DNA from: Asterias rubens
Lineage: Eukaryota
Assembly: GCF_902459465.1 (NCBI RefSeq)
Contig: NC_047063.1
Span: 7,068,001 to 7,132,000, forward strand
Length of the DNA: 64,000 nt
Reading direction: 5' to 3'
How positions within the stretch are numbered: position 1 is the first letter of the stretch; each line of letters begins with the position of its first letter. The notes beneath the pieces are model-generated. The model did no database searches. It was not told where the DNA came from and saw only the letters and a program-made list of their open reading frames with translations. Position numbers and translations under genes: made by a program. This document shows, one piece after another, positions 1 to 64,000 of this stretch.

Positions 1-149
1 AAGTTGTGTTAACATTTATGTAGTTTTAGACAACTTGTTGAAAAAATAAAACCGTGAAGACATTACATGGATAAAACACAGAATTTGTTCCTCTTGCCCT
101 TATTTCTTAATGATGGACTATCTGTTTGGGAATTTTTACATACAAGGCC

Positions 150-306
150 GGTCGATGCTGTGCGATAAAGGCAACAAACCTTTCATTCCCTTAGTTTGCC
201 ATGATCTAAGGCCACATGGTCATGGTGTGACTGCCCAATAAAAGGCTGCGGTAGTGATGGACTCCTGCGGGTGGATCACCATCTCAGAAGAGTCCATAGA
301 ATGAAG
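150..306 (+). pseudogene. Orphan exon encoding a C2H2-type zinc finger (CPIKGCGSDGLLRVDHHLRRVH)
   Basis: Manual translation gives a CxxxxC...HxxxxH pattern ending at an AAG|GTAAG splice donor; boundaries approximate. Confidence 0.5.
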
Positions 307-402
307 GTAAGTAATACCCATAGCAACAACTTTAATTTAGGACAGTTTTGTATTGAAACAATGCTTTATGTTAAAAACAACTACTTCTTAAAATTATGTT
401 AA

Positions 403-768
403 AGCCATTGGACCCTTTCGGTAAACAGTATTGTCCAAGGCCCACACTTTGTGTACCACAACTTCTATATCAAATAACAAACCTGTGAAAATTTGGGCTC
501 AATCGGTCATCGAAGTCGGGAGAAAACAACGGAAAAACCCACCCTTGTTTCTGCGCGTTTCGCCGTGTCATGACATGTGTTTAAAATAAATCCGTAATTC
601 TCGTTAACGAGAATTCATATTGTTTTGCTGTTTTCTCAAAAAGTAAAGCATTTCATGGAATAATATTTCAAGAGAAGTCTTCCACCATTGCCTTCTGTAA
701 ACCCTGTAAGTTATTTGTAAATCTGTGAACTTTTTCTTTTTTTTCTGAACCGAAAGGGTCCAATGGCT
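403..768. mobile_element. Kolobok-type MITE (TIR AGCCATTGGACCCTTTCGG, TTAA TSD)
   Basis: TIRs at both ends, TTAA on both flanks (399-402, 769-772); near-identical copy at 30961-31323. Confidence 0.85.
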
Positions 769-1239
769 TTAAACAAAATTTGAAGAACTGTCTCTTAGCT
801 TGTTATGTGACCATGCCTGACATTATTATTAATGGCATTGACGTTAAAGGCAGGATACATTTTGGTAGTTGTCAAAGACCAGTATCTTCACTTGGTGTAT
901 ATCACAACACATGCATTCCAAAGAAATTGTGAAAATGTTGGTCATTGAAGTTGCACGACATTCAGGAAAGAAAAACACCTTTGTTGCATTTAGAACAGTG
1001 TGATTTAAGACGCTGAGAAAGGCCTCATGCCCGAGGACTTTCTAAGATTACAAATGTTTTTTGTGAAAAATGACAAAACATTACTTCGTAGAAGAAATCC
1101 TCAGCCAAGAGGAGTTCGAGGATTACCATGCGAGTTGCCAGGCAATGGTCCAGCACATACATCTACATGTATACTGTACTAGGTAAGGTAAATAATAGTA
1201 ACGACTGGGCAAAACTTCTCTGTAGAAATTTGTAGTTCT

Positions 1240-3180
1240 TTGACAGTCAGTTGAAGTTCGAGGTGACAAAAGTTATAATTTTCTGCCAGTCTCATAGGCA
1301 CTGTCAAGAGCTGCATGCAACATTTAAAGAAGTTACTAGGGAGCGAGCTTTGTCAACATGTTGGTATGTTCCACTCATGCACAGAGGAAATAGTCAAGGA
1401 GAAGGTACCAGCTGCTTTTTGCAGAGAACACAGCAATATTCGGATTTTGATTGCCACAGTTGCATTTGACATGGGGGTACACATGTTGAGGGCTTATACA
1501 CTGCTATACATTATGGCCATTCCATAAACATTGATGACTATTTCCAGGCAGTGGGAGAATCAGACAGGATGGTAAACAGAGTCATGTCATTATCCTTTTG
1601 TTCCCCAAATGCTTCACTATGCAAAATAGAACAGAGTATGAAAAATTATCTGAAGACAAATGAATGCAGGTGCAAAATTCTGTTGGAGCACTATGGACAT
1701 TTCTCAATTTGCACAAAGGAAATGAGCTTGTGCTGTGACAACTGTGCAGGTGATAATTCTGGTGTTGGATGGATAGAGGGACATTTTCAGATTCTCCAAT
1801 TGAACAGTAATGTGCGAGAGCAGGCAGAATCATCATCAGTTGTAAGGAAGGCAACTGCATCACAGAGGCAGGAGATTCAAGTTGTAAGGAAGGCAACTGC
1901 ATCATAGAGGCAGGAGATTCAAGTTGTAAGGAAGGCAACTGCATCACAGAGGCAGGAGATTCAAGTTGTAAGGAAGGCAACTGCATCACAGAGGCAGGAG
2001 ATTCAAGTTGTAAGGAAGGCAACTGCATCACAGAGGCAGGAGATTCAAGTTGTAAGGAAGCGTCTGCATCACAGAGGCAGGAGATTCAAGTTGTAAGGAA
2101 GGCAACTGCATCACAGAGGCAGGAGATTCAAGTTGTAAGGAAGGCAACTGCATCACAGAGGCAGGAGATTCAAGTTGTAAGGAAGGCAACTGCATCACAG
2201 AGGCAGGAGATTCAAGTTGTAAGGAAGGCAACTGCATCACAGAGGCAGGAGATTCAAGTTGTAAGGAAGGCAACTGCATCACAGAGGCAGGAGATTCAAG
2301 TTGTAGGGAAGGCAACTGCATCACAGAGGCAGGAGATTCAAGTTGTAAGGAAGGCAACTGCATCACAGAGGCAGGAGATTCAAGTTGTAAGGAAGGCAAA
2401 TGCATCACAGAGGCAGGAGATTCAAGTTGTAAGGAAGGCAACTGCATCACAGAGGCAGGAGATTCAAGTTGTAAGGAAGGCAACTGCATCACAGAGGCAG
2501 GAGATTCAAGTTGTAAGGAAGGCAACTGCATCACAGAGGCAGGAGATTCAAGTTGTAAGGAAGGCAACTGCATCACAGAGGCAGGAGATTCAAGTTGTAA
2601 GGAAGGCAACTGCATCACAGAGGCAGGAGATTCAAGTTGTAAGGAAGGCAACTGCATCACAGAGGCAGGAGATTCAAGTTGTAAGGAAGGCAACTGCATC
2701 ACAGAGGCAGGAGATTCAAGTTGTAAGGAAGGCAACTGCATCACAGAGGCAGGAGATTCAAGTTGTAAGGAAGGCAACTGCATCACAGAGGCAGGAGATT
2801 CAAGTTGTAAGGAAGGCAACTGCATCACAGAGGCAGGAGATTCAAGTTGTAAGGAAGGCAACTGCATCACAGAGGCAGGAGATTCAAGTTGTAAGGAAGG
2901 CAACTGCATCACAGAGGCAGGAGATTCAAGTTGTAAGGAAGGCAACTGCATCACAGAGGCAGGAGATTCGGCCACAAAATAGAAGACTATAGAAGGCACT
3001 TTTTCATTTGTATTGTCAATACAAATATCAGACTCTATTTTGCCTTCTACTTTCCTCAATTTTGCAAGCATATTCTAGCATCAAACCTTTTCTTAAAACA
3101 CAGATTGGGTGAGATCAACATACATAAATGTTCACAGATTAGCTGTATGGCTGTACATGTATTTCTTTCTCATATTTAAA
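1240..3180 (+). pseudogene. RecQ-like SF2 helicase C-terminal remnant, probably from an AcademH-like transposon
   Basis: Frameshifted motifs KVIIFC (IV), GMFHS (IVa), ILIATVAFDMGV (V), HYG...DDYFQAVG (VI) and Zn-binding CRCKILLEHYG...CCDNCA; intronless; interrupted by a 42-bp array. Confidence 0.75.
1839..2969 (+). repeat. 42-bp minisatellite, about 27 copies, amplified from helicase coding sequence (VVRKATASQRQEIQ)
   Basis: Unit GTTGTAAGGAAGGCAACTGCATCACAGAGGCAGGAGATTCAA, nearly invariant; one unit near 2060 is 1 nt short. Confidence 0.97.
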
Positions 3181-3203
3181 AGAATTGTATTACTGGTAAA
3201 AAA

Positions 3204-3400
3204 GTGACATGGACGTCTGCAGAATCAGAGGCAATATGGAAAGACATGAGAGATTTCATAGTACATCAATATGTCACGGTACCAAGAAAGAAGTCATGCG
3301 AGCAGTGTATAGCAGCCAATCCGATGTTAAGCAAGCGAACAAGTAATAACAAAAAATGTTTGCAAGAAGAACTAAGTGCATGCAATGTCATTGCCAATAA
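3204..3400 (+). pseudogene. SANT/Myb-like C-terminal domain fragment (WTSAESEAIW...VPRKKSCEQCIAANPMLSKRT)
   Basis: W-x3-E-x-A...VPxKxxCxxC...LxxR pattern that I associate with transposon-encoded proteins; recognition only. Confidence 0.4.
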
Positions 3401-3481
3401 AATAAAAAAGAGTCATCATTAAACATTGATTTTTCCAACATCCTATTTTAATGTGCATAATAATTATCTTATTGTTTATAT

Positions 3482-4015
3482 GGGCGATTCCATGAAAAGG
3501 TGGAATTTTCTTAGAACAATGAAAGAGCTCCCAGAACTGAATTTTTATCTTTGAATCATTCTAAACACGTCCAAGTGTCAGGGGAATTTTTTTTATTCTG
3601 TTTGGATATTGTTAACTGTAAAAAAAAAATTACTTTTCTAATAGGGCACTTTGGTGGGAAAAAAGTAATGTTTTTAATGGTTTTATCAATTTGACCTATA
3701 TTTATAAGTCAGTATCAATTTTCTTTAAAAAGTTATAAATGAGAGCAAGTAGGGGCAGTATTCTTTAAGAAAAAATATGTAAAATTCAATACAACTCAAT
3801 GTACACTTGTGTCAACACTTGGTTTGAGGTACTCTCAGAGAGCGTAACGCGTGTTACCAAAACACACCCTTTTAAATATAATTACTAAACAACCTGGTTT
3901 CAAATGCTGCAACTTTTAATTTTAATAAGGGCTCATGTAAAAACAGTAAAAACTTAGATGAATTCCTAACCACCGCTTCACAATGAGCCTCCGAAAACTG
4001 TAACGCGTGTTACCA
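3482..4015 (+). mobile_element. About 535-bp terminal segment of a Sola2-like element (GGGCGATTCC terminus), inverted copy of 17661-18208
   Basis: Reverse complement matches 17661-18208 throughout; contains GTAACGCGTGTTACC motifs; GRG terminus and long ends fit Sola2. Confidence 0.7.
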
Positions 4016-4119
4016 AAACACATGCTTTCAAAAGAAACTGAGAAAATGTTGGTCATTGAAGTTGCACAACATTTAGGAAACAAAAAAACCCTTGTTGCAT
4101 AAAGATCATTGGGATTTTC

Positions 4120-5310
4120 GACGAGGATTAACTACTACCAACTACCTGGATAGTTTGGAAAGGGAAAAACGAGATCAACTCATCAAAATTGCCATTTCCC
4201 TTGGAAGAAAGCACAGGCAGAGGAGAAGGAAGCGATGTTTTGAAATTCAGCAGGAAATTGCAAAACGGATTGCCCTCAAACACACAAAAAAGGAACAGAC
4301 ACAAAGAAACAAAATTGAAAAGAAACTGTAAACCCCAAACTTGAACATTGCCGCTGAATTTCCAGATATGCACGCGACTAAAGGAAGAACTTGCAGATGT
4401 ACTTGAAGGAAAAATTGTGCGACGACAAAAAGTACACGTTATTAGTGCTGGGCGAATAGTGAAATTTTGTTATTCGGATACCGCTGGCCAACTATCTGAA
4501 ATTAACCGGATATTCAAATAGTTTTTTCGCCGCTAGAGGGCAGTATATAAAAAAAAAAAAAACTAACAAAATATATATATATTTTTTGCCGCTAGAGGGC
4601 GCTGTTCATTTGTGAATGAGATCTTATGGGCGGTTTTATGTTAGTTTTAGACTGTCACTCGGTTCATTCATAAAAATGACCGGATCTAATTTAAAGATGG
4701 CGATTTGCTGTTTCTTTTGATCGTGATTGACTCTACGTGAAGGAAAACTTTAGTAATCTTTGAACAAATTATGTCAGAAATGTCATTGTTTTAACTCTTC
4801 ATGGAGGTGAGCATAGTTAAATACTTAATTGATGCTGTTTTATGCTGTCTTAATAGAAGTTTCATTAGGATTGAGACAAAACATTCATATCAGTTGTCGC
4901 CCGACGTCCGCGGATGTTCGGGTATTAAAGAATATCTGGTTACTTGGATGTAATTACAGAACTATCCGGTTTATAAATAGGTATTCGCGCCCATTGCTGA
5001 TATCCGGTTAAGAAAAAAAAGGCATTCGCGGTTATGGATAGGAAAACCTATTCACAATTAACCGGATATTCAAATAATTTGCCCAGGCCTAGTACACGTG
5101 TGGTAGGACAGTGAAAATAGCAAAAAAAAACAAAAGTACCATGGCAAAATCAAAAAACTGAAAAAAAGAAAAGAAAAAAAAAAGCATCAGGGACTTATGT
5201 GATTGGATACTGGAATGAAGATGAAACCTTTGATGATGCCATAGATTATGACATTTGTAAATATGCATCGGTTTGGGATTTAAAGGTATAATTTGTTGTT
5301 CATTGGAAGA
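4120..5310 (+). pseudogene. Transposase copy G: C-terminal fragment (subfamily 1) with Tudor-like tail, split by a MITE
   Basis: NYLDSLEREKRDQLIKIAISLGRKHRQ aligns with DSLDILEEEKRAKLIEVAITLGRKHRR in copy B; GKIV..VHVW..YHGKI..WNEDETFDD aligns with the copy B tail. Confidence 0.75.
4443..5091. mobile_element. hAT-like MITE
   Basis: Ends TAGTGCTGGGCGAA / TTTGCCCAGGCCTA; GTACACGT on both flanks (left copy offset by 3 nt); interrupts the copy G reading frame. Confidence 0.7.
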
Positions 5311-5775
5311 CGGAAGTCATTCCTATCATCTAGTTTCAAAAGACCAACTTTGAAAATTTCATTAAAATCGGTGTTAACGTTTTTTGGGAGGACCATTCAA
5401 CTGTTGAATGGGAAATGCTATTCCCCATTGGAAAATAGGTCTTTTTGGTCGCCGGTGCGGATGGGAGTAATAGTGAATGTCACGTGAAGTAAGTTCCACC
5501 AATATGTATGTCAGTTATATAATGTTTTTTAAGCCCGTTCAAATGCACTCCTTTTGATTAACATAGGTTTAAGTTGTATTTTTATGTCACATACCTTCAT
5601 AATGGAGTTTGAAAATAATTTTTGGTTTGGTGTGTGTTGATTTTGGCCCTAGTCTAGTGAAATGTTTGCAAAGTTTTGTGAACATTTGATGGGGTCACTT
5701 GGGAATTTTTCAGAAATTTTGTTGATTTGTACTAAAGTGTATATAGGACATACCGGGGAAAAAAATCGGCTACAC

Positions 5776-5882
5776 TATTTCGCCCAGGCGGATTACTATT
5801 CCGCCGGGACCGATTGCTATTTCGCCCGGGCGGATAACTATTTCGCCCGGGCAGATTACTGTTCCGCCCAGGCGGATTACTA
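5776..5882. repeat. Five imperfect 21-bp tandem repeats (CTATTTCGCCCGGGCGGATTA), probably subterminal repeats of a DNA transposon
   Basis: Repeats read directly; preceded by TACCGGGGAAAAAAA. Confidence 0.7.
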
Positions 5883-6424
5883 ATTTTCCTACGAGTCATA
5901 TTATGATTATAAATAGATTTCAATTGTGAAAAAAAACCAATAATTTCGAATGCTCTTATCGTTGGCTTTATTTCATCCTTTTACCCATGGTTCGCGTTTC
6001 AACATCATAGTTAACTTTGTTTACGGATGAAAACGAGGTTGTAAAATATATTTGGTGACACGTCTTTGACACGCATCCGGTGCGTACGCATTTCAGCCAG
6101 GCCAACCTCGTTCTCATGCGTTCGATCTCGCAGCCTGCTCATGGCCGGCTGGTCAACACATGAGGACGAGTATAGCATACACACTTCTTGTCCCCCGCCC
6201 CCCTCCCCAGGCGCCAAAAGCACCGGTACCCGGCCACAGGTAGAGTACGTAAGTATCTCTTACCAGCGAACAAGTGCCAGTCAACAGGTCACATGGGCAC
6301 GCCACCTAAGTTAAGGCGGCAAATTGGAAGGCGGTATTACATTAGGGTCGTACCTTTTATCAGTGTCGGTTGGCTTAGCTTCCTTTTGTGATTTAAAATA
6401 ATTTTTCTCTTTGACATTGTAATT

Positions 6425-9400
6425 ATGCCGGGGTCAAAGTACGCGTTGGTTCATTGGGTAAATAGTAATAATACGAGCATTGTGCCTAGTTTGGCAGTTG
6501 GTAATCCCGAACAACTGCAAGACCCCGTCATAGTTGGCAAGATTTCTTTCTCAGTCTTGGGGAGAAAAGAACCAGTTGGCGGTTGGACCAAGCACAATGG
6601 CAGAGTTCTTCAGACAGATGGTAAGCAAAGTTCATAATCAGATATTAATACCATAGTTCTAATAATTTTATTAATAACCATTGATATTGATATATATTGA
6701 ATTAACATCACTCGGACATGTCGGATCTCGGTGATGTCACTGTCAGTCCTGAATTGATTAGGCTACAGTACAGACATCGTCCCATTTTTGTAGAAACGCC
6801 TAAATACCCAAACTTTTTTGCAATGCAACTGCAAGTGCAACTAACATGACTAACAAACAAGTGGAGCCTTACATGGTTCTAAGTTTTGGTCAAGAGAGAG
6901 GAGACTCTTTGCTTGGCAAGTCAAACCACAAACATTTTTTCTAGCATGTCATTGTCTAGGGTAGGGACTGTTTACAACGCACACAGACAGACACATCTGA
7001 AGCGATTTGTGCAGTAAAATATCAAGATCAGGCAGAGATGTAAAAGATTTGCGACGATTTTACTTTAGCATGAGGGACATCTTGAAAACAGGACGTCCTA
7101 CGAATACGATATAATATAATAAACATGATAAATAAGCTAAAATAGTAATACAAATCGACAAGGTAAACAAATGTCGATTAATTTGTAGGCCTATATATTT
7201 TTGGCTGATGATAGGGGCCTTCCATTCCTTCAGCATGTTCATTTCAGGTGATAGAGGCCCAGCAACCTAATCTTTTCAAAAAATGTTTGCAGATAAATAA
7301 AGTGTTTTGCGCTCAGCTGAGGATGCGTTCATCAAAAAAGAGAACACCAAGTCAACCGACATGATCGAGCAGGAAGAAGGAGCAGGAAGGGGCCAAAGAA
7401 AGCGAAAGCCCAACAGTTGTTTTGACGGCCAAGATTCAGAGGCTACTACTAGCATGACTACTAGTAGTACTAGTAGTACTAGTAGTACTACTGGCACCAA
7501 CAGCTCATCAAGATCCAAATCTAAAAAGGTAGGCCTAAGTAATAGTAATACTATTTTTAGTAGACCTAAAATCCCATAGTAAATATTTTAACAGTGAAAC
7601 ATGTATATGTAGGGGCTGTGTCATGTATGTTTGTAGGTGGTACTTTGCAACCACTCTCTCAAAAAAAAAAATAATAACTAGAGACCAGTGATTGTAACCA
7701 ACAATCAACAGTCAACATGGGGTCACGGTAACCCAAGGCTAATCTCCAATGCCCAAGGAGTATATCACTGAAAACTGCTTGAAAATCGGGTGTTTAGTTC
7801 TTGAGATATGACCGACCAAAGATTGACTAATTAAATATTCACACGGCTATGAATAATTAATTTAATTTGTATTTATAACATCTAAGAATTAATTCTGGGC
7901 GACCCGGGTATAGTAAGTCCCGATCTAATTAGGCTTTACTATGTACTAGTTCAACTGATGCTACAAGGTAACTGGATATTGTCAATATAGTGCTACGTTG
8001 TAGCCGCGGTGCCAGGACTCACCAATTAATTAACAATTATGACTAATTATAGCAGTCTTTTGGCCTGGAACATCACTTATATATAGTATTTCACTTTTCA
8101 TAACAATTTATGTATATCAGAAAACTAACAATGAACTTGTTTTGAAAAAATAGTTTAAAAATAGTGTTTTTGAACAGTAAAACATTTACACTTTTAGCGC
8201 TATATGTTTGTACACAGAAAGAAAACACGCCTACAACTGACGTCATGATGACGTGAGGAAGATTGTTATGCCAGAATTTACATTTACAATACAAGACAAG
8301 TTCATTTATGAAAAGGTTTGAGGATCGGGGGTATACTTCTGGAGATATGATGCTAACAAGATTGACTAATTAAATATTCACACGGCTGTCACGTGAATAA
8401 TTAATTAAGAATTTTAATCTAATTACTTCTAAAATTTAAGTTAGGGCATAAGCTTTAATATGGTATATGATTTGTCTACTTCTGATAGTTCTAAGAGGGA
8501 CATAATAAATGACACTGGAAAACGTCATGTGCTAAGTCAATAGGGTTTGGGGGGAAAAAGTATAATAAAAAACTAGACACCAGTGGTTGTTACTAACAAT
8601 CACAGAGCTGTTCCGTTTTGTCACGGTTGTCACGTTGTGTTGCACTATACGCCGAACGTGATAATTTAAAAAAGGCAAAAAAAGATAACATTCCAACCTA
8701 CTGACCCTTTTAAAAAATGGCATGAAATTGAAACAGAACACATGTTTGTATTTGGCCCAATTAAAATCTTTTGAAAGCATTTTTAAAATTTCATTTGAAA
8801 AGGTCAAGGCAGCGCACCATATGCTGAGTGAATCCATATTGGAAGAAGTGCAGAAGCAGAGGAGACAAAACCAGCCGCAAAAGTTAGAGTGTGCAAACTG
8901 CACCTCTCTGAAACTGCAAATGAAGGAGCTGCAGAAACAAAACGAAGTCCTCTGCAAGGGTAAGTCGAATTTAGCCAAGTTTTTGTGTTTTAAATCATAC
9001 ATTGCCATAACTTTAAATTTGTTGTTTCTTTGTTATATTTTGACTCGACATTTTTTCTGTAATATACATTTCAAATGTTGCCTTATAACATTTAGTGACT
9101 CCTTGGGCTATAACATGTCACCTAGATGAGAGAAAAACACAATGAGAAGGGAGTGTCGAATTTGGTGAAGGGGTTGATGTTAGGATCACAACATACCCCA
9201 TGCAACAGTTGGGCCCAATTCATAGAGCTGCACAAAAATGAGCTAAGCAAGAAAACATTTTGCTCACCAGATTAAGGTTACCAGTCAAAATACAATTCCA
9301 CATGTATGTGTGACTGGTATCAAGCTCATTTTTACTTATCAGAAAATTTCAGCTAGCACAAGCGTTACTTCTTCATGTTTTATTACTGAATACTCTGAGC

Positions 9401-10367
9401 CTTGTTGAAGGCAAAACTGCCATTTTGTTTTTATGAAAAGGTGTTTACCTGATGTTGTTCAAAACCTCAAAGAGATTGTGAGCAAGATGGCCCTAAAGAA
9501 ACGGTCCCAAGGCCAACTGAGCAACAGAGTGCAGAGCGACAGAGACCAGCAACTTCCACCACAACCATGTCCCTCACTGTAAACACCTCTGATATTGAAT
9601 TGGTATGTTCTTTTAAATGTACATGTAAGAAGTGTTGTGTTCATGATTGTTATGGTTTTTATTGGATGAGTACACTCAAAGTTTTTATAAATCTGTTTGT
9701 TGCTCAAAACTTTCAAATTGTATGAACAGCTCAAAAACTCAAGAGCCCTAAAAAAAGCAAGCTGTTTTGCCAGTGCATTGTCTAACTACAAACTTCACAT
9801 CTTAAATTCAGTTAACACAGAAAAAAGAATGTCCTAGCTGGAGTTAATGCTTTAAGTTTACTGCAAGGTATTTACTAAAAAAGAAGCTCAATGTTCCTAT
9901 TTTGTTTCACATAGATTGCAGGAGTGTCTCTACCTGCCCATGTGCTGAAGAGGTGCACACATCAGGACTACAAGAAACTAACGAGAGACCTGATGTGTGC
10001 CCTCTTCCCTTGGAGCAGATGGAGACCTGCTCTGTGATGGGGAAGAAGGGCGTTGGAGCAAACGCCTCAACTACGCTGCGACCATGCCTTCCCCAAGAAG
10101 TGGTCAAGGGAATCACATGTATGTATGAATTAATTTTTTTTTATTACCACTGCTATTTATTATCCTATTATTTTTTCCCGTTTTGATTCAGTTATAATAA
10201 TTTTAAACCTCATGACTAAAATACATGTACATGTTATATATATATATATATATATTTTTTTTACAGATTATGTCAGCAAGACATTTCCTGGTGTGGAGCT
10301 CACCCAAATTAGACAGCTTATGGCATATAAGCTTAAAGACGTTCGTGCAGCATCAACATCCCATTAG
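6425..10367 (+). pseudogene. Multi-exon BEN-domain protein gene, degraded
   Basis: Exons about 6425-6620 (MPGSKYALVHW), 7248/7293-7528, 8803-8959 (coiled coil), about 9441-9602, 9915-10118 and 10267-10367. The last two encode LTRDLMCALF-LEQMETCSVMGKKG...RPCLPQEVVKGI / YVSKTFPGVELTQIRQLMAYKLKDVR, a BEN-like pattern. In-frame stop near 7298 and frameshift near 9997. Confidence 0.7.
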
Positions 10368-10659
10368 TTTTGAAAATGCAGTACACACTTTAACTTGTTT
10401 GTTGTCACTTTCAATTGGTTTTAATGGTTAAGGCCTAATTGTGTCATGCATTGAAAATTATGTGCTACTGTTACCATCTTGCCATACTACTTGTAATCAC
10501 CTTGCTTGGTCAGAGTCGAGAATAAAAGTAATATTTTAAACACTCTTCACCTTTAAAAAGCATTTCACAGAAAAAGTTACAGAAATCTTTGTGTGAAATG
10601 CTTTTTAAGTCAAGATAATACTATTCTTAAATTCACTATAATTGTTTTTACAGATATAT

Positions 10660-10903
10660 GGGCCCAATTTCATGAAGCCTTTAAGCACAAAATTTGCTTA
10701 GCATGAAATTCCTTCCTTGATCAAAACAAGATTACCAGACAAATTTGAATTTGTCGCGTATTGCTTGTTACTGGCATTCGGCTGTTGTTTGCTTATACTG
10801 AAAAACGTGTGGAAATTTGGTTGGTAATCCTGTTTTTGTTAAGGAAGACATTTCATGCTAAGCAAATTTTTGTGCTTACAGCAGGCTTTTATGAAATTGG
10901 GCC
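10660..10903. mobile_element. Small TIR MITE (GGGCCCAATTTCAT...ATGAAATTGGGCC)
   Basis: Long imperfect inverted repeat; related degraded copy near 9211-9370. Confidence 0.7.
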
Positions 10904-11049
10904 ATGATCTTCATGAACTTCAAAGTTAATTTTAATTCCAATAATTGTTGCATCAATATCAAATAAACGTGTTCCAGAGCACAATTGTAACTAAAGAATG
11001 ATTGCATCTTTTGAATTGATATAGTTGCTTTCATAGGCCTAGTAAGTCA

Positions 11050-12181
11050 ACCTACAAATGGAGTGCAGACCATTATAGAACCCCATGAGCTGTATTGGCC
11101 AAAACACCATAGTGCCTGGGGAACATAGGTATAGGGTAGAAAACCCCATGGGGTGCATGGGTAAAGCCCCACGGGTATAGGGTAGAAAACACCATGGGGT
11201 GCATGGGTAAACCCTATGGGTATAGGGTAGAAAACACCATGGGGTGCATGGGTAAAACCACATGGGTATAGGGTAGTAAACACCATGGGGTGCATGGGTA
11301 AAACCCCATGGGTATAGGGTGGAAAACACCATGGGGTGCATGGGTAAACCCTATGGGTATAGGGTAGAAAACACCATGGGGTGCATGGGTAAAACCCCAT
11401 GGGTATAGGGTAGAAAACACCATGGGTAAAACCCCATGGGTATAGGGTAGAAAACACCATGGGGTGCATGGGTAAAACCCCATGGGTATAGGGTGGAAAA
11501 CACCATGGGGAGCATGGGTAAAGCCCCATGGGTTTAGGGTAGAAAACACCATGGGGAGCATGGGTAAAACCCCATGGGTATAGGGTAGAAAACACCATGG
11601 GGTGCATGGGTAAAGCCCCACGGGTATAGGGTAGAAAACACCATGGGGTGCATGGGTAAAAACCCCATGGGTATAGGGTGGAAAACACCATGGGGTGCAT
11701 GGGTAAAACCCCATGGGTATAGGGTAGAAAACACCATGGGGTGCATGGGTAAAACCCCATGGGTATAGGGTAGAAAACACCATGGGGTGCATGGGTAAAA
11801 CCCCATGGGTATAGGGTAGAAAACACCATGGGGTGCATGGGTAAAACCCCATGGGTATAGGGTAGAAAACACCATGGGGTGCATGGGTAAAACCCCATGG
11901 GTATAGGGTAGAAAACACCATGGGGTGCATGGGTAAAGCCCCACGGGTATAGGGTAGAAAACACCATGGGGTGCATGGGTAAAACCCCATGGGTATAGGG
12001 TAGAAAACACCATGGGGTGCATGGGTAAAACCCCATGTGAATCCATGGGAAATATCCCATGGGAAGTTCTCCCATTTATACATGGGGTCCAATTTCTCCT
12101 TGGGTTTCCCATGGGGAATCGCCCATGGGAAATCATCATGGGTTTCCCATGGGAAAACACCATGGGAAAATTTTGTAAGGG
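11050..12181. mobile_element. EnSpm/CMC-like non-autonomous element end with subterminal tandem repeats
   Basis: Ends TTTTGTAAGGG (reverse complement CCCTTACAAAA), the same terminus as at about 59732; abuts truncated copy A; partner TIR not found. Confidence 0.45.
11126..12037. repeat. 46-bp minisatellite, about 20 copies (GGTATAGGGTAGAAAACACCATGGGGTGCATGGGTAAAACCCCATG)
   Basis: Tandem array read directly; grades into degenerate CCCATGGG repeats. Confidence 0.95.
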
Positions 12182-14330
12182 GATGCAAAACAGAGATTTA
12201 TGGACTGGGGAAATTCACCTTACAAACTGCCCTCTGAAATTGGACCCAGACCTCGGAAAGATCCTGAACCGTCATTTTTTGATGTACAGGAAAATGAAAA
12301 ATTGACACAGGAAGTTAAAGAACTCAAACATGAAGTGGAACATCTACAAAATGAACATGAAACCCTTTCGCAACGGCCTTCTCACCATGAACAAAAACTG
12401 GCAACACGTAGAGAAACTTACAATAAATGCACAATTTCTAGCCTGCACAAGGAAAGAAATGATTTGGACGATAAGTTGGATTCTGCCGCAGCAAAGAAAC
12501 AAAAACTGACTTCGAAGATCAAGAAATTAGATAAAGATTTATTTAAGTCAGAAAATTAATCTGCGACTACAGCAAAGGAATGCCAGGAGAGTGAGGCAAG
12601 GCTCTTTGATCGAATTTCAATGTTAGAAGAACAACTTAACAGGTAAAGGAGTTCAACGCTGAGATCTTGTCCCAGTTGGAGGAAGAAAAGATCGGTAAAG
12701 CTAAACTTATGGAAACCAATGCAGTTGCTAAATTAACTTACATAGGGGAAACCAGAAAAATGCGTGTACGAATTGCTGGGGTTAAACACCAGTTTTGAAA
12801 ATGTCGGGCCGGTGATCGAGGCTGTCTTGTCTATGGTGGGCAAGACAACAGGAGAATCTGACACTGGCTACTGATGAGACCCCCAAGTGTGGCGACTATT
12901 ATATGACGTAAACCATCAGTGGTGATGATGATTCGTATGTTTTAGGGATGAGGGACATAGAGTCAAAGTCTGCAGAGGATACCTTAACAACACTAAAAGT
13001 AATTCTAGATGACATTAATGATATTCACAATGGACTTAAACAGGAGAATGATGAAAAAAATGAGGTAGGATTGGAAATCCTTTGTAAAATAAAAAATTTC
13101 ATGAGTGACAGGGCAGCAACAGAAGCAAAGTTCAATGATATGCTGCAAACATACAGAAAGGAGTGCCTAAAATTATACAAGAAGGGGTGGGAGACATTCA
13201 CCCAGGAGAAAAAAGACAAACTCATACAAATGAACAAATTTTTTTTGTGGGTTACATTTGCTTGTGTCGATGGCAGAAACTATATCTGCATCTTTCAAAA
13301 AATTTGAAGATATACACACCGAGGGGAAAATTGTAGGTGCACCAACATTGCCTGGCCTAAGAATTCAGACAGGGGGAGAAAGTGGCACTGTCCGTCTAGT
13401 GCGCACAATGTGTAAAGCTTTTGCCAAAGGTGCAGATGAGAAGAGTGGCTGCCATCGACACTGGCTGTACCTACCACCTAAAACAACTAGCAAATGATTT
13501 TTTGGGGAAAGTCCATGGTGCTTCAAATTACTACTCAAAGCAGTGCATGCGGATCTCCAAGTACCTGTATACCTTGCTGGATGCCGCGTGCTTGGCTTAC
13601 TTAATCAATTGCTGACAGCACCGCTATGGCGTGTCACTGAAGCTGAAGGACATATCCTTGATATGTGTACGACATACACGACACTTAACCTATTCTTAAA
13701 AGAATGCATTGATGATCGTGCCAAACTTGTTCAATATGCACACGGTGAAATTAGTTGTTTCAACGAAGAGATCATCACCAAAGATGAAGTATTTTTTTCG
13801 GTTACTTGCCATGATGCCAATGACGAATTGGTTTACTCATTACTTCACCACACATTTATGGCACTTCAGCAACTTGTAAGTAGAGTCACAAAGGATTATC
13901 TACCAGGAGGGAAATACCATCAAATACAAAATGACAAAGAATTTCGCCTACAAACATCATCTACTCCGAAACACAACAAACTCCCAGAAACAATATTTGG
14001 TTATCTTGATTTTTGGTGAAAAAAAGATCAAATGTTTCTGCAATCACAAATGAGGCACAGATCATGTATATATTTAATAAAACTTCTGAATATATTCACA
14101 CTATGCCAGAACATGAATTTGATGAGAAACTGAAACAAATTATCACAACATCACGTAACGAACAAGTTCAAAAAGCTAAACAACGAGAAAATGAAAAAAA
14201 TAAAAATCTGCTGAAAAAACAAGAGGAAAAGCAACAACAAATTGAAAAGCAGCGTCTTAATGAATACAGACGAAGAGAGGAACTGGCTACCACAGTTATT
14301 GACGCAAGCCTATGGCAAAAAAGACAAACT
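12182..14330 (+). pseudogene. Transposase copy A (subfamily 2), 5'- and 3'-truncated, multiply frameshifted
   Basis: LATDETPK, MSDRAATEAKFN, NKFFxGLHLL, LYLAGCRVLG, KHNKLPETIFGYLDF; colinear with copies E and F. Confidence 0.85.
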
Positions 14331-14621
14331 GTAATAGAAAAGTCTGCCTCGATTGACGTCACAAAAGGGCTAGGCGGAGTCAGGCCCCCAAACAACTTTA
14401 TATATTTTTTAAACATATAAATCGTGACAAACAATTACTAAAAAAATTGTTTAATTGTTCGTAAGCATATACTCTTATGTTTGAAAGAAAAAAAATTCTA
14501 TTTCCAGGTGACTTTAATCGATCAAAATCGGTAAAGAAATTAACATTTTGTGGTAGTTTGAAGTAACGTAGTTTGCCGGTCCGGGACGGGGCATCGCGCA
14601 CGGGATCTGCGGGAAGACCAA

Positions 14622-15772
14622 CAGGCCTGGAATTACACGGCGGCCACGTCGGCCATGGCCGCCGATGCCCTTCCAACTGGCCGTGATGCCCTTCAAAAAT
14701 TTTCGCTTTTCACGGCAATAATTGCAGTGCCCTTTTTTCCTTTTGGCCGTCGTGCCCTTTTTTTTTTCTTCTTTAAAAAAAAGGGCCGTCGTGCCTTAAT
14801 TTTCATTAAAAACCCCCAAATATTTACGTGTTTAGTATTTGTCCAACGAAACTTTGCTTGTGAAGTGTAAAAAAATATAATCCAATGCAATCAGGTCAAG
14901 AGTCATCATCGTACAAACAATGAGTAGCGCAACTTGTTATTCCCATCGTGACATCCGTTGCAAACACGTACACATGTACATGCAATTAGCCCGAACATCT
15001 GACGTCCCATTTTCACAGGGGACCCGTCTATTACATGAATCATTGAACGACAGCGGGCGCTGTTTTTTTTCGACCACCCTCTGCTGGTGGCATTGTTACA
15101 CCGCGTGATCTGAAAAACTTGTTTAGTTACTATCGCTTGCAAAAACTTTTCAGGTCAACTATATAACTTCATAATAGAATAATGCCGCGAAAAGAGCGTT
15201 TGAAGCGTTCTGAAAGGGATGAGTACGAAAGCTCTGTTGCAAAATGCAAGAAACTTGACTTCTTTTTTGGGCAATTAAGGATTTTTTTTTTAGTAGGCCT
15301 AAAATAAAAGTTAATCAATTCAATGTAATGCCAATCAGGTCAAGTTTGCTTATGATGAATAAGGTATGATTTATCAATATCCTTCTTCATGTAAACTGGT
15401 CAATTTTTTTAAAACTGATTTTAAAGCTGCTGCTTTATTAATTTCTTTTTGTTTGGGGGGGGGGGGTAAGTATTTTTATTTTACAAATATTGTTTTAAAA
15501 CTAAATGGTACAGTTTGCTCATGAATAAGATATGATTTATCAATATCCTTATTGAGATTTGATTATCAATATCCTTATTCATGCGAACTGTTTAATTGGG
15601 TTTACCACCCGTAGGGGTCCCCCTGGTCAATTTTTTTTTTTGCCCTTAATGCCTTTTTTATTTTCACTGTTTTGGCCTTGGTGCCCTTTCTACTGGCCTT
15701 GGTGCCCTTCAAAATTTGGCCTGCTCCAAGGCCAAAGTGGCCTGCCCTAAGAAAATTGTAATTCCAGGCCTG
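14622..15772. mobile_element. Non-autonomous hAT-like element with a 6-bp TSD
   Basis: TIR CAGGCCTGGAATTAC at both ends; GACCAA directly flanks both; internal short coding start MPRKERLKRSERDEYESSVAKCKKLDFFF at about 15182. Confidence 0.75.
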
Positions 15773-16018
15773 GACCAACAAATCTCGGTTTGTCACAGCT
15801 TAATCCCCCCTATTCTTCAATATAATGGATGATTCCGGAGTGTTTCTGGTGACTTAGAGCCATGTGAAGCTATTTTTAGGATGGGGAAACCCTCAGTCTT
15901 GAGCCGTGTGTTGTGTCAAAATTCAAAATGGCGGCCAGTAGAAGCGGAAAACGGCGAGTAGGTAAGCAACCCCTTTTCTTTCTCAATATGTCAAATATGA
16001 AAATTTACATACGAGAAC

Positions 16019-16490
16019 ATGAAAATATACATTCTAAAGTTTATTATGATGTGTAGATTGTTGATATTCGTTGAGCAGGCAATCACTAAATCCTACAAAA
16101 AGGATTTTCCACTAATATTTGCGGCCCTCGACCTCAATTTTCCTAAGCACTTGATGGGACTACTCAACAAAGTAAAACGACATGTTGCGAAATCCAAAAC
16201 AACCAACATCACAGACCTCCTCCAAGAAATGCCTGGACTTGCAAAACATCACAAACACACCATAGGACCACACTGTGAGACGAGCGGAGTAACACCAGCC
16301 TCGCTACTTCATTCAACAGACATCAGTGCATCCAACCTCACCAATGCAATGGTCATTGAAATATATCGGTTCCGGGAGAAATCAAACACAATCTGGCAAA
16401 CTGTTCGGGATGTATGGTGGCCAAATCTATTTTCAGCTGAACTAAGTCCTCCATCAGTTGGCACTATCCGGGGTAGCTGGCACAACTATG
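16019..16490 (+). pseudogene. Transposase copy H: N-terminal fragment
   Basis: LTNAMVIEIYRFREKSNTIWQTVRDVWW resembles the LKNKHVIQLF...TW...W block of copies D, E and F; upstream CAAAATGGCG and a GTAAG donor at about 15960; truncated at the 16502 terminus. Confidence 0.5.
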
Positions 16491-16501
16491 GAGATGCATG
16501 T

Positions 16502-18208
16502 GGGCGATTCCGCGGTACGCTTTTGAGGGTCCTTCATCATTCTCCATTCTCTGGCTGCAAGACTCCTTTGATTTAAGTGTTCATCTTTTGTATTGTAAAA
16601 CCTGAATATCTAGGCTAGATCCCCATGTTCACACAAAAGTGAAAGATCAACTGGTTTAGCTGAGAGAGCTCTGCGAATATCGGTAACAAGCGTTACGCTG
16701 AATGGAAAGACCAAAAAAATACTGAACTTCATTTCAACTTTGTCCTAAAACTAACCAGTCTACTACAAATTTGTTTCGTTTGTCATCAAGTACTATGCTA
16801 AGGTTTATCATACCAAAATAATTACAATAATCCAAGTGTAACTTTTTTAGTAAATTGCAAAATAGTCGGTAACACGCGTTACGTTAACCCGCGTTACAGT
16901 TTTTTCAAGCTACATGTTTATATGTTATTTCAATTGTTGAGTTACAAATTCTCAAAAAATATCAACGGATATCAGTTGCACATCATATTTAAAGAGCAAA
17001 AAAATAATTAGACCTTTTTCTTAACGTTTTGCTCTACATATCACAAAATTAAAGGTAACACGCGTTACGGTAACACGCGTTACAATATGTCTTGCTTCAA
17101 TTGTTGAGTTACAATTTCTCAAATTTATCAACCAATATCAGTTGCACATGATATTTGAAGAGCAAAACAGTAGCTATAGACCTTTTTATTCATTTATTTT
17201 TTTAGTTGCTCTACATATCCCAAAATTTGTAGTGCATGCGAATGTTTACTATCACGGGTTCTCAAGTTTCCTAATAATACGATTCCTAAAATAAAATGTT
17301 TTGTCATCTTTAGGACTTGCCAACTTCCAATTCCTTCAAGCAGGGGGCATCCCTCAAACACTGAAGTCATTTTCGTCACTTACTTGCATTACATCACCAC
17401 GGAAATAATCCCAATCATTAACCACAAAAAACAACTCCCCACGCTTATAATCGTTAATTTGACCCCCCCATTCAATCGACATGTCCTTTGCCGTGGGATG
17501 TTGAAAAGTAATTCCACCTCATTCACATTATGCTTGCCTACCAGGCCATGGAACGTGGCTGGCATATTTTAGTTTTTAAACTGTGTGCTGTGCCCATCTG
17601 ACCATTGTTTACAGTGTATTGGGCTTGGAAACACACGTTACATTGGTAACACGCATTACATGGTAACACGCGTTTCAGTTTTCGGAGCCTCATTGTGAAG
17701 CGGTGGTTAAGAATTCATCTAAGTTTTTACTGTTTTTACATGAGCCCTTATTAGTAGGAGGAAAATTAAAAGTTGCAGCATTTGAAACCAGGTTGTTTAG
17801 TAATTATATTTAAAAGGGTGTGTTTTGGTAACGCGCATTACGCTCTCTGAGAGTACCTCAAACCACGTGTTGACATAAGTGTACACTGTATATTGATTTG
17901 TATTGAAATTTTACATATTTTTTCTAAAAGAATACTGCCCATACTTGCTCTCATTTATACTTTTTTAAAGAAAATTGATACTGACTTATAAATATAGGTC
18001 AAATTGATAAAACCATTAAAAACATTACTTTTTTCCCACCAAAGTGCACTCTTGGAAAAGTAATTTTTCCACAGTTAACAATATCCGAACAGAATAAAAA
18101 AAATTCCCCCGACACTTGGACATGTTTGGAATGATATCAAGATAAAAATTCAATTCTGAGAGCAATTTCATTTTTCTAAGAAAATTCCACCTTTTCGTGG
18201 AATTGCCC
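16502..18208. mobile_element. Sola2-like non-autonomous element, about 1.7 kb
   Basis: Starts GGGCGATTCC and ends GGAATTGCCC; many GGTAACACGCGTTAC motifs (about 16682-17675); no clean TSD (ATGT/ATAA). Confidence 0.6.
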
Positions 18209-20169
18209 ATAAGTGAGGGGATTTGTATAAAACCCAGTAGGCCTACATTTCTACTTTAAAACAAAGATATCTGCACAAACATTCATTGTGGCAAATTTCA
18301 TGGTTGTAGGTGCTTGCGTTAACCCAGGAGAGCCTCACACATATTTAATTAGGTCGTTTTGCATGTAAATTGAATAATTAATTAGGCTAATTTGCATAAC
18401 ACTGTGAAAAACTGGCGAGTAGGTTTGAGTTGTGTACTACAAGAAAAGAAACACTTACTGGGTTTTAAATTGTGAAAAGACGATAAAAACATTAAGACAA
18501 AAATTGAAAAAGTCAAATTGTTTAAAAAGGCGCTTTACACGTCATACATTTTTTCGCATAAAAATATAACCGAACATCAGATTTAAATATTTTTTACAGT
18601 TCTGTGTTCCTTTCATGAAGCTCTAAAATATGAGCCTAATTTTGAAGGCATTAAGATAACTTTTAAAAATAATATAACATCCAAGTAGATCTTTGTAATT
18701 TTGATTGAAAGATACAACTTTCAAAACAAACAAAGCGTAGGCCTATAATTTTTAATTGTAGAACCTGAATGCTAGTAATTTTACTACCTTGCAGTAACAC
18801 TGCTAGTTGCGATAACGTAACCCTCCTGCCGACCGCGTAGCCGGAGGGTTACGAGTCACTCCCATTCGATGCAGGGCGAAATATTTTAGTCAACTGATTT
18901 GCTAATTTTTTACCACTTTAAAAAATAATGACACAAATTCTATGAACACGAACTTAATCCTCAATGTCTAATAAATAACATTCAAAAACACAATTGAGAA
19001 AATATTTTGAAAAAAAAAGGACAAAAACTTACCAGATTCCGGGAGCGAAACAGTCACAAATTTCCCAGGTCTTATTTTTGAACCTGTCGCTGGTTACCAT
19101 GTGCTGACCCCAAGCGCTGAACCCAACCGCTGACTACCTGACGACCGAGCCGCAGCCGAGTTTGACTAAACCATTCTGTAAAAGGGGTGTTACAAGGGGT
19201 GCTGCAGTGCGGCAGTGCTTTAAGTGAGTGAACAGCGGGCATAGTAAACGGACAGCGCACACGCACTGTCGCGCTGCCTTATAACACCCCTTTCATAGGT
19301 ACGTGACAATCCGGGGATCCCGTGCGTAGCTCCGTGCACCCCCGAACTGATCGTTCATTGACCGGCCGCGTAGTAAGTTGCGTCATCAGTTTGAGGGTAG
19401 TAGTCGTATTTTAAGAGCATACTTACTGCACAGGTGTTGATGACGTAGTACACATGTTCCCGTCTATCAGGGTCTTGGATTTTTTCGATCCGAGCTGTAA
19501 AAGTGAAAACAAAAAATCCGTGAAAGTTTTGGGTCGTCAAAGTCATCGATTCGTTATCCGAAGGTAAGCTTTGTTTGTTTTAAAACCTATACTCCTTGTT
19601 TGATCATATGTTCGTCTATACTTATTGTGAATTTGAAGTGATTCTGATAACCCCCACTTTAAAATGGCCGGATTTCATACTGCCGGATGCTTTATGTAAA
19701 ATACTGTCACTTCCTTTTAAACTACTTTTAGGCTCTAAAATCATTCTTAAAAATGAGACTTAGGGATGTTTCCCATTGACTTTACGGAAAAAAAAGTGTA
19801 AATTATGCCTCACAGACACCGATGATTATGGATTTGTAAGGGTGGTTTTTCAGTAGAAAAAAATGACATAAGCGATCCTGACGTCACGTGACCCAATCTC
19901 GGCAATGTGATTGGTCAGTGCCAATGTTTACAAACACAGGCTGCCTTGTTTTTCGACGGTGTATTGCTTAACCTTCATGTTGTGTGGTTTAAGGTCATTC
20001 CGCGTTTTTTTATAGATTGTTTTTAATTTAATTAGTGTTTTAATAAACAGGTTATTAAAGTTTTTTTTAAATTTTTTATATAAAGTACTGACTCTTGTGT
20101 TAATGCCAGTCCTTATAAATTTATATAATTTGTCATTTTCACATTCTGCTTTTTATTTTGTTTATAGGG

Positions 20170-23100
20170 TTTGTGATAGGTGACAATAAAGCCACCAAAG
20201 AAAAGGAAACTGGCATTGCCAGCAAAGATTGGCAAGATACGCCAATACTTGACAGATAATTTTAGCATCTTCCCCGAAGAACTGAAGAATTTCAAGAATG
20301 GCCATGTACTTCTTCAGTACATCATAAATGACAGCTCTAGGACAATGACTAGAATGGCAGTGATGAAAAAACTTCCATCATGTATCATTAATCTCAGCCA
20401 GCTTCAATCTCTTCTGACCCAAGCAAAGAAGTTCAAGAATTTAAGGCGTGATTCTGAAATGGAGAAATACACATCCCTTTGCAACCAATTGTTCAATCCT
20501 GTCAATGAAGATCCTGAGCCAGAGACCTCCAAGCTAGAACATTTTGACAGTAAGTGTCTTTCTTACTTGTTTTGCGAAATACGTGAAATAATAAAATCAT
20601 TCAGAATCTTAAATGTTTTATACATAGGCCTATCATGGAACTTAACAAAACAAAATTAAATTGTGACAATGCACACACAAGTGATTTTTTATTATTTGTT
20701 CTCTTTGCCCTACTGAGTTTTCCTTTGTGGTGATTATCTGTATATTATAATAATATTTACATCACATGTTTTCTGACTTGCACTGTTGCGAGTTTATTAT
20801 TGAATCTTTTCAATTGTAAAGCCCAAACTTAAATCTTTAAACTTTCAACCCAAATATCATTTTATTATACATTGTAGTAACAAAGGTTTGTAAATTATTC
20901 AAAGTTCAGGTCCAAAGGAGGTTCAGCCTCAGCCTGGAACTTCAGAACAGCTTGACCCCCAGCCTGGAACTTCAGAACAGCTTGACCCCCAGCCTGGAAC
21001 TTCACAACAGCTTGACCCCCAGCCTGGAACTTCACAACAGCTTGACCCCCAGCCTGGAACTTCACAACAGCTTGACCCCCAGCCTGGAACTTCACAACAA
21101 CTTGACCCCCAGCCTGGAACTTCACAACAGCTTGACCCCCAGCCTGGAACTTCACAACAGCTTGACCCCCAGCCTGGAACTTCACAACAGCTTGACCCCC
21201 AGCCTGGAACTTCACAACAGCTTGACCCCCAGCCTGGAACTTCACAACAGCTTGACCCCCAGCCTGGAACTTCACAACAGCTTGACCCCCAGCCTGGAAC
21301 TTCACAACAGCTTGACCCCCAGCCTGGAACTTCACAACAGCTTGACCCCCAGCCTGGAACTTCACAACAGCTTGACCCCCAGCCTGGAACTTCACAACAG
21401 CTTGACCCCCAGCCTGGAACTTCACAACAGCTTGACCCCCAGCCTGGAACTTCACAACAGCTTGACCCCCAGCCTGGAACTTCACAACAGCTTGACCCCC
21501 AGCCTGGAACTTCACAACAGCTTGACCCCCAGCCTGGAACTTCACAACAGCTTGACCCCCAGCCTGGAACTTCACAACAGCTTGGCCCCCAGCCTGGAAC
21601 TTCACAACAGCTTGACCCCCAGCCTGGAACTTCACAACAGCTTGACCCCCAGCCTGGAACTTCACAACAGCTTGAGCCCTGCCCCCCAGCCTGGAACTTC
21701 ACAACAGTCTATTGATCCCCAGCTGCCAAAGACACCAGGATCATCTTCGTCTAATCGCTCCTCTCCACGTCAAGGGCTTCTTACTCCCAGGAAATTTAAG
21801 CTGAAAAAAAGATTGGAGTATCTTTCCCAGACAAGGAGTACCATGAAGCTTAAGTACAAAAATAAGATGGCAAAATTACGACATGAAATCAACTACCAAA
21901 GTCTGCATAAAGTAAAATATCTAAACCAGGTAATAACCCGCAAAGACCTTTCACTAAAAAAGAAGGACAACAAAATAAAACGCCTCAGAGTACAGTTTTC
22001 AAAGACGGTGTTGGCAAAGGAGCTGGCTGAAACAAAGAAAAAACTAAAAAATTCAAGGCGAAACAACAAACGACTACAAAATGTGAACAAGAAGAGATGC
22101 TCCTCTGAAGCTACTGATGATGTAGAATTCCAGAAACTGCAGGATGAAGTCAATGTGAAAACTTCAACTATAATAGCCTTGGAGAATGAAAACCTTTGTT
22201 TACAAGAGACAGTCGAGTCATTGCAGCTTGGGGAAAGTAAATTACAGAAGGAAGGCAAAGTGTATTCCCCAGAAATGAGGATGTTGGTGTATGATGCAGT
22301 AGTTAATCATGTTCCAACAAAAAACGTACCAACTCTGATTCAACAGTTTGCGAGATGGTCTGGAGTTATTCTTGACAAAGTTCTACACCGAAACACTGTA
22401 GAGATGATGACCAGGGAGTTAGGAGTCATTTCTGATTTTCAAGCTGCTGAAATTCTTCTTCAAAATCAAAATATCACTCTTGGTTTTGATGCGACGACTC
22501 AAGAAGGTGTCCACGTCAATAGTGTTCATATCACTACCCAGACAATCTGCCACATACCTGATATTGACCCATTGGCTGGTGGTACATCAGAGGATTACGC
22601 ACTACACATCGAAGCAAGTATTCAACGCATCAACGATGTTTACTGCCAGTTCTACTCAACTAACTTTTTAAAAAAATGGGAAAAAAATACTAAATAACAT
22701 ATCAAATACAATGTCTGACAGAGCTGCAGTTAACCATGCTACCATACAACGACTTGAACTGTCCTGGAGAAAATCCCTCAACGAGCTCAACTGTCACCTC
22801 CATCCCTTAGATACCTTTGCCAGTAAGACAAGATCAACGCTAAAAATTATGGAACCTGCTGATGTTGGTAAAAAGTTATGGGGGACTGAGTCCTTGAGTC
22901 ACCAACTTGTTCTCGCAGTCAACAAACTACGTTATAAAGACGGTCGCGGGGACCCAAAAGGTTTTAAAACCTACTTGGATAATGCCGGACTTCCAAGAGG
23001 ACTCATTCCAAGATATAGGGGTAACCGCCTCCACATAATGTTTCACATCTGTGGCAAACTTCATTCACATCGTGATTTTTTCCTGAAGTTGTTCCCAAGT

Positions 23101-24098
23101 TGAAATTCAAATTCTGGGGCTGATCGGAAAATTACTCTCAGGACCATGGATGGCCACGTTTTACACATCCAGTGAGTCTCCAATCAGTCACATCGATGGC
23201 ATCACCATTGTCAAGGAAGTTGTTGCTCTTATGAAGAAGTTTTCCACTTGACACGCTGTCCACTACAACAGATTTCTTCGGCAATGAACTCAAGTCTACT
23301 GATGAAACTCTCAGCAAACTCCAACAGAAGCCAGCAGATGATCCATTATTTGAGACAATGATGGGGGCCTGTCTCTCTGCAAGTGTTAGTGTACTAGAAA
23401 AACAGTATGAGCGGTATTTCGGCACCGACTTGACCGACAAATTAAGAACAGAAACTGAGTCTGCAAGATGCCACAACATAGATGCCGAGAAAATAATGGG
23501 GATGTTTAGTGCCTCTAAAGAACGTGCCCCAAATGCAACGATGTGTTACTTGTCGTCAAGGATCCGGGTGCAGAAGAAAAAGGTGGTTGATTCTCTCGAC
23601 ATACTGGAAGAAGAAAAGAGAGCAAAGCTGATTGAGGTGGCAATAACATTAGGGAGAAAGCACAGACGAGAGACGGAAGAAAAGTAGAGAAATCCAAGCA
23701 GAGATTTGCAAATGGCTGGCTAACAAACTCCAGAAACAGAAAACAAAAGACAGGCAGAAGCTGGATCGGTTACTCAGATCCTGTGACACAGGGTCACTGG
23801 ATTTAAGCAAACAAAATGAATTTGGGGATTTGGGAGAAGACAGACTTCAAACCGTTAAGGACATCATTGCTGGGAAGATTGTGGGTCACAAACTTTCACA
23901 CATTTGGTATGATGAAGACACTCAGGAGAAAACCATGTTCTTCGGGAAGGTAGAAAAATTGTTGAAGAGAAATGGGGGAACTTACCGGATCGGGTACTGG
24001 AAAGAGGGGTAGCTGTATGATGATGATGCAGAAGACTTTGACCTTTCGAAATACACACTGGCAGTTGACTTCATCTGTGAAGACTTCATACTTTCATA
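20170..24098 (+). pseudogene. Transposase copy B (subfamily 1): NLS-like PPKKRK, coiled coil, DDE core, Tudor-like tail; disrupted
   Basis: LGFDATTQ (D1), MSDRAAVN (D2), LNCHLH (CxxH), RYRGNRLH, CHNIDAEKIMG (E); intron from about 20550; several stops and frameshifts. Confidence 0.88.
20925..21705 (+). repeat. 30-bp coding minisatellite, about 26 copies (PQPGTSQQLD, or TPSLELHNSL in the alternative frame)
   Basis: Unit CTTCACAACAGCTTGACCCCCAGCCTGGAA inside exon sequence of copy B. Confidence 0.96.
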
Positions 24099-24999
24099 AA
24101 GATACATGTACATGTTACTCAATTGTAAGTGGGTAAAATGTTGTTCAAAACAAAATCCTCAAGTCGCATGACTTTGTGTTTTTTGTTTTTGTTCGTTAAG
24201 AAAATTGTCCCTTTTTTTAATGTCAGTAACTAAAATTAAGGAACCCATCTTTTATAGTAAGTAAAAAAGAGTTGCAAAGTGTTCTGTGTTAGTAAGGCTT
24301 TCTTTACTGAAAGTTTTATTAAAATCTGTGGGATATTACAAAAGTTATGACAATTTTTGGTTCAGAACTCTCCGAAAAGTCCCAAAAAGGTCACAAGTTT
24401 TCTTTGTTTTCTATTATAAAACAATACAAAATTAAGCCTGTCAAATTAAATCTTAAAATATTCATAATTTTTTTAATAATTGACCCATGACCAAACAATT
24501 TATATCATTGTAATGCTTACTGTGAGCTCTTTCCAATGGTATTAAAACTAAGCCAAAATGTTGAATTTGAATTTTGTTGTCACATACCTACCAGAATGGT
24601 TTAGTCCAACAGCAATGAACATCGGGAAGTCCCAAAATGGCGAAGCGACAGGTTCAAAATAGAACCTGGGAAATTTGTGACTGTTTCGCTCTGGGATCTG
24701 GTAAGTTTTTGTACTTAATTTCAAAATACTTTCTCAATGGTGTTTTGAATGTTATTCATTAGATATTGAGGATTAAGGTCGTGTTCATAGAATTTATGTC
24801 ATGATTTTCGATAGGGGTAAAAATTGAGCAAATCTGTTGACTAGCTGTCGAATATGTACGTGTTTGACCATTTCGCCCTGCATCGAATGGGAGTGACTCG
24901 TAACCCTCCGGCTCCGCCGTCGGCAGGAGGGTTACGCTATCGCAACTTTAACAATGCTGCCTTACCAAAGACACGCGCACGCAGTGATGTTTTTACTCA

Positions 25000-25076
25000 G
25001 CTTTTTCGTTCCATCCAAAAAGTACTATTGCACGCTGGCAGCGTGCAATAGTACTTTTCGAATGGAACGAAAAAGC
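25000..25076. repeat. Near-perfect hairpin, 38-bp arms with a 1-nt loop
   Basis: GCTTTTTCGTTCCATCCAAAAAGTACTATTGCACGCTG-G-CAGCGTGCAATAGTACTTTTCGAATGGAACGAAAAAGC; 2 mismatches. Confidence 0.9.
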
Positions 25077-27352
25077 ATGGTGAGAGGAAGTAATGGAGTC
25101 AGAAGAGAAAAACTATAAAAAACATTTGAAAATGGACGGTATTCAGACGATGTTCGAGTCACTGTGTATGAGCTGTTGTCTATGGGGGTTGGGTCAAAGA
25201 AAGTTTCGCAAATAATACGAACAGTGTTGGAGAGAGTTGGCATAATGAGTGTGAACAGGTTGCCCAAACCTACAATTATAAAATACATGGCCACTGAGCA
25301 AGGTATGCTTGCAAAACGTGCTGCGCAGCAAGCCATTGAAGACAGTGCAGACAGTGTCACCTTGCATGTTGACGGGACTTTTGGGAAAAAGACAATCAAC
25401 AGAACTTTTGGGAAAAAGACAATCAACAGAAAGCTGAAGAAATGCTCGTGCACATAAAAAATGTCATGACTGATCGCGCTGCAGTGAACAAAGCGTTTAT
25501 TCGTAAGTTTGGTGAGTGGCGTGCCACGGCTCTTCCTAAGGTCATTCCAAATTGGAGCAACTTGAGCGAAGGAGTGAAGAAACAGTTCACAGAGATTAGT
25601 GACCTGTTTTGTGGAAAACATTTAGTGCTGAACTTACAGGAATATGCCCAAAAGGCACTGTTTGAATGGGAAGAAGCGGAATGTGATGGCAGCAAACTAG
25701 GGCGAGAAAAGTACATACTGTGGAATATGGGAAGCGAGTCGGCAACAATGCTTGCTGTTAGAAGTTTTTGTAACTGTTTTGGACCTGACGCAGACCCACA
25801 ATCAGGCTACTCATTTGAATTTCATGTGCATTTAGAGGACATGTATCAAGAGAGATCTCACTTGCAGGAATTTAGAGGAAATCGATTTAACATCCCGTTT
25901 GAAAACTCAACTGCAATGTATTTCCATATCCCCGACATGAAGACCCTGGTTACTCCTACAGTGAACAAGACAGAAACAAATTGGTAAAATCATGCATGTG
26001 GGATGTGGAGGAAAATATAATATTGGCAGGTATTCGTGCCATGGGCATGATAGAGAGGCAAATTACATCACCGCTCATGCAAATGCTTGATAGCAATCTC
26101 CACATAATGGACACGTCAACTTACTACACAAGGACATTTGAGAAGGTAAAGCAAATGATGGTAGACCCAACAGAAGTTTTGCATGGACAAACGTTACTCT
26201 TTCCAGATTTTCCTCCTGATAAGAACAAGTTGTGGACTGCACTTTTCGAGCCTGTGTCTAGTGACCTTGAAGACTTAAGTAAACAGGCACTTATTATTAT
26301 TGCTCACAGCTTGTTCCTGTGCTTGAAGCGCCAAGTTTCTGATCATCTTCCCGGTGGAAAGTACCATGAATCCTCTGAGAGACTCACAAAAGAAACACAA
26401 TCTTGCCCTGTACACAATCTGGCTCCGGAATGGCTTTTTTCACATCTTGATCGAAAGCAAAGAGAAATGCCAACACAATATATATGGAAGGAGTGATACT
26501 TTGGTCAATGAATAATACTCTAGCATACTTGGACTCATTAGAAAAGAATACAACAGAAACACTCATTCACAAATCAATGCAAAACAGAGAGAAAGCACTG
26601 AAAGCCTACAGGACAAAAAGAGAAGAGAGCGTGAGAAATCCTGCAAAGAAAAGGAAGTTCAAAAGATGGAGAACATTCGGAAATCAACGATTAAAGCATC
26701 GGAATTCAAACTGTGTGAAAAAGTAGAAGATATAACTGAACTGGTTAGTATGGTTGCTGAAGCACATGAACAATTGCCAAAGAAATCTGCAGAGGAAAAA
26801 ATTTGTGAGGCAATCACATCTCGGATACATTTCTACAAGTCTGTAAACTTTAGTAGCAAGATAGACTACAAACTATTTCACTTTTCTCATGCCCAAAAAA
26901 AATTCACAACAGAGGAACTGAAAAACAATCTGATCAAAATACTTGGATTTTTTCAAAGAGAAAACGAGACTCCAAGGAAAGACAATGAACCCAGCTCTTC
27001 AAATGACATCGACAAGGAGGAAAGAATTAACAATCTAAAAAAGAAATATGCTTTAAATGGAGCATCACCCACCAAGAAGAGGGAAATAAAAGACCCTTTT
27101 CCTGGAGATAACATTGTGGGAAAGAGAATAAGTCTCAAGTTCAAAAGCATGGCATCAAAACGACATCACTTTTACAAGGGGGTAGTTATGAGAAGAAGTA
27201 GTAATGCAGATATCGAAGAATACATGGACGAGGATGATGAAGAGTATGTGGGTAAAATGGACTTTTATACAGTAAGGTTCGACCCTCCTCATGACGGTGA
27301 CCTCTTCTGTTACCCACTGGAAAAGGAGAGGGGGATGATTGTGTCAGCTTAA
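25077..27352 (+). pseudogene. Transposase copy C (subfamily 3), 5'-truncated, with Tudor-like tail
   Basis: LHVDGT (D1), MTDRAAVN, FCGKHL, FRGNRFN, VHNLAPEWLFS (E); tail IVGKRISLKF...FYKGVV...FYTVRFD; internal deletion with a 24-bp duplication at about 25370-25430. Confidence 0.85.
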
Positions 27353-30300
27353 TTTAAATTTAAATTTATTTATTGTACAACACTATATCATCTGGACTTA
27401 GTAGGATTACAGTGGGTCCTTAACTTGTCAAGTCTTGTCCAAAATTCATTCATTGTCATTCAGTGTCTTAGCCAGGAATTTGGAAAGTGGGATTGCAAAC
27501 TGAAAAAGTGGGAGTGCAACCTAAAATCACTACAAAAAAAATAGAAACGCGTGCGTAGCACACAACACGAGCGCGCAGCGCCAAGTATATCTCACCCCCC
27601 CCCTCTTAAGGGCCCTGGAAGCATTTCTGGTACCTATTTCTGTTACAAGTAAACTATTTTGATTTAATTTTTGTTTTGTTTTCAACTCGAAAATGAGAGG
27701 CTTTAAAGCACAGATATTATAAAGGTGATCGACGTCCACTATACGTTATTAAACTCTATAAAATGTGTCTGGGTCAATAGGCCAGTTCAAAGCAGTTACT
27801 TGGACCATGGAGCTGCGCTTGGACCCATTTAGCCTGAAATGGTTCAAAAGCGATCAAATAATGCAGTACAAGTTTGCTGTCAACAAAATTTGTTTTGGCA
27901 TGTGTTACTCTTGATACAAAATTTTGCTTAAAGACTAAACAAAAATGAAGAGGTATTGAAGAAATTAAGAGTTATCATTTACTAATGTTAATTTTCTATC
28001 CATTCTTGTCCATTCGATTTCAGAACTATAGGCCTTAAGGTCAAGAAGCTGATAATAGTTTTTGTATTTAATTTAAACAAATCAATTAATTAATGTAAAA
28101 TAATGATTCACCACACAAGTATTTGCAACCAATCAAAATACCAAGAGTGATTTACATGTACCATAATTGTTTGCTTAATGTAAACTGACTGATATATTTT
28201 CCTTTGTATGTGTTTAGGTTTCATAACGTTTAAGTCTTATAGGTTGTTTAATTGTTGAAACTGGGTCAAAGGCAATTTGTAAACAGTCTGCGGAGAATAA
28301 AGAACAAACAGTTACGAAAGACAGTGCCATATAAGTAGTTCCACTGGGCAAAAAAACGTACCATGCATTGAAAAATAATTTTGGGAGGTCTATCCCCCCT
28401 ACAGCAAAACCGACTTGAGATTTGAAAAGAAACATGAACCAGTTTTTGAACCTTTCGAGCGGAAAATAAACATAGTTTTGTCAACTGCATTAACACCCAA
28501 GAGATGCAAACATTGAAATCCAAAAAAGCCTCGATGTTTCAACCAAACTCTACAACGAACAAACGATGTGCCCTTGAATTTCTAGAAGGAAAATAGATCG
28601 TCATGTTTGCCGCCGTCGAGTTGGGAAAAACTGCGGAACCAATCTACAAAGCAACTGCAGAATGTATGCGGTAAAAGGTGCACTGCGCCGCGTGTTACTC
28701 AGTTACCGATACTGACGTCATAGTAGAAAAATCCAGAGCGCGATGCACAGTGGGCCAGAATGGGATGAAAGTGCGCCAAAAATAAAAATCATTAAGTTTT
28801 GTGCAGGAAGATTCACCTACTTAGCTTTTCCGACCCGTAGAATCCAATGGTGATAATTAGATCGGAGTGTGACGTCAGCAAAATACCGATTTTTGATTGG
28901 TCCTGATGTAATGGACTGTTTATCGCGGTAAAATTGTGACTAATTGCTTGCATCTGTGAATAATTCTAAGCAACCACGACAACAGTTTTCAATGTTTGAT
29001 GCATCATCAACAGAACTAACAACTTCAAATAATCGCTTTCTTGGTAAAGACGCCATTGTGCACTGTGGTACAGCTGACAGATACATTTAAAGACAACTAG
29101 CGGCAGTATCCCTCATCACAACATATGAGACACCAAGTACATTGAAATTTCCACTGCGCAATCAGACATAAATAGGGGTATCATATTGCACCTTTCCGGC
29201 GAGCGCAGCCTTGCTAGGGTGTCGTGTTTCTCAGTGGAGCGCACCATATGTAATACTCAGAAAAGGGGCGAAAACGTACAGTGATCGCTTCAGAAAAACT
29301 GCTCTAAAATCGTGTATCGCAGGTTGTCGCAACTAAATTTGGTACCAAAATGATGCAAACAAGTTGCTCTATTAGAAATGAGTAGACTTTCGGCAGCAAT
29401 CGACGGCAATCTTTAGTTTCCGTATTGCTGAACACAGAAAACGTAAATTTCATGTCAATGTTGACACAATTGTCAGTATTTATTCATAGAAAACTTCAAC
29501 AAAAATAAAAACTGATTTAATTTCCATCAAATAGGAACCCTAAACTAGAGCCAAGTGAAAGTTTAGCTCCGTAACTCAATGCAAGGTGTCTAATTTTGCT
29601 TTATGAAGATTTCTGCAACTATTTTCATTTTATGGCCAACTTCTGTGGATTTGCATACCTTTAAGAGGTCATGACAAGTCAATATATATATGTTTTGCTT
29701 AATTTCCCCATAAAATGGTCCCATGGGGTATAAGCAACCTCAAAAGGTTTGTAGGATCGTGGAGATGAGATTGGTACCTAAAACAATCTGAACGAAAACA
29801 CGTGTGAATTCGCCTCTATCATACCACGCGTGCATGGAGTTCATGCTGCCTGCTGATGACGGTCGATGACAACGACTGACTGTTAAAACGAAGTCTGCGT
29901 GTCTCGCTTGCGTTGTGTAATTTGCACGTGCGATGTGTAATGTGTGGTTTGTGGGTTGTGTTTTGTGTCGTCGCAATGTGGTCAGCGTTTTCGAGGCAAC
30001 TTCGAGTGATTGTTTTATGGTTGCGTCGTTGAAATTTTGATTCAAAAGGAAGAATCGAGTTGGAAGAAGGAAATCTGGTAAAACCAAATCTAATTTTACT
30101 CACTGCTGTTTAAACTGTTCAACAACAACAAAATAATAAAAGAAGTTCAGTAATTTTCACTGAAATTATAAGAGAGCACGGCTTCACCCAAGCCGTGCAT
30201 AAAAATTTTGCCAGTGTTTTCAGCCCAACTGGCCGTGCTAACACGGCGTGCACGGCTCGCTAGCTAACACGTTGTTGTCATTGTAGTACCTAATGCTGGA

Positions 30301-30960
30301 ACATGAGTCGGTCTGATGAAGCATCCTATCCAATCAATGCTGATATAAAGATGTACTAAATTTTAATTTTGAATCTGTACCTGGACAAGTGACAACCATC
30401 TTAAATGTGTCATGACACATGGAGTTTAACCTGCATTTATGTTCACTTCATTCAGAACAAGGCATGTGTAATTTATGCAGTTGGTGCTTTGACATAAATG
30501 TTCATTTTTCAATGCAGAAATAAACATAAATAAATACTCTTAAATACATAATGATATTGTTTTGTTCTAATGAAATACATTTAAAATGTGTTACAGTTTA
30601 CAAAGCTCTAAATAAATAAATTACAATAAATGTCAAAATCAATGGTTTAGACTGGATCATTTTGCGTTTAACTAGGTACTTTTAAGAAAATCAAAATAAT
30701 TAATAACGCTTCTCCATCAGTTTTGCAGATAAATTTCTTAAAGGTAATTAGATATGCATCTCATTTGCATATACCCCATGGGCCCTGTACTTGAGGATAT
30801 TTAATACTCATCTCATTTGCATACTTGTTCAGTTGGTTACCACCAGGATGGGTACAGCTTACATAGAAACAGCTTGTTTAAAAAAAAAACATGATAACGA
30901 AGCCTCTGGATCATTAACGCATATTTAATGAGGCATTTTCCCCAAAGGCCGTGTACTTAA

Positions 30961-31323
30961 AGCCATTGGACCCTTTCGGTAAACAGTGTTGTCCAAGGCC
31001 CACACTTTGTGTACCACAACTTCTATATCAAATAACAAACCTGTGAAAATTTAGGCTCAATCGGTCATCGGAGTCGGGAGAAAACAACGGCAAATCCCAC
31101 CCTCGTTTCCGCGCGTTTCGCCGTGTCATGACATGTGTTTAAAATAGATCCATAATTCTCGTTAACGAGAATTTATATTGTTTTGCTGTTTTCTCAAAAA
31201 GTAAAGCATTTCATGGAATATTTCAAGAGAAGTCTTTCACAATTGCCTTCTGTAAACCCTGTAAGTTATTTGTAAATCTGTGATTTTTTTTTTTTTTTTC
31301 GGAACCGAAAGGGTCCAATGGCT
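30961..31323. mobile_element. Kolobok-type MITE, second copy of 403-768
   Basis: Same TIRs; TTAA on both flanks. Confidence 0.88.
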
Positions 31324-32971
31324 TTAAGGAAATTAAAAATGCACCTCATTTGCATAATTTGAAATTTTATTCAGGTTGTAACGAGCTGAAAGATTGCAGC
31401 TGACATAGTTACTGCATGTTTTAAACATCAACACAACTAAAAGTCACTAATAAAAGCTCTGGATCATTTACGCATATTGATGAGCTGGATGAGAAAGTAG
31501 CCCGGTCCATTTGGTGAAATTGATTGAAACACCTTATTGTTGGACAAAAATTAAAAAAATTAAGCATCACATGGAACTTGTTTGGGGTTTTATTTGGTGT
31601 CCGGCACACTTAGAAGGGAGATATCGATAAGTAAACCAATTCCTGCTCTTCAAGACTTTTTTACACACCATTAATTATGCTAATTGGTAACTTTTCCTAA
31701 TTTTGACCTTTTTCCGCACTAATTAGTTGAAATCTTCTTCTCAAAAAATTAAATATCTCCGGAACCCTTTGACCTACAGAGATGATCTTGGTGTCATTTT
31801 ACTTCAGAAGCAGAGAGGAATTCATTAATGCATACAAAACTAACCTATCTGTAGCGACTGCAAACACGTTTTCTGCGCAACTTCTGTGCATATTGATCTC
31901 GGTTACTTCGCGCTGTACAGAAAGTTGGATCCACAGAAGCTGCACGCATTGTAACTACGATAGATCGTTTGCGCAGTGTGTGAAGTGCATTGTGGGGGAA
32001 CGACTATAGCGTCTTTACGTCAGCTACAAGCTTTGCTACCGTATCTACAACGCACAAAAAACCCGATCAAAATCGACCAATATTTGGCTGAACTACGTCA
32101 TCTTGAAAGGTAAGCAAAATTCTTCATATGAAGTACTAATTTGTGAGTAAAATTTAGAGTATAGTCCATACCGATTAAAACCGACATGAAAAATGAAAAC
32201 TACGATAGATAGTTAGCCTAGAAAAGTTGTTTGCCCGGGTATAGCGTGTGCCGAATTTTGCCGCATCGTTTTTGAAAATTGCTTTTTTTGCTGGGTGCAG
32301 CAAGTAGGTAAAATAGTCTGATTAAATGGTTAGGCCAATATATTATTCCGTGTGCTTCTTGATAAATTTATTTAATGATACATATTTTATTTTGTGAAAC
32401 TTAAATACCTTTTATCACGTTTTTAGTTCCGTTTATGTTGATAAAATCGTTTAGAAATCAGAGGGGTGGGTTGTACATGAAAGCACAGCGGCCAACATCG
32501 TAAGTGAGGCTGTTCCATCAATTGAACTGTATCCCTCTGAAATGAGCTTGGCTTGTGCAATGTTGCAAAATAGGTGGAATTATGATGTTACTTTATTATC
32601 TAATGTCTATAATTTATTGTTAACTCATTTTTAAACCCTACCTTATCCTTTTGCACATTTTAACTAAAGGTCCTTCCTTAATAAAAAAAAATTAAAAAAG
32701 TTTGGGTCTTGTCCATTTATTTAACAAAATAGGGTCTCCTTTTTAGAATTAAATGATTTCTTGATTTTGTCGTTTGTTTTTTTTTCTTTTTCTTTTTTGT
32801 GGGGGATGGTTGCCTTCCATGGACTTTTTAATTCTACATGAATGTCTTCAGGCAATAATTATACTTTGTTAATAGTTTATTTTTCTACAGGGATGAAGTT
32901 GTTAATTGATTCTTATCTATTTCTAATTTTACTTTTGCAGGCAAGATAACTCCTAACTTTCTGAAGACACC

Positions 32972-34735
32972 ATGGGAATTTCCCTCGAAGTCTGGCGCCA
33001 ACGGATTGGTTCATTTCATCCACCAAGATCTAAGGCATCAAGAACACTGTGGCAGAATGAGGTTTTATTTGCCTCATCTAGCTGGAGACTGGATCCTGGG
33101 GGCTCAACCTTTATTATCATCTTACTGGCTGCTACAATAGGTGAGGATTTTTATGGATCAGGTTGTAAGTAAAGTTTAATGACATCTAGGTTAGTTGGGT
33201 CAAGAACAAATGACATGGTACAAACGACATTCATATTTTAAAATAACTTAATGTACACTGCTGCCCAAGGAAACAATTCTATTTTTGCATTTTTGTGACA
33301 AAACATTTCATTTTTTCTTTTGCAGGAAATTTGATACTGCAGACACAACTACCGCATCATTATGATGTCTTGGCAACATGTGGTGATGTTGAGTCAAACC
33401 CTGGTCCATCAGTGCTCCTGAGTGATGAGTTACTGCAGAGTCTGTCAAGTGGCAACCATTCAGCTATCCAGCCAGTTGAAAGATTGAAAAACAAGCATGT
33501 GATACAACTGTTTCAACTAAAGGAAAAGCACAAGTGCACTTGGGACACAGCGGTTACATGGCTTAAGCTCCTCATCAAGGACTTCCCTGGGCCTTCTGAT
33601 GTCAACACAACCTGGACGCGAAATATTGGAGATAGTTGGAAAAGCCTCAAGGCTGCACGGCGGCGCCTTCAGAGTGACAAAAACAAAAGTGACAAGGGCA
33701 AAGAACAGTTTGATGCTTGGGAGGAAGCCACATATCAACTACCATCTGTGCGTGGTCCGAGAGTTCCAAAAGTGACCCCACCAGGTATTTCCAAGTTTGA
33801 GCTAGAATGTCTCACAGCCACGAGTATGAAACTTGAGGAAGAAAAAAAAGAAGCAATGAAAGAAGTCAACAACCTCGCCCTTCAGGTTGAAGCACTGAAA
33901 CAGCGTCAATCACCTCATTCGCAAGCAAACCAAGATAGACGTGAACAACGAAAAAACACTCAAATAAAGAATCTCCCAACAGGTGAGAAGACACAACTTG
34001 CAGAATTGGACAAACTGAACACAAAGGTTGATAAAATAAAAAAGACAAAGAGAAAGTTCTCTTCCGAGTTTAATGGTTCATTGGCAAAAATTTCACGTAT
34101 TGAGGAAGACACCAATTTTGAAAAGGATGCCTACATTCTCGGAATCGAGGATGATATAGTTTCTGCAGAACGGAAGATAGATGACTTAAAGGAAGAGCTA
34201 CTTCAGTGTAAAGAGGTAAATGCCATATTAATGGATGCCGCTTTAATGTGGAGAACAAAATTAGCAGAAGAACAGAATCAGGAATTGTTACTTTTAGTAA
34301 ATGGCTCTTTCACAAATAATTTGCGAAAGTGTGTTTATGAGCTGTTGGGGTGCCATGTGGCACAAGACAAAGTTCCCAAAGTAATAGAAAGTGTTCTAAC
34401 CCTTGCCAAAGCAAAAATAGACAAGTTACCTAGCAATACGACAATCAGAAACATAAACAAAGAAATGGTAGCCGTCTCACAACTTCACCTGGAAAACTTG
34501 ACAAAAGCAGGCAACCTCTCATTACAAAGCGATGAAACGCCCAAGTTTGGTGAAAGCTATGAAGCTTTTATTGCCGATGATGACAGTGGTAACTCATTCC
34601 TTCTTGGAATGAGACACATGGCCGACAAGTCTGCACAGAGTTGTCTTGACACACTTAAAGAAATTATAAGTGACATAAATGGTACTTGTGAACGCATGGG
34701 GTCAGATCATGTTGGCTTCAAAATATTAACAAATT
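32972..34735 (+). pseudogene. Transposase copy D (subfamily 2): leader, 2A motif, N-terminal domain, coiled coil, first catalytic D; 3'-truncated
   Basis: Exon 32972-33140 splices in frame (GT-AG) to 33326; CGDVESNPGP at about 33379-33408; QSDETPK; homology stops just before MSDRAA. Confidence 0.85.
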
Positions 34736-34854
34736 CCATCACTGTTAACATTGAATTTTGCTAGCCGTTTTACATCTAGATACACGATAATAATATTTTG
34801 ATAAATATTTATTTATTTTGTTCCATTTTTCCTCAGGAATGATCACCAAATACC

Positions 34855-37800
34855 ATGGGTGTTTCCCTAGATGTATGGAGGCAACGCATTGGCTGTCATC
34901 ACTCCAGACCCTCTCGTCGATCAAAACACGAGACCACCTTCATGGCAGGGGGCATCTCTCTTGATGCAGGCATTGGTATCCGTACATACTTGGCTGTTAT
35001 GATGATTTCATCACTTTCACTTTTGATGTTCTCCAGTCAGCTCTGTGACATCACTTTATCTGGTGATGTAGAGTCAAACCCCGGACCCCCTGTTCCAGGT
35101 GCAACCCCACCACTTTCTGATGATTTGCTGAAGTCTTTGAAGAATAGAAGTTGCACTGCAGTGAATCTTGATCACACAGTAAAGAACAAACACATCTTGC
35201 AGCTGTATTCAATGCAAGAAATGCTTCCCACATCACCATGGTCGGCAACAGCAGAGTGGATGCAGTTCATTCTACCAGGCTGTACATTCGGGGAAACCGA
35301 GTGGAGTAATAAATTCAGGTTAAGTTGGGGGAAAATTCACCAGAAGAACCGTGACCTGCGAAAAAGCATCGGACGAGCAGATGGGATGAAGCGGTTGGCG
35401 GATTGGGAGGAGGAAGAATACAAGCTGCCGAAAGTCAAAGGTCCTCGACCATCATCATGCAAGTCTATAGAAACTGCACCGCCACTTGTTTTTGACTCGA
35501 AAGTTCTGGAAGCAGAAAATAAAAAACTGCTTCAAAAAAGCAAGTCACTGAAAACTGACAATGAGGAACTCAAACAAACAATTGAAGATTTACGGCAACG
35601 ACCATCCCCCCATTCACAGAAGGTTCAAAAACGTAGGGAGAAAAGATACCAATTAGCATTGACTGGTCATAAGAACACAATTGACGAACTCGAAAAAAAA
35701 AACAGAAAAACTCTCCAGTCGGATTCAACAAGAGAAAAAGAGCAAGAGAGCACTAACGAACAAGTTCCAGCGGTCATTGAAAATGGCCAAGACGGATGAA
35801 GATCCTCACAAACAATGGACAGAAACGTATGCAACGTCGCTCGAAAAAGAAGTTGACGAACTCCACCAAACTGTGAAAAAGCAAAAACAAACAATAGATA
35901 GTCTGCTTAAAGATAACGAAAGTTTGAATACGGAAATTGCACAGTTGACCACAAGAAGTGAGAAGGTTTTCTTTTTCAATGAAGAAAAGAATGAGTTCTT
36001 TCCTTTTGTCCATAAATGTGTTTGGAATCTAATTGGAAAGCATGTTTCCTTTGCAAATGTTTCTAGTGTAATTAAAATAGTTTTAGAAATGCTTAAGTTG
36101 AGGTATGATCGGTTACCTAGTGAAACCACTATTCGCAATATGAAATATGAATAATGAACGAACCTTGGTTTCACAAATTAAAATAGCAGGTATTAAAGAC
36201 AAAAAAAATACGACACTAGGGACAGTCGAAACACCTACGAATGCAGATATATTCATGACGTACACGATTACAGACGACGATGGAGAAGCTCATCTATTGG
36301 GTCTGAGGCAAATGGCTTCAAAATCTGCAAAACATACATTAGATAACTTAAAGGAAACCCCGTCCGACATCACAGACATTTGCCAAAAGTCAAATGCTGG
36401 CAATGACATTGGCCATAAAGTTCTATGCCAAATAAGGAACACTATGTCGGACAGGGCAGCAACAGAAGGACTTTTCAACAACATGTTAAAGTCATATAGA
36501 GAAGAGTGCCTTCCACTATACATGGACAACTGGGACAATTTCAGTTCCCCAGCCAGAGAAAAGTTGTCCGAAATGTACAATTTTTTCTGTGGCCTTCATC
36601 TGCTAACATCAATGGCTGATTCAGTGGCAGCATCATTTAAACAGTTTGAAGAAATACACTTGGAAGGAAAGAAGGTTGGTGCTGCAGCTGAAGCAGGCAT
36701 AAATGTCTTTAATACATCAAGTGGCATCATCCGTCTTGTTCAGAATGCCTGCACGGGGGGCGGATGAGAAGAGTGGCGTCCATAGGGCATGGAAGGTTTT
36801 TACGAGCAAAGTGGGGATTATGTCTACATACTTCCAGCCTTTTCGAAGTAACAGATTTAATGTTGTATTTCTGTTTGGTGGTCGAACATATTTTTTGGCG
36901 AGTCACATTCAAGATTTCCGTGGCAACGTTCATGGTACCTCAAATGGACTTTTGAAGGCACTTTTCGCAGATGTGAAGGTCCCACTATACTTGGCAGGGT
37001 GTAAAGTTTTAGGCTTTATAAACAAAACAATAAGTGCACCATTGTGGAGATTGACTGAGAAGAATGGTCATATTCTTGAGATGTGTGACACCTACACTGG
37101 ATTGGTCAAGTTTCTTGAGCAGGTTACATCGGAGGAGAAGATTCTTGCAGATTTTGCATTTGGTCATGTTGGTTATTTTGATGAGTCTCTCTTGGAAAAA
37201 GATGATGTATACGACTATCTCTTAAGCCCTGGTCCCTTCGATGAAATCGCTCTCTCTCTCCTTCAACACACTCTCATCACTCTTCTTCAACTCTTCAAAC
37301 GTGTCACAGCAGATTACCTTCCAGGTGGAAAATTTCATGATGTCAAAGATGACGTAGAATTTCAAAAAGCCACAGCATCAGCTCCAAAACATAACAAACT
37401 ACCTGAACGAGTATTTGGTTACCTTGACTATTTAATACACAAGCGCCCGAATTCCACTTCAATAGCAAATGAAGCACAGGTCATGTATGTTTTTAATAAA
37501 ACCGCTGCATTTGTAGACACAAAAAGTGATAAGGAGTTGAAAGATCTGGTTAAAACCGTTTGAACAGAGTCAAGGAAAACACAAGTCACAGCAAAAAAAC
37601 GAAGTCAAGAAATAATGAGCTACTGGAAAAAAAACAAGAAGAAAAATCAAATGCTATGATAGAAAGTAGGCTTAGGATGCTCGCCAAAAAAGAACAGCTG
37701 ACTAATGACATAGCAGAAAGTGGGCTCTGGCAGTCAGAAGAGCAGATGGCAGAGTACCTAAACACACAAAAAAACAGACAAAAAGAAATTAGAAGCAGTA

Positions 37801-38150
37801 AAGAGACAAATACGCTTTCGGAGAGAAGTACTCAACCAGTTTATGGAGGGAGACAAAGGATTAATACATTTACCATAGTTGTCCCCAATACTAAAAAGCG
37901 AATTGACAAACCACTCTGTGACATTCAGTCACACCTGACCAAAATGATCAATGCAGCAAAATCAGTTGCTCATTCTCAGTCTGTGCAAAAAACACCTGAC
38001 GATGAATATCTTACAATCCCTTTGTTAGTTGGCAAGAATGTTTCTCATCTTTGGAATACAGATGACGGTTCAGAGTGGTACACAGGCAATGTTATTAATA
38101 TTAGTCAAGTCCCGGGATTTCCCTCTTGGTATAACATCACATACGAAAGT
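34855..38150 (+). pseudogene. Transposase copy E (subfamily 2), near full length, frameshifted, Tudor tail truncated
   Basis: MGVSLDVWRQRIG, SGDVESNPGP, MSDRAATE, FFCGLHLL, FRSNRFN, KHNKLPERVFG, PLLVGKNVSHLW...WYTG...VPGFPSWYNITY. Confidence 0.9.
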
Positions 38151-38451
38151 GTGCAGAGTGGTAAACGCGATCTCGCGAGACTCAATGGCTTTGTTGCCAC
38201 GTATGAACCAATTGGACGTACTTAATACATTCATCGGTACTGTATGTTTGTGCATCACAGTATACCTTCGTATCATCGAAAGTCCGAAAGAAATCGTCCA
38301 ATTTGTAGCAAAAATCTTGATCGTCGAATGCGGTAAGTACATTAAAATGTTGATTTATCATTGAACCCCCCCATGAAACTGCAAGAAACTTTTAAAAAAT
38401 GAAAGAAGCATGTCCCATCACCCTAGAAAAGATACTACCTCATCTGTACGC

Positions 38452-39989
38452 TAACGTCCGTCGATGTCGGTTTTTTCCCATAACCGATATATCGAAAATT
38501 TAATATCGAGTATACTCGATATATCAAGTATTTCCCGCGCGCAAGATGGAAGCCTAAAAACAGCACTTGGTATACTCATGGAGGTAGAAATATATATACC
38601 ATAGACTGACAGTTTAATAGGGTTACATTTCAACCTGTTTTTGTCTGATCCCCCGAACTTGTTTGTAGTCCAAACAATTTCAGATTGCGTAGTCCCGCCT
38701 CGATTATTTCTGGTTTTACAACAAAGTATGATCGCCGCTACCGCTGGCTTGGCCAATTGGTGAACGCTCACCACAATTCTCGATTCGTGATTGGCCATGA
38801 TTGGCCGTCTCAAAATGACACAGAGCCTTTGTGAGTTGCGTGACTCGCCGACATTAAGGTGTCAGTTGCCGATGCACTGACGTAGAAGTGTCAATCAAGT
38901 TGTCCGACGGGCGCGCAGACTACCTTTACGGTTGAAAATGGTTGAGATAATCATCGAAAAAAAATCACTAGAAAGTCCCGTAAAACACAGACCTACCACT
39001 CAGCGATCACAATATACAACGCACGCAGCATGCAGTCACATAGTCTCCAATAAAGGCTCGTAGTCTTTTTACTTTGCATTCTATAACAAAGGCAAGAAAC
39101 ATTGAATGCTAGAACGCCCTCTATTGTCGAAATAACGCAGCGCATCGCGCGATACCGCCTGACCAAAGACTGCATGTGTCTGCGCATGCTTGGGCAAACG
39201 GGGTTTCCCCCCGAATTGCAATAACAATACACGCTGGTGTGCACGCTTAAACCGTACAACAGCATATTCTTCGCTGGTACGCACGCAATAGCCGCCGACA
39301 GCGTGGTCTGCGAAGCATATAGTTCCTTGGAAATGTTAGCTTGTTTACCGAAAACAACAAAACGTGTAGGCTTTATTTGACCAAAATGACGCCATTACGA
39401 TACCTCGGATTGATAGAAAGATTATTTTACTGTATAACGTAAGATTGTTTTCTTCCTTGTTTTGTTTTGTCTTGTTGATTCGGGGAAGTTTTTGCGGGGG
39501 TATTTTTGCAAAGTCAATAATGCTGTGATGAAGACGCATTGTTTTTGATCACATGCACAATGGGAAGTTGCATCTTAAACAGCCGATAGGCTAGGGCAGC
39601 AGCGGCGGTTTATTTTGAGGTTTTACCGTGCGCTCGCTGCGGAGTCGTGAACTTCTGCGGCGGGCCGGCGGCTGATGGCGAAAACACAAAGAACATGCAG
39701 ACATACTTGGTTGTAAAACGTATTTTATTTAATAGGGCAACTCAAAATGATGAAACTACATAACGACGACGGCTTTTCTAATACTCAAACACAGATTTCT
39801 TTTAAATAATCGGACACTCTTTTGGTATTTTCAATATCATTTAGGAACATCGAAATTTTCAATACATCGAAATTTTCGATACATATCGAAAATCCGATAT
39901 TACGATATGATTATAAAAGTGACATCGGCGATTTCGATGTCAAAAAAATATCGAGTTTTTGAGTATTTTCGATATATCGACGGACGTTA
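38452..39989. mobile_element. Non-autonomous hAT element, 1538 bp
   Basis: TIR TAACGTCCGTCGAT; perfect 8-bp TSD CTGTACGC (38444-38451, 39990-39997); subterminal CGATAT repeats. Confidence 0.88.
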
Positions 39990-40608
39990 CTGTACGCGTT
40001 GTCACGTTCTGCCTAACAGCAACGCAATTTAGCGGAACACTGCCCGGACTCTGCCCGGGCTCAGCGGCGCGTGTGTCGGTAGGGGTCCGCACAGCTTCCG
40101 CCATTCGCGCACCGTGTCCGGGTGGATTTCAAACTCGGGGCTACGTCTGATTTAGGGCATTATACTCATCAATACTTAGGTAGCATTCGGTTTTGTTTAA
40201 AGATTTATTATATAGTAACTAGTTTTAAGTCCTATGAATGGTAATTAATAAGAAATTAATTTTTTTTTTTTTTTTTTTTTTTAACTGGCATGTGATTAAG
40301 CTTTGTGTAGTTTAGTAAATAGTGATATGTGTTGCTGATAACTGATATATTCTGATGAAATTGACCTATGATGATAAATGATTTCCTATAGAATTATTTT
40401 ATTTATAATAATAATTTTATTAGTTCTAGTTATGATGAATGATTATTGTTCATGATTATTTATTAGTAATTGGACGATGATAATTGATTTTCACTTAACA
40501 CTCGCATTTTTTTCTCTCTCTCTTTCCATTTATTTTGCATATATACATGTATACATATATATTATGACAATAAAAATTAATTGTTTGACTTTATCTTTAC
40601 AGAACATC

Positions 40609-43600
40609 ATGGGTGATGAACTACAGCAGTGGCGTCAGAGAGTCGGCTTATTTGCCATGCCCTCTGTAAAAACTCCAAAGAGGCCGAGGCAATTTCAACA
40701 CCATGGAACCAACAGTTTGCCATTTAGTAGCCCATGGCTAGTGGTACTATTTGGCTTTGCTGCAGTGTTTGTCCTCGTTGACTCAGTCCTCGTTGTACAG
40801 CAGAAAGCTCCGCTAGCATTTGCCATCGAGCCTTTGACCAACACTAGTCTTCCCATCTGTCGGCTTGACCAGCTTCTTGTTTGTGGCGACATCGAAACTA
40901 ATCCTGGTCCTGAAGGCTTTACAGATGAACAACTAGAAGCATTGAAATCTGGTAGAGAGCTAGGGGATGCCCCTTCTGTTCTTTTGAACATACACATCCA
41001 GCAACTTCACGAATTGAAGAAGTCTTCTTCTCAGGTAACATGGGATGATGTTCTGTTGTGGCTTGCCCAATGTACGAATATACAAGTGACGGATCTCCCG
41101 AATGGAAAATCCCTCCGGAAACAGTGGGAAACCATGCATGTCAAGAGACGGGACCTGATGAAGAGATTCCAACGTAGCCCAGAACTTTTGCATACATGGG
41201 AGGAAACCCCGTACACATTTCCCCAGTCAAAACCAATAGGGCCACGATCAAAGGCAACAACTTGTAAAAGCGATATCGAAGCACTGCAATCCGCCAACGA
41301 AAGTCTAGCTCGTGAAGTGGGGGAACGAGTGTCACCTCATAAGTTAACAGTTTTGGGTCGGCGAGAAAAAAGACAAAAGAAAACTATCGGATTGCAGAAG
41401 GAAACAATCAAAGATTTTGAAAAAAAGATACACACACAGGACAAACTTTTGCACAAAGCAAAAAGTGCAAAACGAAAACTGAGCACCGACAAAGAATTTT
41501 TGACAAAGAAAGCAGCAAAGATAGACCTGAGCAAAGAGAGTAAAGTAGAACAGTATGAAACAGTCATAACAGCTCTAGAAAGACAGGTAGAAGAGCAGAA
41601 AGAAACCATTTTGGACTTGAGAGAAACCAATGCTGAACTCCTTCATCAACTCAAGAAACTGCAGTGTTGACTTCAACTAAAGACGGCGCCAAATGCTACT
41701 CGGCAGAAACACGGTCATGTATTTACAAGCTTCTCACTGCCCATGTAGCATTTGAGAACATTTCCCAGGTGATGTCAGCTGTATTAGAACTTGTGGGAAA
41801 GAAAGCGGATAGCCTGCCAACAGAAAGGACAGTTGCCCACATGAATGATGAGCGGCTTCTTCTTTCGCAACGTCAGATGGAGGAGCTCCAGAAAGAAACA
41901 AATCTCACTGTATCTACTGATGAGACACCCAAAGGGGGGGATATTTTTATGACTTACACTGTTTCTGGGACAGAATCATCGTATGTGTTGGGGTTGAGAG
42001 AAATGGTCTCCAAAAGTGCAGAGGACACACTTTCAACTTTCAAAATAATATTAGATGACATTTCATTTATCTGTAGTAACGGTAATTCTAACCTTGGTAT
42101 GAAAATTCTGGCACAAATAAAAAACACCATGAGTGATAGGGCAGCAACAGAGTCTAAATTCAATGACCTGCTAAAGGCATATAGGGAAGAGTGCCTGCCT
42201 AAAGTAAAACAAAATTGGGGTGATTTCACAGATGCTGCTAAAGAAAAAATTGTATATATGAATAATTTCTTTTGTGGGCTGGACTTACTTGTATCTATGG
42301 CAGAAACCATTAGCAAAAGTTTCAAAGGTTTTGAAGGTGTGTTCCTGGGGGGGAAAAAAAGTTGGAGCTGAGGCAGTCGCTGGAGTATCTGTATTTGGTT
42401 CAGACAGTGGTATAGTTAGGCTTGTTCGCACTACCTGTAAGGCACTTTCTAAGGGTGGGGATTAAAAAAGTGGGTGTTTCAGAGCCTGGAAAACATACAT
42501 GACACAGAAGGGATTTGCTTCAAGATATTTACAAAATTTCCGAGGCAACAGGTTTAACATTGTATTTTTGCTAGGGGGACGGGTTTTTCATGTTAGAGAT
42601 TATGTGTACGATTTTCTTCACAATGTTGTTGGACAAACAAATGGTTTGTTGAAAGCTGTCCATGCAGATATACAGGTAGACTTGTATTTAGCTGGCTGTA
42701 AAGTGTTGGGAATTATTAACAAAATGGTAACTGCTCCTCTCTGGCGTGTAACTGAGACACCAGGGCATATTCTTGACATGTGTGATATATATTCGAACAT
42801 GAACACCTTTTTTGACCAAATCCTTCAGTCTGATGAAAAACTTTCTGAGTTTTATTGTCAAGGATGATGTTTTTAATTCCCTGTCATCTGAATGGGAAAA
42901 AGATGACATCACTTTAAGTCTAATGAGGCACACAATAATTACATTACAACAGCTAATTAGTCGAGTTACAGAAGATTACATGCCTGGTGGAAAATATCAC
43001 AATGCCAAAAAATCAAAGTCTTTCAGAGCAGACACTGCTTCCACACCTAAACATAATAAATTGCCTGAAAGAGTGTTTGGATACTTAGATTATTTAATTA
43101 AGAAACGCCTGAGTGCCTCTGCAATTGCCAATGAGGCACAAATAATGTTTGTTTTTAACAAGACATCAGATTTCATGACTTCCTTGAGTAAAGAAGAAAA
43201 GAATGAAATGATAAATAGTGTAATAGGAAAACCCACAAAAGAACTCCGAGAAAAGGCAAAACAGAGAGAAAAAGTAAGGCATGAAGCACTAGTGAAAAAG
43301 CAGCAAGAAAAACAAATTCAACTAGAAAAAAGTCGTAAACTAAAACTAAAACGCAAAGAAGATTTAACTAACTTAATAATAGATGCTGGTCTTTGGCAGT
43401 CAAGGGAACAGGTAGATGGTAAAATGAATGAATGTGATAACAACAATGAAAGATTCAATGCTTGTAAAAATCAGATAAAATTTCGAAGAGACATATTGCA
43501 TCAGTTGCTTCCTGACGACAAGAAATTTAAATTTTCTGAGCAAGGGATAAAAAAGACTTGGACTGCTATGCGTGATCACTTATACAAATTTATAGATGCT

Positions 43601-43876
43601 GCTTTGTCTCATGTTGAAGGGGAATCAGCCCAAACTATGACTTCCAATGATGAAACTGTTAGTATTCCCTTGTTGGTTGGTAAGATGGTAACCCACTTCT
43701 TTATTTCTGAAGGGGAAAGACTACCATACACTGGTAAAGTTATCAGTCAAGTACCAGGGTTTCCACAGTGGTTTAACATAGTCTATGATGATGACGAAGC
43801 TGTTTATACTTACAAGTTAATTGACGACTACAAGGAGGGAAATTTAGAGCTACATGTAGTACCTTTAGATATATAA
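40609..43876 (+). pseudogene. Transposase copy F (subfamily 2), full length with a few frameshifts and stops; complete Spindlin-like Tudor C-terminus
   Basis: ATG follows a splice acceptor; MGDELQQWRQRVG, CGDIETNPGP, STDETPK, MSDRAATE, FFCGLDLL, FRGNRFN, KHNKLPERVFG, LLVGKMVTHFF...YTG...WFNIVY...VYTYKLIDDYKEGNL. Confidence 0.92.
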
Positions 43877-45060
43877 ACTTGTACATGAAGATCAGCAGGA
43901 TATTTATTCAGGGGAATAATAGTAATACAGTACTTAAAATTGGGTACATTTAGTCATGTACATGTACCAGACCTATACTCTGTTGTGCACCCATCATGCC
44001 ATCATTCTGCTGGGAGATCAAAAAAAAACCTGTTAATTTGCTGATAAACACCAAACATTACAAATGGTAATTGTGCAAATGCAGTTGAATAACTAATTTT
44101 TGTTAAGTGTCTACTTGTGTTGATTCTCAATACAGAGGAACATGTATACAATTAACTGATACCTTAATGATAAGATGAATAGAATGCACCTGTTGACCAA
44201 GAATTATGTTTGTACGATTTTGTTTGCAAGACTTATGGTCTTTTACTTTTGTTTACTCTTTTGTTTACTACTTTTCTTTTATCATGAAATACAGTAAACA
44301 AACAACAGGCTTATTAATTAAGTTCTTACTTAAGGTATGCTATGTTATTTGTCAGCACTATGGTTACAACACTTGTCGCCTCTGTTTCCATGCCAAAAAA
44401 ACCTACTCGAGATGCTAGTTCTGAACATAAACTGCCTTTAAGTAAACATGTTTGTTTACATATGTTACCATAGCAACCTGTTATAATTAAATGTGTGATT
44501 AATTAATACACATGACGTGAATTTATTTGGTTAGTCTTTATGTACATGTTGACAAAAAATTATTTGTGTGCGATTTTTTTTGCGAGAGTTATGGTCATTT
44601 ACTTTTTTTTACTCTTTTGTTTACTACATTTCTTTATCGTGAATTACAGTAAACAAACAAAATGCTAATTAATTACTTTATTATTGCAGGTATGTGATTT
44701 TTTTTTGTCAGAACTATGATTACTACACTTGTTACTTCTGTTTCCATTCCACAAAAACCTTAAGTGATGCAGATTATTAACATAAACTGCCTTTAAGTAA
44801 ACATGTTTGTTTACATTTGTTACCATAGCAACCTGTTATAATTAAATGTGTGATTAATTAATACACATGATGTGAATTTATTTGGTTAGTCTTTATGTAC
44901 ATGTTGACAAAAAATTATTTGTGTGCGATTTTGTTTGCGAGAGTTATGGTCATTTACTTTTGTTTACTCTTTTGTTTACGACTTTTCTTTATCTTGAAAT
45001 ATAGTAAACAAACAAAATGCTAACTAGTTATGTTATTATCGCGGGTATGTGATATTATTT

Positions 45061-48000
45061 GTGATGCGATCTGGGAAAACTCGTCGGATGTCGCTGAACG
45101 CGTACTGAAGATAATCAAAAAATAGTCCCCACAACTATTTTTTTTACATTTTGAGTTTTCGCTTCTGTTTTGTTGATCAATATCTAATTTAACATTCGGT
45201 AAAATATCTAATAAAAATTCCCATGATTTAGATGTCAAATTGTAGTTTTACGGTGACAGGTTTTATGTTTCCATTGCCATTGTTTTATGTTTCCGCCATA
45301 TTGTTTGAAAGGACTGCGGCGGCTGTGTACATGTACAAGCACAGCCGATCATAACTCCAGATTGCTTTAGCGTACAGGGCCAAATAACACATCAAAATCA
45401 AGCCTAAACACTGTTGAACAAGCACATTATTAATCCGCACTCGTATGTACATCCATTGTACATGCATCGATCTTTTAGGTGACCTTTGGCCTTTTTGCAA
45501 TGTTTACATCGTGACCCTTTATTTGACCGCTCTATTTTTGCATCAATTCCAGTGTAATTTTATTGCCGTATCTTTTACATTGAGTAATAATAAATAAGAT
45601 GCTTTTAGCAACATTTGTGACTTGTAAAAATGTGATTTGGTGACTACTTGGAGGTGTTATTACCTTGTAAACTTGGCGAGTTTGAGGCGGTGTGTGAGCT
45701 GTGTGTTCATGTTGTTGGACTAATTGCAATCCAAGAAGGCAGCCTCCATGGACGCGAATTCTAGAAGTGCAACGCAAGTTGCAGCGTGCATAGACGAAGC
45801 GAGAGGGTTGAATTTGTACACTTCAGAAGATGATCAAGTTTTGAAAGAGGTCATAGTTGATTATTTCACAGCTAGAGATGCTAGTGATGATTCAGATTTG
45901 TCGGATGATGAGGAGAGTTTTGATGACCAGGACGGGGATGCCGCCATTGATGATGACATTGACATGATAAGTCTTAGTGAGGCTGATCCAGATGAAAATG
46001 ATGATCAAGGTTTGTTTTGCACTTTTGGGTCCTCTATTTCATTTGTTTTTAAAAATACAGTGTAGTTTTCATAATTTTTACAGTTGTATAAACTGAAAAT
46101 CCAGTGGGGGGCCTATGTGTTTTCAAGCTATTTCTTTTGGTATTTTTTTAATTTCGGGGAATTTTTTGTGACTTGGTGGTGTGGTGAGAATCTTAGCAAA
46201 TTGGTAGGGACCGCAATGTGGATTATGCGCATCATACTGTGCAGCATCGTTTGAATGAAACATCGTTTCTCTATTCGGATCAGTTTCGTGTGTTTATCGC
46301 AAAGACTGATGGGATATATGGCAGCGTCTCTTCTTTATATCTTCAATTTGATCGTTACCGCTACAAAAATACTCAAGAACTTCATCAAAAATACTCAAGA
46401 ACTTCATCAAAATTTCGCTGTTTCTCAGGTAAGAATATTTTCAAATCGTAATTAAGGGGTATAAATAACCGTAGAATGTTACCAGTAGTCATGTCAAAAC
46501 ACTAAACAAACAACCCCTTTTTAATCGTATTGTCTTTTTGAAAATGTGCTTAATAAATCTTGTTAATAATAATAATAATAATAATAATTGGGGTTTCTTC
46601 ATTGCCCTATATTTAAAACAAAATTAATAATTTTGTTATTATTATTAATATTATCTTTTATTTTTTCAGATGGTGGGGGACCTGTTATTGAAGACGTGGA
46701 TGATATTTTGCCACCACTCCCACCTTTAGAGGACCATGATGACTCACAAGTTGAAGCTGCTGGTGGGTTCAGGTGCAGCTGTAAGCACAATGCAGGCAAT
46801 CCTTGTTACACGATGTTTGCTGATGGAGAAATTGAGGCGATTCGTTGCTGTTTTCTAGAAATGACTCGTGATGAATTGGATATAGCAATCTTAGCTAAAC
46901 TGTCATGTGGTATGCACTTGTCTGATATGACTTCAAGATCTAGAAGAGCCCAAAGTGAAAGGAAAACACAGAAAACAGACTTCTACCACCACAGCAAGAG
47001 AATTTGTCGCGATACGTTTAAGTATGTCCACGGTATTGGACAAGACAAATTGAACAACCTTATCAAACACTACAAAGAACATGGAGTCATCCCTCGCACA
47101 CACGGCAACAAAAAACGTCGACCATATAATGCAGTGACGGCTGACGACAACATCTACGTGGCACATTTTGTGTTAAACTATGCTGAGACTCATGCTATGC
47201 ATTTACCAGGCAGAGTACCAGGCTACTGGCGTACCGACTTAAAACTATTGCCTACAAACTGTTCAAAGAGAATAGTGTACGATAGTTACTATGCAGCCGT
47301 CACACAGACAACGCATCGTGCTGTATCATTGGTTACATTTCGCAGGATCTGGCGAGAAGTTGTTCCGTTTGTTGTCACAATGAAACCTTCCACGGATTTG
47401 TGTTGGTTCTGTCAGAAACATCAAATGAAAATAAGTAATGCAGCAAATAGAACGGACGCAGAGAAAGCAGAACTTCTTAAGATAGCCACCGACCATCTGC
47501 AACGAGAACGCTTGATGTACAATGAAATCTGCAAGGAGACTAAAGAGAATCTGCCTGTTGGATTAGATTGTGGTCAACACCCCCCATGCAGCTTTGATGG
47601 AAAAATGCACTATAGTATGGATTTTGCACAGCAAGTGCATTATCCGTCAAATCCCCAGCAACCTGGCCCTGTTTTCTTTAAAACACCAAGGAAGTGTGGG
47701 GTTTTTGGGGTTGCGTGTGAGGCCCTTCCCAAGCAAGTAACTTTTCTTTTGGATGAAAGCGTGCAGACTGGTAAAGGTGCTAACTGCGTAATCAGCTTAT
47801 TTCATTTTTATCTTGACAACTATGGCCTTGGAGAGACCGACATGCATCTACACGCAGACAATTGCTCAGGTCAAAACAAGAACTCATACGTTATGTGGTA
47901 TATGCTTTGGCGAGTTTTAACCGGCAGGCACAATTCAATAACAATGAGCTTCCTACTGGCAGGACACACCAAATTCAGTTGTGATTGGTGTTTTGGCTTA

Positions 48001-49351
48001 TTCAAGCGCACATTCCGTCGCACCAAGGTAGACTGCCTGAATGATATTGCTGACACAGTGTCCAACTCTAGTACAGCTGGAGTCAATGTTCCACATCTCT
48101 GTGGACAAGAGGATGGGACCGTTCTTGTGAAGGTTTACGATTGGTCATCATATCTAAGCCGTTACTTCAACAAAGTTAAGCAAATAAAGGCAAACCATCA
48201 TTTTCACTTTGACCACTTATCAACCAGTGTAACTGTTAAGCGTTTTTGTGACACGGATACTTCAGTTCAGGAGCTTATTAAAGTCCCCGGTATACTGCCA
48301 GCGCATGAAGAAATGCCAGTGCAGATTCTGCCAAAGGGGCTTGATGCCAAGCGAAAACTGTACTTGTTTAAGGAGATTCGCGAATTTGTCGCTGAGGACA
48401 AACAAGATCTTGTGTGCCCTCCACCAGTTATTGAAGATTCTGAGAGTGACTCAAGCACAAGGGATAGTGAGTCAGATGAGGAGACAGCACCACCGCCTCA
48501 AAAGCGTGGGCGCCAACCACGCGGACTCAAACATTAAACAGTAGACAATATCTAGGAAACTACAAGAAAGCATAGCATCAACCATTTTCAAGATAGCTCC
48601 ACCCCCACCCCACCCCAACACCCAGTAGCAAAGTAATCTATCAAATACAAAGGCTAAACATAGCTTTGGGTAAACATTTTCATGCATTGTACACCATGTG
48701 ACACAAAGACTTGTGTGGTATAAATTTTATTCAATAGAAATTTTCAATAATTTAAATTATTCAAATTTCGGCCTCCCTCTTCTGTTGAAAAGGGCCACAC
48801 CCCTAAAAAGGAGGGGTTTTAGAATGTAGGATTTCCACCAGGGAGTATTATAACATTTGCCAACAAACATAAAGTCATTAAAGCTCATGCAAATATACAA
48901 ATAAAATGTTCAACAATTATTTTAGATTAAAATTATTAGCATGAACCTAGCTTCCCCCTAACAATAAAATTAGGCCACGCCCCTAAAAAGGAGGTTAGTT
49001 GGTGTGGTTGGCGACATTAATCTGGGTATTATGATAACTATTAACATTCAAGCATAGGTGATTATAACAAAAATACCCCCAACAAGTTTGTTTGATGTAA
49101 TTACAATTTTTGCAATGTTTCAGTCACATTGTTAATTTGTGTCAATATTCAATTGGAACTTTAACGCTTGATTTCTCAAAACGAGGTCAGCTGGTCTTTC
49201 GAACTTCATCAGAGTGTAACTTGAGTTGTGGACATCATATAACCATAAATAAACCAGTTTTGAAAAGAACAAAGTGTCCTCTTTAATGTTATGTATATAA
49301 CTCAGAAATGACTAATTTCACCATGTGAAGGGTTTTCCCAGATCGCATCAC
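45061..49351 (+). mobile_element. Sola1 DNA transposon, apparently complete (4291 bp)
   Basis: 20-bp perfect TIR GTGATGCGATCTGGGAAAAC; perfect 4-bp ATTT TSD (AWWT, typical of Sola1); flanks rejoin the host repeat unit. Confidence 0.9.
45748..48537 (+). CDS. Sola DDD transposase, two exons (45748-46009 and 46670-48537, about 709 aa), open
   Basis: Phase-1 GT-AG intron joins the exons in frame; CSC..C Zn motif, MDFAQQVHYP, ADNCSGQNKN, GHTKFSCDWCFG; C-terminal KKRGR-like basic motif. Confidence 0.85.
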
Positions 49352-50639
49352 ATTTGTCAGAATTATGATTGCTACACTTGTTACTTCTGTTTCCATTCCA
49401 CAATAACCTTAAAGGGACACGTTGGCTTCGGGTTGCGCTTTATTGGGCGTTTTTGGGCTATGACAAGCGTTTGATGTGAAATGATTACGGTTGGAAAGAT
49501 GTTAAAAAAGTAGAATATAATGATCTACACAAACATGCCTTAGAAATGCTTCGCTTTTGCTAACTTTCTCGAAACAAAACGCTCCGCCATTTATGGGGGT
49601 CAAGATTTTGACTCCCATAAATGGCCGCCAAATTCACTAGTCTTATTTCCAGTCGCAGCCTTTGAACTATACGACTGAGCAATTATTAACCATTTTACGA
49701 ACCCCATTTGTATCTATCTCTTCCTCCATGGTTACCAACAACAAAAAACAGTTCATGAACAAAAATAAAAGGGCCTACGTTGAATTAACTTTTTATAAAT
49801 CTATCTAAGCAGCAAGTTCAGCCCACGTCCCGGGGCCGAGCGGCTGCCGTCCAGCGGGCCATCATCCCCCGCGACCAGACCTCCCCAGACGCACTGAACT
49901 CCCCGTTCTTGCTCGTACGATGTAGGATTTTAGCGGGGCCAGTCTAGTAATGCGAATACTTTGTACACGAAAGAATGTCTAGTACCCGTTTTACTAATAC
50001 TAATAGTGCATGTGATTCTGTAGTCGTGTGTCTCTTTTTGCCTCGGGCCTTTGCAGCAAAAAGACGAGATTATTTAATACCAACTAGCGAGTGGAGTTGA
50101 AACAAAACTACAGCTAGAGAATTCATCCTCTCATAAAACATCTGCTCAGACATGTCGGAGAGGCGTTTACCGTGTTTACCGCGTAAGTATAGTATGCAAT
50201 TGCGAGTCACATATACCCCACGGCCACAGTTCGTTTTTAGATACAAAATTACAGGGACTTTACTTATCTGTCCTTTCTCTATGCTGTTTGCATGTACATG
50301 TAGAGTCACAGGGCAACAGGACAGTGGTGTCTATCTAATACTAGTCCATCGCCATAGGATAGATGTCACTTGTCTTATTTGCCAACATGATCCTTTCTTC
50401 GGGGTATACATTCATTGTTTTATAAAATAATGTTTATGTCTATTGTGGGGATGTAATTCCTTGACCTTGGTCTTGGACGGTACTATTTGAGGTAGCTCCT
50501 GTTTACATTGCTCAGAATCATTTGACAGCAAAATTTACTGTGCGATGCATCTGAACAGGGAGCACATACTGCAAATGGTAGTTGGCAAGGAAAGCTAAAA
50601 TAAAGTAATACTCTTGTCCACAAAAATGAAGCTTCCATA

Positions 50640-50800
50640 GGCCCTTTTCGAAACCACGGCTTCGGCTTTGGATTCGGCTTCAGACTCCGTCCTCTTGTCT
50701 GAATCCCTACGCAAAGCACGCTCAGTATTGTCCAAACATCTGCGGGGCCAAGCTAGCCCGAGCTGAATCCAAAGCCAAAGCCGTGGTTTCAAAAAGGGCC
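50640..50800. mobile_element. Harbinger-like MITE
   Basis: TIR GGCCCTTTTxGAAACCACGGC; 3-bp ATA on both flanks. Confidence 0.65.
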
Positions 50801-51044
50801 ATAGTCTAGAAGAACTCTTTTCAAACATTACAAAACAAAATCAGAAACGGGGAACAATTTTATTATTTTGTAACATTTTTGTACTGATACTTGATTCTGG
50901 CAATCAAGTATCAGTGAAAGTTGGGTGGTGATGTGATTATTGAAGCCGGTATGGACAAGAAAGAGTACACGTACATCAAAGAAGTTTTCCAAGCACGGTT
51001 AGATGACAACCAGCTTCTTCGCAGGACAGGAAAACTCTGCTAAT

Positions 51045-51414
51045 TAGGCCTGGGCGACCAGTGAAAATTACTAATCGACTAGTCGCACCTCCATCCAATA
51101 GTTGCGACTACGACACTAGTCGCGACAAATTTTTAATTATCACGATGCACTGTGGCAATGTGTGCCGCAAGCACAATATAGTCTAATTCAAGCGAAAAAG
51201 ATTGAAGATTTGTGTCACTGATGTCTGACTGTGTTCTGTAAGTAAATTATGTTGTCATGAATAGTAATGAGCGACTAAATTGGTTCACCAAACAGGTAGA
51301 CACAATTTTTTTTAAACTATTTTTGTAGCACGTTTAACCGGATAGTTGAAAACAATAGTCGCGACTCGACTAAGGATTCAATAGTTGGAGTCCGACACTA
51401 GTCGCCCAGGCTTA
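51045..51414. mobile_element. hAT-like MITE
   Basis: TIR TAxGCCTGGGCGAC; TSD CTGCTAAT / CCGCTAAT (7/8); internal CGACTA repeats. Confidence 0.78.
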
Positions 51415-52779
51415 CCGCTAATGGTGCAAGGATGGCTTCTACCCACAGCCGCCATCCCCCCCCCCTAATACCACCACCACTACTACCAACAGAAGAACTT
51501 GTAGCAAAACACAAATCCAGATTTTCCACTTCTTAAATTTAATTTCCACAATTTGGCTACAAAAATGTCTGTACAGGTGTGCATAAGACATAAGGTCAGT
51601 GCATTATTAGCATTATTGGCAAGTTCTAGAGTTTGTATGTAATCAAATAGAATCTTTGTCACAAATTTATAGGAACTTTATAAAACAATATGGTCAATTT
51701 ATTGAGACATGTTTTTACAATTCACGATGTATTTGCAAACATTAATTAAATTTGTCCTTTGTCAAAGAACACTATCCTTAGTAATAGTTGGTGTATCTCC
51801 TCAATATTTATGCATAAAAATAATAAACCTGTGCCAATTTGGGCTAAATTTGGCAATAAAAGCTGCAAGAAACAGTGAAAGAAAAACACCATTGCAGTAT
51901 AGAAACAAGTCCATTGACATGCCTCTCATCATGTAGACTTTATCAAGTGAGTTTTATGATCACAAATTAGTAATTACCAACATCTAAGGTATAAAGTCCC
52001 TTTAGAGAGACCAATGCCTTAAATCGAGTGATTTGGTTGTAAAATGCATTGTATGGTTAGAAAGGATGTTTTAAAAGTAGAATAGAATGATCAACACAAG
52101 TATGACTTGAAATTGGGTGGTTTTCCTTTAAAACTTTTACTTATTCGAACTAACATGGTCTGCTTGTCAACAATATGACTAGTTCTAAAACATCATTCTA
52201 AAACAGCATTTCATAACAGGCATGTGGTTTGAAATCAAAATACACTTGCAAGGGTTAAGGTTAAAAAATTGAAATGGCACTGTGTTTATCAAACTTGTTG
52301 CATCTATGATCCATGTCTCTTTATGAATACAGAATAAAGATATTTCAGATAAATTTATTTGAATACAGATTGTTTATGTTTTTGCATTTTGTTGTTCTTG
52401 TGTGTTTTTTGTTACAAAATATCGAAATCTCAAATAATACAATAAATATGATTGTATAAACAATTGGCCATGTACTTCAAATTAAACTTAATCATATGTC
52501 GTTGTGATGAAAACAAACTCTGCTCACATCACATTCAATGATTTGTTGACATAAGTAATGTGCAAAAAAAAAACAATAATAAGTTTAAGTATTGACATGT
52601 GTTAATTTAGGAATAAGAATCTACTTGTTGACAACGGGAAATATTGCCAGTTGTTAAACCTGTTTTGCATAAATCATGTGTAAATGAAAGTTGAAACTAT
52701 CTGGAAATATACCCCTGATTTACAAACACAGTAACCAGGTAGTGTTACTCTATTTCCAGTACCATTCTGACATGACACA

Positions 52780-53680
52780 TGTTGTCTGTGAAGGCTGGCT
52801 GGGTGGAAAAGTCATTTGTTGTGTACATCATGCTGCCCTGGTGTACATGTCATTCCTGTGATGTCGTGCCAACTCTAATGGTGGTCCAGAACAAGGTGCC
52901 TCAAGATCTTTTCAAATATAAACACAAAAATTTTTGAAACAATTAACAAAATAAAAATTGGTTATTTGTACATGTATATGGAATATAAAACCCATGCACT
53001 TGATGTTGATTCATTAAAGTGACATTTTAGCAAATACTACCTCCCTGCAGCCGATTTCACGAAACTTTACGCAACTGCGTGAGTCCACTTGCGCAATTTT
53101 AATGGCGCAAGTTGCTCCATAAACGTTGCACAAGTGGACTTACGCAGTTGCGTAAAGTTTCGTGAAATCGGCTGCTGGTCAAAGACATGATGTTATTTGG
53201 ATGTGGCTGTTCAGTGAGAAGTATTTTGGTAATGCAACGTTGGCGAAGGAGGCTGTTTACAAGTAACTACAATGAATGAAAGCTTAAATTTGTGTTTCCT
53301 TATTAAATGTTTGTTTACACATTTACTTTGTTTCCTTTTTTTTTTGGGGGGGGGACACAGATCAAAATATCATGTAACAAAACTGGACTGCTCTGACAGT
53401 ACATGTGTATATTGTTATACATGCACATGCCATTGACAGTATGAAAAAATCAGTCTCTTACTGCCAAGTTTGAGAAGCATTCATCCGGCCTTTGTTTGCA
53501 GCATGACCTGTCCTGTTGTGTTGGCATCTCCCTACAGTTGGTACAAACCCACCAGCTTGGCAAGAGCTTTGCGGAGGTGGATGATGTGGACTTGGAGGTG
53601 CCGGATTTGATGAGGTCTCCAAGATGTTTACGCCAAGTCCTGGCATCTGCTCACATAGTACCTTCAACAAGAAATTGAAA
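52780..53680 (-). pseudogene. Kolobok accessory gene exons, P2X7 C-terminal (ballast)-like Cys-rich domain
   Basis: Minus-strand translation SWWVCTNCREMPTQQDRSCCKQRPDECFSNLA (about 53455-53610) fits CxxCxxMPTxxExxCC; next exon ILRHLVLD near 52900; a possible first exon lies at about 54230-54335. Confidence 0.65.
53048..53174. mobile_element. Harbinger-like palindromic MITE
   Basis: TIR CAGCCGATTTCACGAAACTTTACGCAACTGCG; CTG on both flanks. Confidence 0.7.
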
Positions 53681-55351
53681 ACCATTGATATAACTTATTA
53701 TATTAGTTCTCAAAAATTTTATTTTTTATTGTTTGAAAGGTCACACTTCTTTGAAAGAATTCGGGTTGACTTGGGTACGAGTTGACTTGGGTACAATATT
53801 TTGGGTAAACTGTTAAAAATATACAAAAAACATTTCATAAATCTGTACTATTTTTAAAATGTACTTCTACAATTTTTACAAAAGCCCTCCCCTTCCCAGC
53901 CAGATAAACGACTCTTTTAATTGTAGCATCAAAGTAAATTAGGGTAAATTATGCCAAGTCATTAGTACGCTGGGCACTCGATTCAAATCCCCACCCCCAT
54001 CTATGCACCGAGTGAATAGATCTACAAAATTATATGTAAACTAGTCATAGTACATGTACATTATGTACTCTCACAACTCAGTGCTGCGGCTGTCTCATGG
54101 CTGTGAATTTACGTGTCATGTCCACAATAATAACTAACAATAACATTGCATTGGGTATAAACAATCACGGTCCGTTCTTACTCTCTTGTCGGCTAGTCCA
54201 TGTCCCACTACATTATTCTTACCCTGATTGGCGAGGTGTCCTTTCCTTCTTTTTGGACGTGTCTTCAATCATCTCTTTGCATAGAGCAATGAGCTGAATC
54301 TGTGTTTTTCGGCGATCCATTTTGACAGCAAAATGGTGTGTTTACATTTCACACAACGTCGTATGGTAGAGAACGGTATATTACCTCGTGTTCTTCTGGT
54401 AGGTTTACCAGGCCATTGGCTACGGCGCCAGCCTAACTGCTGTGCATCGCGCATAAACAGACGATCGTTTTGACGGCTTGAAAAACGTATATATTTCGCG
54501 GGCCATGTTTTGGGGTCAGAGGTCAGTGTTTGTTTCATTAATTACCATTCACTAATTACAACACATTAAATGTGTTTTATTGCAAGAACAACTCTTAATA
54601 AGTATAAGGAACACCCTCAAACGTGAAATTTTGTGAAATCTGAAGGCAACGTGTTCCTTTAAGTGATGCAGATTATTAACATAAATGCCTTTAAATAAAC
54701 ATGTTTGTTTACATAATGTTACCATAGCAACAAAATATTGATATTATTACGATTCCGCTGAAATATGCTGTGAATCAGGCCAACTGCTTATCACCTACCT
54801 GCATATCAAAAATAAAGTCCATATCTGTTTCATTTATGGAAATATGAAGCCTGAAAGTTGTTTACCATTTTTGTTTACTTGTTTACCCCTCATTTTAGCT
54901 CCCTCTTGTCACCTAAATTTTACCATTGTTTCAATTGAGATTTAGAACAAAAAAACCTCTCGACTTCCAATTTTTTATTGACCATAACTTTTTAACCGGT
55001 TCTTCGATTGGACTCATTTTTGCACTATTTAACTCGTGTTTAAATAAACTTTTGATATAAGGAAACAACTGAAGCCTGCCAGCAATAAGAAAATATTCAT
55101 TTCTGACCCTATTAATAGTGTTTGTAGTTAACTCCCAAGTACTTTAATTCCCATTAAAAACGTAAAAATAGCCCATTTTAATGATTTTGTTGTTTACCAT
55201 AGTTTCCATAGCAACGGTTGTTTACACTGTCAACTTTTTTTTTTTTTTTAATTACCAAAATATCAATACAGCATAGCGGGACATATTCTCAAAGTTTTGG
55301 GTCCATAGCATATTTGCTTTTCAAAATAAAGACATTTTCTTTTGTTTACTA

Positions 55352-55483
55352 GGGTAACTTTCCGTATGGCGCCACCACTTTTTCACTCATTTTTACAAAA
55401 AGGGATATATCAATGAGGTAAATTAGATACTATATTATTTCATATCCAATGAAAAAGTGGTGGCGCCATGCGGAAACTTTTCC
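55352..55483. mobile_element. About 130-bp palindromic MITE, copy 1
   Basis: TTTCCGTATGGCGCCACCACTTTTT...AAAAAGTGGTGGCGCCATGCGGAAA. Confidence 0.75.
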
Positions 55484-55787
55484 GTTTACTATGTTGTTTA
55501 CTGTAGTAAACAACAAAACAATGACACTCAAAGAACCATGACATCAATTAGAAAATAGAGACCAAAAAACATGAAATCAAAAAACTAAAAATCTATATAA
55601 CTTCAAAACCGTTCATCTGATTTGAACGATTCAAAGATATTGTTAATCAGAAAAATATTCTCTTCAATATTAGACAAAAACATGCTGCATAACACTATAT
55701 TTAAAAAAAAAAATGGGTTGCAGTCCCTACTATAAACACAGGCTATGCAATGGAGATAAAATTGAGCACATACAGAACATTTGAAAT

Positions 55788-55919
55788 GGATAACATTCCG
55801 TATGGCGCCACCACTTTTTCACTCATTTTTACAAAAAGGGATAACTCAATCAGGTAAATTAGATACTATATTATTTAATTTCGAATGAACAAGTGGTGGC
55901 GCCATACGGAAACTTTTCC
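55788..55919. mobile_element. About 130-bp palindromic MITE, copy 2
   Basis: Near-identical to 55352-55483. Confidence 0.75.
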
Positions 55920-56971
55920 TTTGAAATTTTCATGTGCAGTCCCTACTATCTGAAACTTGAAATTTCTCATTGACATCCCTATTACTGAGGAACACTCAGT
56001 CACTGGTCAGATGGAAATTCAGTCAGAAACCCACCTACCTTGCACCTTGTGTTCTTCCCCCTCCGAGCTTGCATTTGCTTGGTGGTCGTCACTGGGTCAT
56101 GGTCACTGTGTCAGAAATGCCCCTTCGCGGACTCCACCTAGCTCAAGCAACACTGGAAAATGCAGCAACACTGGAAAATCCCGGGCACGAAAACACGAGG
56201 GCGGTCTCCGCTTCTGTGTGAATCTCTTTCCAGTCCCAGACTCCAGTTACCGGTTCGTCACGGGACCATGGTCACCCTTACTCAACTCACTTTATCGTGA
56301 AGAGTAAGCAACCATTTTAGATGATCAGACTTTTGTGTGCTTCGCATTTTAAGGCTTTAAACAGAGGGTTGAACTTCGATGAAAGTAGTCGGAGCTGTTT
56401 TCCACGCACACACAGCTGCAGAAAATAATACACGCATGGCGCTCAAGATTAGGTTTAGTCGGGTGCCTCATGTTACCGCAAACTTTTCTATATCTTACTT
56501 CCACCATGCAAAGTTTCAAATCCTACTTAACTTGATAGTATGTTGTTGATAACGGCGACCACATGAGGGCGCTAGGTAGGTTTGGCGGTGCAAAAATATC
56601 AATTCAATTCAATGTTGTCATCAGAGACTTTTATTTTTCCCGTTTCCATTTCAACAAGGCATACAACAAATATTAGATCAAGTAATAATAACTGCACATC
56701 TCTCAGTGTAATCCCTTTATCTAATTGCTCTATTATAGAATTTCTATAGAAATCTATTTAAAAAGTTTATAGAAAAACCCAGATTTCTATAGAATTCTAT
56801 TGCAGGTTGTAAAGCCATCCGACTTCTATAGAATTCTAAAGTATTACTAAATTGTTTATAAACAACAACATTTCTATAAAATTTAGGTTTCACAGTTGGT
56901 GTATCTCAACATATGCATAAAATAACAAACATATGAAAATTTGAGCTCAATCGGTCATCGAACTTGCGAGA

Positions 56972-59085
56972 AGTTCTAAAAACTAATACTACACCCTCAT
57001 GCTCCATGGTATAGCGATACTTTACGTGCAGCCAAGCAAGTGAAACGTCGTCGTGAGCGAAAGTGGATAAAATCTGGCCTTGCTGTGCATCATGAGTTGT
57101 ATAAAGAACAGTGTACTATATACAGAGACCTTGTAAACAATAGTAAATCTAATTATCATCGCCATCAAATATCCGAGTGCAACCAACGAAGTCTGTTCCG
57201 TGTTATTGACAAGCTTTCTTCTCCGAAGTGTTTGAAAAAGCTTCCAAGTTTTGATAATCCTGTTGATCTTGCCAACAATTTCGCTAGTTTCTTCGAAGAC
57301 AAAATTAAGAAACTGTATGGCAGATTTGATAATAATCAGCCTTCACCCATCTCCGTTGACATTCATGATCATTGTACTTCGTCATTCGCCACTTTTCGTG
57401 TAGTCACTTCTGATGAAGTGATGAAGATGATCAAATCTTGTTCGATTACCTCCTGCAAGCTGGACCCTCTGCCATTATCTGTTTTTAAGGAGTGTTATTC
57501 TGAATTGCTGCCAGTCTTCACAGAGATTATTAATAGATCTTTGTCTTTTGGTCATTTCCCTGATCATCTTAAGGAGGCTTGCATCCTGCCACTTCTGAAA
57601 AAGCAACATTTGGACCCAGAGTGTTTGTCAAATTATCGTCCTATCTCTAACTTGAGATTCATCTCCAAATTGATTGAGCGTGCTGTTGTTAGTCAACTTC
57701 ATGACTATCTCTCCATGAAAATAACCTCCATGCTAAAATGCAGTCTGCTTATCGTCCTTTCCACAGTACTGAGACTGCTCTTGTTCGTGTGCAGGACGAA
57801 ATCTTACGTGCACTGGACAACCATAAGGAAGCAATCCTCGTGCTGTTAGATTGTTCAGCTGCATTTGACACTATCAACCATGAGCATCTCATCCAACGTT
57901 TATCTTCACGCTATGGAATTACTGGAACTGCCCTTAACTGGTTCTCTTCTTATCTGAACAACAGAACCCAGCATGTTCTCATCAACAATGTTAAATCAGA
58001 TCGCCATCATCTCTGGTGTGGTGTTCCACAAGGTTCTGTAGCTGGGCCACTTGAATTTATATTGTTCAGTGCACCCTTGCAAGACCTCATTGCTGCCCAT
58101 GGTATTTCTAGTGTTGCTTACGCTGACGACAGCCAGCTTTACATTACATTTGATCCAGCTGATCGCGCTTCTGCCATTGCAAAAGTTGAAGTGTGCGTTC
58201 AAGATGTCAAATCTTGGGCGTTGTCAAATAAACTTGCTTTGAATGAATCAAAAACTGAGATTTTATTTTTGAGATCTCGTTTCGCAAAAAAAGATTTCGC
58301 CGCCAACAATACAAATTGCCCAGTCTGTCATTGAACCATCTGAATTTGCCCGTAACCTCGGTGTTATTATGGATTCATCATTGTGCATGAGTAGACATTG
58401 TGATAATGTTTGCAAAGGAGCTCTCATGGCTATTAGGAAAATATCACAAATTCGCCACTACCTGGATGAAGCAACTACTCTTCGTCTTGTTCATGCCTTC
58501 GTCACTACTAGACTTGATTCCTGCAATTCACTTCTGTATGGACTCCCCGATAAAGATCTTGCTAAAATTCAACGTGTCCAGAACACTGCTGCTCGCCTCG
58601 TTTCTTGTCTGCCTCGTTCTCACCATATTACACCTGTACTAATGCAATTGCATTGGCTCCCAGTTAAGTTTCGAACAGTTTACAAAATTCTTCTGTTAAC
58701 TTTCAAGGCTCAAACATGTCAATCTCCTGCTTATTTATCTGAACTTGTTCATCATTATTCCCCTACTCGGACTTTACGATCATCTCAACAGTCATTGCTT
58801 TCTGCTACTAGAGCTTCTTCCATTTGTTATGGCCACAGATCTTTTTCTTACGCCGCACCGTTTCTTTGGAATAGTCTTCCTGTGCATATTCGCCAAGCTA
58901 ATACTTTACAATGTTTTAAGTCCTTGTTGAAAACTCATTTGTTTAAAGCTTTTTTTTTTGTAATTTGCCTATTTGTATCTTGTATCTTTCTCCAATTGTT
59001 TATTTTATTGTTTCTTTAATGCGCTCAGAGGCTTTTGCATTAGGCGCTTTACAAATGTCTTATTATTATTAATATTATTATTATA
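56972..59085 (+). mobile_element. 5'-truncated L2-clade (CR1 group) non-LTR retrotransposon, RT pseudogene
   Basis: NYRPISNL, LLDCSAAFDTINH, GVPQGSVAGP, YADDSQLY, LHWLPV...LWNSLP...FKSLLKTHLF; (TTA)n tail; two frameshifts; inserted in a MITE that resumes as TAATAATGAAAG. Confidence 0.92.
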
Positions 59086-59359
59086 ATAATGAAAGAAAAA
59101 AAACATTGTCAAACGAAGTTGTGTGCGTTTATATGGTTGATTTTGAGACCTCAAGTTCTAAATCTGAGGTCTCGAAATCAAATTCGGGGAAAATTACTTC
59201 TTTCTCGAAAACTTATGGCACTTCAGAGGGAGCCGTCTCTCACAATGTTTTATACCATCAACCTCTCCCCATTACTCGTCACCAAGAAAGGTTTTATGCT
59301 AATAATTACTTTGAGTAATTGCCAATAGTGTCCACTGGTTTATAAGCAGCAACCTAATT

Positions 59360-59732
59360 TCTATAGAATTCTAATATGAAACATCAAATTTTCTATTGAA
59401 TCATACTCCAGATAGCATTTATTGAAAAGAGATTAAATTTCTATAGAATTCTAGTAAAATGTTTTTAAAAGTCCTTTAGAATTCGACTTAAAAAGAATAT
59501 CCCTCGCCAAAAAAAAAAAAAGGGTCTATAGAACTCTGTTGGCCATTTTCTTTATTGAATGTTTTTAACAAATTCTATAGAGGTCCTTTATAGATTTCTA
59601 TACATGTAGTTGTATAGAAAAGTGGCCCACTTTTCTAAAGAATCTCTAAAAAACATTTTCCATAGAATTGTCTAAAGAAATTCTATAGAATTTCTTTCCT
59701 AGAATTCTATACAACTTTTTATATTTTTGTAA
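59360..59732. repeat. TTCTATAGAA-rich subterminal repeats ending TTTTTGTAAGGG (EnSpm-like end); matching repeats at about 56725-56880
   Basis: The same palindromic 10-mer clusters on both sides of the MITE+LINE insertion. Confidence 0.55.
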
Positions 59733-60216
59733 GGGTCATGAATGTTCTTCAGGAAATCATGAAAAACATCCCCAATACATCATGAAACAAGACGGACAAA
59801 GGGTACTGTCTAAAGTAGGATTTTTTTCATGTTGCTTTTTCTTCTCTTGCCATAAGTGGGGAAAACATTTACTATAACTACCAATAATAATAAACGATAT
59901 TTAAACAGCGCTATATCACGGCCGAATGAGCGTATCAAAGTGCTTCTGACAATTTGATTGAGATGCTTCTAGCACAGAATTTGCTAGGCACAAATGACTT
60001 AAAATTGAAAAAAAAGTTACTGGACAAAATGTCATGCCATACATTGCTTGTGAATGGTATTTAGTTGTTGTTTATTTCGCATACCAATTGAATGGAGTCT
60101 TGGCCGGTAATCTGATTCTACTAAACAAGGACCTTAAAGTTTTAGCAAACTTTCTGCTTAAGCACCTCTGTGAATGGGCCCTATGGTCACTATATGGGCC
60201 ATATTTCATTCCTTAA

Positions 60217-60582
60217 AGGCAGTGGACACTATTGGTAATTGTCAAAGACTAGTCTTCACTCAACATATGCATAAAATAACAAACCTGTGAAAATTTGAGC
60301 TCAATCGGTCATCGAACTTGCGAGATAATAATGAAAGAAAAAATACCCTTGTCACACGAAGTTGTGTGCATTTAGATAGTTGATTTCGAGACCTCAAGTT
60401 CTAAACTTGAGGTCTCGAAATCAAATTCGTGGAAAATTACTTCTTTCTTGAAAACTGTGGCACTTCAGAGGGAGCCATTTCTCACAATGTTTTATACCAC
60501 CAACCTCTCCCCATTACTCGTCACCAAGAAAGGTTTTACGCTAATAATTGTTTAGAGTAATTACCAATAGTGTCCACTGCCT
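60217..60582. mobile_element. Kolobok-type MITE (AGGCAGTGGACACTATTGGTAAT TIR)
   Basis: TIRs plus TTAA flanks. Confidence 0.88.
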
Positions 60583-60586
60583 TTAA

Positions 60587-60960
60587 AGACATTGGACACT
60601 ATTGGTAATTGTCAAAGACCAGTCTTCTCACTTGGTGTATCTCAACATATGCATAAAATAAAACACCTGTGAATATTTGAAACCAATTGGTTGACAAAGT
60701 TGCGAGATAGCAATGGGAAAAAAATGCCCTTGTCACACAAAGTTGTGTGCTTTCGGATGCTTGATTTCGTGACCTCAAAATCTAATTCTGAGGTCTTGAA
60801 ATCAAATTCGTGAAAAAATAATTCTTTCTCAAAAATTACTTCACTTCTGAGGGAGCTGTTTCTCACGTTTTATACTTTCAACAGCTCTTCATTACTCATT
60901 ACCAAGTAAGGTTTTATGCTAATAATTATTTTGAGTAATTACCAATAGTGTCCACTGCCT
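60587..60960. mobile_element. Kolobok-type MITE, adjacent to the previous copy and sharing one TTAA
   Basis: TIRs; TTAA at 60583-60586 and 60961-60964. Confidence 0.85.
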
Positions 60961-61679
60961 TTAAACCATCTCATCTCCCTGGGGAGTATTACCAAAACAG
61001 TTTTTATGATTGCAAGTTTAATATGCAAACTGCAGCAAAACATTTGGCCCTACACCATGTGTGCACTGAAATAATATTTTATAGCTCACTGAAAAGCTAC
61101 AGTATCGACCAATACAGAGTTCAAACAGACTTCACTTTGCGACCCATTTGTGTTGGCACGGGTAACACATCAACTGTTGTACTGGGCAAGAGGTTTCCTC
61201 ATCAACCTAAGCTAGCCCTCTCCATGTTTTGCACTTTTCTTAGTATTATATTTATAAGCTTTTTTATTTTTTTTGTCAAACAAACTAATTGAGCATCAGG
61301 ACACACTGTTCAAGAGGCCAATCAGCAGCTTGTTAAGCCCATTTAAATTTACGGGCTGCTACAATTTCTTCAATTTATACACACTTTTAAGTGGTAGTTG
61401 TTTTTAGTTAGAAAACTACAGCAAGAGTGCCACCAAACATCTGTTTGAGTTTACCTTGAATACTGCTAATTGACCTTTCTTCAAATTCATGACTCATCAG
61501 TTGAACTTGCATCTTGATATAATATTAATTTTTCAGTTATGAATGTTTAATTTGTTTCAGATTTCTATTTATTCACTATCCCCTATTTGAGGCATGAACA
61601 GTGTTTGGCAGTGAGTTAGCGAACACAGTATTCTGTGTTGCATCTGTGATGAGTTCACCAACTGCTGCATCTGTGAGGC

Positions 61680-62009
61680 GAGTTGGTCTTTGAAAAGCGT
61701 TTGAAAGCGTTTGTTTATAGATAGGTAATTTAAAAGTACGTATAATAAAATGATCCACACAAACATGCCTTGAAATTGCAAGGTTTCCCCTTTACGTCAC
61801 AAAGAAACACGGTCAGCCATTTTGACTCCATAAAATGGCCGACTGTGTTGGTTCACAACGTTAAAGGAAAACCGTGCATTTCAAGTGAGACTTGTGTGGA
61901 TCTTTATCTGTTAAAATATCTTTCTACATGTAACCATATGCATTTCATAACAAACGGTTTCAAATGCTTTTCAATGACAAACTGGTCCAATCCAAGGCAA
62001 CGTGTTCCT
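61680..62009. mobile_element. Truncated Kolobok-type element related to the ends of 49413-54658
   Basis: Ends GGCAACGTGTTCCT|TTAA; shares ATGATCxACACAAACATGCCTT with about 49520. Confidence 0.65.
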
Positions 62010-62443
62010 TTAAGGAATATGTAGCTTCTAGAGATCTTGAGTCATATCAGAATGTTTGAAGGCATTAATTACAGGATTGCCTCAGTAAGGAATTTTTTTT
62101 AAACATCTCATGGTTAGTCACTCCTTAAATATTGTTGATCCCTACACTAAAGGCGCTCGCACTCTAAATATTGAGTCTGCCAATGCACCCAGGCTACCAG
62201 CTCTACCGGCAGCTTTGGTTTACAACTAGCCGAGTGGCTCCGCATAAGTGCATACTGTCAATCATTTTAAACAAATCCTCAGTGATATCTGTTGTATCAA
62301 CCACCGAATTGGTTTTGACTAAACAACAAATGAAGTGTACGTTTCAAGGAATGCTGCTACGAGCAATAGCGTACAATACCAACGTGTAATACAAACAGGG
62401 CAAACTAAATCTAATCGCTCATCCTCTAAGCAGATCATATCTA

Positions 62444-64000
62444 GGGGAGATGCAGGAGAGTTGAGCCATAAGGAGAGTTGACCCATCCCCCAAAACACCC
62501 CTATCCCATAGAGTGGTTGAGTCCATACGCCCTCTGTTGGTAGTGTCTAACTAAACTTTCTTTTTGGCTACAACGGAGAATGTGAGAGATAAGTGCTCAA
62601 AGTGGGAGTGACAAGAACATCTAAATTCCAATAAAAAGTGAATTTTGGAACTGCAGGTAAGACCCTTTCTATTATTTACATGTTTAGCAATGAATATAGT
62701 GATAATGTGTCTAACATATAGCCTAAATATTGTTGTTTATTATGGTAATTTTAATTGGATCTAATTCCATTGTTATAAATCAAAATCATTTCACATGTCA
62801 AAATGGTTCTCTTATAGGAGAGTTGAGCCAATAAGCATGGGGAGAGTTGATCCATGGATCAACTCTCCTCAAGTGGGTGGCTCAACTCTCCTGCATCTCA
62901 CAAAATCTAATTACACCATGCATCATGTATCATTTTGTCTTACAGAACTTATTGAATTCTTTCAAAGATATCATAGACTAATGATTACTTATCTTTTCTT
63001 AACAGACCACAATGCCTCAGGAATACAAAAGAAAAACAAACCGTGGGAGTAATCCTGATTTTCTTGAACGTGCAGCAGCAGACGTCCAAGGAGGAAGCAG
63101 CATTCGAAGTGCTGCAATCCTGCAAAAGATCATGTTGATCGTTCGACCCTTAAGCGATATATGGAAAAGCAGAGAGATGATCCTGAAGGAGTTAGTGGTT
63201 ATCAGAACTGTAAAATAAAGAACTTGATCTTTCCTCCAGAGATGGAAACTGAGTTAGCCCAGCACATCAAAGATTTGGCAGCAAGTTATCATGGGTTATC
63301 TAAAGAAAAATGTCGCAGCTTGACCTACGAATATGCTATGCGAAACAGAGTTTAAGTTCCCGACAACTGGCAAACCACCCAAAAAGCAGGGCAAAGTTTC
63401 TGGTTGGGATTTAAAAAACGCCACAACCTTGCCATTCGTAGTCCAGAGGCTACTTCGTTAGCACGAGCGACTGCCTTCAATCGTCATACAGTTGGTAAAT
63501 TTTATGACAACTTAGCATCGTCATGGACCAACACAAGTTTCAGGCACAGGACATATACAATTTGGATGAAACTGGGTGCACGACCGTGCAAAAGCCAGGA
63601 AATGTTGTTGCGCCAAAAGGAGTAAAGCAAGTTGGGTCAGTCACGTCTGCCGAAAGGGGGGGGAACTAGTCACGGTGGTCAATACCATAAGCGCCGGTGG
63701 GGCAGTGCTGCCACCGCTGTTCCTATTCCCAAGAGTCAACTACCGCGAGCACTTCATACGTGGGGGTCCAGTAGGCTCCATTGGTGGAGCTACAAGAACA
63801 GGGTGGATCAATACAGAAACTTTCGTAGGGTATATGGACCATTTCATCCACCATACACGATGCACTCCAGAGAGAAAGGTCTTGCTCATCCTGGATAATC
63901 ATGAGGCACACATCTCTCTAGCAGCAGTTGACAAAGCAAAGGCAAATGGGGTAGCTCTGTTAACGATTCCCCCCACACTTCCCACAGGTTACAACCATTA
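62444..64000 (+). mobile_element. pogo/Tigger-like Tc1-mariner element running off the window; transposase pseudogene from 63012
   Basis: TA|GGGGAGATG terminus; psq and CENP-B-type HTH, IYNLDETG, LILDNHEAH, IPPHTSHRLQP; stops and frameshifts. Confidence 0.88.

What the first reader, a model, noticed from the sequence alone, without database searches (positions are those of the whole stretch)
4120..43876. Eight divergent members of one unplaced transposase lineage clustered in 40 kb
Seen: copies G, A, H, B, C, D, E and F share D...SDRAA...CxxH...RGNR...HNxxxE but fall into at least three subfamilies too divergent to be recent tandem duplicates. Known: the CxxH insertion-domain signature is shared by hAT, MULE, P and Kolobok. 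Here ERVFG looks hAT-like, while long TIRs with a 9-bp TSD look MULE-like. Inference: possibly an unclassified lineage with local homing, either into its own relatives or into a chromatin state read by the Tudor domain.
Basis: partly seen in the sequence, partly recalled or inferred. Interest (0 to 1): 0.72.

Follow-up and report, generated by a model that had tools for sequence, protein, structure and literature searches.

The report
hAT transposons caught in transposon trap
These are eight broken copies of a hAT-type jumping gene that sit, all facing one way, among many unrelated transposons in what is likely a host silencing (piRNA) cluster; the family carries a predicted histone-mark reader and, in one branch, a predicted ribosome-skipping peptide.

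Summary
The cluster is real, but the lineage is not unplaced and family-specific homing is not needed to explain it. Eight remnants from three deep subfamilies lie on the + strand. Five keep a catalytic core (27-57% identical) and none has an intact ORF. Relatives elsewhere in the genome are mostly 4.5-6.8 kb with 9-17-bp TAG...CTA inverted ends and 7-bp target duplications (20 of 22 exact). The 'long TIR + 9-bp TSD' belongs to an unrelated MITE that copy C landed in. The core model (pLDDT 95.8) matches Hermes (Z 17.9) far better than P (9.6) or an IS256-type enzyme (7.5), so this is a hAT, likely Repbase hATw (recalled; no sequence compared). Density beats random placement (0 of 200,000 simulations). 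However, unrelated transposons crowd the same regions in the same orientation (11 of 12 here, 17 of 18 at a second cluster), as in uni-strand piRNA clusters. No small-RNA data were available. Not found in the papers searched: a C-terminal Spindlin-like Tudor that keeps the methyl-lysine cage, and a 2A/StopGo motif fixed in one clade. Three end-adjacent junctions hint at weak local targeting.

The parts
4120..5596 (+). Copy G: 3' remnant of a C-clade element (last ~60 codons plus 3' end), no catalytic motif
   Evidence: 92% to G000:C8:20816303; 3' terminus at 5596; motif scan
3479..4015 (+). Partial copy of a dispersed non-coding repeat of at least 1.7 kb; not a TIR of the family
   Evidence: single unpaired hits genome-wide; same repeat at 16497-18211
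12050..14390 (+). Copy A: frameshifted transposase of the 2A clade, both ends truncated, xNR segment deleted
15793..18671 (+). Copy H: internally deleted relative of the D-like subfamily (15793-16487 and 18275-18671), split by the 1.7-kb repeat
   Evidence: 72-88% to L028/L029
16497..18211 (-). Dispersed non-coding repeat inserted in H
   Evidence: 89-91% to L060, L062, L063
18804..24947 (.). High-copy ~860-bp MITE (18804-19293 + 24592-24947) with ~300-bp arms and a 9-bp flank duplication (8 of 9 match); host of copy C
   Evidence: uninterrupted copies L056-L058; flanks
19296..24590 (+). Copy C: full-length broken element with 14-bp TIRs (TAGGTA.GTGACAA); no recognisable TSD here, but sisters L065 and L066 have exact 7-bp TSDs
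25119..27352 (+). Copy D: 5'-truncated, frameshifted transposase, ~50% to the L018 subfamily
31852..34733 (+). Copy B: 5' TIR plus the N-terminal half up to the first catalytic Asp; left TSD CTATCTG
   Evidence: contigs of two other organisms start at 31852-31854
33385..33408 (+). 2A/StopGo-like motif DVESNPGP in B
34843..38225 (+). Copy E: near-complete frameshifted transposase (leader with 2A, coiled coil, core, Spin/Ssty)
35065..35088 (+). 2A/StopGo-like motif DVESNPGP in E
38028..38153 (+). Spin/Ssty (Spindlin Tudor-like) domain of E, truncated by a frameshift
   Evidence: PF02513 E 1.6e-6, above cut-off
40456..43876 (+). Copy F: near-complete frameshifted transposase
40888..40911 (+). 2A/StopGo-like motif DIETNPGP in F
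43676..43819 (+). Spin/Ssty domain of F with aromatic-cage positions F/Y/Y/Y
   Evidence: PF02513 E 1.1e-8; Spindlin repeat 2 E 9e-12
46588..48537 (+). Unrelated 649-aa DUF7869 ORF (transposase-like; Sola-like by recalled motifs), co-oriented
55932..55952 (+). 3' TIR matching B's 5' TIR (11 of 14) plus right TSD CTATCTG, closing a 24-kb nested unit
55953..55981 (+). Last 29 bp of another family-type 3' end (...TGACATCCCTA) into which the B unit inserted
56980..59019 (+). Unrelated LINE reverse-transcriptase remnant, co-oriented
   Evidence: RVT_1 E 1.4e-24

Best explanation
The eight pieces are decayed copies of a hAT-fold cut-and-paste transposon family (short TAG...CTA ends, 7-bp target duplication; likely Repbase's hATw) that likely accumulated here because the locus is a uni-strand piRNA-cluster-like trap retaining many kinds of transposon in one orientation. 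Shown: the element anatomy, the hAT-like predicted fold, three deep subfamilies arriving independently, nesting inside other repeats, and co-location and co-orientation with unrelated transposons. Inferred: the 1,100-1,200-aa transposase excises the element and inserts it at CTAnTAG-like sites with a 7-nt stagger. Copies landing antisense to a long cluster transcript (predicted to run on the - strand here) would be kept because they supply piRNAs, then decay. The C-terminal Spindlin-like Tudor is predicted to bind methylated lysine and may bias insertion. The 2A motif is predicted to release or throttle an ~80-aa hydrophobic leader from the transposase.
For: Fold: AF2 core model pLDDT 95.8, pTM 0.92. 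VIA-align gave Hermes Z 17.9, 318 residues, 3.6 A, versus integrases at most 10.5, P 9.6, ISCth4 7.5, Transib 7.3. All Foldseek hits with E<=0.001 were Hermes (10 of 10). The nearest named Atlas clusters were DUF659 and hAT/ZBED1 at 0.76-0.77, a lead only. Ends: 20 of 22 mapped elements have exact 7-bp TSDs and 9-17-bp TIRs; boundaries of six subfamilies were first set by aligning sister copies, independent of the TSD. Repbase holds hAT families annotated '7-bp TSD' (PMC4455052, passages). Trap: non-family TE coding loci lie on the family's strand in 11 of 12 cases at C2:7.02-7.17 Mb and 17 of 18 at C8:17.02-17.17 Mb; 190 kb of 19 control stretches gave 3 LINE pieces and no transposase. Pfam labels at C8 include P, piggyBac, RAG1/Transib, Harbinger, Polinton ATPase and RT. 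An unrelated transposase-like family has 15 of 56 loci within 100 kb of a family core versus 2% of the genome. Snail piRNA clusters are enriched for Kolobok, hAT5 and hATw up to 108-fold (PMC6128900, passages). Uni-strand clusters hold antisense insertions (PMC13172572, passages).
Against: No small-RNA or stranded RNA data: the only run on record as RNA held 0.06 of the words and all runs were contigs, so 'piRNA cluster' rests on anatomy alone. No hATw sequence or definition was found; its 7-bp TSD is recalled. No Pfam hAT model hit 7 cores at E<=0.5. At the third cluster (C8:20.6-20.84 Mb) Pfam-labelled ORFs split 4 to 3 by strand, although ORFs of 250 aa or more were 17 to 1. The queries came from the clusters themselves (non-self hits at C2: 7 of 7 on +), which biases the comparison with controls. 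TSD exceptions: copy C has none, the ninth copy at C2:7136765 has 6 bp, and L029/L030 and the C8 fam6 copy are mismatched. Three end-adjacent junctions exceed a rough chance estimate (3 of 36, P about 0.002).
Confidence: 0.66

Rival explanations
1. Chromatin-directed targeting: the Spindlin-like Tudor reads a histone mark (H3K4me3- or H3K9me3-like) of these islands and steers insertions there, so the cluster is built by the element rather than filtered by the host.
For: The cage positions of Spindlin1 repeat 2 (F141, W151, Y170, Y177; PMC3967050, passages) are aromatic in most aligned family domains: F/W in 77 of 94, Y/F/W in 83 of 94, Y/F in 77 of 77, Y/W in 66 of 75. 47 of 92 proteins of 900 aa or more carry the domain at E<1e-3. 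17 of 51 loci outside C24 have a neighbour within 100 kb.
Against: Unrelated transposase families share the same islands. A chromatin tether does not by itself explain one orientation. Subfamilies whose C-terminus misses the Spin profile (C, D, L024) cluster too. Binding is untested.
Confidence: 0.17
2. Self-homing or target re-use: elements insert into or beside the 3' ends of relatives, because ends and TSDs resemble the CTAnTAG target, building head-to-tail stacks.
For: B unit inserted 29 bp inside a relative's 3' end (55945/55981). Two elements are joined by a shared 7 bp at C8:17036311/17036303. A 5' end lies 23 bp beyond a 3' end at C14:6704982/6704958. Rough P 0.002. 13 of 14 neighbouring pairs share a strand.
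Against: 0 of 22 rejoined sites match the 21-element library across the junction. Copy C sits in a MITE inside another repeat. It explains at most 3 of about 36 mapped insertions and not the co-oriented unrelated elements.
Confidence: 0.1
3. An unclassified superfamily intermediate between hAT and MULE.
For: No Pfam transposase hit; only 10-14% identity to Hermes; 7-bp rather than 8-bp TSD; Atlas neighbours at 0.91-0.93 are unnamed.
Against: The MULE-like ends belong to other repeats. Hermes stands 7 Z units above all other structures. 7-bp hATs exist in Repbase.
Confidence: 0.07

Closest known systems
hAT superfamily (Hermes transposase, PDB 8edg/4d1q)
   Same: RNase H-like D-D-E core with a helical insertion, CxxH after the second Asp, short TIRs, single ORF; best structural match
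   Different: 7-bp TSD instead of ~8; TAG...CTA ends; ~1,100-1,200 aa with a coiled coil; no BED or Dimer_Tnp_hAT Pfam hit; C-terminal Spindlin-like domain; 2A leader in one clade
hATw (Repbase/Dfam subgroup; named for amphioxus, Hydra and pond snail annotations)
   Same: 7-bp TSD (recalled as its hallmark), marine/aquatic invertebrate range, enrichment in piRNA clusters reported for snail
   Different: No hATw sequence could be compared; whether described hATw carry Spin/Ssty or 2A is unknown to me
Uni-strand piRNA clusters (flamenco type)
   Same: 100-200 kb, dense with fragments of many TE superfamilies in one orientation
   Different: Dominated by DNA transposons rather than gypsy; piRNA output not measured
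Spindlin1 Spin/Ssty repeat 2
   Same: Sequence match E 9e-12 to Spindlin3 repeat 2, 0.9-2.6 A over ~62 residues in the best rows, cage positions aromatic
   Different: One repeat fused to a transposase rather than three tandem repeats; W151 usually Y; binding untested
2A-like StopGo peptides of APE-type LINEs and sea-urchin NLR leaders
   Same: Canonical GD(V/I)ExNPGP after a hydrophobic stretch near the N-terminus
   Different: Here on a DNA transposase; the four 2A papers checked do not mention transposases in their main text; activity untested

Membership tests
hAT | DDE RNase H-like core with a helical insertion, Hermes-like fold | tested here: met
   Z 17.9, 318 aligned, 3.6 A; D, C, H, E invariant in 99 rows and first D in >=90%
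hAT | [quoted passage not shown] | tested here: met
   136 of 144 cores; the motif is shared with P, MuDR, Kolobok and Dada, so not diagnostic
hAT | Short TIRs | tested here: met
   9-17 bp in 22 of 22 mapped elements
hAT (canonical) | 8-bp TSD | tested here: not met
   7 bp exact in 20 of 22, none of 8 bp; 7-bp hAT families exist in Repbase
hAT (canonical) | BED finger / Dimer_Tnp_hAT profile hit | tested here: not met
   no hit in 24 proteins at E<=0.01 or in 7 cores at E<=0.5
hATw | 7-bp TSD (recalled definition) | tested here: met
   the definition itself was not found in the library
hATw | Sequence similarity or shared clade with Repbase hATw transposases | not testable with these tools
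   no Repbase/Dfam sequences available
MULE/MuDR | Long TIRs with 9-11-bp TSD (recalled) | tested here: not met
   long arms and the 9-bp flank belong to a MITE
MULE/MuDR | IS256/MULE-like fold as best match | tested here: inconclusive
   ISCth4 Z 7.5 versus Hermes 17.9; no eukaryotic MULE structure among the listed rows
P | P-type core (TNP-like RNase H profile, P transposase fold) | tested here: not met
   no PF21787 hit while true P-like ORFs nearby hit it; 6p5a Z 9.6, 7.2 A
Kolobok | TTAA 4-bp TSD and RR...YY termini (PMC9587614) | tested here: not met
   7-bp variable TSD and TAG...CTA ends
Dada | No TIRs, 6-7-bp TSD, insertion in small-RNA genes (PMC3706591) | tested here: not met
   TIRs present and targets diverse; TSD length overlaps; RNA-gene targets were not scanned for
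Uni-strand piRNA cluster | Dense multi-family TE fragments in one orientation | tested here: met
   11 of 12 and 17 of 18 non-family loci; third cluster weaker
Uni-strand piRNA cluster | Single-strand piRNA production antisense to the TEs | not testable with these tools
   no small-RNA or raw stranded run was offered
2A/StopGo | D(V/I)ExNPGP core motif in frame | tested here: met
   B, E, F; 13 of 16 rows of one clade with SH-aLRT 100, the other 3 being N-terminally truncated
2A/StopGo | Ribosomal skipping activity (the motif alone is not sufficient, PMC3708506) | not testable with these tools
Spindlin-type methyl-lysine reader | Four-residue aromatic cage | tested here: met
Spindlin-type methyl-lysine reader | Binding to methylated histone peptide | not testable with these tools
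   needs an assay

The most novel reading that the evidence does not exclude
A widespread invertebrate hAT lineage uses a Spindlin-type methyl-histone reader to choose its integration chromatin, driving it into piRNA-cluster islands and onto relatives' ends. One clade throttles its transposase with a captured 2A/StopGo leader, apparently undescribed for a DNA transposon. Its single Spin/Ssty repeat may be the source of the vertebrate Spindlin family.
Probability: 0.17. Interest if true: 0.8.

Novelty: new variant of a known kind. Interest (0 to 1): 0.44.

Why it matters
The cluster itself is most likely ordinary host defence anatomy, and it predicts three uni-strand piRNA loci in this genome that can be tested. 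The protein is the more interesting part. A hAT transposase with a conserved Spindlin-like aromatic cage would make chromatin-guided target choice by a cut-and-paste element directly testable, and it bears on where the vertebrate Spin/Ssty repeat came from. A working 2A leader would extend translational recoding from viruses and retrotransposons to DNA transposons. Near-identical intact copies (99.9% pairs with 1,130-1,198-aa ORFs) suggest recent activity and a possible new transgenesis tool.

Tried and rejected
Pfam found no transposase family for window ORFs or cores; a PDB sequence search found only Spindlin and coiled coils. Long-TIR/MULE reading rejected. Recent tandem duplication rejected: cores are 27-57% identical and fall in separate clades. 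General homing into relatives rejected. Origin of the 2A leader not found: a region search returned only the query, and the own-genome search hit only family copies (9 matches). Two review papers expected to define hAT subgroups were not held; searches for hATw or 7-bp hAT definitions gave labels only. The tree is the quick tree (the careful search did not finish), uses 99 of 149 available cores (every second library protein beyond the first 28 was dropped) and has no hAT/MULE/P outgroups, so it does not test superfamily placement. The genome census (60 core loci from four single-protein searches) is a lower bound. Contig C24 holds mirror-image duplicates and was left out of the neighbour counts. 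Three look-ups of earlier scan findings returned nothing. No complex prediction was run.
Full report
Observation. The window is G000:C2:7068001-7132000 in a 418-Mb genome. Translated searches show eight family-derived pieces, all on +: G 4120-5596, A 12050-14390, H 15793-18671, C 19296-24590, D 25119-27352, B 31852-34733, E 34843-38225 and F 40456-43876. A ninth lies 5 kb beyond the window. None has an intact ORF. The claim that all share the motifs is too strong: G and H carry no core motif, B only the first Asp, and A, E and F each lost one; C and D keep all. The five cores are 27-57% identical and fall in three separate clades (quick tree of 99 rows), so they arrived independently.

Element anatomy. 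Four single-protein searches of the genome gave 60 core loci, a lower bound. Several have 1,100-1,200-aa ORFs and 99.9%-identical sisters. Aligning sisters fixed the boundaries. Across 22 mapped elements the ends are 9-17-bp TIRs starting TAG, and 20 have an exact 7-bp TSD with consensus near CTAnTAG. Part of that set was found by requiring a TSD or TIR match, so the count is not fully independent. Exceptions are copy C (no TSD), the ninth copy (6 bp), L029/L030 and one C8 copy. The 540-bp inverted pair is two copies of a dispersed repeat. In the window, a 24-kb unit 31852-55945 is closed by matching TIRs and the TSD CTATCTG; contigs from two other organisms start at 31852-31854.

Superfamily. 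Pfam gives no transposase hit. The family is large: 1,531 representatives at E<=1e-30 in a full-length profile search. A core model from 99 sequences reached pLDDT 95.8. Against 48,161 chains Hermes scored Z 17.9 (318 residues, 3.6 A), the next best 10.5, P 9.6, ISCth4 7.5 and Transib 7.3; Foldseek's ten significant hits were all Hermes. The xNRFN motif plausibly corresponds to the hAT RWNS motif (recalled). Kolobok (TTAA TSD; PMC9587614, passages) and Dada (no TIRs; PMC3706591, passages) do not fit. Repbase holds hATs with 7-bp TSDs (PMC4455052, passages). I recall hATw as that group, but the library gave only its name, so hATw is a likely label (about 0.6), not a tested membership.

Clustering. 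Six cores lie within 64 kb against 0.009 expected; 0 of 200,000 random placements reached five. Two more clusters lie on C8, and 13 of 14 neighbouring pairs share a strand. The bias is not specific to the family. At C8:17.01-17.17 Mb all 26 ORFs of 250 aa or more are on one strand and carry P, piggyBac, RAG1/Transib, Harbinger, Polinton-ATPase and RT labels. Non-family TE loci share the family's strand in 17 of 18 cases there and 11 of 12 at C2:7.02-7.17 Mb; 190 kb of control stretches gave three LINE pieces only (the queries came from the clusters, and non-self hits at C2 were 7 of 7). An unrelated transposase-like family (EnSpm-like by recalled motifs; no Pfam hit) has four loci around the window, all on +, and 15 of 56 loci within 100 kb of a family core versus 2% of the genome. 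A P-like family has four loci in the C8 cluster, the query included, all on -. The third cluster is weaker: 4 to 3 among Pfam-labelled ORFs and 17 to 1 among long ORFs. This is the anatomy of uni-strand piRNA clusters (PMC13172572, passages), and snail piRNA clusters are reported to be enriched for hATw among others (PMC6128900, passages). No small-RNA data were available, so piRNA output is inferred.

Homing. None of 22 rejoined insertion sites matched the 21-element library across the junction. Yet three junctions sit at relatives' 3' ends: B 29 bp inside one, a head-to-tail pair sharing 7 bp on C8, and a 5' end 23 bp beyond a 3' end on C14. A rough estimate gives P about 0.002 for 3 of 36. 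Re-use of target-like sequence near ends is a plausible minor contribution.

Accessory modules. The C-terminus of E and F passes the Spin/Ssty cut-off and matches Spindlin repeat 2 best. The H3K4me3 cage of Spindlin1 is F141, W151, Y170 and Y177 (PMC3967050, passages). The equivalent columns are aromatic in 77 of 94, 83 of 94, 77 of 77 and 66 of 75 aligned domains; 47 of 92 long proteins carry the domain, and C, D and several other subfamilies have a diverged version that misses the profile. B, E and F carry GD(V/I)ExNPGP after a hydrophobic leader. The motif occurs in 10 of 177 library proteins, all within one clade of support 100 (13 of 16 rows, the rest truncated). The motif alone does not guarantee skipping (PMC3708506, passages). 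Four 2A papers had no 'transposase' in their main text (passages only), and three searches found nothing on either fusion (listings only). Their supplementary peptide tables and Repbase Reports were not seen and may already list these proteins.

Verdict. A known kind of element (hAT, likely hATw) in a known kind of locus (likely a uni-strand piRNA cluster). The unplaced-lineage reading fails and homing is at most a minor term. The Spindlin-like reader and the 2A leader are real, conserved and apparently undescribed, which keeps interest moderate.

Noticed in passing
window 31852-34733: The B subfamily is near single-copy depth in organism A but high-depth and ~99% identical in organisms B and C; organism C covers little else of the stretch at 90%. 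This hints at recent activity or horizontal transfer; contamination is not excluded.
   Followed up: no
G000:C24 (829 kb): Family and EnSpm-like copies occur as mirror-image pairs (for example 224789- and 577333+), suggesting a giant inverted duplication or an assembly artefact.
   Followed up: no
G000:C8:17029929 and 17156285: An inverted repeat with inverted flanks, 126 kb apart, brackets most of the C8 cluster.
   Followed up: no
window 46588-48537: Intact 649-aa DUF7869 ORF with transposase-like motifs (Sola-like by recall), at about twice single-copy depth in laid runs; a family-like 5' end TAGGGACCGC lies at 46205 with no matched TSD.
   Followed up: partly
window 1269-2992: RecQ-helicase-like remnant (AcademH-like by recall) followed by a 42-bp tandem array of 27 copies that stays open in two frames.
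   Followed up: no
window 20930-21707: A 30-bp in-frame repeat in copy C has expanded to 26 copies, longer than in sisters L065/L066.
   Followed up: partly
window 38451-39990, 49409-54663, 55352-55486, 55787-55922: High-copy non-coding repeats of 1.5 kb, 5.3 kb and a 135-bp palindrome; one family copy (L028) inserted into the same palindrome elsewhere.
   Followed up: partly
L038:644-4834 (C2:7152644-7156834): An intact Gypsy pol ORF is the only opposite-strand TE locus in the C2 cluster, consistent with a young insertion not yet filtered.
   Followed up: no
L043:1506-2366, L052:8628-9404: RAG1-like ORFs (PF12940, E 1.9e-35 and 1.5e-8) in the C8 cluster, possible Transib/ProtoRAG-type remnants.
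   Followed up: no
G000:C15:12.0-14.2 Mb, C2:6.60-6.66 Mb, C10:11.2-11.3 Mb: Further islands where this family and the EnSpm-like family co-occur; candidate additional clusters.
   Followed up: no
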